This document shows, piece after piece, positions 1-64,000 of a DNA stretch of 64,000 bases (position 1 is the stretch's first letter; the number at the start of each line of letters is the position of its first letter). Source of the stretch: an uncultured Planctomycetota bacterium (GTDB lineage Bacteria > Planctomycetota > Planctomycetia > Isosphaerales > Isosphaeraceae); NCBI GenBank assembly GCA_963823665.1, contig CAWGMQ010000004.1:192001-256000 (forward strand), read 5' to 3'. The position numbers and the translations under genes were made by a program. The notes beneath the pieces are model-generated. The model saw nothing but the letters and a program-made list of their open reading frames with translations, was not told the origin of the DNA and ran no database searches.

Positions 1-2494
1 CCATCTGTTCGGCCTGCTTGGTCTTGTCGGCAAGCACCTTGTCAAACTCCTTGACCCGCGCCTCGATCGCCTCGAGCCGCCGGTGCACCGGCCGCTTCCT
101 CCGCAGCGCAACGAACGACTCATCTCCGGCCAGCACGTCCACGCAGTTCAGCACGAATGAAACATTGTCGAATTCCAGGTCCTCAACCTTGCGCCGGCGC
201 ATCTCGAAGAATTGCTCGCCGATGAAGTCAAGATCCGCGATTGCAATCACGTTGATCTTCACGGGCGCCGCCGCCTTCGCATCTTTCTTCTTCTCGGCAT
301 CCTTCTTCTCATCCTCTTTCTTCGCGTCTTTCGATGCGTCGGCAGCCACCTGCCCGGTGACGTGAGCGGCCAGCGTGTAGCTCAAATTACTTCGAACGTG
401 CCGGCGCCTTGGATTCACACCCGAGAAACCCATGAATCCTTGCATCGCAAAGTCGGACCACGCGATCGTCCCGCCGGTCGGTCCCGTCCGCAACAGCGGC
501 GTGAACTCCAGCCCCGATCCGACCGCGGCCGACCTGAGCATCCCGGGGAAAAGCGTCACAATCTCCTGCATGCCCGCGCTCGCGCTCTGCTCTTCATTGA
601 ACGCGTCGTCGGCGCCGCTCCCCGTCCCGATAAACACGATTTCCGGCGTCGCCTGCAGGTCGGCCATCTTCGGATGCGGGTTGTACATGTTCCAGACGAT
701 CTCGGTAGCCGGCCAGTCGATCCCGCACGCGTCGAGCAACCCTCTCAGATTGCCCTTCGGCTCCGGCGGCTGCCCCCCACCGAACATTCCTCCCGGAGGC
801 TGCTTCGGCACTTCCGGCGCCAGCGATGGATTACCGTTCATCACCTGCTCGTACGGGAACGGGTCCAGGAAGAGCAGTGCCGCCCCGCCCTTCTTGACGT
901 AGTCGGTCACCGCGTCGATCTGCCGCTGCGCAAGCGACGACGGCTGCGCAACCAGAAGCACATTCAAGTCAGAAGGAATCGGCGTGTCGGGCGAGACCGA
1001 GCTCACGTCGTACTGCTTCTTGAGCTCCGTCACGATCGACCACTCCGGCGTCTGGCTGAACGACCGCATATCGAGGCCGCCCAGCATCTTGGCGTCGGTC
1101 TGCAAGATTCCCACTTTCTTGCGCCCGCTTCGCGACACCACTCGAATCGACCGCGTCAGCTCATACTCCACCGGTAGGCCGCGGTCGAAGAAGGGAATCA
1201 CCACCTCCTCGGTTCCCGAAGTGAACGCCACCCCCAGGAAAATCTCGGCAGACGCCTGCTTGCCTTGCTCCAGGCTGAACACCCGGTGCGGCTCGATCGC
1301 GAACCGCTTCTCGGCCTGCCGCGCCTCCTCGGAAAACACCTCGGTCGGCACGATGTTCAGCTTGATCTTGCCGCCGCTACGGGCCTGATATTCCCGGAGC
1401 AGCCCCAGTAAATCAGACCGGATCTCGACATACTCCTTCGGCACCACCGGGCTCACAAACGCTTGAATGAGCACAGGCCGATCGGCCGAAATCCCCTTGG
1501 CCAGCTCGATTGATTCGCTCGAAAGCGTGTGCAGCCCTTCCGAGCTGGCATCGGCGCGGATGCCCCACTGGTTCACGATCACCGTCACGCTCGCGATTCC
1601 CAGCACCACCGCGACGATCCGCGCCAGCGAGTGCAGCCAGTGGTTCGTGCTTGCCTCCCCGCCGGCCCAGTGCCGCCGCCCCAGGAGCACCATGTTCAAG
1701 TAGAGCATGGCCATCGCCAGCCCCACGAAGTAAAGGATCCCGTCGAGCGACAACACGCCCGCTCCGAAATCCGCGAACTGCGAGCCGACCGACCACCCCT
1801 CGAACGCCCGCTGCACCGTGTTCTTGAGCGGGGCGGCCATGCCTCCCAGGAATATCGGCACCGCGCAGAACAGCGCCCCCAGGATGAACGCAACCGTCAC
1901 GTTCGCCGATAGCAGCGACGCGACCATCCCGATCGCGATCAACAGCACCCCCATCAGCCAGTAGCCCACATATGTCGCAAACAGCATGCCCAGATCAAGT
2001 GATCCCAGCCAGCCAAAGATCGAGACGTCCGGCGGCGAGGCCACCCACGCCAGCACGAAAACCTGCGGCAGCGAGAACAGAAGCGCCACCGAATAGATCC
2101 CCAGCGCAGCCAGATACTTCCCCAGCACGACGTCAAGGTCGTGTGCCGGCAGAGTCAGCAACAGCTCGTCCGTCCCCTGCCTGCGCTCGTCGGCCCACGT
2201 GTTCATCGTGATCGCCGGAATAAAAAGCAGCAGCAAGTACGGCATGTACGTGTTCAGCTCGTCGAGGTTGGCCTGGTTGTTCGTGAAAAAGATCGCCTGC
2301 CAGAAGGCCACGCACGAGCTCACGAATACAAACAGCGTGATGAACACATACCCCGCGGGGTTGCTGAAGTAGCTCAGGAAATTCCGCTTGAACACCGCCC
2401 CGATCACGTGCAGGCGGCCGCCCCGCAGCCGGCCCCTCACAGGCTTCGAAGCAGCCCGCTCTTCGCTCTTCGCCTTGGTTTCCAGCGTGCTCAC
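1..2494 (-). CDS. Fused ABC-2 permease (GldF-like) / GldG-like ABC transporter auxiliary protein; runs off the window start
   Basis: Manual translation from GTG at 2494: MSTLETKAK...VFKRNFLSYFSNPAGYVFITLFVF...IPAITMNTWADERRQGTDELLLTLP (GldF-like). Same frame ends ...FDNVSFVLNCVDVLAGDESFVALRRKRP (GldG-like). Absent from the ORF track because there is no stop in the window. Confidence 0.85.
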   Translation of the reverse strand, partial: MSTLETKAKSEERAASKPVRGRLRGGRLHVIGAVFKRNFLSYFSNPAGYVFITLFVFVSSCVAFWQAIFFTNNQANLDELNTYMPYLLLLFIPAITMNTWADERRQGTDELLLTLPAHDLDVVLGKYLAALGIYSVALLFSLPQVFVLAWVASPPDVSIFGWLGSLDLGMLFATYVGYWLMGVLLIAIGMVASLLSANVTVAFILGALFCAVPIFLGGMAAPLKNTVQRAFEGWSVGSQFADFGAGVLSLDGILYFVGLAMAMLYLNMVLLGRRHWAGGEASTNHWLHSLARIVAVVLGIASVTVIVNQWGIRADASSEGLHTLSSESIELAKGISADRPVLIQAFVSPVVPKEYVEIRSDLLGLLREYQARSGGKIKLNIVPTEVFSEEARQAEKRFAIEPHRVFSLEQGKQASAEIFLGVAFTSGTEEVVIPFFDRGLPVEYELTRSIRVVSRSGRKKVGILQTDAKMLGGLDMRSFSQTPEWSIVTELKKQYDVSSVSPDTPIPSDLNVLLVAQPSSLAQRQIDAVTDYVKKGGAALLFLDPFPYEQVMNGNPSLAPEVPKQPPGGMFGGGQPPEPKGNLRGLLDACGIDWPATEIVWNMYNPHPKMADLQATPEIVFIGTGSGADDAFNEEQSASAGMQEIVTLFPGMLRSAAVGSGLEFTPLLRTGPTGGTIAWSDFAMQGFMGFSGVNPRRRHVRSNLSYTLAAHVTGQVAADASKDAKKEDEKKDAEKKKDAKAAAPVKINVIAIADLDFIGEQFFEMRRRKVEDLEFDNVSFVLNCVDVLAGDESFVALRRKRPVHRRLEAIEARVKEFDKVLADKTKQAEQM

Positions 2495-2626
2495 CGCTCT
2501 TCACCCCTCAAAAGGTAAACTCGATTCACCCCGGTTGCCCGCTCCAGGATTCAAACCTCGCTAAAGTGGTCAGCCGAGTCCGCCCGACCGCCGATTTCAC
2601 GACCGACAACTGACCACTGACAACCC

Positions 2627-3355
2627 TCAGACTGGCTGAGCCGTCAGATTGTAAAACGTCTGCTCGAGACTTCCGTTCAAACGAGCCATCTCCGCCGGCT
2701 TGCCGTCAAAAACGATCTTGCCATCATGGATGAACAGGATCCGATCGGCGATTGGATCGACCTCCTGAAGAATGTGGGTCGACACCAGAACCGTCTTCGA
2801 CTGGCCCAGATCACGAATCAACTGCCGCATCCCGCGGATCTGATTGGGGTCCAGCCCGCTCGTGGGCTCATCCATGATCAGCACCTCGGGATCGTGCAAC
2901 AGCGCCTGTGCCATGGAAACGCGCTGGCGATATCCTTTCGAAAGCTTGCCGATGGGTTTGTGCGCCACGGTTTCGAGCGCGCACTGCGTGACCACCGCGT
3001 CGATGCGATCGTGCAGCCGCGCAGGCGACATTCCCCGCGCCGACCCGAAAAATCGAAGCAGCCCCATCGGCGTCATGTCGGTGTAAAGCGGCCCGTTTTC
3101 GGGCAGATACCCCAGGTGTTCGGCGGCGGCGATGCGGTCATCTTGGACGTCGATTCCGGCGATTTTCGCCGAGCCGTGTGTGGGCGCGACGAACCCCGTC
3201 AGGAGCCGCATCGTTGTCGTCTTGCCCGCCCCGTTCGGACCGAGGAATGCGACAACCTCCCCCTTGGCGATCGAAAACGTCACATCCCGCACGGCCAGAA
3301 ACGAACCAAACTGCTTGCAAAGGCTATTGGCCTCGATCTTGACGGCCTGTGACAT
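2627..3355 (-). CDS. ABC transporter ATP-binding protein (GldA-like)
   Basis: Walker A GPNGAGKT, signature LSKGYRQR, Walker B LIMDEPTSGLD; upstream of the permease. Confidence 0.95.
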   Translation of the reverse strand: MSQAVKIEANSLCKQFGSFLAVRDVTFSIAKGEVVAFLGPNGAGKTTTMRLLTGFVAPTHGSAKIAGIDVQDDRIAAAEHLGYLPENGPLYTDMTPMGLLRFFGSARGMSPARLHDRIDAVVTQCALETVAHKPIGKLSKGYRQRVSMAQALLHDPEVLIMDEPTSGLDPNQIRGMRQLIRDLGQSKTVLVSTHILQEVDPIADRILFIHDGKIVFDGKPAEMARLNGSLEQTFYNLTAQPV

Positions 3356-3682
3356 ACCGTTTCGTTCCTCCGAGTTATCTCCGTTGACACTTCTCTCGCA
3401 CGACCGACCGCGTCAGGCCCAATCCATTTAGAATGGCACGGTTAAGAGGGAACCGGCCGCCCGCCGCAGGTAGACCCTGGTGCGATCAACGAGGCGCGCA
3501 ACCCTCACAAATACCTGTACGAGGATTGGCCGAATGTGTTCATTATGCGCAGACCACCCGAGCGATGCAATCGATCAGTTCAAACCCGCGACCGCCCGAA
3601 TCCAAAATCCAAAATTGATTGTCGCCCGCTTCACCCCAAGTTACGATAGGGAGCCGCGGATGGATCCGGCACGACCCGCGAC

Positions 3683-3756
<74 letters not shown>

Positions 3757-3815
3757 CTTGGCCACAGCGTTCCACCTCCCTCACGGCCGCAGACGTCGCC
3801 TCGTTCGCCGGCGCC

Positions 3816-4580
3816 GAGTTCGTTTTGTATATTTGACGGTGTTCCTTACGCTGTAAGCATTAAGGGAACGGCGCGTCCGTGCCGATCGCTCTGGGCTTCC
3901 CGTCCACGAATTCGGCGACACCGCGCAGACGGGATGAGCAAGCAATGCGCCGCGCCGTCGACCGACGCGGATCAGATGCCTCCGCGCTCCACGCCCACGG
4001 TTGGGTTGGCTTGCTCTGCACAAGTGCAAGAGCGACTTGCGCTTTCGTCCACGTTTTAGGTTCTTCAGTCATGGATCAAAATGATAACTTTTGATAGCAA
4101 AACAAAGGGCTCTTCCAATCCCGCGCTCGCGGTTCTCAGCCCAAGATGCCTAACCGACAGTCAGCGCTGCCCGCGCACTCTCCCCCGTTAATAATGTGCG
4201 CCCGGTTTTCGAATTTGACCACATTTCGGTCGCGCCTCCCAGGTCTGGTGAAGAGCACAAGTTCAATCGCAAGACGGGATTAACCGCTGTTTTCGAGTAA
4301 AGCATTTACAGGACAGATGAGCCCGTTCAAAGCGCATTGAAAAGCCCCGAGCATCACAGCGAGGATGAGGCTCCCGCCGAGTCGCGTGCGCGAACGAATC
4401 CGACCGAGCAGCACCGATCGACCGATCGATCGAGACAAACGTCCGGGCCCGCCGCCGCATGGCACTCGCCATGGCGGTCGAAACTCTTGCCGACTCGCGC
4501 ACGCGGCCCCTTCAGAACCAGGCCAGAGTTCGTTTTGTAGATTCGACGATGCTCGTTTGCCTGTAAGCATTAAGGGAACG
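3816..4580 (+). repeat. Pair of ~55-bp imperfect direct repeats (3816-3870 and 4526-4580)
   Basis: GAGTTCGTTTTGTA...CTGTAAGCATTAAGGGAACG in both copies, 710 bp apart. Confidence 0.85.
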
Positions 4581-5092
4581 ACCCAGCGCCAATGTAGTCC
4601 AATAAACCCACTGAGCCCGACGCCACGACTGATCGCTCCCCCTCCCTCCAGAGAGGGCCAGGGTGAGATTGCTTTCCGCACGCGACCGCAAGTCGCAGAC
4701 ACGCTCTTAGCCAGGCCAGCAGATCGTAGAGCCGTCCAAATCAGAACGAAAAAACTCCTTGGGCCTGCGCCACCCATCATCTGCGCCATCCCATTGCGGC
4801 GCTTGACTTTAAGGGTGGCGCAGGAATAACCGGAACCCGCGCAGAATCGCAGTAACTCACTGCTGCGAATCGAGTTGTGGGGTGGCGCAGAGGTGGCGCA
4901 GAGGTAACGTGACGGCTGCTCCGCACGGATCGTGATCAAGCGCTCGCCTTCGTCTTTCCGCGCTCCACAGTTACGCAGTTCGATCCGCCGGGTTTGCGTG
5001 TTAAAGAGATGCAGCCCTGCGTCATCTGCGTCATCTGCGTCATTTCTCGACTCTGATTTTCCACATTGGAGCGATCGTTCGGTTGATGCCCG

Positions 5093-5229
5093 CCATATCC
5101 CGAGCCCCGTAGGGGCGACATCGTACGGCCTGGTGGCGTGAGCCCCAGGTCGCGACCAATCGCCCTCCATATCCCGAGCCCCATAGGGGCGACATCGTAC
5201 AGCCTGGTGGCGTGAGCCCCAGGTCGCGA
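5093..5229 (+). repeat. Two tandem REP-like units (74-bp period)
   Basis: CCATATCCCGAGCCCCRTAGGGGCGACATCGTACRGCCTGGTGGCGTGAGCCCCAGGTCGCGA at 5093 and 5167; contains the GCCCC-RTA-GGGGC hairpin. Confidence 0.85.
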
Positions 5230-5246
5230 TTTCGCCCGCGCTGCCG

Positions 5247-5327
5247 CTCATCCTCGACGAAACTCGGGTGACTGACGCTCGAATCAAACAACTGCGGCTG
5301 CCTGCACCGAGACGCACGATCTACTAA
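5247..5327 (+). pseudogene. 3' remnant of an LRR gene
   Basis: Translates LILDETRVTDARIKQLRLPAPRRTIY*, closely matching the C-terminus of LRR copy C (NRVTDAGIKQLRLPARRPRIYY). Confidence 0.8.
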
Positions 5328-5582
5328 GCTGTGGTCTGACGAAAAGGTGCAGCACGAGTTCCGCGACGCAATCGCGCAGGCAAGAACACCAGATGCAAGT
5401 CGATCCATCCGAGCTTCCAAACGCATTTGGATTGAAGAGCGCCGACCATAGCGGTATCGACCCGGAACATTGCATGGAGCCCGACGTGGAACGCGTGGGC
5501 GACGCAGCCTCTGGAGCATTTGGCGACTCAGACGAATTCACGGGAGTTTGGCTGGCAATCGCTTCTCCATACATACTGACAC

Positions 5583-5850
5583 CAGCTTTACCTTTGCGAC
5601 TTCGCACCTTTGCGTGACCCTCTCTCTCCTTGATATCACTCACTTCAAATACAAATCGCCAGTTCCGATGAGCTCCACGTTGAGTTCATCCTTCCTTTTG
5701 CGCCTTTTTCCCCTTCGCGCCTTTGAGCCCCTCTCCCCGTCTCATCACACAATTCAAACACAAATCGCGCCCCTCCGGGTGTGCTCCGCATTGAGATCAG
5801 CTATCCTTCTGCACCTTTTTCACGTTCGCGCCTTTGCGTGAGCACCTAGG
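5583..5850 (+). repeat. REP-like cluster 1 (CTTTGCGACTTCGCGCCTTTGCGTGAGCCC family)
   Basis: Three ~100-bp subunits homologous to clusters at 12442, 18930 and 24980. Confidence 0.85.
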
Positions 5851-6282
5851 TACACGTCGGCCGAGCTGGCCCGGTTGCTGGCCGTGGAACGGGAGCCGGG
5901 TTGCAAGCTGGCGGTCTCCGTCTTGAATCTCCCGGACCCGGAGGCCGGGCCGAAGCGACGGCCATTGTGCGGGCCGATCCCTTGGAGCTGGTGGCTCCCG
6001 GCCTCCCGGCTCCCGGGGCGGTCTCTCCAGGTTGGCGCCGTCTGTTGGCTCTTGGCGGGTTGGAATCGATCGGCCGAGTTCGAGCTGGTGTTGCATGATC
6101 GGGCCGGGTTCGGCCTCTCCCGGTTCTCGGCCTCCCGCGGCTTGGATACACTGGAGCGGGCCGGGTTGGTTTCTGTTGTGAGACGGCCGGGTCTGTCCCC
6201 GGTCGTGTTGATTCTGGACCCGACGGCTGGGACTGGACGGACACACCCTTTGGAAATCCGAGATGGCGGCGAATTACCATAG
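5851..6282 (+). CDS. Putative winged-HTH small protein, module copy 1 (start uncertain)
   Basis: GPIPWSWWLPASRLPGRSLQVG...GLSRFSASRGLDTLERAGLVSVVRRPG; HTH-like C-terminus; paralogues at 13037 and 19077. Confidence 0.6.
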   Translation, partial: YTSAELARLLAVEREPGCKLAVSVLNLPDPEAGPKRRPLCGPIPWSWWLPASRLPGRSLQVGAVCWLLAGWNRSAEFELVLHDRAGFGLSRFSASRGLDTLERAGLVSVVRRPGLSPVVLILDPTAGTGRTHPLEIRDGGELP

Positions 6283-6335
6283 GAAAAAGGTCATGTGAAA
6301 CGGAAACTTACAAGATTATCTTTGGAGACCCGCCA

Positions 6336-6758
6336 GTGTGGCTGCCGCGAATTCGGTTCAAGCTCCGAAGCTTGATGGTCGCTATAGCCGTGGTTGCGGT
6401 CGCGATCACTGGGGCGCTTTGGGCCTTGAAAATGCGGCGGTTGTCAAAAAACTACGCGAGTGTTGTGCAGCGAGAGAAACAGCTTGAGACGCAATACAAG
6501 CTGTGGCCGGCGCGTTCGAGGCAAAGCGCGGAAGAGTGGGAGCAAAAACGGCCGGATTCGGTAGAGAAGGAATTCTCTTCGTTATCGTCGAAACAGGTGG
6601 CGCTCGGGACAAGCTTAATCTTAGTGTCCACTATTTTCCTATCGATGACACTTTTGGTGGCCTTGATTGCCTACTTACGCAGACCAAAGCGAAAATACTC
6701 GCCCGCCCTAGCCGAGCCCCCCAAACCGAACCAAAGCGGGGAGGCCGGAAGAGTGTAG
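6336..6758 (+). CDS. Variable membrane cargo protein 1 (RFxLRxLM leader, two hydrophobic segments)
   Basis: MWLPRIRFKLRSLMVAIAVVAVAITGALWAL; lies between the wHTH and MGWK genes. Confidence 0.7.
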   Translation: MWLPRIRFKLRSLMVAIAVVAVAITGALWALKMRRLSKNYASVVQREKQLETQYKLWPARSRQSAEEWEQKRPDSVEKEFSSLSSKQVALGTSLILVSTIFLSMTLLVALIAYLRRPKRKYSPALAEPPKPNQSGEAGRV

Positions 6759-6765
6759 GTCAAAA

Positions 6766-7068
6766 ATGGGATGGAAAACCATCAACGGACGCCGGTATTA
6801 CTACAAGTCGGAGCGTGAGGGAGGCCGAGTCAAAACCACCTACTTCGGGTCCGGTGAGTCGGGCCTGTTGATCTCGCGAATGGAGGCCATCGATCGGGAG
6901 GAGAAAGACGAATCACGGAATCAGCGTCGGGCCGAGCGGGAGGAATATCGGGCCGAAGAACAGGCCGTTGCGGATTGGTTCGATGACGTCCAGGCCGTGG
7001 CCGATGCGGCGATGATTGCGGCCGGGTTTCACAAGCACAAAGGCCAATGGCGGAGGAGACGGAGATGA
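6766..7068 (+). CDS. Small basic hypothetical protein 'MGWKTINGRRYYYKS' (possibly nucleic-acid binding, mobile-element associated)
   Basis: Clean ORF with an ATGA overlap into the next gene; paralogues at 13862 and 19868. Confidence 0.75.
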   Translation: MGWKTINGRRYYYKSEREGGRVKTTYFGSGESGLLISRMEAIDREEKDESRNQRRAEREEYRAEEQAVADWFDDVQAVADAAMIAAGFHKHKGQWRRRRR

Positions 7069-7628
7069 ATGACGTTGCTAATGGCGATTCGGGGGCCGTG
7101 GCCGTCTCCAAGCCGAAACCTCCGGCCCCGGGCCAAGAGACTACCGAGCTGTTGAAGCGAGCGACGCGCGGAGAGAAGGGTTGCCTCCCGGAAGTCCGAG
7201 CACTACTCGGCGACGGCGAATATGGAGAAGCGTTGCGAGACTCGAACGGCTCTCAAGCCGAGTGGCTTCGGCGAACCCTCATTGAGAAATCGGCCGGGAA
7301 AAACATTCTCATTCAAGAGGCCGTCACTCAGAAACTCAACACGCTACAGGCCGAGCTGGCCGGACCCAATCCGACGCCGATAGAGCGGTTGCTGGCCGAG
7401 CGGGCCTCCATCTGTTGGTTCATCGTCGATCGATACGAAAACGCTTATGCCAACGCCAACGAATGGACCATCGTCCAATCGGATTTTCAACAACGCAAGA
7501 TCGACAAAGCGCATGCCCCATTCCTCTCGGCTCTCCGGACGTTGGCTCAAGTCCGCAAGCTGGCGTTGCCAACCCTCCAAGTCAACATCGCCAAGAACCA
7601 AGTGAACGTGGCCGGTTCCAACTCATGA
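7065..7628 (+). CDS. Helical hypothetical protein with C-terminal QVNIxxxQVN motif (mobile-element associated)
   Basis: ATGA-coupled to the upstream gene; ERLLAERASICW...LRTLAQVRKLALPTLQVNIAKNQVNV. Confidence 0.7.
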   Translation: MNDVANGDSGAVAVSKPKPPAPGQETTELLKRATRGEKGCLPEVRALLGDGEYGEALRDSNGSQAEWLRRTLIEKSAGKNILIQEAVTQKLNTLQAELAGPNPTPIERLLAERASICWFIVDRYENAYANANEWTIVQSDFQQRKIDKAHAPFLSALRTLAQVRKLALPTLQVNIAKNQVNVAGSNS

Positions 7629-7729
7629 AAGAGCCCACACCTCACTCTACCGGGTTGGCATCGACAAGAAGGCGAGTTTCCCGTAAATGTCATCATGGCG
7701 GGTTCCGGTAGACGATGACGTTGGCGATC

Positions 7730-7797
7730 CGTCCCCGGGGTCAGACCGAGTTTCATCCCCGGGGTCAGACCGTCCCCGGGGTCAGACCGAGTTTCAA
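7730..7797 (+). repeat. Three copies of CCCCGGGGTCAGACCG (REP-like)
   Basis: Direct repeats visible at about 7733, 7757 and 7774. Confidence 0.85.
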
Positions 7798-7874
7798 GTG
7801 ATTTGCTTCCCCGTCCCCAAGGTTCAGACCTCGTCGAGTGAATTGGAAGCCGACTTCCGAGGAGGAAACTACCG

Positions 7875-8598
7875 GCAAGCCAAACCCGTCTCCCGTCCCT
7901 GGCGAAGATTCCTGCGCTTCAGCGTGCGGGGGATGATCGTACTTGTGCTGGTGATCGGTGGGTGGCTCGGGTGGATTGTGCGGAGTGCTCGAATCCAGCG
8001 CGAGGCGGTCGCGGCGATTGAGAACGCTGGAGGCCGGGTTGCTTATGACTGGGAGTGGAGCAACGGGAATCATTTTCCAGGAGGAAAACCCTGGGGGCCA
8101 GGATGGCTCGTGGATCTCATCGGACTCGACTACTTCGGGCACGTCACCTTGGTAGTCATCAACTTCTCCCCAAAGGTATCGGTTGCAACGACCGAACAGA
8201 TCGGGCGGCTCACCCGACTCGAGTGTCTGAATCTTACTGGGTCATCCGCTGGCGACGCCGAGCTCGCGCATGTCCAGGCACTGACCAACCTCCGGTTTCT
8301 CCTGCTCGGCGACACCCAGGTCACCGACTCCGGGCTGGTGCATCTAAAGGGGATCGCCAACCTATCCTTGCTTAGCCTCTATCGCACACAAGTCACTGAC
8401 GCAGGGCTGGCCCAACTGAAGGGGCTTACCAACCTGACGGGCCTCAACCTTAACGGCACTCAGGTCACAGACGTAGGGCTCGCGCAACTGAAGGGGCTTA
8501 CCAACCTCAACGTCCTCGCCCTTGATGGCACTCCGGTCACGGATGCAGGGATCTTTGAGCTAAAGCAGACGCCGCGGAGCGTGAGGATCGTCCGTTAA
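7875..8598 (+). CDS. LRR copy A: membrane-anchored LRR protein, 5 repeats; native promoter and start replaced (ORF open from 7687)
   Basis: QAKPVSRPWRRFLRFSVRG leader, TM helix, GKPW...DYFG cap, 24-aa LxxLxxLxxLxLxxTxVTDAGLxx repeats. Confidence 0.8.
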
Positions 8599-8619
8599 TT
8601 TGATGCTCATCCTGCCGGC

Positions 8620-8748
8620 AGGGAACCGTCCCCGTCGCATCGCGAGGAATCGGTCGCGGATCGATGACCCTCCTGGAACGAGCCGCGTGCGGGCCGTTAT
8701 GATAAATCGAGCGAACAGACATCGGTCCTCCGCTCACTACAGGCCGGC
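8620..8748 (+). promoter_or_regulatory. Conserved LRR cassette head (junction motif, -10 TATGAT at 8698, conserved 5'UTR)
   Basis: Homologous to the heads at 10675, 11570, 16493, 18198 and 23750; the -35 is divergent here (GGAACG). Confidence 0.7.
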
Positions 8749-9899
8749 ATGAACGATCAAGCCAACACGGTCCCACGTCCCCGACGAAGATTCCTGCGCT
8801 TCAGCGTTCGGGGGCTGATCGTTCTGGTGCTGGTGATCGGCGGTTGGTCCGGCTGGACTGTGAGGATGCCCGCATTCAGCGCGAGGCGGTGGCGGCGATT
8901 ACGAAAGCCGGAGGCGGAGTTTCGTACTGCTGGGAACGGAAAGACGGCGCAGATATCCGGAGCGGAAAACCTTGGGCGCCGCGGTGGATCGTGGATCGCG
9001 TCGGAGTCGACTACTTCGGTCCCGTTACCAACGCACGTGTGGTCGCCTCCGATGCAACGCTCGCACGGGTTGGACGTCTCACCGAGCTACAGCGTTTGAA
9101 TCTGATTGGTTCTTCCACTAGCGATTCCGGGATGGCACACCTCTCCGGATTGACCAAACTGTCTGTCCTCGACCTGGACGACACTCAGATCACCGATGCC
9201 GGCCTGGCACATCTGAAGGGACTGACTGGCCTCTCCTGCATTGGTGTAGGCGAGACGCAGATCACCGACGCCGGGCTGAGAGGTCTAGAGCCCTTGACCG
9301 AACTCGCGCGGCTCCGCGTCCGCGGGACCAAGATTACCGACACCGGCGTAGGGCATCTGAGGAAATTGACCAAACTTTCCGAACTCGACGTCAGCTACAC
9401 GAAGGTCACCGACGCAGGAATGGCTCATCTGAAGGGGTTGACCAATCTCACGGAACTCAATCTCAGCGGCACTCAGGTCACCGACGCAGGACTTGTCCAT
9501 CTGACCGGGTTGAACAAACTTTCAGACCTGAGCCTCTTTGACGCCGAGATCACCGACGCTGGCCTGGCTCACCTTAGCGGTTTAACTAACCTCAGGAAAC
9601 TCAACCTCGAGGCCACTGGGGTGACGGATCGGGGCTTGGCTCACGTGAACGGGCTCCGCGACCTCTCGAAACTGAACATCAGCTTTACGCATGTCACCGA
9701 CGCGGGATTGGCGCATTTGAAGTGGATGACCAATCTTGAGCGCTTGGACGTCAGCGATACCCGGGTCACCGACGCTGGTCTCGTGCATCTGAAGGGGCTC
9801 AGAAAGCTCTCAGAACTCACTCTTTACGGCACCCGCGTCACCGACGATGGAATAAAACACTTAAAGCAAGCTTTGCCGAGTCTGACGATCACTCGTTGA
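8749..9899 (+). pseudogene. LRR copy B, 11 repeats; -1 frameshift near 8865 (may be a sequencing error)
   Basis: Leader in ORF 8749..9099, body in ORF 8844..9899; GTGAGGATGCC versus paralogue GTGCGGAGTGCT. Confidence 0.85.
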
Positions 9900-10070
9900 T
9901 CCGATGCGCATCTTGCCGGCCTGCATCGCCAGTCTAACTCCTCGACCTTCCATTCGGAGTCTCACCTGGGGGCCGCGCTGGCCTCCAATATGCGAGTCCG
10001 GTGATCATTAGCGTGGGCTGATATACTAACCGAAATGGAGCTACCGACCTACCGCTCGCCGGACGCCGGC

Positions 10071-10655
10071 ATGACCGATCAAGCCAAACCCGTCTCACGC
10101 CCCTGGCGAAGATTCCTGCGCTTCAGCGTGCGGGGACTGATCGTTCTCATGCTTGCAATGGGTGCCGGTCTGGGTTGGCTCGTTCGCGGCGCACGAATCC
10201 AAAGAGAGGCGGTAGCCGCGATCACTAAGGCCGGCGGCACGGTCGTTTATAACTGGAATGAGGATACCTCGCCGTTCAGCCCGGCGGGTAAGCCGTGGGC
10301 GCCGGGCTGGCTCGTCAAATTCATTGGAGTCCACTATTTCGGTCACGTAACGGGCGTCGATTTCTACGACAACGCATCGACCGATGCTGGGCTGGTGCAT
10401 CTAAAGCGGCTAAATAAACTCTCGCGACTGCACCTTGCTGGTACCCAGCTCACCGATGCCGGACTGGTGCACCTGCACGGGCTCACCAATCTTTCCCACC
10501 TCGATCTGAGCTACACCAAGGTCTCGGACGATGGACGGGCGCATCTGAAGCCGTTGAAAAAGCTCTCCCGGCTCGACGTCTTTGGCAATCGAGTCACAGA
10601 CGCTGGAATCAAACAATTGCGGCTGCCTGCACGGAGACCCAGGATCTACTACTGA
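10071..10655 (+). CDS. LRR copy C, 3 repeats
   Basis: MTDQAKPVSRPWRRFLRFSVRG leader; alternative upstream head containing GATATACT. Confidence 0.85.
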   Translation: MTDQAKPVSRPWRRFLRFSVRGLIVLMLAMGAGLGWLVRGARIQREAVAAITKAGGTVVYNWNEDTSPFSPAGKPWAPGWLVKFIGVHYFGHVTGVDFYDNASTDAGLVHLKRLNKLSRLHLAGTQLTDAGLVHLHGLTNLSHLDLSYTKVSDDGRAHLKPLKKLSRLDVFGNRVTDAGIKQLRLPARRPRIYY

Positions 10656-10674
10656 GTCGCCGGGAGCTAGCCAC

Positions 10675-10807
10675 CCTGGAATCGTCCCTGTCGCATCGCC
10701 AGGCGGCGAGACGTCGGATCTATTGAGCCTCCTTCGACGACTCGCGTGCAAGCCGTTATGATGAATCGAGCGAACAGACATCGGCCCTCTGCTCACAAGA
10801 GGCTGGC
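10675..10807 (+). promoter_or_regulatory. LRR cassette head: sigma70-like TCGACG(10734)-N17-TATGAT(10757)
   Basis: Same spacing in five copies; ATG 51 nt after the start of TATGAT. Confidence 0.75.
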
Positions 10808-11546
10808 ATGAACGATCAAGCCAAATCCGCCTCACGTCCCTGGCGAAGATTCCTGCGCTTCAGCATGCGGGGGATGATCGTCGTTGTGCTGGTGATGGGC
10901 GGCGGGCTGGGATGGCTCGTTCGTCAGCGCCCACATCCAGCGCGACGCTGTGGCGGCGATTCAGCATGCTGGCGGCAACGTCTTATATAGCTGGGAGCGG
11001 AATAATAGAACAGGTACGTCGGGAGGAAAGCCGTGGGCGCCAACTTGGCTCGCGGATCTCATCGGCGTTGACTACTTCGGTCACATCACTTCGGTTTGGT
11101 TCGTTGGGTCCTCGAACACAACCCATTCAGTGCTTGCGCAGGTCGGGTGTCTCACAGGAGCTCACGAGGTGCAATTCAAAGGATGCACCGTTAGCGATGC
11201 CGGGATGGCCCATCTGAGAGGCCTTCGCGGGCTATCTTATCTTGACCTCAGCGGCACTCAAATTACCGACGCCGGGCTGGCCCACTTGAAGGGGTTGACC
11301 AACCTTTCGGGGCTCTTCCTCACGGACACTCACGTTTCCGACGCTGGGTTGGTGCACGTGGAGGGGCTGACCAACCTTCAAATCCTCAGTCTTGCCCACA
11401 GTCAGGTTTCCAATGCCGGTCTGGCGCGTCTGAAGGGGCTAACCAAGCTCAACAAACTCTCGCTCGACGTAAGCCAGGCCACAGACGCTGGTGAACGCGA
11501 GCTCCAGCGGGCTTTGCCGAATCTAAAGGTAAAGGTTTACCCTTGA
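10808..11546 (+). pseudogene. LRR copy D, 5 repeats; +1 frameshift near 10925 (may be a sequencing error)
   Basis: Leader in ORF 10808..10990, body in ORF 10950..11546. Confidence 0.85.
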
Positions 11547-11569
11547 AATGCTGCCCGTCCAAGCGACAC

Positions 11570-11698
11570 GGAATCGCCCCTGTCGCATCGCCAGCCGTTG
11601 GGACGTCTGATCGTCGACCGTCCTTCGACGAGCCGCATGCGCGCCATTATGATGAATCGAGCGAACAGACATCGGCCCTCCGCTCATAAGACGCCGGC
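11570..11698 (+). promoter_or_regulatory. LRR cassette head: TCGACG(11625)-N17-TATGAT(11648)
   Basis: Conserved block shared with the other copies. Confidence 0.75.
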
Positions 11699-12448
11699 AT
11701 GAACGATCAACCCAAACCCGCCTCCCGTCCCTGGCGAAGATTCCTGCGCTTCAGCGTGCGGGGGATGATTGTACTGGTGATCGTGATCGCCGGCTGCCTT
11801 GGATGGATCGTACGTAGCGCCCGCAACCACCGACAGGCCGTCGCGGCAATTATCAAGATGAATGGGGAGGTGGGGTACGTGGACGACTCGCGGACCTCCT
11901 TACAAGCGATGCGTGGCGAGCGTTCTCTCAGGTACCTGATCGGCGACTGGTTGGCTATCAACGACGTTTTCAGCGGCGTCCATGTCCGGCTCACGTTGAA
12001 AGAAGGCATGGACCAGGAACTGGCGCTCGCGCCCGTAGGCGATTTGACAAACCTCCAATCACTGAGTTTTGTGGGCGGCGCCATTCAAGATTCCGCGATC
12101 GAGAAAATCGGGCGGGCGAACAACCTCAAATGGCTCCAAATCCAATCCGCACCGCTCACCCGCGTTGGGTTCCGGCATTTGACGCAGTACAAGAACCTGG
12201 AGCACTTGTTCCTCTACGACATCGACATTCCCGAAGGGGCGTTCGAGCACTTCGGCGCGCTGGCGAATCTGAAAACACTCGAGATGCACCAATGCTGGCG
12301 AGTGGACAAAGGCCTTGCCGAGATGCAAGTACCGCCGCGCCTTGCGACCCTCCGTATCCGTTACGCGCCGCTCTCGGATGCCGGCCTCAAGCACATCGCG
12401 CGGCTGCCGCACCTCACAGAACTTTTCCTGGAAGACGTTCTCGACTGA
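11699..12448 (+). pseudogene. LRR copy E: 3'-truncated near-duplicate of copy F
   Basis: Co-linear with 16625..17370 up to GAAGACGTTCTCG, where the REP-like tandem repeat begins. Confidence 0.85.
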
Positions 12449-13035
12449 ATTCAGCTCGACCTTTGCGACTTCTCGCCTTTGCGTGAGCCCCTTTCTCATC
12501 ACACACTTCAAACACAAATCGCGCCCCTGCTGGTGTGCTCCGCACTGAGTTCACCTTTCCTTTTGCGCCTTTTTCCCCTTCGCGCCTTGCGTGAGCCCCT
12601 CTTTTCTCCCGATCACGCATCCAAGAAAATCACCTTGCCCCGTCGCGCATCGCCGCGACTGAATTCAGCTCGACTTTTGCGACTTCTCGCCTTTGCGTGA
12701 GCCCCTCTCTCATCACACACTTCAAACACAAACCGCGCCCCTGCTGGTGTGCTCCGCACTGAGTTCATCTTTCCGTTTGCGCCTTTTTCCCCTTCGCGCC
12801 TTGCGTGAGCCCCTCTTTTCTCCCGATCACGCACCCAAAAAAATCGCCTTGCACCGTCGCGCATCGCCACGACTGAATTCAGCTCGACCTTTGCGACTTC
12901 GCGCCTTTGCGTGAGCCCCTCTTTTGTTCTCGTCACACACCCCAAAAACAAATCGTGCGCCTTCGCGTGTCCTCCCCATTGACATCGCCTCTCCTTTGCG
13001 CCATGTTCCCCTTCGCGCCTTTGCGTGGACCCCTC
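12442..13035 (+). repeat. REP-like cluster 2: 214-bp tandem repeat (2 full copies and a partial third)
   Basis: CGACTGAATTCAGCTCGAC starts at 12442, 12656 and 12870. Confidence 0.9.
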
Positions 13036-13036
13036 G

Positions 13037-13427
13037 GTACACGTCGGCCGAGCTGGCCCGGTTGCTTGCCGTGAAACGTGAGCCGAGTTGCAAGCTGGCG
13101 GTCTCCGTCCCGGCTCCCCCGGACCCGGAGGCCAGGCCGAAGCGCAGGCCGTTGTACGGGCCAATCCCGTCGAGCTGGTCGCCCCCGGCCTCTCGGCTCC
13201 CGGGGAAAACCCTCCAGGTCGGGGCCATCTGTTGGCTCTTGGCGGGTTGGAATCGAACGGCCGCGTTCGAGCTGGCGCTGGAGGATCGGCCCGAGTTCGG
13301 CCTCTCCCGGTTCTCGGCCTCGCGGGGCCTCGATACACTGGAAACGGTTGGATTGGTCTCCAAGGTCCGTCGGCCGGGCCGGTCTCCGATCGTGTTGCTC
13401 CGGGACGCTACGGTGGGAAATTCTTGA
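13037..13427 (+). CDS. Putative winged-HTH small protein, module copy 2 (start uncertain)
   Basis: YTSAELARLLAV...YGPIPSSWSPPASRLPGKTLQVG...GLSRFSASRGLDTLETVGLV. Confidence 0.6.
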
Positions 13428-13439
13428 CGTCAGAGGCCG

Positions 13440-13808
13440 ATGATGCCGCGAGTTCGATTCCGAGTTCGGACAATCCTGCTCTTCATCGCGGTGGTTGCCG
13501 TCCTACTCGCAATGCCGCGAATCGTCTCCCAGTTGTCGCGCATTCGGCCGTTTTGGCTAGAGTGGGATGGCACGATCCTTTGGTTCGTGGAAGACAGGGT
13601 GACGGGGATAGTATACAGCCACGCGCCCACCGTCGTCTTTCACCATTCAGTTAAGACCGAGGTCCCGCTGCCATCGCCTACAACTCTGCTACGAATTGTT
13701 GCGGCGAGCCTGATCTTGGCATCCGCGTTCGTTTATCGGCGCAAGCTTAAGAACCGTGCGAAGCTCCGAGAGACTGCAACTAACAGCGGTGCTTCAGAAT
13801 CCAATTAA
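13440..13808 (+). CDS. Variable membrane cargo protein 2
   Basis: MMPRVRFRVRTILLFIAVVAVLLAM leader; body unrelated to cargo 1 and cargo 4. Confidence 0.7.
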   Translation: MMPRVRFRVRTILLFIAVVAVLLAMPRIVSQLSRIRPFWLEWDGTILWFVEDRVTGIVYSHAPTVVFHHSVKTEVPLPSPTTLLRIVAASLILASAFVYRRKLKNRAKLRETATNSGASESN

Positions 13809-13861
13809 TTGACGGGCAAGCGCAGACCGAAGCGGGAAGGCCGAGAAAGTGTAAGTTAAGA

Positions 13862-14131
13862 ATGGGATGGAAAACCATCAACGGACGCCGGTATTTCTAC
13901 AGGTCGGAGCGAGAGGGAGGCCGAGTCAAAACCACCTATTTTGGGGCCGGTGAGTCGGGCCTGCTGATTCCACTCTTGGAGCGGGAAGAACGGGCCGAGC
14001 TTGAGGAATGTCGGGCCGAGTTCGGCCTCTTCCGTTTCTCGGCCTCCCGTGGCTTGACTATACCGGAGCCGTCCGGTTTGGTCTGCACGGCCCGACCGTC
14101 CGGGACTCTCCCCTGTCGCGAGGATCATTGA
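13862..14131 (+). pseudogene. Chimera of the MGWK gene 5' half and the wHTH gene 3' half
   Basis: MGWKTINGRRYFYRSEREGG...EREERAEL joined to RAEFGLFRFSASRGL. Confidence 0.75.
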
Positions 14132-14153
14132 AACCACAACGGCGGGCGCTTGA

Positions 14154-14477
14154 TTGTGCTGGGAGGAAGATTTGGTGCTTTTCCCCCGCTTTCGAATCCA
14201 GTCGATCATGACCGCCATCGCGGCGGTGGCCGTTCTCCTGAGTCTGGTCCACTTCTTGTCGCAACACCCAGTTTTGCTGGGCATTTCTTCTGGATTGCTT
14301 CTCTTGTTCGGGACCAGCGCCTGCATTTTAGTCTGGCCCTTCGCAGTATGGAATTGGTGCCAGCGTTGCTCGAGGTCCGTTCTCATTCCCTTCAAGCCGA
14401 CGACAGGAGGCGAGCATGCGGGTCACCGCGATCTTGCACTTGACGATACCTCTTTTCTGGTACAAACTACCTCCTGA
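14154..14477 (+). CDS. Variable membrane cargo protein 3
   Basis: FPRFRIQSIMTAIAAVAVLLSL leader and a second TM segment; follows the wHTH remnant. Confidence 0.6.
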   Translation: MCWEEDLVLFPRFRIQSIMTAIAAVAVLLSLVHFLSQHPVLLGISSGLLLLFGTSACILVWPFAVWNWCQRCSRSVLIPFKPTTGGEHAGHRDLALDDTSFLVQTTS

Positions 14478-14495
14478 TGTGTGCACCTGGAGGTA
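14468..14495. promoter_or_regulatory. Inverted repeat just upstream of abiEi (candidate autoregulatory operator)
   Basis: TACCTCC-N14-GGAGGTA; AbiEi antitoxins are known to repress their promoter via inverted repeats. Confidence 0.5.
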
Positions 14496-14504
14496 ACATG
14501 GACC

Positions 14505-15128
14505 ATGCCAAGTCCGGCCAATCTCTCTGACGATCGGCGACGCCGGGTTGACGCGGCCTTTCGCGAGAGGGGCGGGATAATGCGGATGGCCGAAGCCCTC
14601 CGGGCAGGCGTCCATCGCCGCACGCTGTACGCCCTCCGCGACGCGGGCGTGCTCCAGCAACTCGGCCGCGGGCTCTACCGCCTGGCCGACGCCCCGCCAC
14701 TCTCCCACCCGGACCTCGTCGCGGTCTCGCGACGCGCCCCGAGGGCGATCGTCTGCCTCGTCTCCGCACTCGGTTTTCACGGATTGACCACCCAGGTCGC
14801 ACACGAGGTGTACCTGGCCGTCTCCAGGGACAGCGAGCCGCCCCGCGTCGAATACCCCCCAGTCCGCGTATTCCGGTTCGGCATGCGGGCCTTCAGCGAA
14901 GGGGTCGAGACGCACGACCTGGACGGCGTCCCTGTCCGGATCTACTCACGCGAGAAGACCCTGGCCGACTGTTTCAAATACAGAAACGTGGTTGGGCTCG
15001 ATACCGCGCTCGAGGCGCTACGGCGATATCGCGAAGAGGGCCGGGTCGACGTCGGCGCCATCCTCCGCTACGCCCGCACCTGCCGGGTCGAGAAAGTTAT
15101 TCGCCCGTACCTGGAGGCGATCCTGTGA
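14505..15128 (+). CDS. abiEi: Type IV TA system antitoxin, AbiEi family
   Basis: GGIMRMAEALRAGVHRRTLYALRDAGVLQQLGRGLYRL wHTH; CLVSALGFHGLTTQ; YSREKTLADCFKYRNVVGLDTALEAL. Confidence 0.9.
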   Translation: MPSPANLSDDRRRRVDAAFRERGGIMRMAEALRAGVHRRTLYALRDAGVLQQLGRGLYRLADAPPLSHPDLVAVSRRAPRAIVCLVSALGFHGLTTQVAHEVYLAVSRDSEPPRVEYPPVRVFRFGMRAFSEGVETHDLDGVPVRIYSREKTLADCFKYRNVVGLDTALEALRRYREEGRVDVGAILRYARTCRVEKVIRPYLEAIL

Positions 15129-16036
15129 CTCGGCCGCCGAGGGACGTAGCGGCGTCCGTCCGCGGACGGCTCCGGGACGCGGCCCGGGCCTCGGGCCGCC
15201 CGTTCCAGGAGGTGCTCGAATACTACGCGATGGAGCGCTTCCTGTACCGGTTGGCCCAGTCGCCGCACGCCGGCCGCTTCGTGCTCAAGGGCGCGCTGAT
15301 GTTCCGGGCCTGGGGTGCACCCGAACTCCCGCACGACCCGGGACATTGACTTGCTCGGCCGGCTGGAGAACACCGTCGAAGCGGTCGTGCCGGTGTTGCG
15401 CGACATGTGCGGACTCGTCGTCCAGCCGGACGGGATGGTCTTCGATCCGGCGTCGGTCGGGGCGCCGTGATCAAGGAGGGCGCCGAGTACGCCGGGGTCC
15501 GCGTGACGTTCTTGGGGACCTTGCAGAACGCCCGGGTGGCCATGCAGGTCGATATCGGATTCGGCGACGTGGTGACCCCGGGGCCCGTACCGACCGACTA
15601 CCCGACCCTGCTCGCGCTCCCGGCCCCGCACCTGAACGGCTATCCGCGGGAGACGGTCGTGGCCGAGAAGTTCGAGGCGATGGTCAAGCTCGGACTGGTA
15701 AACAGTCGGATGAAGGACTTCTACGACCTGTGGGTCCTGGCCCGCCGGTTCGACTTCGACGGCCGGACCCTGGTTACGGCAATCGAGCGGACGTTCGCTC
15801 ATCGCAATACCGCGGTCGCCCCCCTCCCGATCGCGCTGACCCCGGCGTTCGCCGACGATCCCGCAAAGCGCTCGCAGTGGAAGGGGTTCGTGCGGAGGAC
15901 CAGACTCGACGACGCGCCGGGGGAACTGGCAGCAGTAACGGGGGAACTCAGAGCGTTCCTTGTTCCAGTGGCGGAGATGGTCGCAGCCGGCACGCCGTTC
16001 GAGCGGAGCTGGAAAGCCCCCGGCCCATGGGCGTGA
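15125..16036 (+). pseudogene. abiEii: Type IV TA toxin, AbiEii nucleotidyltransferase; two compensating indels (~15322 and ~15460)
   Basis: ERFLYRL...FVLKGALM, R-T-RDIDLL (middle frame), DIGFGD, ETVVAEKFEAM, NSRMKDFYDLW. Confidence 0.85.
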
Positions 16037-16059
16037 TGCATGGCTGGACTGAGGGGCCG

Positions 16060-16222
16060 TTGGGCGCGGGTCTCCTGACCCCGCCCTCCTCACCAACCGC
16101 AAGCCTAGTGTCCCGACAATCTTCGATTGAGGACCTGTTGGGCGCGGGTCTACTGACCCCGCCCTCGTCACCGACCGCAGGTCTCCAGGCGGCCGACCCG
16201 CCAATCGAAGATTGTCGCAGCA
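16060..16222 (+). repeat. REP-like cluster (GGGCGCGGGTCTCCTGACCCCGCCC...GACCGCAGGTCTCC)
   Basis: Two hairpin units; the same composite occurs at 23270-23476. Confidence 0.85.
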
Positions 16223-16492
16223 ACAGCGCTTCTGCGTCGGTCCGGCTCACGGCCTCCCTCGCAATTCTCCAAGCGGTCAACTCGCTGAAAGCCAACAACA
16301 CTGGTCAGACGACAGTGGAGGGAGTCCAGGCCAGGATTGCTCACGAGCGGTTTGTCGAATCGCTTGGGGGGTGATCGATTTGCTGACGCTACCGATTCGC
16401 TTACCTGAGTCGGCCGTGCGCACGCAGTTAGATACAATTTTCGGATGTTGGTGCGACAACCTTAACGAACGCCCATCGCGATCGCCAAGCGG

Positions 16493-16624
16493 CCTATAAT
16501 CGCCCCTGTCGTATCGCCAGGCGTTGGGACGCCAAACTACTGACCCTCCTTCGACGAGCCGCATGCCGGCAGTTATGATGAATCGAGCGAACAGACATCG
16601 GTCCGCCGCTCATAAGACGCCCGC
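16493..16624 (+). promoter_or_regulatory. LRR cassette head: TCGACG(16551)-N17-TATGAT(16574)
   Basis: Conserved block shared with the other copies. Confidence 0.75.
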
Positions 16625-17776
16625 ATGACCGATCAAGCCAAACCCACCACACGTCCCTGGCGAAGATTCCTGCGCTTCAGCGTGCGGGGGCTGATTGTAC
16701 TGGTGATCGTGATCGCCGGCTGCCTTGGATGGATCGTACGTAGCGCCCGCAACCACCGACAGGCCGTCGCGGCAATTATCAAGATGAATGGGGAGGTGGC
16801 GTACATGGACGACTCGCGGACCTTCTTACAAGCGATGCGCGGCGAGCGTTCTCTGAGGTACCTGATCGGCGACTGGTTGGGTATCAACGACGTTTTCAGC
16901 GGCGTCCATGTCCGGCTCACGTTGAAAGAAGGCACGGACCAGGAACTGGCGCTCGCGCGCGTAGGCGATTTGACAAACCTCCAATCACTGAGTTTTGTCG
17001 GCGGCGCCATTCAAGATTCCGCGATCGAGAAAATCGGGCGGGCGAACAACCTCAAATGGCTCCGGATCCAATCCGCACCGCTCACCCGCGTTGGGTTCCG
17101 GCATTTGGCGCAGTACAAGAACCTGGAGTACTTGTTCCTTTACGACATCGAGATTCCCGAAGGGGCGCTCGAGCACTTCGGCGCGCTGGCGAATCTGAAA
17201 ACACTCGAGATGCACCAATGCTGGCGAGTGGACAAAGGCTTTGCCGAGATGCAAGCACCGCCGCGCCTCGCGACCCTCCGTATCCGTTACGCGCCGCTCT
17301 CGGATGCCGGCCTCAAGCACATCGCGCGGCTGCCGCACCTCACAGAACTTTCCCTGGAAGACGTTCTCGTGACCGACGCCGGAATGGCAAGCCTCCAGGG
17401 CCTGTCCCAGCTCACCGAGCTTCGCCTGAAAAGCGATGATTTGACCGACGCCGCCTTGGCGAGCCTGGCCAGCCTGCGCACCATCCGCCGCCTTTCGATC
17501 GACGTACCAAGAATCACAGACGCAGGTGCCGAGCATCTGGCCCAGCTCACCAACCTCGAGTCGTTAAACTTCACTCGAGAAAGATTGACCGACGCAGGCA
17601 TCATGAAGTTAAAGCCGCTCAAGAAACTAGCCTTGCTGAACATCGGCAGGACAGGAATTACTGAGGACGGCGCCAGCGAACTCCAGAAGGAGTTGCCCAA
17701 GCTCGTGGAGATCACCAGAGGAACGAGAGCTGCCTCAGTTCCAAGACTTCCGCGCGCCAAAACCGCCGGCCGCTAG
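16625..17776 (+). CDS. LRR copy F, ~10 repeats, intact
   Basis: Conserved leader and TM, divergent cap, 24-aa LRRs, ELQKELPKL C-cap. Confidence 0.9.
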   Translation: MTDQAKPTTRPWRRFLRFSVRGLIVLVIVIAGCLGWIVRSARNHRQAVAAIIKMNGEVAYMDDSRTFLQAMRGERSLRYLIGDWLGINDVFSGVHVRLTLKEGTDQELALARVGDLTNLQSLSFVGGAIQDSAIEKIGRANNLKWLRIQSAPLTRVGFRHLAQYKNLEYLFLYDIEIPEGALEHFGALANLKTLEMHQCWRVDKGFAEMQAPPRLATLRIRYAPLSDAGLKHIARLPHLTELSLEDVLVTDAGMASLQGLSQLTELRLKSDDLTDAALASLASLRTIRRLSIDVPRITDAGAEHLAQLTNLESLNFTRERLTDAGIMKLKPLKKLALLNIGRTGITEDGASELQKELPKLVEITRGTRAASVPRLPRAKTAGR

Positions 17777-17793
17777 CTAGCCACACACGTCCC

Positions 17794-17905
17794 GTGTAGC
17801 AGGCACACTCCGTGTGCCGTCCGCCGAACTTGCCGGTGGGTGGCACTGGCCAGCTCAGTGCTCCAATTCTCGGGCGATTCGCTGTCCCGGAATCGCGAAA
17901 AGCCA
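17794..17905 (+). repeat. ~110-bp composite REP-like element (GTAGCAGGCACACTCCGTGTGCCGTC...), copy 1
   Basis: Direct repeat of 20983-21094. Confidence 0.85.
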
Positions 17906-17907
17906 TC

Positions 17908-18038
17908 CTGAGCGCACGCAAGTTACCGACGGGGGGCTGCTTCAACTGCGGAGTCTAACAAAGCTGGAAGAACTTGACCTCACCGTTACGGAAGTTGTTG
18001 ATTTCAAACTGTCAGGCTCTCTGGTGACGGGAATGTAA
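17908..18038 (+). pseudogene. Isolated internal LRR fragment
   Basis: ERTQVTDGGLLQLRSLTKLEELDLTVTEV; flanked by REP-like elements. Confidence 0.7.
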
Positions 18039-18197
18039 GCGAGCATCTTCCTCTTCGTTGCCTCCGTTAGCTTCTGTTCAAGGATTTCGTTGCCACTGAA
18101 TCGGCGATCGCACGAACCCAAATTGGCCAGTGGAATTGGAACAGAAGGCAACCAAGCTAACGAAGAGCAGAGAGTTGATGTGACCCGTCTCGGTCGT

Positions 18198-18274
18198 CCT
18201 TCGACGAGCCCCGTGCGGGCCGTTATGATCAATCGAGCGAACAGACATCGGCCCTCCGCGCAGAAGAGTCCGGC
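18198..18274 (+). promoter_or_regulatory. LRR cassette head: TCGACG(18201)-N17-TATGAT(18224)
   Basis: Conserved block; the upstream junction motif is missing. Confidence 0.7.
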
Positions 18275-18762
18275 ATGAACGATCGAGCGAAACCCGCCGC
18301 CCGTCCCTGGCGAAGATTCCTGCGATTCAGCGTGCGGGGAATGATTTTTCTTGTGGTGGTGATCGGTGGATGGCTTGGCTGGATCGTGCGAAGCGCGCGG
18401 ATTCAGCGCGATGCCGTGGACGCGATCACCAAAGCCGATGGGCAGGTCACATATGACTGGCACTGGACCGGGACCGACCGGAAGGTTGCTCCGACGGGAA
18501 GACCTTGGGCGCCCAGGTGGGTGGTGGATCTCGTTGGAGTTGACTATTTCGGAAACATCAGATGCGTCTTGTTCTACTCACCGTCCAAAGCAACCGGAGC
18601 AACGATCGCACAGGTTGGGCGCCTATCCCAACTACAGGAACTGCATCTCGATGAGTCGTCGCTAGACGACGCCAGCATGGTGCATTTGAAGGGGCTGACC
18701 GAACTCTACTGGTTCAGTCTCAGTGACACTCCGGTCACCGGCGCCGGGCTGGCGCAATTGAC
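18275..18762 (+). pseudogene. LRR copy G, truncated after 2 repeats (ORF reads on into non-coding repeats to 19021)
   Basis: Leader and cap intact; LRR pattern is lost after GAGLAQL. Confidence 0.8.
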
Positions 18763-18929
18763 GCATATTCACAATTCGCTAGCTTGCTGTCACTGCCTTG
18801 CCCCCCATCGGCGAACGGCCTGGAATCGTCTCCGTCGCATCGCCAGGGTGGACGCGCCCAACTTCCACGCCTCGGTGCAAGCGCGTTCTATGAGCCGACG
18901 TGGCCTCCGGCCAGGCCAATCGCACGCAG

Positions 18930-19075
18930 CCTTACCTTTGCGGCTTCGCGTGAGCCCCTCTTTTGTTCTCCTTGCACGCCCCAAAAACAAATCGTGCGTC
19001 TGCGCGTGTCCTCCCCGTTGAGTTTGCCACTCCCTTTGCGCCTTGTTCCCATTCGCGCCTTTGCGTGAGCCCCTC
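18930..19075 (+). repeat. REP-like cluster 3
   Basis: CTTTGCGGCTTCGCGTGAGCCC...TTCGCGCCTTTGCGTGAGCCC. Confidence 0.85.
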
Positions 19076-19076
19076 G

Positions 19077-19467
19077 GTACACGTCGGCCGAGCTGGCCCG
19101 GTTGCTAACCGTGGAACGGGAGCCGGATTGAAAGCTGGCGATCTCCGTCCCGGCTCTCCCGGACCCGGAGGCCAGGCCGAAGCGCCGGCCGTTGTACGGG
19201 CCGATCCATTGGAGCTGGTGGCTCCCGGCCTCTCTGCTCCCCGGGAAGTCCCTCCAGGTCGGGGCCGTCTGTTGGCTCCTGGTGGGTTGGAATCGATCGG
19301 CGGAGTTCGAGCTGGCGTTGCATGATCGGGCGGAGTTCGGCCTCTCCCGGTTCTCGGCCTGCCGGGGCTTCGATACACTGGAAAACGCCGGGTTGCTCTC
19401 GACCATTGGACGGCCGGGCCGGTGTCCCAAGGTGATGATCGTGGATGCTCACCCAGGAAATGGTTGA
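19077..19467 (+). pseudogene. wHTH-like gene, module copy 3 (in-frame TGA near 19130)
   Basis: YGPIHWSWWLPASLLPGKSLQVG...; TGC in copies 1 and 2 is TGA here. Confidence 0.65.
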
Positions 19468-19479
19468 CGGGGTACGGCG

Positions 19480-19836
19480 GTGAGGGCATTCCGCTTCCGA
19501 ATCCGGGCGATCATGATCGTGATCGCTACCCTCGCTCTCGCACTTGGCGCGGTTCGATTAGCCCTTCACTACCAGATTGCGAGATTGTCGGTTGAAATCG
19601 GCGAACCCAATTTTGTGATTCTGCATTTGTGGTCGGGTGTCCATCTTACGCAGCGCGGCACGGAGGCAGTCTCGATACAGTTTTCGCTTCAGGAAATGCT
19701 CGTTTGCGTCGGCCTATTTGCCTGCTGCTGCGCGGTACTCTTGCGCCAGTCCAGAACACGCGGCGAAAGGCAAAGCGCTGACTCTGGAGTCATGCCCACA
19801 CGCAGTGTTCCGATAAGGAAATCCCGGGCGCCTTGA
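19480..19836 (+). CDS. Variable membrane cargo protein 4
   Basis: MRAFRFRIRAIMIVIATLALALG leader; unique body with a second TM segment. Confidence 0.7.
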   Translation: MRAFRFRIRAIMIVIATLALALGAVRLALHYQIARLSVEIGEPNFVILHLWSGVHLTQRGTEAVSIQFSLQEMLVCVGLFACCCAVLLRQSRTRGERQSADSGVMPTRSVPIRKSRAP

Positions 19837-19867
19837 AGCGGAGCTGCCGAGAGAGTGTAGGTTAAAA

Positions 19868-20122
19868 ATGGGATGGAAAACCATCAACGGCCGTCGCTAT
19901 TGCTACAAGTCCGCTACCGCGGCAAACGGCTGATTTCGTCGGGGGATGACGTTGCGTGTTCGCTTCCGAATCCGGACGATCATGCTCGTGGTCGCGGCGA
20001 CGGCGGTCATGTTGGGTCTATGACTACAAGTCGGAGCCCGAGGGAGGCCGAGTCTATACCGCCTTCTTCGGCGCGGGTGAGTCGGGCCCGTTGATTTCAC
20101 TCCTGGGGCGGGAGCATCGGGC
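19868..20122 (+). pseudogene. MGWK gene copy 3, interrupted by a 112-bp insert and 3'-truncated
   Basis: MGWKTINGRRYCYKS / YKSEPEGGRVYTAFFGAGESG around the insert at 19912-20023. Confidence 0.8.
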
Positions 20123-20139
20123 TTGGAGCCACTACGCGC

Positions 20140-20496
20140 TCAACCCTTCTTACCTGCCTGCCGCTTTTGTTTGGTAGCAGGTGCGGCCTTCGCGGATCGA
20201 GTCGGCGCTACTTTCTTCGACGGAGCTTTCTTGACCGAAAGCGCAGCAGTTTTCTTCTTCGCCGCCACCTTCTTGGTTTTGGAAGCCTGCGCCATCGCCT
20301 TCGGGGCAGGTTTCGACGTCTTGCCCTGCACGGCTTTGGAAGAAGCCTTCGCGCCTTTGGGTGTGCCGCGTGTCGGCATCATATCCCCCACCGCGTGCAT
20401 GGCTTTGGACCCAGCGTTGATCACGACTTCTGCCGCCGACGTCGCCGCATCGCCAATCCGCTCAAGCACGCCTTTGGATTTCTTTTTGCTCAGCAT
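20140..20496 (-). CDS. Lys/Ala-rich histone-H1-like small protein
   Basis: KKVAAKKKTAA...KKAPSKKVAP low-complexity basic tail; GGGAG RBS. Confidence 0.7.
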   Translation of the reverse strand: MLSKKKSKGVLERIGDAATSAAEVVINAGSKAMHAVGDMMPTRGTPKGAKASSKAVQGKTSKPAPKAMAQASKTKKVAAKKKTAALSVKKAPSKKVAPTRSAKAAPATKQKRQAGKKG

Positions 20497-20982
20497 CAAA
20501 CGCTCCCTGCGTGGTTAGGCAGTGTGTCAACTGTCCCTTCTTCAAGCGACACACAGCATATTCTAGGCTTCGGTCCCCGCGCTTCCTATTCCTTTCGATG
20601 GAATTGCGGGACGATGAGCGACCCCGCCCGGCGGCCGGAGCGACTCCAACCCGCCGCGCCGACACGTGTGTCACTCCGCGATTACAATCCTTGATGTGAG
20701 CGCGACGAACCGTTGACGTCCCTGGGAACGCGGCTGATGTCGCCTATTCGCTTCCGAATCCGGTCGATCATGATCGCCAACTAGCGTCGCCGCGTCCGTC
20801 CGGCTCCGTGCCTCCCTGGCAGATTCTCCAAGCGGCCAACGCCCTGAAGGCCGACGACGCGGGCCCGACAACGGCGGAGGGAGTTGAAGCCGGGTTGGAT
20901 CACAAGCGATTCATTGAATCACTAAATAGCATTGCACGATCATGCGACTCAGGTGGGCGGCACTAGCTTCGCCCGTGGTCCG

Positions 20983-21094
20983 GTGTAGCAGGCACACTCC
21001 GTGTGCCGTCCGCCGAGGTTGTCGGTGGGTGGCACTGGCTGTGCCAGTGCTCCATGCCCGGGCAAATCGCCGTCCCGGAATCGCGAATAGCCAC
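20983..21094 (+). repeat. ~110-bp composite REP-like element, copy 2
   Basis: Direct repeat of 17794-17905. Confidence 0.85.
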
Positions 21095-21200
21095 TTAGGC
21101 GGACGATCCGTCGGTCCAAACGCGTTTTTTGGTATGATCGCAGTCGCAGTAGGCATCCAGCCAACGCCTTCGACACGTCCCTCTCTCAGGAGCTTCAACG

Positions 21201-21727
21201 ATGCGTCCGCTTGTACGAGCGCTGTCGTGCAATCTGGTCGCTTTGGTCCTGCTCTGGCCGTCGTCAGCATCCGCGACGACGATCGACTGGATGACTTTCG
21301 AGGAGTTGGTGCTCGGGGCAGATTTCGTCGGCATCGTCGAGTGCGATCGAGCGGGCGGTGTCGTTGCCGGATACTCGGTGCTCGAGTCGTGGAAAGGGCC
21401 CAGGGCCGGTACTCACATTACTATTCGTGTCGCGGTGAACTACTGGGAGCCCCAGTTCCCGATCACCCTCTGCGGCGAGCGATACTTTGTGACGGCGTTC
21501 AAGCAGGCTCCGTTCCCATGGCGAGAGTCCCACACCGCAACTTGCGGAATCGGGTGCTCGTTCTGCTCTCGAACTCAGCTCATGCAAGCGGCGCCCCACG
21601 GCCGGAGAAAACTATGAACTCAGCGAATTCGTTCGAGTCTCTCCTGAGCTGGTGGAAAACACACGGCGACAAGCTGGTCCTCGATGACCCATGGCTGGCG
21701 ATCTTGGAGAAACAGAAGATCGATTGA
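21201..21727 (+). pseudogene. Secreted hypothetical protein, probably disrupted or internally deleted
   Basis: Signal peptide ...SSASA-TTIDWMTFEELVLGADFVGIVEC; plausible C-terminus (SLLSWWKTHGDKLVLDDPW) in another frame; GGAG RBS. Confidence 0.5.
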
Positions 21728-21779
21728 TCGCGCCCGGAAACACGGCAACATATCGACGCCGCACCCACATGAGATCGCC

Positions 21780-22103
21780 ATGTGCAGACAACCCAATCCC
21801 GTCTCCCGTCCCAGGCGAAGATTCCTGCGCTTCAGCGTCCGGGGCCTGATTGTTCTTGTTCTTGTGATCGGTGCTTGGCTCGGCTGGATGGTCCGCAGTG
21901 CACGTATTCAACGGGAAGCGGTGGCGGCGATCGAAAATGCGGGAGGCGAAGTCCTCTATGACCGCGAGTGGACCGACGCCGGGCTGGTGCACCTGAGCAA
22001 GCTGCCCAGCCTTTCGGAACTCTACATCGACGACGCTCAGATCACCGACGCCGGAGTGAAAGAACTCCAGCAAGCTTTGCCACGCCTGACGATCGAACGC
22101 TAA
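21780..22103 (+). CDS. LRR copy H: miniature version with 1 repeat
   Basis: Leader ...GGEVLYDREW joined in frame to TDAGLVHLSKLPSLSELYIDDAQITDAGVKELQQALPRLTIER. Confidence 0.8.
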   Translation: MCRQPNPVSRPRRRFLRFSVRGLIVLVLVIGAWLGWMVRSARIQREAVAAIENAGGEVLYDREWTDAGLVHLSKLPSLSELYIDDAQITDAGVKELQQALPRLTIER

Positions 22104-22397
22104 TTGGATGCCCATCCAACCGGCCAGCAAGCATCGTTGTCGCATCGCCACGCGTCGGCTCACCGATCCATCGAGATCCCCCCAGATCGCGTCTGAGAGC
22201 GTGTCTGTGAATCGAACGTGCGGCACGATCCAATGACCGTTGAGGAATTGGGCGCGACGATTGATCGCTCCCTCTCCCTCCGGGAGAGGGCCGGGGTGAG
22301 GGTCCTTCCGCATGCGACCGCAATTCGCAGACACGCTCTGAGCGGATATACTGAGCCCACCGAAGTAACTTCGACCGTCTGCTCGCCAAAAGCCAGC

Positions 22398-22490
22398 ATC
22401 GCCGATCAAGCCAAACCCACCACACGTCCCTGGCGAACATTCCTGCGCTTCAGCGTGCGGGGGATAATTGTTATTGTGCTCGTGATCGCC
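22398..22490 (+). pseudogene. LRR copy I: leader-only remnant (start ATG changed to ATC)
   Basis: IADQAKPTTRPWRTFLRFSVRGIIVIVLVIA; GATATACT-type head as in copy C. Confidence 0.75.
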
Positions 22491-22584
22491 CGGCCGGGGG
22501 GGTGTAGTTCTTAGCTGACAAACAGTTCGTAAACCGCGGCCAGATTGGATTCCAGTAACCAGGTACGCATATAACACATAAAGC

Positions 22585-23058
22585 ATGATGATGCGCCGCC
22601 CACGTTTGCGGCTTACGATCGCGGGGATCATGGGGATCGTCGCGTGTACTGCCCTCGTTCTGGGGTGCCTCGTCGAGGCAGGTCGGATCAGGCGCACACA
22701 GGCATTCTATCTTCGTGAATCCGCAAAATTTGCCCAGCTCGAGAGCCGCGAAATCCAGAACCAGTCTCTCTATTTGAAGGCCGCACTGCTGGAGAAGAAT
22801 CTCATTGAACGTATGCGAGAAAGAGACGCCGAACGACAGGCGGCCATCCGAGATCACTTTTATGCCCCGATGAAGCGGATCGCTCCAGACACCGAGCGCT
22901 ACAAAATAAACTTCGAGAGGGGCAGGAAATATCTTACTCACTTGGACGAGTCACGAATCAAGGCGAAGCGGTATTCCGAACTGAGCCGCCGGTACAAAAG
23001 GGCCGGTACCTGCCTCTGGCTGCCCTTTGGACCAAACCCCTTGAATCGCGGTGACTGA
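22585..23058 (+). CDS. Membrane-anchored helical hypothetical protein (RLxLTI-type leader)
   Basis: MMMRRPRLRLTIAGIMGIVACTALVLG...YSELSRRYKRAGTCLWLPFGPNP. Confidence 0.7.
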   Translation: MMMRRPRLRLTIAGIMGIVACTALVLGCLVEAGRIRRTQAFYLRESAKFAQLESREIQNQSLYLKAALLEKNLIERMRERDAERQAAIRDHFYAPMKRIAPDTERYKINFERGRKYLTHLDESRIKAKRYSELSRRYKRAGTCLWLPFGPNPLNRGD

Positions 23059-23100
23059 CGGAGCGAAAAGACATCGTGCAGTCGCTCGCCAGAGGCCGGC

Positions 23101-23730
23101 ATGACCGATCAAGCGAGATCCACCACCCGTCCCTGGCGAACATTCCTGCGCTTCAGCGTCCGCGGGATGATCGTTCTTGTGCTGGTGATCGGTGCCGGGC
23201 TCGGCTGGGTGGTCCGGGTGGTCCGTACCGCTCAGATTCAACGTGAGGCAGTGGCGGAGAACACGCGAGCGGGGGATCACCGACCTCCTCACCAACCGCA
23301 GGTCTAGCATCCCGACGATCTTCGATTGACGGCTTGCTGGGCGCGGGTCTCATGACGCCGCCCTCCTCACCGACCGCAGGTCTCCAGGCGGCCGTCCCGG
23401 CAATCCAAGATTGTCGCAGCACTTGTTGGGCGCGGGTTTCATGACCCCGCCCCCCTCACCGACCGCAGGTCTCCAGAAGGAATGGTGCATCTGAGGGGAA
23501 TGACCAAACTACGCTCCCTCGATCTCAGCACCACACAGGTCTCCGGTCCCGGACTGGTGCATCTGCAACGGCTCAACTCCCTGAAGAGCCTTCGGCTTTG
23601 GGGCACTCAGTTATCCGACGAATCGCTGGTTTATCTGAAGGGCTTGGCCTTCGTCTCAGAACTCGACGTCAATGGCACACACCTCAGCAGTGCAGGTTGG
23701 GAAGAGCTGAGTCGGTGGCGCAATCATTAA
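23101..23730 (+). pseudogene. LRR copy J: cap region replaced by a REP cluster (~23270-23476); 3 repeats remain
   Basis: Leader ORF 23101..23307 and LRR ORF 23482..23730. Confidence 0.8.
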
Positions 23731-23749
23731 CTTGAAGCCCAACAATCCG

Positions 23750-23888
23750 GCCTGGAATCGTCCCTGTCGCATCGCCAGCCGTCGGCGTCGGGACGTCAGA
23801 TCATCGACCCTCCTTCGACGAGCCGCGTGCGAGCCGTTATGATGAACCGAGCGAATAGAGATCGGCACTCCATTCACAAGAGGCCGGC
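23750..23888 (+). promoter_or_regulatory. LRR cassette head: TCGACG(23815)-N17-TATGAT(23838)
   Basis: Conserved block shared with the other copies. Confidence 0.75.
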
Positions 23889-24842
23889 ATGACCGATCAA
23901 GCCAAACCCGTCTCCCGCCCCCGGCGAAGAGTTCTGCGCTTCAGCATGCGGGGGATGATGGTACTCGTGCTGGCGATTGGAGGCTGGCTCGGCTGGTTCG
24001 TGCGGAGCGCTCGCATTCAGCGCGAGGCCGTGGCGGCGATTCAGAAGGGCGGCGGCGAAGTCCACTTTCAGTGGGAGTGGAAGAACGGGACCGTCGTGCC
24101 GGGAGGAAAGCCTTGGGCGCCTGAACAGCTCGTGAAACTACTCGGCGTCGACTATTTCGGTCACATCGCCCACGTGTCGTTCGCCACGAGAGCACAGCTT
24201 GCGAAGCCAACGAGGGACTTGCTCGCACAGCTCGGGGAAATACAACGCCGATCGGCGGAATTGGATGACGTGCGCTATTCGATGATGGAGGCTGAATTCT
24301 CTCACGCCGACGATCTATATCAAAGGCTGATTCTCTCGGGCGAGCTCACGCCCAAGCCACTGATGCCGCTCTTGAAGGGTCAGAGCAAGCTAGCCCATCT
24401 CGATCTTCGCGACAACGACCTGATCTTCGAAGGCTTGGCTCAAATGGAAGAGCTGACCAGCCTGACGACGCTCGACCTTGGCGGCACGGGGATCACGGAT
24501 TCCCAACTGGTGCACCTGAAGAAATTGAGACAGCTCTCAGAGCTTCATCTGGACTCTGTCAACATCTCTGATGCCGGGCTAGCGAATCTGGCGGGACTGG
24601 CCCGAATGTCCCACCTCGACCTCGAGAAGACAGGGGTTACCGACTCCGGTCTGGTTCATTTGGGCCGGCTGACGAAGCTTAGAAAGCTCAGCCTCGCATT
24701 CACTCAGGTCACCGATCGAGGATTGGTACACCTCAAGGAATTGACAAGTCTTTTGCATATCGACCTCAGTTCCACGGGTGTCACGGATGAGGGTGTGAAG
24801 GAGCTGAGGCTCGCCTTGCCGAACGCGACGATCGTGCGCTGA
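23889..24842 (+). CDS. LRR copy K, 6 repeats plus a helical insertion, intact
   Basis: Leader, cap, non-LRR insert, LRRs, ELRLALPNATIVR C-cap. Confidence 0.9.
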   Translation: MTDQAKPVSRPRRRVLRFSMRGMMVLVLAIGGWLGWFVRSARIQREAVAAIQKGGGEVHFQWEWKNGTVVPGGKPWAPEQLVKLLGVDYFGHIAHVSFATRAQLAKPTRDLLAQLGEIQRRSAELDDVRYSMMEAEFSHADDLYQRLILSGELTPKPLMPLLKGQSKLAHLDLRDNDLIFEGLAQMEELTSLTTLDLGGTGITDSQLVHLKKLRQLSELHLDSVNISDAGLANLAGLARMSHLDLEKTGVTDSGLVHLGRLTKLRKLSLAFTQVTDRGLVHLKELTSLLHIDLSSTGVTDEGVKELRLALPNATIVR

Positions 24843-24979
24843 CTTCTTGCTCACGCAATCGCCCTGGAATCGTCTCTGTCGCATCTCCACGCTGGAGCCG
24901 TCAAACTCCCGGCCGGCGATTCAATCGCATTCCGTCAGCCGTTCAGCCCGCCCCCTCCCCGAAGCGTGCAGCTACTCAT

Positions 24980-25095
24980 ATACAGCTCTACCTTTGCGAC
25001 TTTGCGACTTTGCGTGAGCCACTCTTCTGATCTCATTTCACGCACCCACCCCAAAAAAACTTCGTTCCCCTCCGCGTGAGCTCCCCATTGAGATC
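24980..25095 (+). repeat. REP-like cluster 4 (approximate right end of the island)
   Basis: CAGCTCTACCTTTGCGACTTTGCGACTTTGCGTGAGCC...GCTCCCCATTGAG. Confidence 0.8.
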
Positions 25096-25206
25096 GTCTG
25101 GCGCCCCAGTCTGTTTGATCTCGCGCTTGCTCGATGCGACGACTAGAATGGAACGCGCCTTGCCGACCGGGACGGCACAGGAATTCCCCAGCGTCTGGAG
25201 CCGCTA

Positions 25207-25752
25207 ATGGCCATTACCAAGTACTCCGTCGACGACTACGAGGAGATGATCCGGCTCGGCGTCCTCACCGAAAGAAACGGGGTGGAACTCATCCGGGGGG
25301 AGATCGTTCCCAAGATGGCCATCAGACCTCGGCATGCAACCTGTGTCAAAGCGTTCAACCAACTCCTCACGCAGCGGGCAGCCGGCAGGGCGATCGTCGG
25401 CATCCAGGATCCGATTCGCCTTCCTGACAGTGAGCCGGAGCCAGATATCTCCCTGGTGCGTCCCCCCAAAGAACGATATTTGACCAGGCATCCTGAGCCC
25501 GTTGACATCTTCCTCGTCGTCGAGGTGTCCGACTCATCGCTGGATGACGACCGGAACATCATGCGGCCTCTCTACGCCGAGTCGAGCATCCAGGAATTCT
25601 GGATCGCCAACCTCCGCGACAACTGCCTGGAAGTTTACCGCGGCCCGCGGCCGGACGGCACTTACCAGGAAGCGCGGGTGCTAGAGCGCGGTCAAAGCAC
25701 CGACATCGCCGCCCTGCCGGGCCTCGTCGTCGCGGTCGACGAAGTGCTCTGA
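25207..25752 (+). CDS. Uma2 family putative endonuclease
   Basis: YSVDDYEEMIRLGVL...ELIRGEIV...SEPEPD...LVVEVSDSSL...LYAESSIQEFWI. Confidence 0.9.
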   Translation: MAITKYSVDDYEEMIRLGVLTERNGVELIRGEIVPKMAIRPRHATCVKAFNQLLTQRAAGRAIVGIQDPIRLPDSEPEPDISLVRPPKERYLTRHPEPVDIFLVVEVSDSSLDDDRNIMRPLYAESSIQEFWIANLRDNCLEVYRGPRPDGTYQEARVLERGQSTDIAALPGLVVAVDEVL

Positions 25753-25878
25753 CAACCAAAAAACCCCGCTTGCCCCCCATCCATCCCCACCGTATGATTG
25801 CCTCAAGCGTGCGGTATGTTGCCCACGCGTTGTGTCCCCGCCGGGTGCGAATCGCCCCGGCGAGAAGGAGAGAAAATC

Positions 25879-26399
25879 ATGTCCCATGCCTCGCGACACG
25901 AGCGGCGTCATTTCGAAGACTTCCCCTTCCTTGCCGTTTCCGACTGGCTAAAACAAAAGTACTTTAAACGCTCTGCTCCCCACGGTTGGAGCTGGGACGA
26001 GCAGGCAGGGTGTTTCATGCGCCACCATCATCACGACTCGGATCGATTCGAGGGCCGATCGGCTTTCGGCGTCAGGCGCCGCTGCGCTTCCTGGCCCACA
26101 AGCTTGATCTCGACGAAAAGCAGATCACGGCGCTCATGCGAATCCTCGACGAGCTGAAGACCGAGCGCGCTCAAGCCGAAGTTGACGATCGTCGAGCAAC
26201 AGCCGAATTCGCCGACGCCGTCGAGGGTGATACCTTCGACGCCTCCAAAGCCGGTAGCGCCGGCGAACGTCGTGTGCAGAGTGCCGCGCGGCTGCGCGAA
26301 GCCCTCACTCGCGCCCTCCAGGAAATCCACGGGCTCTTGACGCCCGAGCAGCGCCAGCGCCTCGCCTACCTGATCCGCAGTGGCGTGCTCAGCATCTGA
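25879..26399 (+). CDS. Spy/CpxP-like helical protein; frameshift near 26080
   Basis: FGVRR/PLRFLAHKLDLDEKQ...LTPEQRQRLA (LTxxQ motif); GAAGGAG RBS. Confidence 0.7.
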
Positions 26400-26401
26400 C
26401 C

Positions 26402-27226
26402 TCACCGGCTGAGCAGCCCCGCATCAAGCACGAACTGCGAGCCCGTGATGAACCGCGCTCGTTCGGACGCCAGGTACACCACCGCCTCGGCCACGTCCTC
26501 CGCCTCGACCCACGGCACCGGAAGAAGATTGCCCGCCGAGCGTTCGGCCACCTGCAAGGGCGACAGCCCCTCGAGCTCCGCCAGACCATCGTTCATCGGT
26601 GTATTGACACCCGTCGGGTGAATCGACACCACCCGAATTCCGTGCGGCGCCAGCTCGATCGCCCATGACTTCGTCAGCCCCACCAGCCCCCACTTCGATG
26701 CCGCGTAATGCGACAGCCGCCCCATCCCGCGCAGACCGGCGACCGATGAATTATTGATGATCACCCCCGCCCGGCGAGCGATCATGTGCGGAATCACCCG
26801 GCGCGCCACAATCCAGGCCCCTTTCAAGTTAATGTCGAGCATTGCATCCCAGGCCTCCTCCGAAAGTTCATGCGCCAGGCCATAAGCGCAGATCCCGGCA
26901 TTGTTGAACAGGATGTCGATCCGGTCGAATCGTTCGACCGCGGCGGCGACGGCCGCACTCACCGCGGCGTCATCCCGCACATCGGCCGCAAACGGCAAAC
27001 ACGCGACGCCAAGCTCCCCGCACGAAACTCGCAACGAATCCAGCTCGGCGGTCGTCCCCAGGCCGTATCCCGGATAGTCGAGCGGCCGCGCAACGTCGAT
27101 CGCCAGAATGTGCACCCCTTCACGCGCCAGCGCCAGCGCCGTCGCCCGCCCCTGCCCGTGCGCGGCGCCGGTAATCAGTGCCACCTGGCCCGCGAGTTCC
27201 CCCGCTCGCTTCCGCAGTTCACTCAT
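26402..27226 (-). CDS. SDR oxidoreductase resembling the mycofactocin-coupled/carveol-dehydrogenase subfamily
   Basis: TGAAHGQG, NNAG, YAASK, IHPTGVNTPM, and the insert 'LDYPGYGLGTTAELD'. Confidence 0.85.
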   Translation of the reverse strand: MSELRKRAGELAGQVALITGAAHGQGRATALALAREGVHILAIDVARPLDYPGYGLGTTAELDSLRVSCGELGVACLPFAADVRDDAAVSAAVAAAVERFDRIDILFNNAGICAYGLAHELSEEAWDAMLDINLKGAWIVARRVIPHMIARRAGVIINNSSVAGLRGMGRLSHYAASKWGLVGLTKSWAIELAPHGIRVVSIHPTGVNTPMNDGLAELEGLSPLQVAERSAGNLLPVPWVEAEDVAEAVVYLASERARFITGSQFVLDAGLLSR

Positions 27227-27771
27227 CGGCCACTCTCTTCCCGGCCCTGAGCGTTGCGATACGCCCAGAGATACTCGTCCAGATCCACCCGCAGCGCATT
27301 ATTGAAAAGGTTGGTTGCAACCATCAGACCGCCAAACGCGGTGAGCGCCACGATCTGATCGGCAAGGAAGTCTCTCGAGAGCCGCCCAAAGAGATCATCG
27401 GCGACTCCGTGCGGGTCTCGTGCAAGCTGACGCCCGAACTCCACGACGAGCGCCTCGCGATCATCAAGCTGAAGGTCGTCCGGATCGTCTCCAGCGTCAA
27501 TCAACTGACGCCGAAAAAAAGTTGAACATATCAGGCACTCCGTCGCCGTTGAGATTGCGTGCGCAAACAGCACCGTCGCCCGGTCGCCGAGAAACCTGGC
27601 CACTTCGTCGCGGAGGTCATACCAGGTCATGAGCGAGCGCAGGGCCACAGGCGATCGCGCCAGCGTGCGCTTCATGTTGGTCGCACGTCCGTGTGCAGCC
27701 ACCACGCCGTCCAGGGCCTCACGCCGCTCGCCCTCTGCCTGGGTCTGATCGATCGGTTCAATGCGCGCCAC
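27223..27771 (-). CDS. Carboxymuconolactone decarboxylase/AhpD-like protein
   Basis: NMKRTLARSP...ECLICS (CxxC)...TNLFNNALRVDLD; overlaps the SDR start. Confidence 0.75.
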   Translation of the reverse strand: MARIEPIDQTQAEGERREALDGVVAAHGRATNMKRTLARSPVALRSLMTWYDLRDEVARFLGDRATVLFAHAISTATECLICSTFFRRQLIDAGDDPDDLQLDDREALVVEFGRQLARDPHGVADDLFGRLSRDFLADQIVALTAFGGLMVATNLFNNALRVDLDEYLWAYRNAQGREESGR

Positions 27772-28240
27772 GCCCGGCTCTCCACAACAATCAATTCACA
27801 CCCGCCCGCGCATCACGTGGGTCAGGCTTTCAGCCTGAAGATTCACACCCAATCATTCCCACCCGCACACAGGCGGTCAAGACAAAGCGCATACGGTGCC
27901 ACACTCGCGCCGAAGCAAAGGGCCGACCAATCTACACGCGCCACGTCGCGCATCACCAGACGAACGGCCGCCGCCAGAAAAAAGCCCCCGCACATGTGGG
28001 GGGCAACCACACATGCGCGGGGCGTAGAGCGGTCACCGACTTACGACCCGCTCTATATATTGTTTAAGGCAAGCAATGCCGAATTCATCGCAAACTCGCA
28101 AAAATCCACCTTTGACTCGCTATTTCCCGTCGAGACGCATTGAGAACCCATTCGCGGCACGTCTTTTGCACAATATCCTCACAGAACAATTCACCCGGAT
28201 GGTGAGTCCGGGGCTCTCTCAAACAGGTGAGGATGTTTCC

Positions 28241-28675
28241 ATGGCTGATACCATCAAAGGCAAGGCCCAGAAGGCGGGGCGCGAGATCGCCGAGAAGGCA
28301 ACCGAGGTCGGGCATAAGGTCGCCGAGCGAGTAGAAGAAGGCGCGGATTGGGCGAAGGAAACCGCCCACAAGGTGGGTCACCGCGTGCAAGAGGCCACCG
28401 AGAAGCTCGAGCACAAGGCCCACGAGGTCTTCGGCGATCACAGCGCAGCAAGCTCGGTGGGAACCATACGAGAGCACATGCACGTAATTGGCTCGTGCGG
28501 CAATAAGCTGGGCCGCGTCGACCACGTGCAAGGTGAAACGATCAAGCTGACCCGCAATGGCAGTTCTGATGGCCTGCACCACTTCATCCCCACGAGTTGG
28601 GTCAACCACGTCGACGACCACGTGCACTTGAACAAGACATGCGTTCAGGCCAAACAGGAGTGGCGGAGCGAATGA
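28241..28675 (+). CDS. DUF2171-like protein with N-terminal LEA/stress-type helical repeats
   Basis: IREHMHVIGSCGNKLGRVDHVQGETIKLT...HHFIPTSWV; GAGG RBS. Confidence 0.8.
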   Translation: MADTIKGKAQKAGREIAEKATEVGHKVAERVEEGADWAKETAHKVGHRVQEATEKLEHKAHEVFGDHSAASSVGTIREHMHVIGSCGNKLGRVDHVQGETIKLTRNGSSDGLHHFIPTSWVNHVDDHVHLNKTCVQAKQEWRSE

Positions 28676-28933
28676 AAACGCCTGCCGCTCTGGGTCGGCG
28701 TTGATGCTGCGCGGGCCGGGGGTTGCCCCCCGGCCGGCTCGGCCTCGAACGCGGCAATGCTCGCCGCAAATTCGGAGCCTCCGTTGTTCTTGGCGCTCGT
28801 TGCTTTTCGACAACATCGGATTGCAGCCTCTGGCACGCCGTTCCGGTGCTCGCTATTATTTTCGTGTTTGGCCAGCGCCAGGTGCGGCGAATGAACCGTG
28901 AAGGTTTTGTTAAGCACTCAAAGGTGAGCCCAG

Positions 28934-29650
28934 ATGGTATCCTTTCCGACGACGCAGTGGTGCAGCGTGACGGAAGCCGGCAATCCAGACTCAGCCGCGG
29001 GGGTCGCCGCGCGCGCTGATCTTTGCCGGCAGTATTGGTACCCGATCTATTCCTTCATTCGATCGCGCGGCCATTCGCCCGACGAAGCCTGCGATCTCAC
29101 CCAGGACTATTTTTGCCGGCTCTTGGGCGGAGAGCTCCTCGCCGCCGCCGATCAAACGAAGGGCCGGTTCCGCTCCCTGTTGCGCGTCGATTGCGCCTAC
29201 TTCCTGGCCGATTGTTACGACCATCGCCGCGCTCTGAAGCGCGGAGGCGACCACAGGCAACTTTCGCTGGATATCAACAATGCCGAGCGACGCTACCGCC
29301 TCGAGCCCACCGACCGGCTCTGCCCCGACCGTCTCTTCGACCGCAACTGGGCTCTCGAGTTGCTCGACCGCGCCCTTGCCTACGTCGCCAATGAAGAAGC
29401 GGCATCGGGTCGGGCCTCCACGTTTGAGACGTTGAAACCCGTCTTGACCGAGGCCCCGCGCAGCGTGCCGTCCGGAACTCTCGCCGAGAAGATCGGCACC
29501 ACGGCAACCGCCGTCCGCTCCGCCGTCCAGCGGCTCAGACGACGATACCGCGAGGCCCTTCGAGCCGAAGTCGCCGCCACCTTGATCGACCCGACCGAAT
29601 CCGACGTCGACGACGAGATCCGCGCCCTGTTCGCCGTATTCGCGCAATGA
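28934..29650 (+). CDS. ECF sigma-70 factor (FPTTxW type)
   Basis: FPTTQW...LCRQYWYPIYSFIR...DLTQDYF...KGRFRSLL...VQRLRRRYREALRAEV. Confidence 0.85.
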   Translation: MVSFPTTQWCSVTEAGNPDSAAGVAARADLCRQYWYPIYSFIRSRGHSPDEACDLTQDYFCRLLGGELLAAADQTKGRFRSLLRVDCAYFLADCYDHRRALKRGGDHRQLSLDINNAERRYRLEPTDRLCPDRLFDRNWALELLDRALAYVANEEAASGRASTFETLKPVLTEAPRSVPSGTLAEKIGTTATAVRSAVQRLRRRYREALRAEVAATLIDPTESDVDDEIRALFAVFAQ

Positions 29651-29685
29651 GTGTGCGACCCGCATCGCGCACACCGGTCAACCTG

Positions 29686-29772
29686 AGTGTCGCCCTTCGC
29701 TCCGCCAAGAGACGCCGATCGCCGCTCGCGCGCGCCGGTCAAACGCATTGTCGCCTTTCGCTCCGCGAAAGT
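29686..29772 (+). repeat. REP-like TGTCGCCTTTCGCTCCGCGAAAG pair
   Basis: Two copies here; the same family occurs at 63030-63130. Confidence 0.7.
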
Positions 29773-29941
29773 GCGTCCGACTCCCCTCGCGCACACCGGC
29801 CAACGCCCGTCGAGTTCATCCGATTTTGTGCATCGGCGATGAATTCACCAGTTTTTTCCTTATACCAATACGCAGGTCTACTTAAGTGTCAGGCACCGAT
29901 TGTCCGCTCGCGAGCGCTAGGGACGGCCGGCTCAAGACTGA

Positions 29942-32742
29942 TCAACGACTCTTGACTGACCGCGGCGGCGGTCCTTGATGGCGGCTGGATGGATCCCAGA
30001 GGCGGAACTCCACGTCATTGCCGGCGCTCGACCGCGGAACCGCTTCGGTCTGGCCGCCGTCGTCACGGCGGTCCGCACCAACGGAGTAGATCGCAAGCTG
30101 TTCTTTTGCGCCGCGAAATCGAAGCGGTTTTCCGTCAAACGGATCGATCGGGACTCGTGGAATGAAACCAGGCACAAGGTCTTCGAGCGCGGTAGGCCAG
30201 GCGCCGCGGGCCAGGCGATACCGTTCGCAAGCAAGGCCCGCTGACGCACAGCGCAGCCGCGCGCGGCTATTCAGGCAGACGATCGTGATGCGATGGATGG
30301 CGGGGACGAACACCTTCGTCCCGAAGGATAGGCTCGTCGCCGATCGATCGGCCGGCGTTGAGAATCGCCCGGCACGTCGCAAGCGATTGCTCCGCGTTGC
30401 CAGCCTCGGACTCGAGCATCGCCTCGACGAGTAACAGGTGGGTAACGTCGCGGATCCTTGCCAGATGCGGCAGCGGGGTCGATATCCCGTCGCGGCTCCA
30501 CGCGACCGGAAACCGGCCATCGCGGAAGTCGGCCAAACCGCGCGCTTCGGCCAGGGCGGGCCCAGCTTGTTCAACTGCGGCCGATAGCGATCGCAGGCTT
30601 TCAAGGGAAAATTGTCGCTCAGGCGACACCGAGGAAATTAAGTCGAGCTGTTTTTGCTCGCCCTGGGACGGCCCGGTCCCGGCGCTTCGCCACGACGGTG
30701 GCAGAAGCTGGGCCGCAGCACTCACGAGCAGTGCGGAGTTCTTCTGATCCGGCACGCGCTGCCGCGCGGCTTCCAGGTCGTCCAGGCGCCACGCGGGGAA
30801 GAGCCGATCGGTCTCGGCGAGTGCGTCGCGCAGCGACCGCTCGCGACGCTCGAGCCAAACAATCTTCGTGATCCCAAGCGCGATAATGATCAAACCCACG
30901 ATCAGGACCGCCCGCTTCCGCCGCCATGCCCGCGATAGACCGATTTGCGCCCCATTTAATTGCGTGTTCACGCGCTCGGGACGGCCGGCGACCTGGTCGA
31001 ACCGGTTGAACGCCGCACGGCTAAGCAAAAACGCTGCTGCCGAAAAGACCGCGATGGAGCAGAGGCACGCGGCTAGCACGCGTGAAGGGCTCTCGTAAGT
31101 GTGGACATTCATCTGTTCAAGCCGGCGAAACGTCGGGCTGCCACCCATCACGTCGCGAACGTCTCCACTCGAAACCTGGCATAACCAGTTCACGGCCGGC
31201 GGCGATCCAGCCCCCATGAACACACTCGAATACCTGGACGGTACATACCAGATCAAGAACGAGCCCGACAGTAACAGCGCGGGAATCGAGCGCTCGATTC
31301 GACGCGGAAGCGCTATCACGCGCGTGAAGCGACGCGAACGTGCCCAGGGCCGTCATGAACCAGATCGATACACCGAGAACCACCACAGCCGCGCCGAAGC
31401 CAACCGGGTGCAACGACCCACTCACGAGCCCGAGCCCCCAGAGCAAGATCAGCAGAGCGACCCCCCAGCGCACCTTCCAGACAACCCCGAGCATCTTCGC
31501 GCGAAGGATGTCCCGGCCGCCCAAGGGGGTCGCGATCAGGCTTTCCCACGTGTCGCGCGCCCGTTCTCCGGTCACCGAGCCCGCAGCAACTCCGGCCACG
31601 ATTAACAGAAGGAGGAATTCGACCCAGGAACTGACGAGGCCCAAGAATCCGTTGAACTCCGTGCGCTTCGGATCAGGCCCCGACGTCCCGAATCCTTGCG
31701 TATACACCTCGATAAAGGCTGGACGCCCAAAGTAATAGGTGCCGTACCCGATCAAGCCGACGAGCGAGAGCGCACAGAGCGCGGCCAGAATCTCCGCGAG
31801 CCCGGGCACGCGCGACGTGTGAATCTCTTTCCAGAGCACCGGATCCTCACCGCAAGGGGGCCGCCGGAATAATCGCCGGCGAAGCCTCGTCCAGACGTGA
31901 GAGAACCTGTTCTGGGCACCCTCGCCCTCGGCCTGCCGGCGAGCAGACCGCCGCAGCCGCACGATCGACCAGAAGATAAACGCACAGCCGAAACAAAGCT
32001 GCAGGCCGATCATCCACACGATCGAATCGATGAACCTCGAGCCGATGCCAGAGCGCGTCAAGGCTTCCCCCACGCTGATCGGAGAGCTCGCCAGGAACCA
32101 CGCGTTGTATGAGCGGACCCAGTGCCACGAAAGCGGAGACACGCGGGGCAACAGATCCTGAAGAACGGCCGGCAAGATGAACCAGGCCATCGCCAGGCCG
32201 ACGCTCAGGTTGAGGGCCCTCCCCGCACGCCGCTCGGATGTCGAAACCAGAATCGACAACCCCCCCACGAAGAAAGCAATCGCCGCCGTCCCCGCGTGAG
32301 TGAGCAAGACCAATCGCGGGTCGATACCACCCAGCAGCGAGAGCAAGATCATGATCGGCAGTGTCGTGAGCAAACACGCCGCGTACTGCACCAGCCCGCC
32401 GAAAAGCTTGTTCAGCACGATTTCAGCGCTCGAGAGCCGCGTGGCAAGCAGACTCTCGAGCGTGCGGCGCTCGCGCTCCTGTGCAATCGTCACAGCCACG
32501 AGCGCCGGCACGAGCCCGATCGTCAGCACAACCTGGATCGTCGCGACGCCGGAGAAAACGTACTCCGCGAAAAGCGCCGTCTCCTGCACCGAGAGCGACC
32601 CGCCCGTGGCCCGCTGCACAAAAAGCAAGGAGGTCCCGACCGCCAGCGAGAGAGCAATCGCCAGACTCGCACGCTGCCGATAACTCTTGGCGCGTTGCGC
32701 AACCAACCGCAGCTCGCACCGGAGAATCGGCCCCAGCTCCAT
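29942..32742 (-). pseudogene. ABC-2 type permease (two permease domains) fused to a C-terminal exported domain; frameshift ~31287 and a break ~30322
   Basis: IAQERERRTLESLLATRL, PVLWKE, ERARDTWESLIATPL; C-terminus LACERYRLARGAWPTALEDLVP...DPFDGKPLRF. Confidence 0.75.
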
Positions 32743-32925
32743 GATCGCGCCCAGCCCATTCCGCGCATCACCCCGCGGCGCTTCCCGTACCCGTGCCGGA
32801 ACCGGTGCGATGCCTTCCGCTGAGCACCATTAGACAATTGTCATAGCCTGACGGCAAGGCCCCGTGCGCTTCCCTCTAGACTTGGCCGCGCAGTGCCGCC
32901 GTGCAAACATCGCAGGCCCATGTGC

Positions 32926-33651
32926 TCAATTGCTTCCCGGAAGCATCGGCGACATCGGAACAAGCGAGCCGGGCAATGGGCTGGTAAAACTGCTGCGCGT
33001 GCCGTTGAACGGGCCCAGTCGGGGCGCACCGAGCTGCGGATTGGGGGCGACCGAGCCTCCATTGTTGTTCATGCCCGATCCGGCCCCCGATTGATTGATA
33101 ACGCCCATCGGCTGCTGTGGTTGCACCGGCGCCGTGTCGTGATACGACTGCCCCGCCGGAAGTACCGCTGAGCTCGAGCTCGAGCTTGATGACATACCGC
33201 CGATGATCGTGGATGTTGGCCGTTGCGTCGGGTCGGCAACCGTGTATAACCCCACGATGTTATTCGTGGCACCGCCATTCATTGGCCCTGGCCCGTCCGA
33301 TGTGTCGGCTCCCGAGCCAACCTGGATGCTGATGCCGCCGGCCGCTGCCCCCGTAGCCGCACCGGCCAGGCTGGGAAGGCCCGTGTAATTGCCGGGTTTC
33401 AGACTCGAGAACCCGCCTGTTCCCGTGATGTAAAAACTCGTCGGAATCGCCACCCCGCTTACCGACGCCGCGGTGCTGCTGCTGGGGCCGGTCGCTCCCG
33501 CTCCCGAAGCGTTGGCCCCAGGGAACGGGATGATGAGCGACAATCCACTCGTCGTCTGAATAATCAGGCCGAGATTCTGTATCGCCATGAGCGCGCGCTC
33601 TTCGAGAACGCAATTCCTAAGATCTGGCCGGAACATCAAGGGACTATTCAT
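32926..33651 (-). CDS. Low-complexity exported protein with a planctomycete LExRxLx-type N-terminus
   Basis: FRPDLRNCVLEERALMA followed by G/S/T/P-rich sequence. Confidence 0.65.
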   Translation of the reverse strand: MNSPLMFRPDLRNCVLEERALMAIQNLGLIIQTTSGLSLIIPFPGANASGAGATGPSSSTAASVSGVAIPTSFYITGTGGFSSLKPGNYTGLPSLAGAATGAAAGGISIQVGSGADTSDGPGPMNGGATNNIVGLYTVADPTQRPTSTIIGGMSSSSSSSSAVLPAGQSYHDTAPVQPQQPMGVINQSGAGSGMNNNGGSVAPNPQLGAPRLGPFNGTRSSFTSPLPGSLVPMSPMLPGSN

Positions 33652-33798
33652 GTTGGCTGTCCACGCGAGACAATACCGCCGGTGTCCCCCGGGCTTGCCT
33701 GTTCAACCTGACTGACCAGTCAGTCCGGTTCGTCCTTTCCAGGATCATACTGACATTCCGCCCATCGAGCAAGAGCAAGCCCGCTGATTTCGGGACAT

Positions 33799-34215
33799 TT
33801 ATGGCACCGCAGCGGCGATTGGCCGCTCGGACCTCGGTCGCAATCGGAAGCAAAGCGCCGCGCACACCCCCAGGAACAGTAGCGGAATCCAGAACGCCAC
33901 CTCGAGGGACCACACGATCAACCCGCTCGTATACTGCCGATGATGATATTCGATCCCGGGGAAAAGCCACGCCCGGTACCGGTGTGTCGCCATCCAGAAA
34001 CGCCGCCCCTTCTCGTGGGAGACAGGTTTCCAGTCGTCGCCCAGCTCGCTCAAGAGGCAAAAGCACCCGGGATCGGTCCGCATGTACACTCCCTCCCCGA
34101 TTGCCAGCGGCTCACGACCCCACCCCCAGACGAGCGAATCGGTCCAGGCGAGCACGAGCGAGATCGAGAAGACAAGCGAGATCGCGATGCCCCACTCCGT
34201 GATCACGCGCCGCAT
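33799..34215 (-). CDS. Small membrane hypothetical protein
   Basis: Two hydrophobic segments; GAGG RBS. Confidence 0.55.
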   Translation of the reverse strand: MRRVITEWGIAISLVFSISLVLAWTDSLVWGWGREPLAIGEGVYMRTDPGCFCLLSELGDDWKPVSHEKGRRFWMATHRYRAWLFPGIEYHHRQYTSGLIVWSLEVAFWIPLLFLGVCAALCFRLRPRSERPIAAAVP

Positions 34216-34558
34216 TTTCGACCTCGCCAGGGCGCACGAGCGGCGGGATTCTGATCGCTAGGAAATCCACACATCTCCAAGTACCATGAAGCCTCCTGAA
34301 CCGCGCTGGGCTCCTCCAGCGACTCGAATCAGAGCGGCTGACCCGCCGCAAAGCATCTCACACGGTTTCCTTCTTGACAACGTCGTACCCTCTTTTAAAC
34401 CGCCTCTTTGTGTGTCACAATTCCCCGCGACCAACTCCAGTCTGAGGTGATTCCCGCAAAAACATCTCGACCGTTCCATTTTCTTGCGATGTCAATTTGC
34501 GCGAGTTGGCCGTTCGGCGCTTTTGGCAGCGCAGATTTCGTTTCTAAAACAATGGTAG

Positions 34559-35746
<1,188 letters not shown>

Positions 35747-35812
35747 CCAAGCGGCAGCGGCCAGGTGATGACGGCGATCGTTCGCTTCGAGTGTTCCCGT
35801 CGCCGCAGACCC

Positions 35813-35899
35813 GGAGGGGTGCCTGAGTGGTTGAAAGGGCCGGTCTCGAAAACCGGTGTAGGTGCAAGCCTACCGTGGGTTCGAATCCCACCTCCTCCG
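35813..35899 (+). tRNA. tRNA-Ser(CGA), long variable arm, CCA not encoded
   Basis: GGAGGGG acceptor, CCGGT-CT-CGA-AA-ACCGG anticodon arm, GTAGG-TGCAAG-CCTAC variable arm, GGTTCGAATCC. Confidence 0.97.
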
Positions 35900-36297
35900 C
35901 TTTCCCATGGATATGGATCACGCCGCGGTCGTTTCGCGTTCGAACAACCGTTTGCGGACCGGACTTGCGGCAAGCATGGGGCTCCCCTAAGATAGGCTAA
36001 CTTCGTGAGAATGTTGAGGCGCTGGGAAAGTGGTTGAACATCGAAAGGCTCTTGCCGCCCGGCGCCACTCGGATCCTTCGGATCAATCCGGAAAGCGGGG
36101 ACGGCGCGGTTGGTCGGCGCGCGACCTCGCTTTCTCCACTCGACAGTGTTTTCCGTTCGGCCCTTCATGAGCTATGATAGTGGCTGTGTCTGCGTGCTAT
36201 GGCTCGTGGCAGCCAGCCGAATCGTGCCAGCTTGATGTCAGTCCCCGCCCGGCGCCGCGCCGCGCAAGAATCCCTGATCGAGACGAAAGGATCACGC

Positions 36298-37677
<1,380 letters not shown>

Positions 37678-37749
37678 TCGAGGCTGCCCGTCTGCTAGAA
37701 TGGATTCAGCTAACCGCAATCCGCGATGCGCATCAGGTAGACCAACGCC

Positions 37750-38456
37750 ATGAGCACTGTCGAACGTGCGAAGTGCACGCTCCCGCCGCTCGAAGCAGGC
37801 CAGCGGCTCGACCAGCCCACGTTTCACGAGCGCTACCAGGCGATGCCGCCGAATACCAGGGCCGAGCTGGTCGGAGGAGTCGTTTATACATGCCGTCTCC
37901 GTTGAGCGACGACCACGGCGAGCAGAATAACGACGTCAGCGGCTGGTTGTTCCTCTACAAGCGATTCACACCGGGGGTGCGCAGCCCCAATGATGCCACC
38001 GTCATGCTGGATGAGCTTGGAGAACCTCAACCGGACTGTCAGCTCCGAATTCCGGCAGAGCTAGGTGGGCAGACACACGTTGATGAAATTGGCTATATCA
38101 CCGGCGCACCCGAGCTGATCGTTGAAATCGCCCGCTCGAGTCGCTCTTACGAATTGAATCAGAAGAAAGCCGACTACGAACGAGCTGGGGTCGTGGAGTA
38201 CGTGGTCGTCGAGCTCGACCCCCATCGGATTCACTGGTTTATCCGTCGCGGCACACGCTTCGTCCAAAGGCGGCCTGGACCGGATGGAATCTACCGCTCC
38301 ACCGTCTTTCCAGGCTTGTGGCTCGATCCCGACGCACTCTACTCGCAAGACCTGGACCGACTGATTCACGTATTGGAACAAGGCCTGGCTACACCGGAGC
38401 ACGCCGCGTTCGTGGCCAAGTTGGCCGCGGCCGGTGCGGGGAGGAAGCCACGATGA
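37750..38456 (+). CDS. Uma2 family protein; +2 frameshift near 37888
   Basis: Paralogue of the next gene; GTTTATACATG versus GTTTACATG. Confidence 0.85.
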
Positions 38457-39166
38457 GCACGCTCGAGCACGCAAAGGTTAGGACGAGTCTTCCTCCGCTG
38501 ATCGACGGCGAGCACCTTGACCAGCCTACCTTTCACAATCGCTACGAGGCGATGCCGCCAAGCACGAGGGCCGAGCTTGTCGGAGGAGTCGTTTACATGC
38601 CGTCGCCGATGTCTTCGGATCATGGCGATGAAAGTCGAAACGTGGCAGGCTGGCTCTTCCACTATCAGCGGAAGACAACCAGGGTCAAGGGTGGCGACGG
38701 CACAACAGCCAAGCTCTTCAAGCAGAGCGAGCCACAGCCCGATCACCACTTGCGAATCCCGGCGGTACTTGGAGGCCACACCCATGTCGATGCAGGCGGC
38801 TATCTAGTCGGCCCCCCCGAGCTGATCGTCGAAGTCTCGCGCTCTAGCCGTTCGTTTGACTTGAAACAGAAGAAAGCAGACTACGAACGAGCCGGGGTTT
38901 TGGAATACGTCGTAGTCGAGATCGACCCCAATCGCATCCACTGGTTCCTGCGCAGCGGCGCCCGCTTCAAGAAGCACGCGCCCGGCGCCGATGGGATCTA
39001 CCGCTCCAAGACCTTTCCGGGTTTGTGGCTCGATTCCGAGGCGCTCTATGCAGAAGACCTGGATCGCTTGATCGAAGTTCTCGAACAAGGCCTCGCCACA
39101 CCCGAGCACGCCGCCTTCGTGGCGAAGCTGGCAAAAGCTCGCCGCACCGGCGGCGACGCGCATTGA
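38453..39166 (+). CDS. Uma2 family protein (tandem paralogue)
   Basis: AELVGGVVYMPSP, EPQPD, PELIVEVS, YERAGVLEY, FPGLWLD. Confidence 0.9.
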   Translation: MSTLEHAKVRTSLPPLIDGEHLDQPTFHNRYEAMPPSTRAELVGGVVYMPSPMSSDHGDESRNVAGWLFHYQRKTTRVKGGDGTTAKLFKQSEPQPDHHLRIPAVLGGHTHVDAGGYLVGPPELIVEVSRSSRSFDLKQKKADYERAGVLEYVVVEIDPNRIHWFLRSGARFKKHAPGADGIYRSKTFPGLWLDSEALYAEDLDRLIEVLEQGLATPEHAAFVAKLAKARRTGGDAH

Positions 39167-39187
39167 CGGCCAATGCCTTCGTCGCCC

Positions 39188-39804
39188 TCAAGCTTCGCCT
39201 CCGGACTTCAGGTTTTTCTTCAAGCTCCGAGCTTCCTCCTGCAGCATCTTCTGCACCCGGTTCTTGGCCACGAACACGTGCGCGACCGGCACCTGGAGCC
39301 GTGCCGCCGCCGCCGCGCCCGAAAGACCCTCAACCGCCGTCATCTGAAACGCGTCCCAGGTTACCGGCTTCACCCGCTTCTTCACGCGGTGCATGGCCAG
39401 CTCGAGCACTTCCGCGTCAAATGCGTCCTCGAGTCGCTGCTCGAGATCCGTCTTGGCCTCGGCCGATTCCGCGATCGCTTCGATCGGGGCCGCCGCCATG
39501 TTCGGGTCCTTGCGCCGTGAATTGATGAAATCACTCAAAGCATGCTGGGTAACGGTCTTGAGCCATGCGCGAAAGCTCGCGCAGGATCGTACTGAAACTT
39601 GCGGATCGCCGCCACAAGCTTGATCAGCACGTCCTGAACCACGTCGTCGGCGTCTGAATCCTGGAGCTGCCACTTCAGACACCAAGCGCGGATCATCGGC
39701 CGGTAGCGCTCGATAAACTTGTCCCACGCCTCCGGGTCGGCGGGAAACTTCTGCAAGCGCATCATCAGCGTGACCGACGTATCGTCGACGGGATGGCCCG
39801 GCAT
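39188..39804 (-). CDS. ECF sigma-70 factor (planctomycete kinase-associated type); frameshift near 39585
   Basis: TSVTLMMRL...AWDKFIERYRPMI...DADDVVQDV...SFRAWLKTV...VFVAKNRVQKMLQEE. Confidence 0.85.
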
Positions 39805-39892
39805 GCAAACCCTTTTCACAGGGACGTCGCGCATGCGGAGCGTGGAATTCGGCCTCACACTCGGACCATATCCACGTTCTGCCGGCGCGGCT

Positions 39893-42800
39893 CTACCGTG
39901 CCAATCTATCACGGCGCGGCAATCGCGAAAAGCTTCTGGTGAAACTCGATCGCGTCAGCCTCGGCCGGGCGACTGCGGTCCAGCCCGTCAGCATTGTGGC
40001 CGCAAGAAGGGGTAGCGAAGCGTCGACTGGCTCGTCCCGCGCGTGGTTCACGAAAGGATGGAATGTCCGGCGAAGCCGCGGCCCGAGCGCGGCGTGGCGC
40101 GATGAAACACCATCGATTTGCGCGCACCGGTCAAAAGCCACAACGACACGGATCGGCCCTCCGCTCGAGAATCGCACGGGCGCGACGAACAGTACACCCT
40201 CACCCCACATCGAATCGATGCTCGCGTCAACGGCGTCGCCCGGCCCGACCGGCTCCGCGCTCTCGATCTGGGCATCCCTCGAGCCATTCAAAGGTGCGCC
40301 GCCATTCGGTAGTACGCCCGACGGAGCGCTCGGAGCCGACGAATCGGCCGACGGCTTCGGCTTCGACGGATCGCGACCGGCGTCCGGACTTTGCGGCCCC
40401 AGGATCCGGCTCTGGAACTCGCGGCGGAATTGCTCAAGCGCCTGATCGAGCCCGAGCATGAACCGCTCCCACGGTGTTGCGCTTGATAGGCCTGGACCGG
40501 CGCCCTCCAGCGATTCGCCGGCTCTCTCGGCTTCGTCGACTCCGGCGAGCACACCGCCCGATCGACGAGACATGCTCTGGCCCAATGAGCCAGTCGCGCC
40601 GACCGGCGCGGCGATCGACGCGATCGCCTCGCTCTGGGCCGACTCCACGTTGAGCTCCCCCTCCGACGTCGAGATCGTCAGCGTGAGCAGCGACGCCACC
40701 AGAGCCACCGATGATTCATTGAGCGGCACCAGTTGCGCGACGCTGTTCACACTTCCCGCAGACGTCTCCGATTGGGTCTGGGCCTGCGCCAGAGTTTCGC
40801 CTTCCAGGCTGATCCCCACCAGCGTGGCCGCTTCGTGCCCGGCCGTGGCGGCGTAGAACTGGACCTGGCCGCCCGAAAGCGACGCAAACGCCAGGTCGGT
40901 CGGGCTGGGAAGATTCGGTTGCATCGCGGTCGACACCATTTCCAAGCCTTGCTCGCTCCCTTCGAAGAGCGCCATCACCCCGTCGCCGGTGTTGCCCACC
41001 ACCATGTCCTCAAAGTCGCTGTCGGAACTGAACGCGAAGGCCGTGTCTGGGTCGTCGCCACCCGAGGAGATCGTACTCGCCACCGAATTCTGGCCGCTCC
41101 AGTCGGTGTAGAGCGTCACGCTGTTCGAGCCCGCGTCCACGGTCACCAGGTCGCTCACACCGTTGAAGTCGCCCACAAAGCTGGTCACCGGATCCTCACC
41201 CACCTTGTAGACCCGCGGGTTCTGGTCGTCGAAAAACCCCTGGCCTACGCCCGGCAAGAGCGTGACGTCATTCGAGCCGCTGTTGGTGACCAGGATGTCA
41301 GGGAAAGAGCTGCCCGTGAAGTCGCCGACGATGGTCGAGACCGGCCCGATCCCGCCCGACGAGAGCCGCGGCCCCTGCGTGAAGTTGAAATTCCCCTGGT
41401 TCAGCAGAATCGAGACTTCGTTCGAGCCTTCGTCGGCCACCACGAGGTCCGGGAGGCCGTTGCCGGTGAGATCGGCGACAGTGATGCCAACTGGGTTCGT
41501 TCCCGTGAAAATGCCCCGTCCGTCATCGATGGCCGGCCCGAACTGGCCGTTGCCCAGACCGGGATAGATCAGTACGTTATTGCTCCCGCTGTTGGCGACG
41601 ATCAGGTCGGGATTGCCGTCGCCGTTCAAGTCCGCCAGCTTCACCGCGCCGGGGTCCAGTAGCCCCGTGGCTTGATTGGCCAGGACCGTCGGGCTCGCCT
41701 CGCCACGATCGACAACCACCCGGTCTAGGCCCTGGTCCGCGTAGATCACATCCTTCGAGCCATTTCCTGATAGATCGGCCACGGCCAGCGTGATGGTCTG
41801 ATCGGTCGCGCGGTAAGGCGCGAACGTTCCGTTCCCCTGGCCCAGAAGCACCAGGGCATCACCAAACGAGTCGCCGACAATAAGGTCGAGTGTCCCTCCA
41901 TTATTGACATCGGCGACAGACAGCCCCGTGGGATCCAAGCCGGCATCATACGTCACCGGATTCGAGAAACCCCCCTTGCCGTTGCCCAGATAGATGCTCA
42001 CACCATTCGACGTGAGTACGGCCAGGTCCGAGATTCCATCGTCGTTGAAGTCGGCCACGCGCACCGCCAGGGCAGGGCCGTCGGTCTCCAGCGTGACCGG
42101 ATTCGCAAACCGCTGACCTCCCAGACCGGCGATCACCGAGAGCGTGTCCGAGCCGGGGTTGATCGTCACGAGATCAGGCAACCCGCCGCCTGTAAATGTT
42201 CCCACCGCAACACCCGACGTCGCATCAACGCTGGTCGACCCTTCGAGGAAGGTAGCGTTGCTGCTAACCGACCAGAAACCAGTGCCGCCGCGATAAACCG
42301 CGGGTGGACTGAATGTCCCGTTGCCCTGGTTGAACAGCACAGTTACCTGACTCGTGACTCGGTTGGTGACCACGAGATCGAGCCGGCCGTTTCGGGTCGT
42401 GTCGAGCGCCTGAACGTCTGAAACCCCCAGGCCCACGTTCAGGATCAGGGGCGCCAAAAAGCTCACGCCATCGGCCGCGGGGTTGAAAGGTCCCACGGTT
42501 TTGGCAGCCAGGAATACCGACAAAGTGCCGGCGCCGGCATTCTGGACAACCAGGTCGTCCAGGCCGTCGCCCGTCAAGTCGGCCGAGATGATCTGCGCTG
42601 GCAGCACCCCCGTCGGCAGCGACCCGATCCGGATGAAGCCGCCCGCGCGCCACATGTACAACGTGACGGCTTGATCGAGGGCATCGACGCTGGCTAGGAC
42701 CGCTCCATCGCTCGTGTCGAAAGTCGCGATATCGCGCGACGGGTTGCCGGGATTGACCGTGACGGGCGGCAAAAACGAACCCGGATTGCCGCTGATCCCT

Positions 42801-45800
42801 TGCCGGTACAAAATATCGCCCGCCCCATTGATGACCAGCACATCGGGAATACCATCACCCGTCATGTCAGCCACCACGGGCGTCGCATGAGCGATCTCGT
42901 CGAGCTGGCTCGCGTTAGAAAACGTTCCATCCCCATTACCCAAGAAAATCACGGCATTGTCGTTCAGCTCGTCGTCGGCAGCCAGGTCATCCTTCCCGTC
43001 GCCGTTGAAATTCGCGACCGCCAGAGCTCCGAAATCAGCATTTGCATATTGATCCGTTGAATCTGCCAGTGGACCATACTCAGAAGTCGCATCCCCGAAG
43101 CTGCCGTCGGGATTGCTCAGGAAGATTCCGAGCCCGCTGTAATTAATCGATTGTCCGTCCGACTGTTCAATCCCGTCCACGACGGAAATGGCCAGATCGT
43201 CACGGCCATTCCCCGTGAAATCGCCGGCTACCATGGACAGCGGTTGCAAGATCGATTCAGAGTCGCCTATCTTAAACGTACTGTTGCCGCCGCCCAGCAA
43301 GATCGTGAGCCTCCCGGTCGAGGAACCCGGCGCGGCAACCGCGGCAACGGCGAGGTCAAGCTTCTTGTCACCATTAAAATCACCGGTCGCCATGAACTGA
43401 GGTATCCCGCCGACCGGGTAGTCTCCGTTGGGAATGAGATTACCGTCGCTGTTGCCCAGAAGGATCGAAACGTCGCCGGTTACGGAACTGACGAACGCCA
43501 CGTCTTCCGCGCCGTCGCCGCTGAAATCCGCCGCCGCGAGCGGCCCGCGGCCCGCGTACTCCACCGCCGGCTGGAACTTGCCGTCGCCATTGCCCATCAA
43601 GATCGAGATCTCCGCCGGCCCCGGGCCGGCTTCGTTGACCGCGGCGGCCAGGTCGAGCTTCCCGTTATCGGTGAAGTCTCCTTCGACCAGATCATACGCC
43701 GCGCCGCCGGCTGCGTAATTCACGGCAGGCTGGAACGTACCGTCGCCATTGCCCAGCAGCACCGACACGCCGGCGGCATCGGCCACCGCCAGGTCGAGCC
43801 GTCCGTCGCCGTTGAAATCACCCGCCACGATGGCTGAAGGATCAGCACCGACCGCGTAATTCCCAGCGAGCTGGAAATTACCCAGCCCATTGCCCAGCAA
43901 GATGGCAACCTCCGAGCCAGAGGTCGCGACGGCCCCGTCGCCCGTCCCGTCGCCGGTGAAATCACCGGCGGCGACGGCCCGCGGTGTCCCACCCACCACA
44001 TTTGTCGTGAGCGTCGCTGGCGGACCCGCCAAGGTCAGTGTGGTCGTCAGAGTGTACGTCCCCTTGCCGCTTTCACGCTCGACATCCAGGACATAAGAAC
44101 CCGCTACCAGGTAGCCGCTCAGGAGGTCATCACCGTCCGCGAACGACTCGCCATCACTGTCCATCAGCACGGTGCCATTGGTGTACTCGAGCACGAGCCG
44201 CGTGGTAACACCAACGTCGTGGACCAGCGCCGTGAAATTCCCGCTCGCGTTGGCGTTGATCGAATACGACACGATCGAGGGCGCACTGCCACCCGATATC
44301 GCCTGGATCGGAGCGGTGATCGCGAGCTCGTCGACAGGGATATTGTTGGGGAAGCCAAAGGAATCGAGCATCGCCACATCGCGAATTGTAAGATCACCTG
44401 AAATGTAGAGCAAATTCATTAGCTGTATATCAATGAGCGTAGATCCTTGAAAGCCGGGTTGAGACGAGCCGTCGATCAAGGTTGGTGTGGTGATATTGGG
44501 CCGCTCGGAGAGTGGCCCGATCGTTTGCACACCCTGGCCAGGTAGGTCGAAATCGATCGTGTTCGTGCCTGTCGTTGTCGCGGCGCCGTCATCGGCCAAC
44601 GCCTGCTCGAACGAGCCAAAACCGCTGGCCGCCGTCGTGGCCACCATGAAGACGCCAGTCGTGTCCGTGATGATGAGCAGCGAGCTCACGGGCGCCGCAC
44701 CCTGTGACGATCCGCTCAGCCGAAGCACGGCGTCGCCGTCGAACCCTGCCGGCGGATTAAACGTCATACCCTGGAGCGCGTCTTCGAGTGCACTGAGCAC
44801 TCCGCTGTACTCCAGGCTCGCCGTCCCGTCTCCTGTCCCGGTCAATCCCGCCATGCTCGAAAGCGCGAGCGTACCCGTCGAAACCGTCACACTCAGGTTC
44901 CAGGTCAAGTCATACGGGCCGGAATCTGGATCTTGCAGGGAAAGGGCGTTGCCCCATGCGGCAGAGAAAATCAGCGGCTGCCCCTTGATCTCGCTGTCAT
45001 ATTGCAACGACCCCGGGAACGTCGCCGCACGCAGCGGCGTGACCTCAGACGTATCCCCTGATGGGTCAGTGGCCGTCGCCGTGACGACCGAGAGTCCAGC
45101 GGGCAGTGTGAACGACGGCACGGCGAAATCAGCTTCTCCCTCGCCGTTGGTCGTCACGTTGAGCGATCCCAGGTAATCTTCCGCCTCTCCAGCGCCACCG
45201 GGCCCGTAGCCTGCACTTGCAAAGAAATCGATGCGAAACGTCGCCGCCGGAGCGCTGCCGTTCAGCCATCCCTCGAGCTCGCCATCCGGAAGGGTGACGA
45301 TCCAGGGATAGTTCTGCAAATTGTTCGGGCCCTGCCGAGCCGTCGAGCCGTTCAAAGTCACTCCGTCATTGCCCAGGTCGATGGCCTGTCCCGTATTGCC
45401 GAAGATACGATTGGCGGTGATCTGGTTGCCGACCGAGTCGATGAAATCGAACTCGCCGCCGCCCGGGCCGACCGCGACGCCGGCACCGTCGTTCGCGGTG
45501 ATCAGGTTTCCGGCAACAGCCGTCGATCCGCCGATCGTGTTGCCGAACGAACCCTCCTCGATCAGGATTCCGGGACCCTGATTGGGGAGAGAAATCGTGC
45601 CGGCAGCGTTCGTGCCGATCTCGTTGCCCGCGACCGCATTGTCATAGCTCATCACCGCGATCTCGACGCCGGCGCTTTGAGCCCCTGCGATCACGTTGCC
45701 AAGGTCCGCGAGCACTGGCCCGCCGTTCGGGTTGAGCCCCACCCAGTTCCCCGATGAGTTCCAGAGACGGACATCCGCGAGCTGGCTCCCCAGGATTTTC

Positions 45801-48800
45801 ATGCCGGTAACGTCCGTGCCGATGAAATTGCCGGCGACGATATTCCCCCCGCCGTCGCCGACGAGATCGACGCCGTTGTTCTGGTTGCCCGAGATCACGT
45901 TGCGCTCGCCCGCATCGTCGATGCCCTGACCGTCTGTCCCGATTCTGTTGTCGGAGGCATCCCCCCCAATCACCACGCCGCCGCCGATGTACGTGCCTAT
46001 ATTTTCATCTTCATACTCAATATAAGCATACCCTGTCGTCGGGACAAGACCGTTGGAGAGCGCCGCCGTGCCCGTCACGTCCGTGCCGATCAAATTGCCC
46101 GCGACAACGTTGCCGCTGGTGTTACTTCCGTTGATCAAAATACCCGCGACGAGGTTGCCGCTCAGCAGGTTCCGCTCGGATGAATCGTGCACGCCGTCGC
46201 CATTCGTGCCGATCAAGCTATTGCTAGCGCCGCCGTCGATCTCCACCCCCGAAGCATTGGGCTCGGCCCTCTTACCGGTCGGATCCGTGCCCAGGTAGTC
46301 GCCGTAGATCCAGTCGCCAGTCGCGTTCGCTCCTGTCACGTGAATAGCGGCCCCCTGCGAAAAGTTATTCACGTCGAGCCCGCGCACGGTCACGCCCGAT
46401 CCGGTGATCAGCAGGCCGTCGCCTCCCTCGGCCAGGCTCCCGCTGATTTCGATCAGAGGCGTGCCGCTGTACCCCGGTTGCGAATAGCCGTCAATGAGAA
46501 CCGGATTGGTGATCGCGGGCAGGCTCGAGAGCGGAGCGATCAACTGAACCCCTTGCCCCGGAATCATGAAGTCGATCGCGTTCGTGCCGCCGGCGGCGGC
46601 GTTGGAATCAAGAATCGCTTGACGCAACGAGCCCGGCCCGGCATCTTTCGTATCGGTGACAACAAAAATGCCGCTCGTGATCGTCACGGTCGTCTCGAGC
46701 GGCAACGTCCCGGCCGACTGGGCGGACATGCTTAGCGTCGCATTGCCCACGAAGCCCGGCGGCGGCGTGAAGGATAAGCCTTCGAGCGCTGCGTCGAGCG
46801 CCGCGATGTCTCCGTCATACTCGAGCGTGCTCGTGCCGTCACCGGAACCCGCGAGTCCGCCCGTTCCGGAGAGCGCAAGCGAGCCCGCTGTGACCGACAG
46901 AGTGACGTTCCAGATTGCATCGAGCGGACCTGTGCTCATATCTTGCAGCGCGAAGCCGTCGCCGTTGGGCGCCGCGAAGACCAGCGGCTCTCCGGAAGTC
47001 TGGCGAACTTGCTGCGGCGGTGCCTGCAACGAGGTTTGCCGGGCCGCCGAAACCTCGGAGGTATTGCCATCGGGGTCGGTGGCCGTCGCAGTGATCACCG
47101 GCAGGCCCTCCGGCGCAGCAAATGGCACCTGAAAGACGGCGTTGCCTTGGTCGTCAGTCGTCACTTCCAGAGATCCCAGAAAATCCTGAGCTTGCCCCGC
47201 GCCATCGGGGTCAAAACCGGCACTGGCGAAGATGTCGATAAGAAATGACTCCTCAGGAGTGCTTCCCCACAGCCAGCCCTCGAGGCCGCCATCAGCAGTC
47301 TCGGCGATGATCGGGAAATTCTGAAGGTTGTTCGGTCCCTGGCGCGGTGAACTCGCGTTGTATGTGATCGCGTCGGCACCCAGATCGATCGCTTCTCCAT
47401 CGGGTACGACCCAGGTGGGTAGATCCCCGCCGGGTCCCGACAACGTGCCGTCCTTATCGTTGGACGTCACGTCGTGCACCGTCACGCCTTGGCCGTCGTC
47501 CAGGGGGTAGTCGGCCTCGAGCCCCGGTGCGGTGGCAGCCGGAGGGGTGCTCATATCTTGCTCGACCCGGTCCGCGGAGAGCGCCACGTTCCAGAGCCGC
47601 ACATTTGCGATTTGACCGACGAACCCATACCAACCGTCATTCGTGCTGGGATAATAATACCATGTATAGCCGGTTCCAATCTGGCCGAAGCTGCCGCCGA
47701 AGTCGAACGGTGAGCCGCTCGAAGATCCAACAAGCTGACCGTCCAGGTAAAGGCTCAATGTCCCGGACGCTTCGTCGGCGACCAGAGCGACCTGATGCCA
47801 GCGGCCATCGGCTACCGTCACCGTCGAAGTAAGCAGCGAAAAGCCAACCCAGTCGCCATAGAGCCGGCCGTCGGTCCCGACGTACAAGGCGGGCACCCAG
47901 CCGCTGACACCGTAGTTTCGCGGGCTTGTAGTCTGATACCCCAGAATGACGCCGCCGCTGGTAGTCTCGAACGAGGCCTCGATCGTCTCCTCGTCCTCGA
48001 AATTACGAACCAGGTTGTCCGGCAGAGTAACGTAAGTCGAACCGTCGAATTGAAGCGATCCCTGAGCGTCATTGGAAAAGTCCTGGTTGGCCGTGATCTG
48101 GTCGCCTACCGAGCTATCTCCCTCGACTTGCACGCCAGGCCCCGTGTTCAACGCGATCAAATTGCCGGCAGCCGCAGTGGCCCCGCCGATTGTGTTCTCG
48201 CTCGCGCCGTTCAAGATCTGAACACCAAAGCCGTTGGGCCGCGCTGTCGAGCCAGTGGGATCAGTGCCGATGTCGTTCGCGGTGATCGTGTCGCCGGTCG
48301 CCGCCGCTCCGCTGATCAGAATGCCCGCGCCGCTCAGGAAATTCCCGATGTCGAGACCGCGAATCGTGACGTCTGAACCAGTGATGGTCAAGCCATCCGC
48401 ACCGGGCGCCTGTACTCCGCTCAACTCAATGAGCGGCGTGCCGTCATGTCCTGGCTGTGAAAACCCATCGATCAGCACCGGGTTGCTGATCGCGGGCAAG
48501 CCGGTGAGTAACGCGATCGTCTGCACGCCCTGGCCCGGTATCGCAAAGCTGATCGTGTTCACGCCGCCGCTCACGAGATTCGAATTCAAGATCGCTTGCC
48601 GAAACGACCCGGCGCCGCTGTCCGCAGTGGTCGTTACTTGAAAGGTGCCGTCGGTGATGTTCACAAGGGCTTCGAGTGCCGGTGCGCCGTCCGAATCGGC
48701 GCTGACACTCACCGTGAACGTCCCTGTCGACCCGGCCGCGGGCGTATACAAGAGCCCGTCGAGCGCCGCGTCGAGTGACGAAAGTGAACCCTGATAGTGC

Positions 48801-51800
48801 AAGTTCCCGGTGCCGTCGCCCGAGCCCACCAGGCCGGCCAAGCTCGACAGCGAGAGCGTTCCCTCGCTAACCGAGAGTGTCAGCGCCCACTCCGGATCAA
48901 GTGGGCCCGCATCCGGATCCTCGATCGCGATGCCGTCGCCCGATGCAGCCGACAAGGTCACGGGCTCTCCGGCCACGATCCGCACGAACTGCGTCGGCGC
49001 ATCCAAGGTGGGCCGGCGCTCGGCCGAAACCTCCGAAGTATTGCCCAGCGGATCAGTCGCCGTGGCCGTGATGATCGGCAGACCCTCCGGCGCGGTAAAC
49101 GGCACGGCGAAAAGCACTTCACCACTTTCGTCAGTCGTCACCTCGAGCGATCCCAGGAAATCCCGCGCTTGGCCCGCACCCTCCGGTGAATAGCTTGCAC
49201 TTGCATAGACGTCTACGAGAAACGTCGTATCAGGCGTGCTGCCGCCGAGCCAGCCCTCGAGCCCGCCAGCAGCGGTCGTGACGATGATCGGGAAGTTCTG
49301 ATAATTGTTCGGTCCTTGGCGCGGTGAATTCCCGTTGTACGTGATCGCGTCGTCACCCAGATCGATGGCCTCTCCATCAGCCACGAGCCAGATGGGCAGA
49401 TCGCCGTAGAATCCCGACAACGTACCGTTGTCGGCGTTGGGCGTCAGGTCATATGCCGTCAAGCCCTGGCCCTCATCGAGAGGATAATCGGCCTCGAGAC
49501 CCGGTGACGTCGCCTCCGGCGGCGCGGAGACATCTTGCTGAACCTGGCCGGCCGAGAGCGCCGTTGTCCAGATCCGCACGTCGCTGATGTCGCCAACAAA
49601 TCCGTACCAACCATAGGGCGCGGCCGGCCAGTAGCTCGTATATCCGGTCCCAACCTGGTCGAAGCCTGGCTGGATGATCTGAGGCGATGCGTTCACGGAT
49701 CCGACGAGCGCGCCATCGAGGTAAAGCGTCATCGTCCCGGCCGCTCCATCGATCACCAGTGCGACGTCGTGCCACCGGCCGTCATTGACGGCCCCACCCG
49801 ACGTGACCTGCTCAATCGAGCCCAGACTTGTGTCGTACGAACCGCCGTAGAGCTTGCCGTCTGTACCGACATAAAGCGCCGGAACCCAGCCGTTCGGATA
49901 ATTCCCCGGGCTCGCGCTCACGTTCTGGTACCCGAAGATCACTCCGCCCGACGTGGTCTCGAATCGGGCCTCGATCGTCTGCTCTTCCGCCGAGCCGTCA
50001 ACCAGGTCGTTGGGTAAGCTGACATACGTCGATCCGTCGAATTGCAGCGTGGTGCTGCTGTCGTTGGAAAAGATCTGGTTGGCAGTAATCGGGTTGCCGA
50101 CCGAGCTGTAACCTTCGACTGAAGCGCCAGGACCCGTGTTAAAGGCAATGAGGTTGCCCGCGGCCGCGGTCGCACCACCAATTGTGTTATCGCTTGCACC
50201 GTCCTCAACTTGAACGCCGAAATCGTTGGGTAATGCCTGCGTACCGGTGGGATCGGTGCCGATGTCGTTGGATTCGATCGTGTTGCCCGTCGCGCCCGTG
50301 CCCGAGATCAGGACGCCAGCGCCCTGCACGAATCCCACGATCTCCAGACCGCGGATCGTCGTCCCCGAGCCCGTGATCACCAGACCGTTGCCGCCGCCGG
50401 TCTGGCCACCGGAAAGCTCGATGAGCGGTGTGCCGCTGTAACTCGTTTCTGAAAAACCATCGATCAAAACCGCGTTCGTGATTGCGGGCAGGCTCGAGAC
50501 CGGCGCAATGATGTGGACCCCTCCGCCCGGTATGGCGAAGTCGATTGTGTTCGTTCCGCCCGTAGCGGCGTTGGAATCGAGGATCGCCTGCCGCAGCGAC
50601 CCCGGACCGCTGTCGGCCGTCGTCGTTACCATGAAAACGCCGTCGCTCATGCTCACTTGAGCGTTTTGTGCCGTAGCGCCCTCCGAACTGGCGCTCAGGC
50701 TCATCGTGAAGTTCCCATGTGACCCGTTCGCCGGAGCGTAGACCAGGCCCTCAAGTGCCGCGTTAAGGACAGAGAGCGATCCGCCGTATTGGAGCTTGCT
50801 CGTGCCATTGCCCGAGCCCATCAGTCCGGTCAAGCTCGGGAATGAAAGAGTCCCCGACGACACAGAAAGCGTCATGTCCCAGGCCGGGTCGAGCGGTCCA
50901 GCGTCGGGATCCTCGATCAAGATGGCATCGCCCGAGGCCGCCGAGAAAGACTGCGACTCACCCGCAGCCACACGCACGACCTGCGTGGGAGCCTCCAGCG
51001 TGGGCTGCCGGCTCGTCGACACCTCGGAGGTATTGCCTTGCGGATCAGTCGCCGTGGCCGTGACCACGGTCAGGGCCGCCGGCGCGCTAAACGGCACGTT
51101 GAAGACCGCCTGGCCCGTGCCGTCGGTCGTCACCTCGAGCGATCCCAGATAATCCTGCTCCTGCCCGGCATCTTCCAGCGAAAAGCTGTTGCTGGCAAAG
51201 ATGTCGACCCGGAACGTTGTATTCGGCGTGCTCCCGCCCAGCCAGCCCTCTAGCCCGCCTGCAGCCGTCGTGACGATGACCGGGGAGTTCTGAATGTCGT
51301 TCTCGCCGAGGTCGATCGCTTCTCCCCCGGCTTCGACCCACGTCGGCAGATCGCCGTTGGACCCGGAAAGTGTGCCGTCGTCTTGGTCGGCCGTCAGGTC
51401 ATGCGCCGTCAGGCCCGCTCCTTCGTCGAGAGGATAATCGGCCACCAGCCCGGGCGTCGCGGCGGAAGGAGGTGAGACTCGGTCTTGCTGAACCTGACCG
51501 GCCGAGAGCGCCACGTTCCAGATTCGCACATCGTCGATCTGACCGACGAACCCATACCAGCCGTTGTTGGTACTGGGGTAGTACGCCGTATAGCCGGTTC
51601 CGATCTGGTCGTACCCGCCGTCATAGCCGACGTACGACCCGCTCTTGGACGCGACGAGCTGCCCGTCCAGGTAAAGGCTCTCCGTCCCCGACGCCGCATC
51701 GCCAACCAGAGCGACCTGGTGCCACCGGCCGTCATTGACCGTTTCGGGTGAAGAAATCGGCAGAAAGCCGTTCACCTCGAAGTACAGCTTTCCATCCGTG

Positions 51801-54800
51801 CCAACATAAAGCGACGGAATATAGCCGAACGGATAGCCGGAAGTGCTGGCGTTCTGATAGCCGATGATGACGCCGCCGCCCGTCGTCTCGAACGATGCCT
51901 CGATCGTGCTCTCCGGCTGGTAGCCGTCCAGCGGAGTGTTGGAGAGAGCGACGTCAGTCGACCCGTCGAACGCAAGCGAACCCTGGTCGTCATTGTAATA
52001 GATCCGGTTCGCCGTGATCTGGTTGCCGGCGGAGCCCGTGCCCACGACCTGAACGCCCGGCCCCAGGTTGTACGCGATCAGGTTCCCCTCGGCCGCGGTT
52101 GCTCCGCCGATGAGATTGTTGCCAGCGCCGTTCGAGATCTGAATACCCACTTCGTTCGGTAACGGCTCCAGGCCGCTGGGATCGGTGCCGATATCGTCCG
52201 ACTCGATCGTATTGCCCGTGGCCGCGGTTCCGCTGAGAACAATGCCCGCGCCATTCACGAAACCGTTGATATCCAGCCCGCGAATTGTAACACCCGAGCA
52301 CGCGATGGAGAGACCGTCCGCGGCCCCGGCCCGGATGCCCGAAAGCTCGATCAAAGGCGTGCCGCTGTAACCCGGCTGTGAGAAACCATCGATCAACACC
52401 GGGTTCGTGATCGCGGGCAAGGCCGAGAGCGGCGCGATCGTCTGGATTGCCTGGCCCGGTATCGCGAAGTCGATTGTGTTCGCGCCCCCGGCCAGGGCGT
52501 TGGAATCGAGAATCGCTTGCCGCAGCGAGCCCGGGCCGCTGTCGGCGTTCGTCGTCACCGTGAAGACCCCATCGCTGATCGTCACCGCAGCCTGGAGTGC
52601 CGGCGCGCCAGCCGAAACGGCGTTCACATTCATCGTGAAGATGCCGTGCGAACCGCTCGCCTGAACATAGCTCAGGTCCCCAAGCGCGGCATCGAGCGCC
52701 GACAGCGATCCCGAATAGTCGAGCACGCCCGTCCCGTTGCCCGAGCCCAAGAGCCCACTCAGGCTCGAAAGCGACAATGTCCCCTCCGACACCGAAAGCG
52801 TCAGATTCCATGCCGGGTCGAGTGGCCCGGCGTCGGGATCGCCGATCGCGATGCCGTCGCCCAAGGCCGTCGAGAATTCGAGCGGCTGACCCGGGTTGAC
52901 GCGCAGATCCTGCGCTGGTGCTTCCAGCAACGCTCGCCGCGCAGGCGAGACCTCGGAAGTGTTGCCATCGGGGTCGGTGGCCGTTGCGGTGATCACGGGC
53001 ATCCCCTCGGGCGCGGTGAAGGGAACATTGAAAAGTGCCTGGCCCTGGCCGTCGGTCGTCACCTCCAGCGAGCCGAGGTATTCCTGCGCCTGCCCTGCAC
53101 CCTCGAGAGACAAGCCGGCACTGGCATAGATATCAATAAGGAAAGTCGAGTCGGGCGTGCTGCCGCTCAGCCAGCCCTGGAGCTCTCCGTCTGCGTTGGT
53201 GACGACGATCGGGAAATTCTGGAAGTTGTTGGGGCCCTGGCCCGGTGCCATTGCGTTGTACGTGATCCCATCGTCACCGAGGTCGACGGCCACTCCGGCG
53301 GGCGTGGCCCAGGTGGGCACGTCGCCGTTAAACCCCGATAACGTGCCGTTGTTGCCATTCGACGTCAGGTCATGCGCCGTCAATCCCTGTCCGTCGTCGA
53401 AAAGGTAATCGGCCTCGAGACCCGGGAGGCCGGCGCTCAGCCCGGTGATAATGTCCCCGCCGATCTCATCGGCCGTTCGCGCCTCGCTCCAGATCCTGAC
53501 ATCGTTGATCTCGCCGACGAAGCCATACCAGCCCCCCGGTGTGTCCGGCCAGTACTCCGTAAAGCCCATCCCGATCTGGCCGACCGGGGGGTTGAGGGTC
53601 TCGGCCGAGCCCGAAACAGACCCGACCAACTGGCCGTCCAGGTAGAGTGTCATCGTCCCACTCACCCCGTCCGTAACGAAAGCGACATTGTGCCACTGGC
53701 CGTCGTTGACGGTGGAGCTCGACGTGACCTGCTCGATTGAGCCGGAATAGGGATCGTACCCGCCGGCGTAGAGCCTGCCGTCGGTTCCGACATAGACCGT
53801 GGGATCCCATCCATAGAAAGTCGACCCCGGACTTCCCCCCTGACGGCCGAAGATGACGCCGCCCGAGGTGGTCTCGAACCAGCCCTCGAGGGTCGTGCTT
53901 TGCTCGGAGCCAACGATCAGGCCGTTCGGAATGCTGACGTAGCTCGAACCGTCGAATTGAAGCGATTGCGTGCTCTCGTCGTCGGAATAGATTCGATTGG
54001 CAGTGATCTGGTTGCCCACGGAATCCGCGCCGCTGACACTGACGCCGGGCCCCAGGTTGAACGCGATCAGATTTCCCTCGGCCGCGGTTGTCCCGCCCAC
54101 GAGATTGTTGCTCGCACCGTCGGAGATCTCGACGCCCAGATCGTTGGGTAATGCCTGCGTGCCCGTGGGATCAGTGCCGATGTCATTCGCTTCGATCGTG
54201 TTGGCGGTCGCGCTCGTTCCCGAGATCAAAACACCATCGCCCTCGCTGAACCCAACGATTTCCAGCCCGCGGACGGTCGACCCCGGGCCGGTGATCTCGA
54301 GCCCGTCGCCGGCCCCGAGTTGACTGCCGGAAAGCTCAATCAAGGGCGTGCCGCTGTAACCTGGCTGCGAGAACCCGTCGATCAAGACCGGGTTCGTGAT
54401 TGCGGGCAACGGAGAGAGGGGCTCGACCGTCTGGACCCCTGCGCCAGGAATATCAAACCCGATCGTGTTCGCCCCGCCGCCCACGGCGTCGGAATCGAGG
54501 ATCGCCTGCCGCAGCGATCCCGGGCCGCTGTCGGCGGTGGTCGTGACTGAAAACACTCCGTCGGAGAGGCTTACCTGGGATTCCAGTGCCGGTGCGCCCT
54601 CCGAGCCCGCGGCGAGCGTGAGCACAAAAACACCGTGCGTGCCCCCCGCCTGAAGATAGCTCAACCCCGAAAGTGCCGCGTTCAGAGCCGAAAGGGAGCC
54701 TTCATATTGAAGAGGGCTCGTCCCGTTGCCTTTTCCAACCAGCCCGCTCACGTTCGCGAGCGCGAGCGTTCCGGATGAAACCGAAAGCATGAGGTTCCAC

Positions 54801-57800
54801 TCCGGGTCAAGGGGCCCGGCATCCGGATCTTCGATCGCAATGCCGTCGCCCGACGCCGCCGAAAGTTCCAGCGGCTGCCCCGGCGCCAGACGCACAGTCT
54901 GCGTGGGTACTTCGAGTGCAGCCCGCCGTTCCGCGGAAACCTCTGATGTATTGCCCGCGGGATCAGTCGCCGTCGCCGTGACGATGGGAAGGTTCCCGGG
55001 CGCCGTGAACGGCACGTCAAAGACTACCTCGCCCTGACTGTCGGTCGTCACGTCCAGCGAGCCGAGATAGTCCTGCGCCTGGCCCGCCCCTTGAGCGGAA
55101 TAGCCGTGCTCGGCGTAGACATCGACGCGGAACGTCGTATCGGGGGTACTTCCCTCGAGCCAGCCTTGGAGGCCGCCATCGGCCGTCGTGACGATCGTCG
55201 GGAAGTTCTGAAGGTTGTTCGGGCCCTGGCGAGGCGAAGTCGCGTTGTACGTGATCCCGTCGTCCCCAAGGTCGATCGCGTTGCCACCGGGCAGCACCCA
55301 CGTCGGAAGATCGCCTCCCGCCCCCCCCAGCGTGCCATCGTTACCGTTGCCGGTCATGTCGTGCGCCGTCAGGCCCTCGCCGTCATCCAGCGGATAGTCG
55401 GCCACGAGGCCCGGTGAGCTCAGGCGCGGAGCCGTCGTCGCATCCTGCTGCACCTGCGCAGCCGAGAGCGCCACACTCCACATTCGCACGTCGGCGATCT
55501 GACCGACGAAGCCATCCCAGGTGCCGTTGGAGGAGCTTGGAGGCGTGTTCGGGAACCGGCCGCTTGTGAATCCGGTCCCGATCTGGTCGAAACTGAAGCT
55601 ATAATTGGCCGCCGTGCCACTCTCCGCGGCGACGAGCACTCCATCCAGGTAAAGATCCAGAGACCCGGACTCTCCATCCCCGACGAGAGCGACCTGGTGC
55701 CAGCGCCCGTCGTCGACGGTCGCCGTCGAATTGAGTGTCGAAAACGCCGACAGGTCGCCATAAAGCCTGCCGTCAGTCCCGACGTAAAGCGCTGGAATAG
55801 TGTTATCATATTCGGGATTGGTGAATGGGGCGAATTGCTGATAGCCGAGTATTACACCGCCGCCCGTCGTCTCAAATGACGCCTCGATGGTCTCATCGGC
55901 GTACGAGCCTCTGCACCAGGTTCTCCGGCAGAATGACATCGGTCGAGCCGTCGAATTGAAGTGCGCCCTGCTCGTCGTTGGAGAACATTCGATTCGCAGT
56001 AATCTGGTTGCCGAGCGAGTTGTTGCCGTCGACAACGACGCCGGGCCCCAGGTTAAACGCGATCACGTTGCCGGCAGCCGCGGTGGCTCCGCCGACGGTA
56101 TTGTCGTACGCACCGGTCGTGATCTCGATGCCGGTGCCGTTGGCCAGAGCCAGCGTCCCCGTCGCATCCGTGCCGATCAAGTTGCCCGCGATCTGATTGA
56201 GTTGCGACCCGGCCACCTGCACGCCCGCAGCCAGGTTTCCGCTGATCAAGTTGCCTTCCCCCGCTCCGCCCGATCCGCCGTCGTTCGTGCCAATCGTGTT
56301 GTCAGACGCACCGTCCAGCAATTGCACGCCGTAGAGGTTGCGCACAGCCTCGGAACCAGTGGGGTCCGTCCCGAGCTCGTTGCCGTAGATCCAGTTGCCG
56401 GTGGCGCTGGCGCCGTCGATCAGAATTGCCGCGCCCGACGCAAAACCGTTGATATCAAGCCCGCGCACACTAGCACCGGCGCAAGTAATCTCGAGCCCAT
56501 TGCCGCCGCCAGCTCCGGCTCCGCTCAATTCGATGAGCGGTGTCCCGGCATAGCCGGGCTGCGAGAACCCGTCGATCAAGACCGGATCGGTGATCGAGGG
56601 TAACGGCGAGAGGGGCGCAATCGTCTGGACGCCCTGGCCCGGAATTGCAAAGTCGATCGTACTCGTTCCACCGATAAAGAGGTCCGAATTGAGAATCGCT
56701 TGCCGGAGCGACCCCGGCCCGCTGTCCGCGGTTGTCGTCACCGAGAATGTTCCGTCCCCGATATTCACCTGAGCCGCAAGCGCCGGCGCCCCCGGAGAAT
56801 CGGCACTCACGCTCAACGGGAAACTCCCGTGCGTCCCCGCAGCCTGAACATAGGAGAGGCCCGCCAGTGCGGCGTTCAGGGCCGACAGAGTTCCCTGATA
56901 CTGCAACGTGCCCGTGCCGTTTCCCGTGCCCACCAATCCGCTCAGACTCAAAAATGACAACGTACCGGTCGCAACGGAAAGCGTTAGGTTCCACTCCGGG
57001 GCCAGCGGCCCCGCATCGGGATCTTCGATCGTGATACCATCCCCGGCGCCGGCGGAGAAATCCACCGGCTGACCGGCGGTCGAGCGCAACTCCTGCGTCG
57101 GAATCTCAAGCGTCGCCCGTCGCTGCGCCGACACTTCCGAAGTGTTGCCGAGGGGATCGGTCGCCGTGGCGGTGACCACCAGCATTCCAGCCGGCGCACT
57201 GAACGGGACGTCGAATGTCGCCTGGCCCTCGCTGTCTGTCGTCACTTCCAATGAACCGAGGTAGTCCTGCTCCTGGCCGGCGCCTTGCGCAGAAAAGCCG
57301 GCACTCGCGTACACGTCGACGCGAAACGTCGTATCAGGTGTGCTGCTCCCCCCCAGCCAGCCCTCGAGCCCGCCGTTCGCCGTTTGAACGATCACAGGGT
57401 AATTCTGAAAGTTGTTCGGCCCCTGGCGCGGTGAAGTCGCGTTGTACGTGATCCCGTCGTCACCCAGATCGATCGCTTCTCCGCCCGCCACGACCCAGGT
57501 CGGCAGATCCCCGTCGGGCCCCGCCAGGGTCCCATCGTCATGATTAGGGGTCAGATCACTTGCCGTCAGGCCCTCTCCATCGTCCAGAGGATAGTCGGCC
57601 GCGAGCCCCGGCGCGTTAGCGGCCGGAGTTGTGGTCAGATCTTGCTCGACCTCGCTTGCCGAGAACGCCTCGTTCCAGATCCGCACATTCGCGATCTTTC
57701 CTGCGAAGCCATACCATCCGCCGGGGGTATTCGCCCAGTTGGTTGTATAGCCGGTTCCGATCTGGTCGAAATAGCCGCCGAAATTCGAAATTGACCCGGT

Positions 57801-58883
57801 CCCGGTTCCAACAAGCTGTCCATCCAGATAAAGGCTCAGCGTCGAGGACCCGGCGTCCGCAACCATGGCAACCGAATGCCACTGACCATCATTCACGGCC
57901 ACACTCGAGACGACCTGGTTGAATTGCCAGATATCTCCATAAAGCCTGCCGTCGGTCCCGACGTACAAGGCGGGCACCCAGCCGCTGGCCGGGTAGTTTT
58001 CCGGGCTGGCAGCTTGATATCCCAGAATCACTCCACCGCTCGTGGTCTCGAAGCTGGCCTCGATCGTCGACTCCAGATCGTTGTCGTTAATCAAATTCTC
58101 GGGCAGGCTCACGTAGGTCGATCCGTCGAACTCGAGCGAGCTGTTCGCCTGGTTGGAAAAGTCCTGGTTAGCTGTGATCTGGTTGCCAACGGAGCTTTCC
58201 CCTTCGACGTCGACGCCGGGCCCCGCGTTGAACGCGATCAGATTGCCGGCAGAAGCGGTTGACCCACCGACGGTGTTATCACCCGCCCCGTTCACGATCT
58301 GAACGCCGAAATCGTTGGCAAGCGCCTTCGAGCCGGTCGGGTCAGTGCCGATATCGTTCGCGGTGATCGTGTCACCCGTCGCACTCGCTCCGCTGATCAA
58401 AACACCCGCGCCCTGAGAAAAACCATTGATGTCCAGGCCTCGTACCGTGACATCCGAACAGAAAATGTCCAGCCCGTCGCCGCCCCCGGCCTGGCCCCCC
58501 GAAAGCTCGATCAACGGCGACCCGGTGTACCCCGGCTGCGAAAAACCGTCGATCAGCACGGACTGGGTAATCGCCGGTAGGGGCGATTGGGGCAAAATTG
58601 CCTGGACGCCCGTGCTCGCGATGTCGAATTCAATCGTGTTCGCCCCGGCGACAGCGCCGTTGGAATCAAGGATCGCCTGCCGCAGCGAGCCGGCACCGCT
58701 GTCGGCGGTCGTCGTGACCAAGAACGACGCGAGGAGCGTGCGGTCTTCCATGAAATCGAAGCCGGGCCGGAAGTGGAAGCTCATCTCGAAGGACTGGCCG
58801 GGGCGTGCAGGCCCACGACGCCGGCGGCGATGCCTTCGATCCGGAAAGCCCGCGATCCTGTTGAGTTTGTCACCGCTGGTCAT
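39893..58883 (-). CDS. Giant (~6300 aa) exported repetitive protein: ~8 beta-helix-type modules (6 with LamG-like inserts) and FG-GAP repeats; one frameshift near 55911
   Basis: FMEDRTLLA planctomycete extracellular motif; [16 protein letters not shown] every ~2 kb; DGRWHQVAL...GQIxDVRIW LamG motifs; [12 protein letters not shown] repeats. ORFs 55893..58883 and 39893..56035 join at [14 protein letters not shown]. Confidence 0.9.
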
Positions 58884-61800
58884 CGCCGCCTCCAGGGGTC
58901 ACGTTCGCCTGAAAGTCGAAGTCGCTCGCGCGCAGCCGTCGGCGCAGCACGTTCATGGCCGGGTCGCGCTCGCCTTGCAAGATCTCGCGCCAGAACTTCG
59001 CGCGCTCGCTCGCCGGAAGCCTCTTCAGTGCTTCGCGCAAGAGCGCCGTGCCGCGGTCCTGATACTGCTCGACCTGGCTGATCGACGCCCGCCCCTTGGT
59101 ACGCACCTGGGCACCGGCAACCGCAGCGGCTCGCGCGTAGATCCTTGCGGTGCCATAGAGACGCTCGGCCGTGAAGCCGCCCAGACCAAGCGCCCTCTCC
59201 GCGTCCGCGACGGCCTCGGAATGCCGGCCGGGCAGCCGCACCAGCGCGGCTGCCCGGCCGGAGAGAGCATCGGCGTTCGCTGGGTCCAGACGCAGGGCTA
59301 GGTCGAAGTCGGGCAAGGCCAGCTTCGGAGAGTCTGAGACCAGGTAGAGCCTGCCGCGCTCGAGATACAAACCCGCCCGGCCAGGCTCGAGCGCGATCGC
59401 CTGAGTGTGATCCTCGACCCCGCCGGCGATGTTCCCCAGCCCGGCCCGCGCCAGCCCGCGCAGCTCGTAAACCGCGGCTGACTTCTTCTCCGCGGCCAGG
59501 AGCGCATCGCAAGACTGGATCACTTCGTCGTATCGCTTCAAGTCCAGCAGCACCTGAATCCGTAGCATGTTCGCATCCGGATAGACGCGGTCTACTTTCA
59601 AGGCCGCCTCGGAAGCCGAAAGGGCCTCGCTCAACCGATGCTCGTCGTACAGCAGCTTTGCCCGCAGCGTGTGATCGCGTGCTAGAACGGAATTGGCCGG
59701 GTTCTCCAGCCGGATCGCGTGATCCAGGTCCGAGAGCGCCTTCGCGCGTTGAAGAGCGGTCGCCACCTTCCGGTCCAGCACCGCGTCCGCTCGCGCGCGG
59801 TACAGTGCCGCTTTGCCCGGCTCGAGCGCAATCGCCCGGCTAAGCTGCTCGATCGCCTCGTCCGGTTTGTGCTGCCGCCGGTATACCGCCGCCAGCCCCT
59901 CAAACGCCTGCGATCGGCTCGCGTCCAGCCCGATTGCGGCCTGAAAATCGGCCGATGCCTTTTCCCAGTCGGTATGCTGAACAAAAAGATTTCCCCGATT
60001 CACCAGAAGCACCCAGCGCAGCAGGTTGTCCGGCTTCTGCGCGAGCGCCTCGAGCACCCGGTCGTAATCGTCGAGTGCGAACTGAAAGTGCTCGTCGTTC
60101 CCGTCCTTCGCGGCCCTCGCAGCAAGCTGCATCGAGGCCAGGCCGCGCCAGACGTACAGCCAGGCATTATCGGGTTCGCTCCGGATGCACTCGCTCAGCC
60201 GATCCCAGGCAAGCTGGTGCTGCCCGAGATGCAACGCGCAATGTGCGGACAGGCATCGCGCCCAGAAATGATCAGGCTGCCGTATCCGAGTGAATTCGAA
60301 ATGTCGGTTCGCCGACGCATAGGCCCCGCGCAGGAAGTCCTCGCGGCCGGCGAGGAAATGGTCGATCGGAGTTGCCAGCGGTTGGGCGTCGGCCACCTGC
60401 CGCTCTTTTTCGGCCCCGGACCCATCGCCCGTCTTGGAGAGGTAAAAGGCACGCCGCAGATGATACGTCTTGTCCGGCGTGTGCAACGTGGCCGCCCGAT
60501 CCAGCACGCGCAGACTCTCGGCGGGTTCTTCGACCGCTTCGGCCAGGATCAGCAGAAGCTCATAGCAACCTTCCCTGATCCGCTCCTTCTCTTCAGCCGA
60601 AAAGCTCGGCGGCAGTGTTTCAAGCGCCCAGGAATCGGGAGTCGTCCTTGTGGCAAAGACATCCAGAGCCGCGCGCGCCGCCCGGCGGGTCGATTCGCGG
60701 CTTGTGGATAGCACGGGCCCGGTGAACCCCGTGTCATGAGTGAAGGCCAGTTGCCTGCCGCGCAAGAATTCGCCCAGGCGTTCGCGGTCCTTGGTACGCG
60801 AACGCCGCTCGGCAAGCCGCTCGTCAATCTGCTCGCGCAGACCCTGGGCACGAAGCTTCAGGTCGCGTTGCTTGGCGGGTCGTGCCTCGATATTCTTGAG
60901 TACCGCCTCCAGGCTCCCGCGAGCCTTTTCCAGATCACGCCCCATCTCCGCCTGTGCCTCAAAGATCGCGTCGGAATTGGTCTGGTGAGCGATGGCAAGC
61001 TGCTGGGAGCTGTACCGCTCGTAACCGACAAGTAAGCCGATCCCACATGCAACAGCCGCCGTGCCCCCGAAGAGAGATGAAGCCTTGAACGGGTGCCGCC
61101 GCGCCCACTTCGCCCCGCGCTCCCAGAACGGCGTCGGCCGCGCCTTGATCGGTTCTCCGTTCAAGTACCGCCGCAGATCATTCGCCAGCGCCTGGGCCGA
61201 GGCGTAGCGCTTGTGCGGCTCTTTGTTCAAACACTTGAGGCTGATCGTCTCCAGGTCGCGCGGCAGCCGCGGCACCAGCCGCGAGGGCGCCACAGGCTCG
61301 TCATCGATTACCTGCCGGATGGTTTCGATCGGCGTCTCTCCCTTGAAAGGCGGCCGCCCCGTCAGCATTTCATAAAGGATGGCCCCGAGCGCATACACGT
61401 CGGCCGCCGGCCCGATGTTGCGCGTGTGCCCCCGCGCCTGCTCGGGCGCCATGTAGCTCGGCGAGCCCATCACCTGCCCGGTCTCGGTGTGCATGTCGTC
61501 TGATTCAAGCCGCTTGGCCAGCCCGAAGTCGGTGACTTTGAGCACTCCGTCCGCCGCAAACAACACGTTCGATGGCTTCAAGTCGCGGTGAATGATGCCG
61601 GCCTCGTGCGCGGCGACGATAGCCTGCGCCAGCGTCTCGAGCAGCTCCGCCGAAAGTCGCCCAGCCTGCGGCGTGCCCCCCAGCCGGTCTGTCAGACTGC
61701 CCCCCTCAAGCAGCTCCAATGTGACATAGGGCGAGCCGTCGACTTCGCCAATGTCGTAGATCTGAATGATGTTGAGGTGTCGGAGCCGAGCAACCGCTTC

Positions 61801-62319
61801 GGCCTCGATCGAAAACCTCAGCAGGTGTTCGGGCTTCGCCTGGCCTCCGCCCCGAATCATCTTCAAGGCAACCAGCCGGTTGAGCCCCACCTGCCGCGCC
61901 TTGAAGACCACCCCCATGCCGCCTTCACCGAGCCGGTCGACAATCTCATAGCCGGGGACCGCGGGCCAATCGTTCCGGCCGGTCGACGTTTTGAATCCAA
62001 GCGAGCCGCCGCCACGCCCGCTCGAGGTCAACGTTCGAGCCATACCCGGCGGCGAAAGATCACCCGTCTGGTCGTCCGTACTTCCTCGTGCCGGATCCGC
62101 TTCGTCGCTTCCTTCCTCGATCTCCAGTTCCCCCACACCCGCCGGGTCGGCCATGGTCGATTTCCAACCCTGCCCACGAGTGATGTTCTCCAGCAGCTCC
62201 TGGCAGCTCAGGCAGATCTCGATGTGGATTACAACCTCTTCGAGCTCCGGCCCTTCAAGGCACTCGTCGAGCAACCCCTGAATCGAATCCCGGCTGGGGC
62301 AAACGCTCATGGAAGTCAT
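58870..62319 (-). CDS. Hanks-type Ser/Thr kinase with N-terminal HxxxCxxC motif, TM helix and C-terminal TPRs
   Basis: LGEGGMGVV, VALK, HRDLKPSN, DFG, YMAPE; HIEICLSC; TPR-like helices. Confidence 0.95.
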   Translation of the reverse strand: MTSMSVCPSRDSIQGLLDECLEGPELEEVVIHIEICLSCQELLENITRGQGWKSTMADPAGVGELEIEEGSDEADPARGSTDDQTGDLSPPGMARTLTSSGRGGGSLGFKTSTGRNDWPAVPGYEIVDRLGEGGMGVVFKARQVGLNRLVALKMIRGGGQAKPEHLLRFSIEAEAVARLRHLNIIQIYDIGEVDGSPYVTLELLEGGSLTDRLGGTPQAGRLSAELLETLAQAIVAAHEAGIIHRDLKPSNVLFAADGVLKVTDFGLAKRLESDDMHTETGQVMGSPSYMAPEQARGHTRNIGPAADVYALGAILYEMLTGRPPFKGETPIETIRQVIDDEPVAPSRLVPRLPRDLETISLKCLNKEPHKRYASAQALANDLRRYLNGEPIKARPTPFWERGAKWARRHPFKASSLFGGTAAVACGIGLLVGYERYSSQQLAIAHQTNSDAIFEAQAEMGRDLEKARGSLEAVLKNIEARPAKQRDLKLRAQGLREQIDERLAERRSRTKDRERLGEFLRGRQLAFTHDTGFTGPVLSTSRESTRRAARAALDVFATRTTPDSWALETLPPSFSAEEKERIREGCYELLLILAEAVEEPAESLRVLDRAATLHTPDKTYHLRRAFYLSKTGDGSGAEKERQVADAQPLATPIDHFLAGREDFLRGAYASANRHFEFTRIRQPDHFWARCLSAHCALHLGQHQLAWDRLSECIRSEPDNAWLYVWRGLASMQLAARAAKDGNDEHFQFALDDYDRVLEALAQKPDNLLRWVLLVNRGNLFVQHTDWEKASADFQAAIGLDASRSQAFEGLAAVYRRQHKPDEAIEQLSRAIALEPGKAALYRARADAVLDRKVATALQRAKALSDLDHAIRLENPANSVLARDHTLRAKLLYDEHRLSEALSASEAALKVDRVYPDANMLRIQVLLDLKRYDEVIQSCDALLAAEKKSAAVYELRGLARAGLGNIAGGVEDHTQAIALEPGRAGLYLERGRLYLVSDSPKLALPDFDLALRLDPANADALSGRAAALVRLPGRHSEAVADAERALGLGGFTAERLYGTARIYARAAAVAGAQVRTKGRASISQVEQYQDRGTALLREALKRLPASERAKFWREILQGERDPAMNVLRRRLRASDFDFQANVTPGGGDDQR

Positions 62320-62587
62320 TCCTTGATGAGTCTTCTCAATCGATCGATCGATCGCATCACCGGCAAAAATGGGTGCTCACTCACAGTACATGCTTTGAGC
62401 GCCGACCTAACACTCCTTTCCTCCTCATTCATCCAAATTGCCAAAAGCACGTCCGCGCCAGCCAACTTAGGCGTCGCACCCCGCGCAAGCCGCAGCCGAT
62501 CTTTCCCCCCCTTGCAAAGCGGGGCCAGGGGGGGTGAACGCCGTCCCACGCCAGTGATCCGCTCGAACCACCAGCTCCCACGTTCGC

Positions 62588-63017
62588 TCACGGCCCCCGC
62601 ACATCGTGCGGCGGCACGGCTTCCCCCGATGTCGACGAAGTCGCCCCACCGTTCGTCACCCGCGCATTCAACCTCGCCAAGCGCTCCTGCGCCTCCTTCT
62701 TCGCACGTTCGCCTCTTTGATCTCCTCGTTGTCGGCAGCGTCGATCTGGCCCTGAGTGAGTTCCAGGTACGCGCCCCTCACCCGATCCATGTCCGCCGCC
62801 AAGAACAGGTTGGCATTCAACAAAAACTCCTCTCCCCTCCTTTTTTTGCCCAATCCGGCCCGTTTCCAAAAAAAGTCTGTCCCCGCGCCCGCATAATCGG
62901 ACCTGGCAGTGCACAGCCGGCATCCGCCGGACCAGATTGCGCGGCCGTCGTGCCGGCCATGTCCCGATCAGCGCAGCCCTTCAGCGATTCAACCAAGCAG
63001 GCCAATGCGAGCGCCAT
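62588..63017 (-). CDS. Possible hypothetical gene broken by frameshifts
   Basis: Three overlapping short ORFs can be joined (...GPDWAKK/RGEEFLLNANLFLAADMDRV.../ERAKKEAQERLARL). Confidence 0.3.
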
Positions 63018-63029
63018 CGCTCCACCTCA

Positions 63030-63130
63030 ATGTCGCCCAGCGCTCCGCGATGGGATTCAGTCTCCTCCATTGTCGCCCTTCGCTTCACGAAGGGATTCAG
63101 TCTCCCCATTGTCGCCCAGCGCTCCGCGAA
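63030..63130 (+). repeat. Three ~39-bp tandem REP-like units
   Basis: TGTCGCCC..CGCTYCRCGAWG(G)GATTCAGTCTCC repeated. Confidence 0.8.
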
Positions 63131-63390
63131 GATCGCTCTTGAAGTCGAAGGGCTTCGAAATTGCCAGAGGCGTTCTTCCACTCAATCGCGTTGCAACAGA
63201 GCCGAATTTACATCTCGTCGGTCTGAGGCGGAGCCTCGTTAGCCTTATGTCGAAATCAGAGTTCGCCACTTTCTCCGCCAAACCGTGGCCTATCCTGGAG
63301 TTAGTCACACACCATCGACGTGGATCCCGACGGGGCGGTCGTTTCACCGCGACTGTCTGCGCGAACTCTCCGAATTCTCATCACAAAGAT

Positions 63391-64000
63391 ATGAAACACG
63401 AATCCAACGCTGCAGGACCGGCGAAGTCACCCTCGCGCCGGCTCGGTGTCCTTTACGTTGCGTCGTTCAGCATCATCGCCGTCATCTCGGCCGTTAACCA
63501 GGCCTTTGCTCTCAAGGAGCTCGCCTGGCAAAGCAGGGCAACCGCAAACGCCAGTGCAGTCGCAAGCGACCGGGCGCTCGGCCGCCCATTAAGTTTGGCT
63601 GCGCTGGCACTTCTGACGGCAACCGACCCCGCCGAGCGCCGCGAGCTCGCAACATCACTTCGCAGCGCGATCCAGGAAAGCTCGCAGGGCATGCCTCGGA
63701 CCGTCTCTGCACGCGGCCGCCTCGAATCTGCCGGGGCACACAAGCGCACGACGGCCTCGGACAACCAGATGTTGCAGCTTTCTGAAAGCCACCGTCTCGC
63801 GGCAACTCTGTCGGCCGAGACGCTTCTGTCCCTCTACGACCAGAACTCTGCGGCGCCATCGCAACCGGCGGAAGCAGCTCCGCACGTTCGTCGCATCATC
63901 GAAGAAGAAGAGGCGGCAAGCCACGCTCTTGCCGAAGCCGCGCGGGGTTACGGCGCTCAGGCTGCCATCCATTTCGATCGCTTCAACACGTTCGAGCTCA
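63391..64000 (+). CDS. N-terminus of a membrane-bound sensor (PilJ/NarX-like four-helix periplasmic domain); runs off the window end
   Basis: Manual translation MKHESN...RRLGVLYVASFSIIAVISAVNQ...DRALGRPLSLAALALL..., open to the end; not in the ORF track. Confidence 0.55.
   Translation, partial: MKHESNAAGPAKSPSRRLGVLYVASFSIIAVISAVNQAFALKELAWQSRATANASAVASDRALGRPLSLAALALLTATDPAERRELATSLRSAIQESSQGMPRTVSARGRLESAGAHKRTTASDNQMLQLSESHRLAATLSAETLLSLYDQNSAAPSQPAEAAPHVRRIIEEEEAASHALAEAARGYGAQAAIHFDRFNTFEL

What the first reader, a model, noticed from the sequence alone, without database searches (positions are those of the whole stretch)
5247..24890. Cassette-like repertoire of variable membrane-anchored LRR proteins
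Seen: 11 co-oriented copies (A-K) and 2 fragments (5247, 17908) in ~20 kb. All copies share a near-constant leader/TM (RPWRRFLRFSVRGxIVLVLVIGxWLGWxVRSAR). Most also share a GKPW..DYFG cap and an ELxxALP C-cap. Repeat number varies (A5, B11, C3, D5, E~6 truncated, F10, G2, H1, I0, J3, K6), and the xxLxLxx positions differ freely between repeats. Established: those positions form the ligand-binding concave face of LRR solenoids, and planctomycetes carry many LRR paralogues. Inference: a constant-anchor/variable-binder array in which intact genes, minis and silent fragments exchange 72-bp repeats, loosely analogous to antigenic-variation or VLR-type repertoires. Its position next to AbiE suggests a defence or cell-recognition role. 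I know of no description of such a system, but cannot search.
Basis: partly seen in the sequence, partly recalled or inferred. Interest (0 to 1): 0.8.

Follow-up and report, generated by a model that had tools for sequence, protein, structure and literature searches.

The report
Fast-turnover membrane LRR paralogue cluster
A soil planctomycete keeps dozens of related genes for membrane-anchored binding proteins, and this cluster beside a tRNA gene is where such copies are gained, swapped and lost fastest; it looks like gene-family turnover, not a programmed shuffling system.

Summary
The array is real: 11 co-oriented leaders, two fragments, repeat counts right to within one. It is one of 7 clusters of a genome-wide family (79 matches, mostly single loci), found in 28 of 61 genomes of its family and 0 of 120 others in the phylum. 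Repeat exchange is unsupported. Apart from the E/F whole-gene duplicate, no two window genes share a repeat above 75% identity. Concave-face dN/dS is 0.50, convex 0.46, and K's orthologues conserve the concave face best. Five copies, two of them truncated, have their own promoter-like site. The B and D frameshifts may be assembly errors. No recombinase or reverse transcriptase lies nearby. What holds: turnover at this tRNA island is fast (no full-length orthologue in a congener's syntenic array), flanks are mosaic, toxin-antitoxin genes are neighbours, and a 24-nt element sits 26 nt after the stop in five genera. Best reading: a birth-and-death repertoire of periplasmic binders with fixed specificities. 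A protective role is inferred only.

The parts
3683..3757 (+). tRNA-Arg(ACG), left edge of the variable island
   Evidence: same tRNA heads LRR arrays in G035 and G032
5247..5327 (+). LRR C-cap fragment
   Evidence: 87% identical to the 3' end of C
5875..7628 (+). Repeated non-LRR module, copy 1: unknown ORF remnant, small protein with a related R-F-x-x-R leader, two small ORFs; partial copies near 12900-14100 and 18940-20100
   Evidence: all 8 genomic matches of the first ORF lie in three tRNA islands that hold LRR copies; no family hit over cut-off
7687..8598 (+). Copy A, 5 repeats; usual ATG lost at about 7867, in-frame ATG at 7687
8622..8645 (+). 24-nt element 26 nt after the stop of A; further copies start at 10678, 11570, 16496, 18822, 22127, 23754 and 24866
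8749..9899 (+). Copy B, 11 repeats, frameshift near 8866 (possibly an assembly error)
   Evidence: an otherwise identical contig of run X1 stops matching at 8866
10071..10655 (+). Copy C, 3-4 repeats, open frame
10734..10762 (+). sigma70-like site TCGACG-N17-TATGAT before D; the same site at 11625 (E), 16551 (F), 18201 (G), 23815 (K)
   Evidence: 8 sites found, shuffles 3.2 +/- 1.7; consensus match only
10808..11546 (+). Copy D, about 5 repeats, frameshift near 10925 (possibly an assembly error)
   Evidence: an otherwise identical contig of run X2 stops matching at 10924
11699..12448 (+). Copy E, truncated recent duplicate of F
   Evidence: 94.5% over 11559-12443 vs 16485-17369; dN 0.037, dS 0.042
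14481..16036 (+). AbiEi antitoxin and AbiEii toxin (type IV TA); AbiEii is split into two frames
16625..17776 (+). Copy F, about 10 divergent repeats, open frame, different N-cap
   Evidence: nearest non-E relative 31% with the same leader
17892..18038 (+). LRR fragment, 1-2 repeats
18275..18775 (+). Copy G, truncated after 2 repeats and joined to the trailer element
   Evidence: junction spanned without differences by a contig of X3
21780..22103 (+). Copy H, mini gene: leader joined to the last repeat and C-cap
22398..22514 (+). Copy I, leader fragment without ATG
23101..23730 (+). Copy J: leader ORF 23101-23307 and separate 3-repeat body 23470-23730
23889..24842 (+). Copy K, open frame, helical insert plus 6 repeats
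   Evidence: 78-86% orthologues P0002-P0004
25207..25752 (+). Uma2-family gene, right edge shared with the G035 island

Best explanation
This is the fastest-turning cluster of a lineage-restricted multigene family of single-pass membrane proteins. Each has a short basic N-tail, one TM helix, an N-cap, 24-aa LRRs and a C-cap, so the LRR most likely faces the periplasm (inferred from the positive-inside rule). Copies arise by whole-gene duplication (shown: E/F and other pairs). They gain or lose repeats within the gene (shown: minis; 8 vs 12 repeats in a tandem pair). They change their concave residues after duplication (seen in 1-2 pairs) and then keep them (shown for K). At tRNA-flanked plasticity islands copies are added, replaced and deleted, probably by ordinary homologous recombination between the conserved leader and the conserved C-cap/trailer (inferred from mosaic flanks). 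Most copies have their own promoter, so the result is a standing set of binders with fixed specificities, not one expressed slot fed by silent donors. Most likely role (inferred, about 35%): binding and neutralising foreign proteins that reach the periplasm, as immunity proteins do. The confidence figure refers to the evolutionary mechanism.
For: 79 matches genome-wide; 43 loci, 7 with three or more copies. Window copies do not form a clade and mix with other loci and genera in a poorly resolved tree. Best between-gene repeat identity in the window is at most 0.75 apart from E/F, no higher than matches in other genomes; 7 of 75,907 between-gene pairs reach 0.9, all in duplicated genes. dN/dS over 101 paired repeats from 18 gene pairs: framework 0.14, concave 0.50 (0.37-0.65), convex/other 0.46. 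K vs three orthologues: concave 31-32 of 36 identical, convex 29-32 of 42. Between window paralogues: concave 14%, convex 29%, framework 63%. The G035 island keeps collinear non-LRR markers at 84-92%, yet no window copy has a full-length orthologue, while many dispersed copies have 78-94% orthologues. H's upstream is 93-98% identical to a C6 locus but its leader only 64-87%; A's first 190 nt are 87-96% identical to a G035 mini with an unrelated upstream. Promoter-like sites precede D, E, F, G and K. Model of K: helix 20-53, LRR solenoid, pLDDT 85.
Against: The dN/dS pairs are mostly dispersed copies, and repeats were paired only at 70% identity or more, which biases dN down. Array members lack orthologues, so selection on them is untested except for K and E/F. 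One recent duplicate pair outside the window has concave dN above dS (13/71 vs 7/103, p=0.019, uncorrected, picked from 18 pairs). Old repeat exchange cannot be excluded because the repeats are nearly saturated (within-gene 0.54, between-gene 0.52). The conserved 24-nt element is unexplained. No cognate toxin was found among 62 of 139 neighbouring non-LRR ORFs scanned, so the protective role has no direct support. Topology and expression are untested.
Confidence: 0.7

Rival explanations
1. One reading: an antigenic-variation or VLR-like system in which intact genes, minis and silent fragments exchange 72-bp repeats.
For: Constant leader and caps, hypervariable concave positions, variable repeat number, minis and fragments; repeats do not sort by gene; a different array in G035.
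Against: No near-identical repeats between different window genes except the E/F duplicate; concave face conserved in K orthologues; concave dN/dS 0.50, like the convex face; truncated E and G keep promoter-like sites; minis arise by deletion; no RT on this contig, nearest tyrosine recombinase about 280 kb away.
Confidence: 0.07
2. Site-specific cassette system: the 24-nt element is a recombination site, and promoter-gene-site units are excised and inserted by a recombinase acting in trans, integron- or pdif-like.
For: All 13 genomic matches lie beside family genes, control 0; stop exactly 26 nt upstream in 28 of 40 hits; found in 6 of 61 genomes, five genera; one isolated copy on C7 has the element on both sides; sequence after the element varies more than before it.
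Against: It follows only this gene family; many close relatives lack it (18 of 38 within 6 mismatches); no attC boxes by inspection (consensus recalled), no covarying hairpin (0 of 26 pairs), no Rfam hit, no integrase nearby. Hits were chosen by similarity, which inflates their conservation. Descent by tandem duplication, with the element as part of the next promoter, gives the same pattern.
Confidence: 0.1
3. The proteins are periplasmic co-receptors for the planctomycete Ser/Thr kinase and ECF sigma signalling network, not protective binders.
For: Some family genes abut kinase or ECF genes in other clusters (L003, L015, L055, L060); copy number rises with genome size (16 of 17 genomes over 10 Mb vs 12 of 44 smaller; counted).
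Against: No cytoplasmic domain beyond about 15 residues; no kinase or ECF gene inside the window array; kinases and ECFs are abundant in these genomes, so adjacency may be chance (not tested).
Confidence: 0.2
4. Neutral junkyard: the island only collects decaying duplicates that have no current function.
For: At least five of 11 copies are broken (E, G, H, I, J); E/F dN is about equal to dS; many short repeated elements and a split AbiEii lie in the island.
Against: K is intact and conserved in three other assemblies; framework dN/dS 0.14; arrays persist at this tRNA in three genomes of two genera; B and D may be intact.
Confidence: 0.13

Closest known systems
Listeria internalin multigene family
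   Same: Many envelope LRR paralogues with variable presence: only 4 of 42 clusters are shared by all strains, and accessory genes concentrate in hotspots (PMC3556495, passages seen). Weak NCBIfam internalin hits; internalin folds among the Foldseek hits.
   Different: Scores are 19-30 bits against cut-offs over 1000. The anchor is an N-terminal TM helix, not an LPXTG or GW anchor (recalled); repeats are 24 aa, not 22 aa (recalled); free-living soil organism.
Homogeneous polyimmunity loci and Imm-LRR (Zhang et al. 2012, PMC3482391)
   Same: Tandem co-oriented paralogues without a cognate toxin cassette that differ between relatives; LRR is listed as an immunity fold (passages seen).
   Different: Here there are several loci, individual promoters, interrupting genes, no adjacent recombinase and no known cognate toxin. 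The paper's LRR row does not list planctomycetes.
Protochlamydia LGR proteins (Eugster et al. 2007, PMC2216083)
   Same: PVC-superphylum LRR paralogues made by serial gene duplication and relocation, with repeats added by adjacent concatenation (abstract seen).
   Different: Six large proteins with 28-mer repeats; here about 75 small TM-anchored proteins with 24-mer repeats, partly in tRNA-island arrays.
Planctomycete paralogue expansions (PMC8567305)
   Same: Lineage-specific families with a shared N-terminal motif and about 50-100 members (passages seen).
   Different: That paper does not mention LRR (0 hits) and its motifs (N_methyl, RRLxxExLE) differ. Mahajan et al. 2020 was not held and may cover LRR expansions.
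Lamprey VLR and antigenic-variation cassettes (recalled, no paper read)
   Same: Constant ends around variable LRR modules.
   Different: No single expression site, no promoterless donor bank and no recent module copying were found.

Membership tests
Antigenic-variation / VLR-type cassette system | Recent copying of modules between donors and expressed gene (near-identical shared segments) | tested here: not met
   at most 0.75 between window genes except the E/F duplicate
Antigenic-variation / VLR-type cassette system | One expression site, promoterless donors | tested here: not met
   promoter-like sites before five copies, two of them truncated (consensus only, no RNA data)
Antigenic-variation / VLR-type cassette system | Variation within one population | tested here: inconclusive
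   only short, low-depth contigs; no piece spans the array
Antigenic-variation / VLR-type cassette system | Diversifying selection on the binding face | tested here: inconclusive
   0.50 overall and conserved in K; one outside pair above 1, uncorrected
Diversity-generating retroelement | Adenine-specific variation against a template repeat | tested here: not met
   all bases vary, Lys/Glu/Gln codons common; no template copy
Diversity-generating retroelement | Reverse transcriptase near the locus | tested here: not met
   22 RT matches, none on contig C4
Integron cassette array | Integron integrase beside the array | tested here: not met
   nearest PF00589 match at C4:499853
Integron cassette array | attC sites after promoterless genes of unrelated families | tested here: not met
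   element follows only this family; no covarying hairpin; attC boxes absent by inspection (consensus recalled)
Homogeneous polyimmunity locus | Tandem co-oriented paralogues differing between relatives | tested here: met
Homogeneous polyimmunity locus | Closely spaced, uninterrupted, probably polycistronic, usually one locus | tested here: not met
   own promoters, interrupting genes, 7 clusters
Homogeneous polyimmunity locus | Members belong to a family found next to cognate polymorphic toxins | tested here: inconclusive
   no such toxin among 62 of 139 neighbouring ORFs scanned
Homogeneous polyimmunity locus | Neutralises a toxin | not testable with these tools
   needs a bench assay
Class 1 internalins | NCBIfam cut-off reached | tested here: not met
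   19-30 bits vs 1050-1600
Bacterial LRR solenoid proteins | LRR repeats and fold | tested here: met
   Pfam LRR_6/LRR_4/LRR_8; model and Foldseek

The most novel reading that the evidence does not exclude
Large-genome soil Isosphaeraceae keep a shared pool of periplasmic LRR 'antibody-like' genes. The genes are swapped whole at tRNA islands by recombination through the constant leader and the conserved 24-nt 3' element, with bursts of positive selection on the concave face after duplication, and they protect against competitor toxins or phage proteins.
Probability: 0.15. Interest if true: 0.75.

Novelty: new member of a known kind. Interest (0 to 1): 0.37.

Why it matters
The N-terminal anchor and cap have no Pfam or NCBIfam model, and I found no paper on the family (searches; Mahajan 2020 not held). 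So an apparently undescribed family of up to about 75 envelope binders in giant soil planctomycete genomes is a fair lead. If the copies are immunity-like, they would show how these bacteria defend their periplasm. As an evolutionary mechanism it resembles known LRR gene-family turnover.

Tried and rejected
DGR: codon pattern and RT positions do not fit. Integron: no integrase, no attC. Structured RNA in the spacer: no Rfam match, no compensatory pairs. An att duplicate of the tRNA 3' end: none; only a 14-nt T-loop match at 14191 inside a leader-coding stretch, E 0.037, probably chance. E/F as a chimera of leader and foreign body: weakened, because P0122 has the same leader and a similar cap. 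Plasmid or viral carriage: no match. Close relatives in metagenome contigs: 35 loci, all 31-61% and mostly generic LRR. No RNA holder was listed, which says nothing on expression. Read joints have short sides and probably come from other organisms, so they were not used. Antisense ORFs starting in the element: the distance to the stop is not always in frame, so they were treated as shadow frames. tRNA association of all loci: 6 of 43 vs 6.9% background, weak; 4 of 7 arrays; the tRNA list is incomplete (150 of 322 candidates scored). At tRNA-Arg(ACG), G020 and G029 show no family gene within 16-18 kb, and G007's contig ends after 7 kb. Correlation of 5' and 3' block identities is about 0 but uninformative given saturation. 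One search used a misremembered DOI and returned an unrelated paper. No complex prediction was run.
Full report
Observation. The window is G000:C4:192001-256000 of a 16.46-Mb, 12-contig genome. Between tRNA-Arg(ACG) at 3683 and a Uma2 gene at 25207 lie 11 co-oriented leaders and two fragments. C, F and K have open frames; A has lost its usual ATG; E, G, H, I and J are truncated, deleted or split; B and D are frameshifted. A model of K shows one helix over residues 20-53, an N-cap and an LRR solenoid (pLDDT 85); Foldseek returns only generic LRR proteins. A periplasmic LRR is inferred from the arginines before the TM helix.

Family context. K's first 97 residues match 79 places in the genome. 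Merged, these are 77 genes in 43 loci, 33 of them single and 7 with three or more copies. The query matches 28 of 61 genomes of the family, with up to 69 copies, and 0 of 120 other genomes of the phylum (single query, so distant forms may be missed). Named records that carry the element after an LRR gene are mostly labelled Isosphaeraceae or Isosphaerales; one is labelled only as a bacterium and one as Alphaproteobacteria. There is no match on plasmids or viral contigs.

Turnover. The congener G035 (flanks 84-88% identical) has the same tRNA-to-Uma2 island, with about 11 family copies and collinear markers at 84-92%, including AbiEi at 88.8%. No window copy has a full-length orthologue there, while many dispersed copies do, at 78-94%. 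G032, another genus, also has an array after this tRNA; G020 and G029 do not within 16-18 kb. Four of 7 arrays lie within 25 kb downstream of a tRNA, against 6.9% background, but only 6 of 43 loci do, and the tRNA list is incomplete. The G035 island also holds DarTG, and the G032 island a Macro-domain gene. A tree of the first 330 nt of 121 genes is star-like, and window copies do not group. Some flanks are mosaic: H's upstream is 93-98% identical to a C6 locus while its leader is 64-87%, and A's first 190 nt are 87-96% identical to a G035 mini with an unrelated upstream.

Repeat exchange. Among 38 window repeats the best match in another window gene is at most 0.75, except E/F (0.99). Best matches in other genomes are as high (0.56-0.83). 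Genome-wide, 7 of 75,907 between-gene pairs reach 0.9, all in duplicated genes. The nearest neighbour lies in the same gene for 22 of 393 repeats, against 5.7 expected, which fits occasional duplication within a gene. Recent exchange between genes is therefore not seen. Ancient exchange cannot be excluded.

Selection. Over 101 paired repeats from 18 gene pairs, dN/dS is 0.14 (framework), 0.50 (concave) and 0.46 (convex/other). The pairs are mostly dispersed copies, and pairing needed 70% identity. K has orthologues at 78-86% with the same repeat number, and its concave residues are the better conserved (31-32 of 36 vs 29-32 of 42). Between window paralogues the concave face is the least conserved (14% vs 29% and 63%). 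One recent duplicate outside the window has excess concave change (p=0.019 against synonymous sites, 0.0017 against convex; picked from 18 pairs). This reads as specificity change after duplication followed by conservation.

Silent copies. D, E, F, G and K each have a sigma70-like site about 45 nt before the ATG. Contigs from two public runs match the window exactly and stop matching at 8866 and 10924, the B and D breaks, with only 11 and 4 unmatched letters. In about 40 kb of coding-like alignment with G035 there are 18 isolated frameshifting indels, 3 of them deletions in G000. B and D may thus be intact; this is a hint, not proof. G's truncation is spanned by an identical contig.

The 24-nt element. 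It occurs 13 times in the genome, always beside family genes, control 0, and in 6 of 61 genomes. A stop lies exactly 26 nt upstream in 28 of 40 hits. In the named-genome scan 6 of 14 hits follow an LRR C-cap at that distance and 5 look like chance. It has no Rfam match and no covarying structure, and no integrase or RT is near. It may be part of the downstream promoter, a recombination target, or only inherited sequence; this is open.

Comparison. It works like other bacterial LRR multigene families: internalins (PMC3556495, passages), Protochlamydia LGRs (PMC2216083, abstract) and, in layout, homogeneous polyimmunity loci (PMC3482391, passages). It fails membership tests for VLR-type cassette systems, DGRs, integrons and class 1 internalins, and meets only part of the polyimmunity description. 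Eight searches found no paper on this family. PMC8567305 and PMC11032199 have no LRR passage, PMC5010888 gave only a reference, and Mahajan 2020 was not held. The scan's notes hold nothing on this family; one note on another cluster of this genome reached a similar turnover verdict.

Verdict. A real, apparently undescribed family with fast whole-gene turnover at tRNA islands. The programmed-repertoire reading is not supported, and the function is inferred only. Interest 0.37.

Noticed in passing
window 46274-58724: A tandem series of about six roughly 2-kb units, 67-70% identical to each other, with shorter matches at 44450-45640; content not examined.
   Followed up: no
window 37798-39132 and 43545-43978: Two further local duplications: about 630 nt at 71.5% and about 290 nt at 66%.
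   Followed up: no
window 5875-7628, 12900-14100, 18940-20100: A triplicated module of unknown small ORFs; its first ORF occurs only in three tRNA islands of this genome and also in the G035 and G032 islands. It may be the remnant of an integrative element.
   Followed up: partly
window 6336, 13440, 14154, 19480, 22585; L049:6642: Small non-LRR membrane proteins, and a pentapeptide-repeat protein in G035, share a related R-F-x-x-R leader; 111 genomic matches among 150 of 671 candidates scored. Its register resembles a prepilin leader (recalled, untested).
   Followed up: partly
window 5088-5229: Two tandem Acido-Lenti-1 (RF01687) matches on the minus strand, one over the gathering score.
   Followed up: no
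window 15125-16036: AbiEii is split into two frames; real break or assembly error not settled.
   Followed up: partly
window 20140-20499 (-): A Lys/Ala-rich small protein, 92% identical in G035, where it interrupts an LRR copy.
   Followed up: partly
window 3808-3875: A roughly 60-nt element just after the tRNA has dozens of 78-93% matches across G035.
   Followed up: no
L037:9998-11392 (G000:C6): Two RT genes of multi-copy type (equal scores at several places) sit inside the C6 LRR cluster; one type has 7 copies. Probably group II introns (not tested).
   Followed up: partly
L138:3049-3951, L139:3049-3534, L137:3001: A family gene plus element in genomes labelled uncultured bacterium and Alphaproteobacteria, and the element alone in one labelled Actinomycetes: misbinning or transfer, not resolved.
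   Followed up: partly
L006:11600-12000 vs L045:6000-6600: A recent duplicate pair (G000 C4:655 kb, C11:548 kb) whose changes concentrate on the concave face; a candidate for positive selection.
   Followed up: partly
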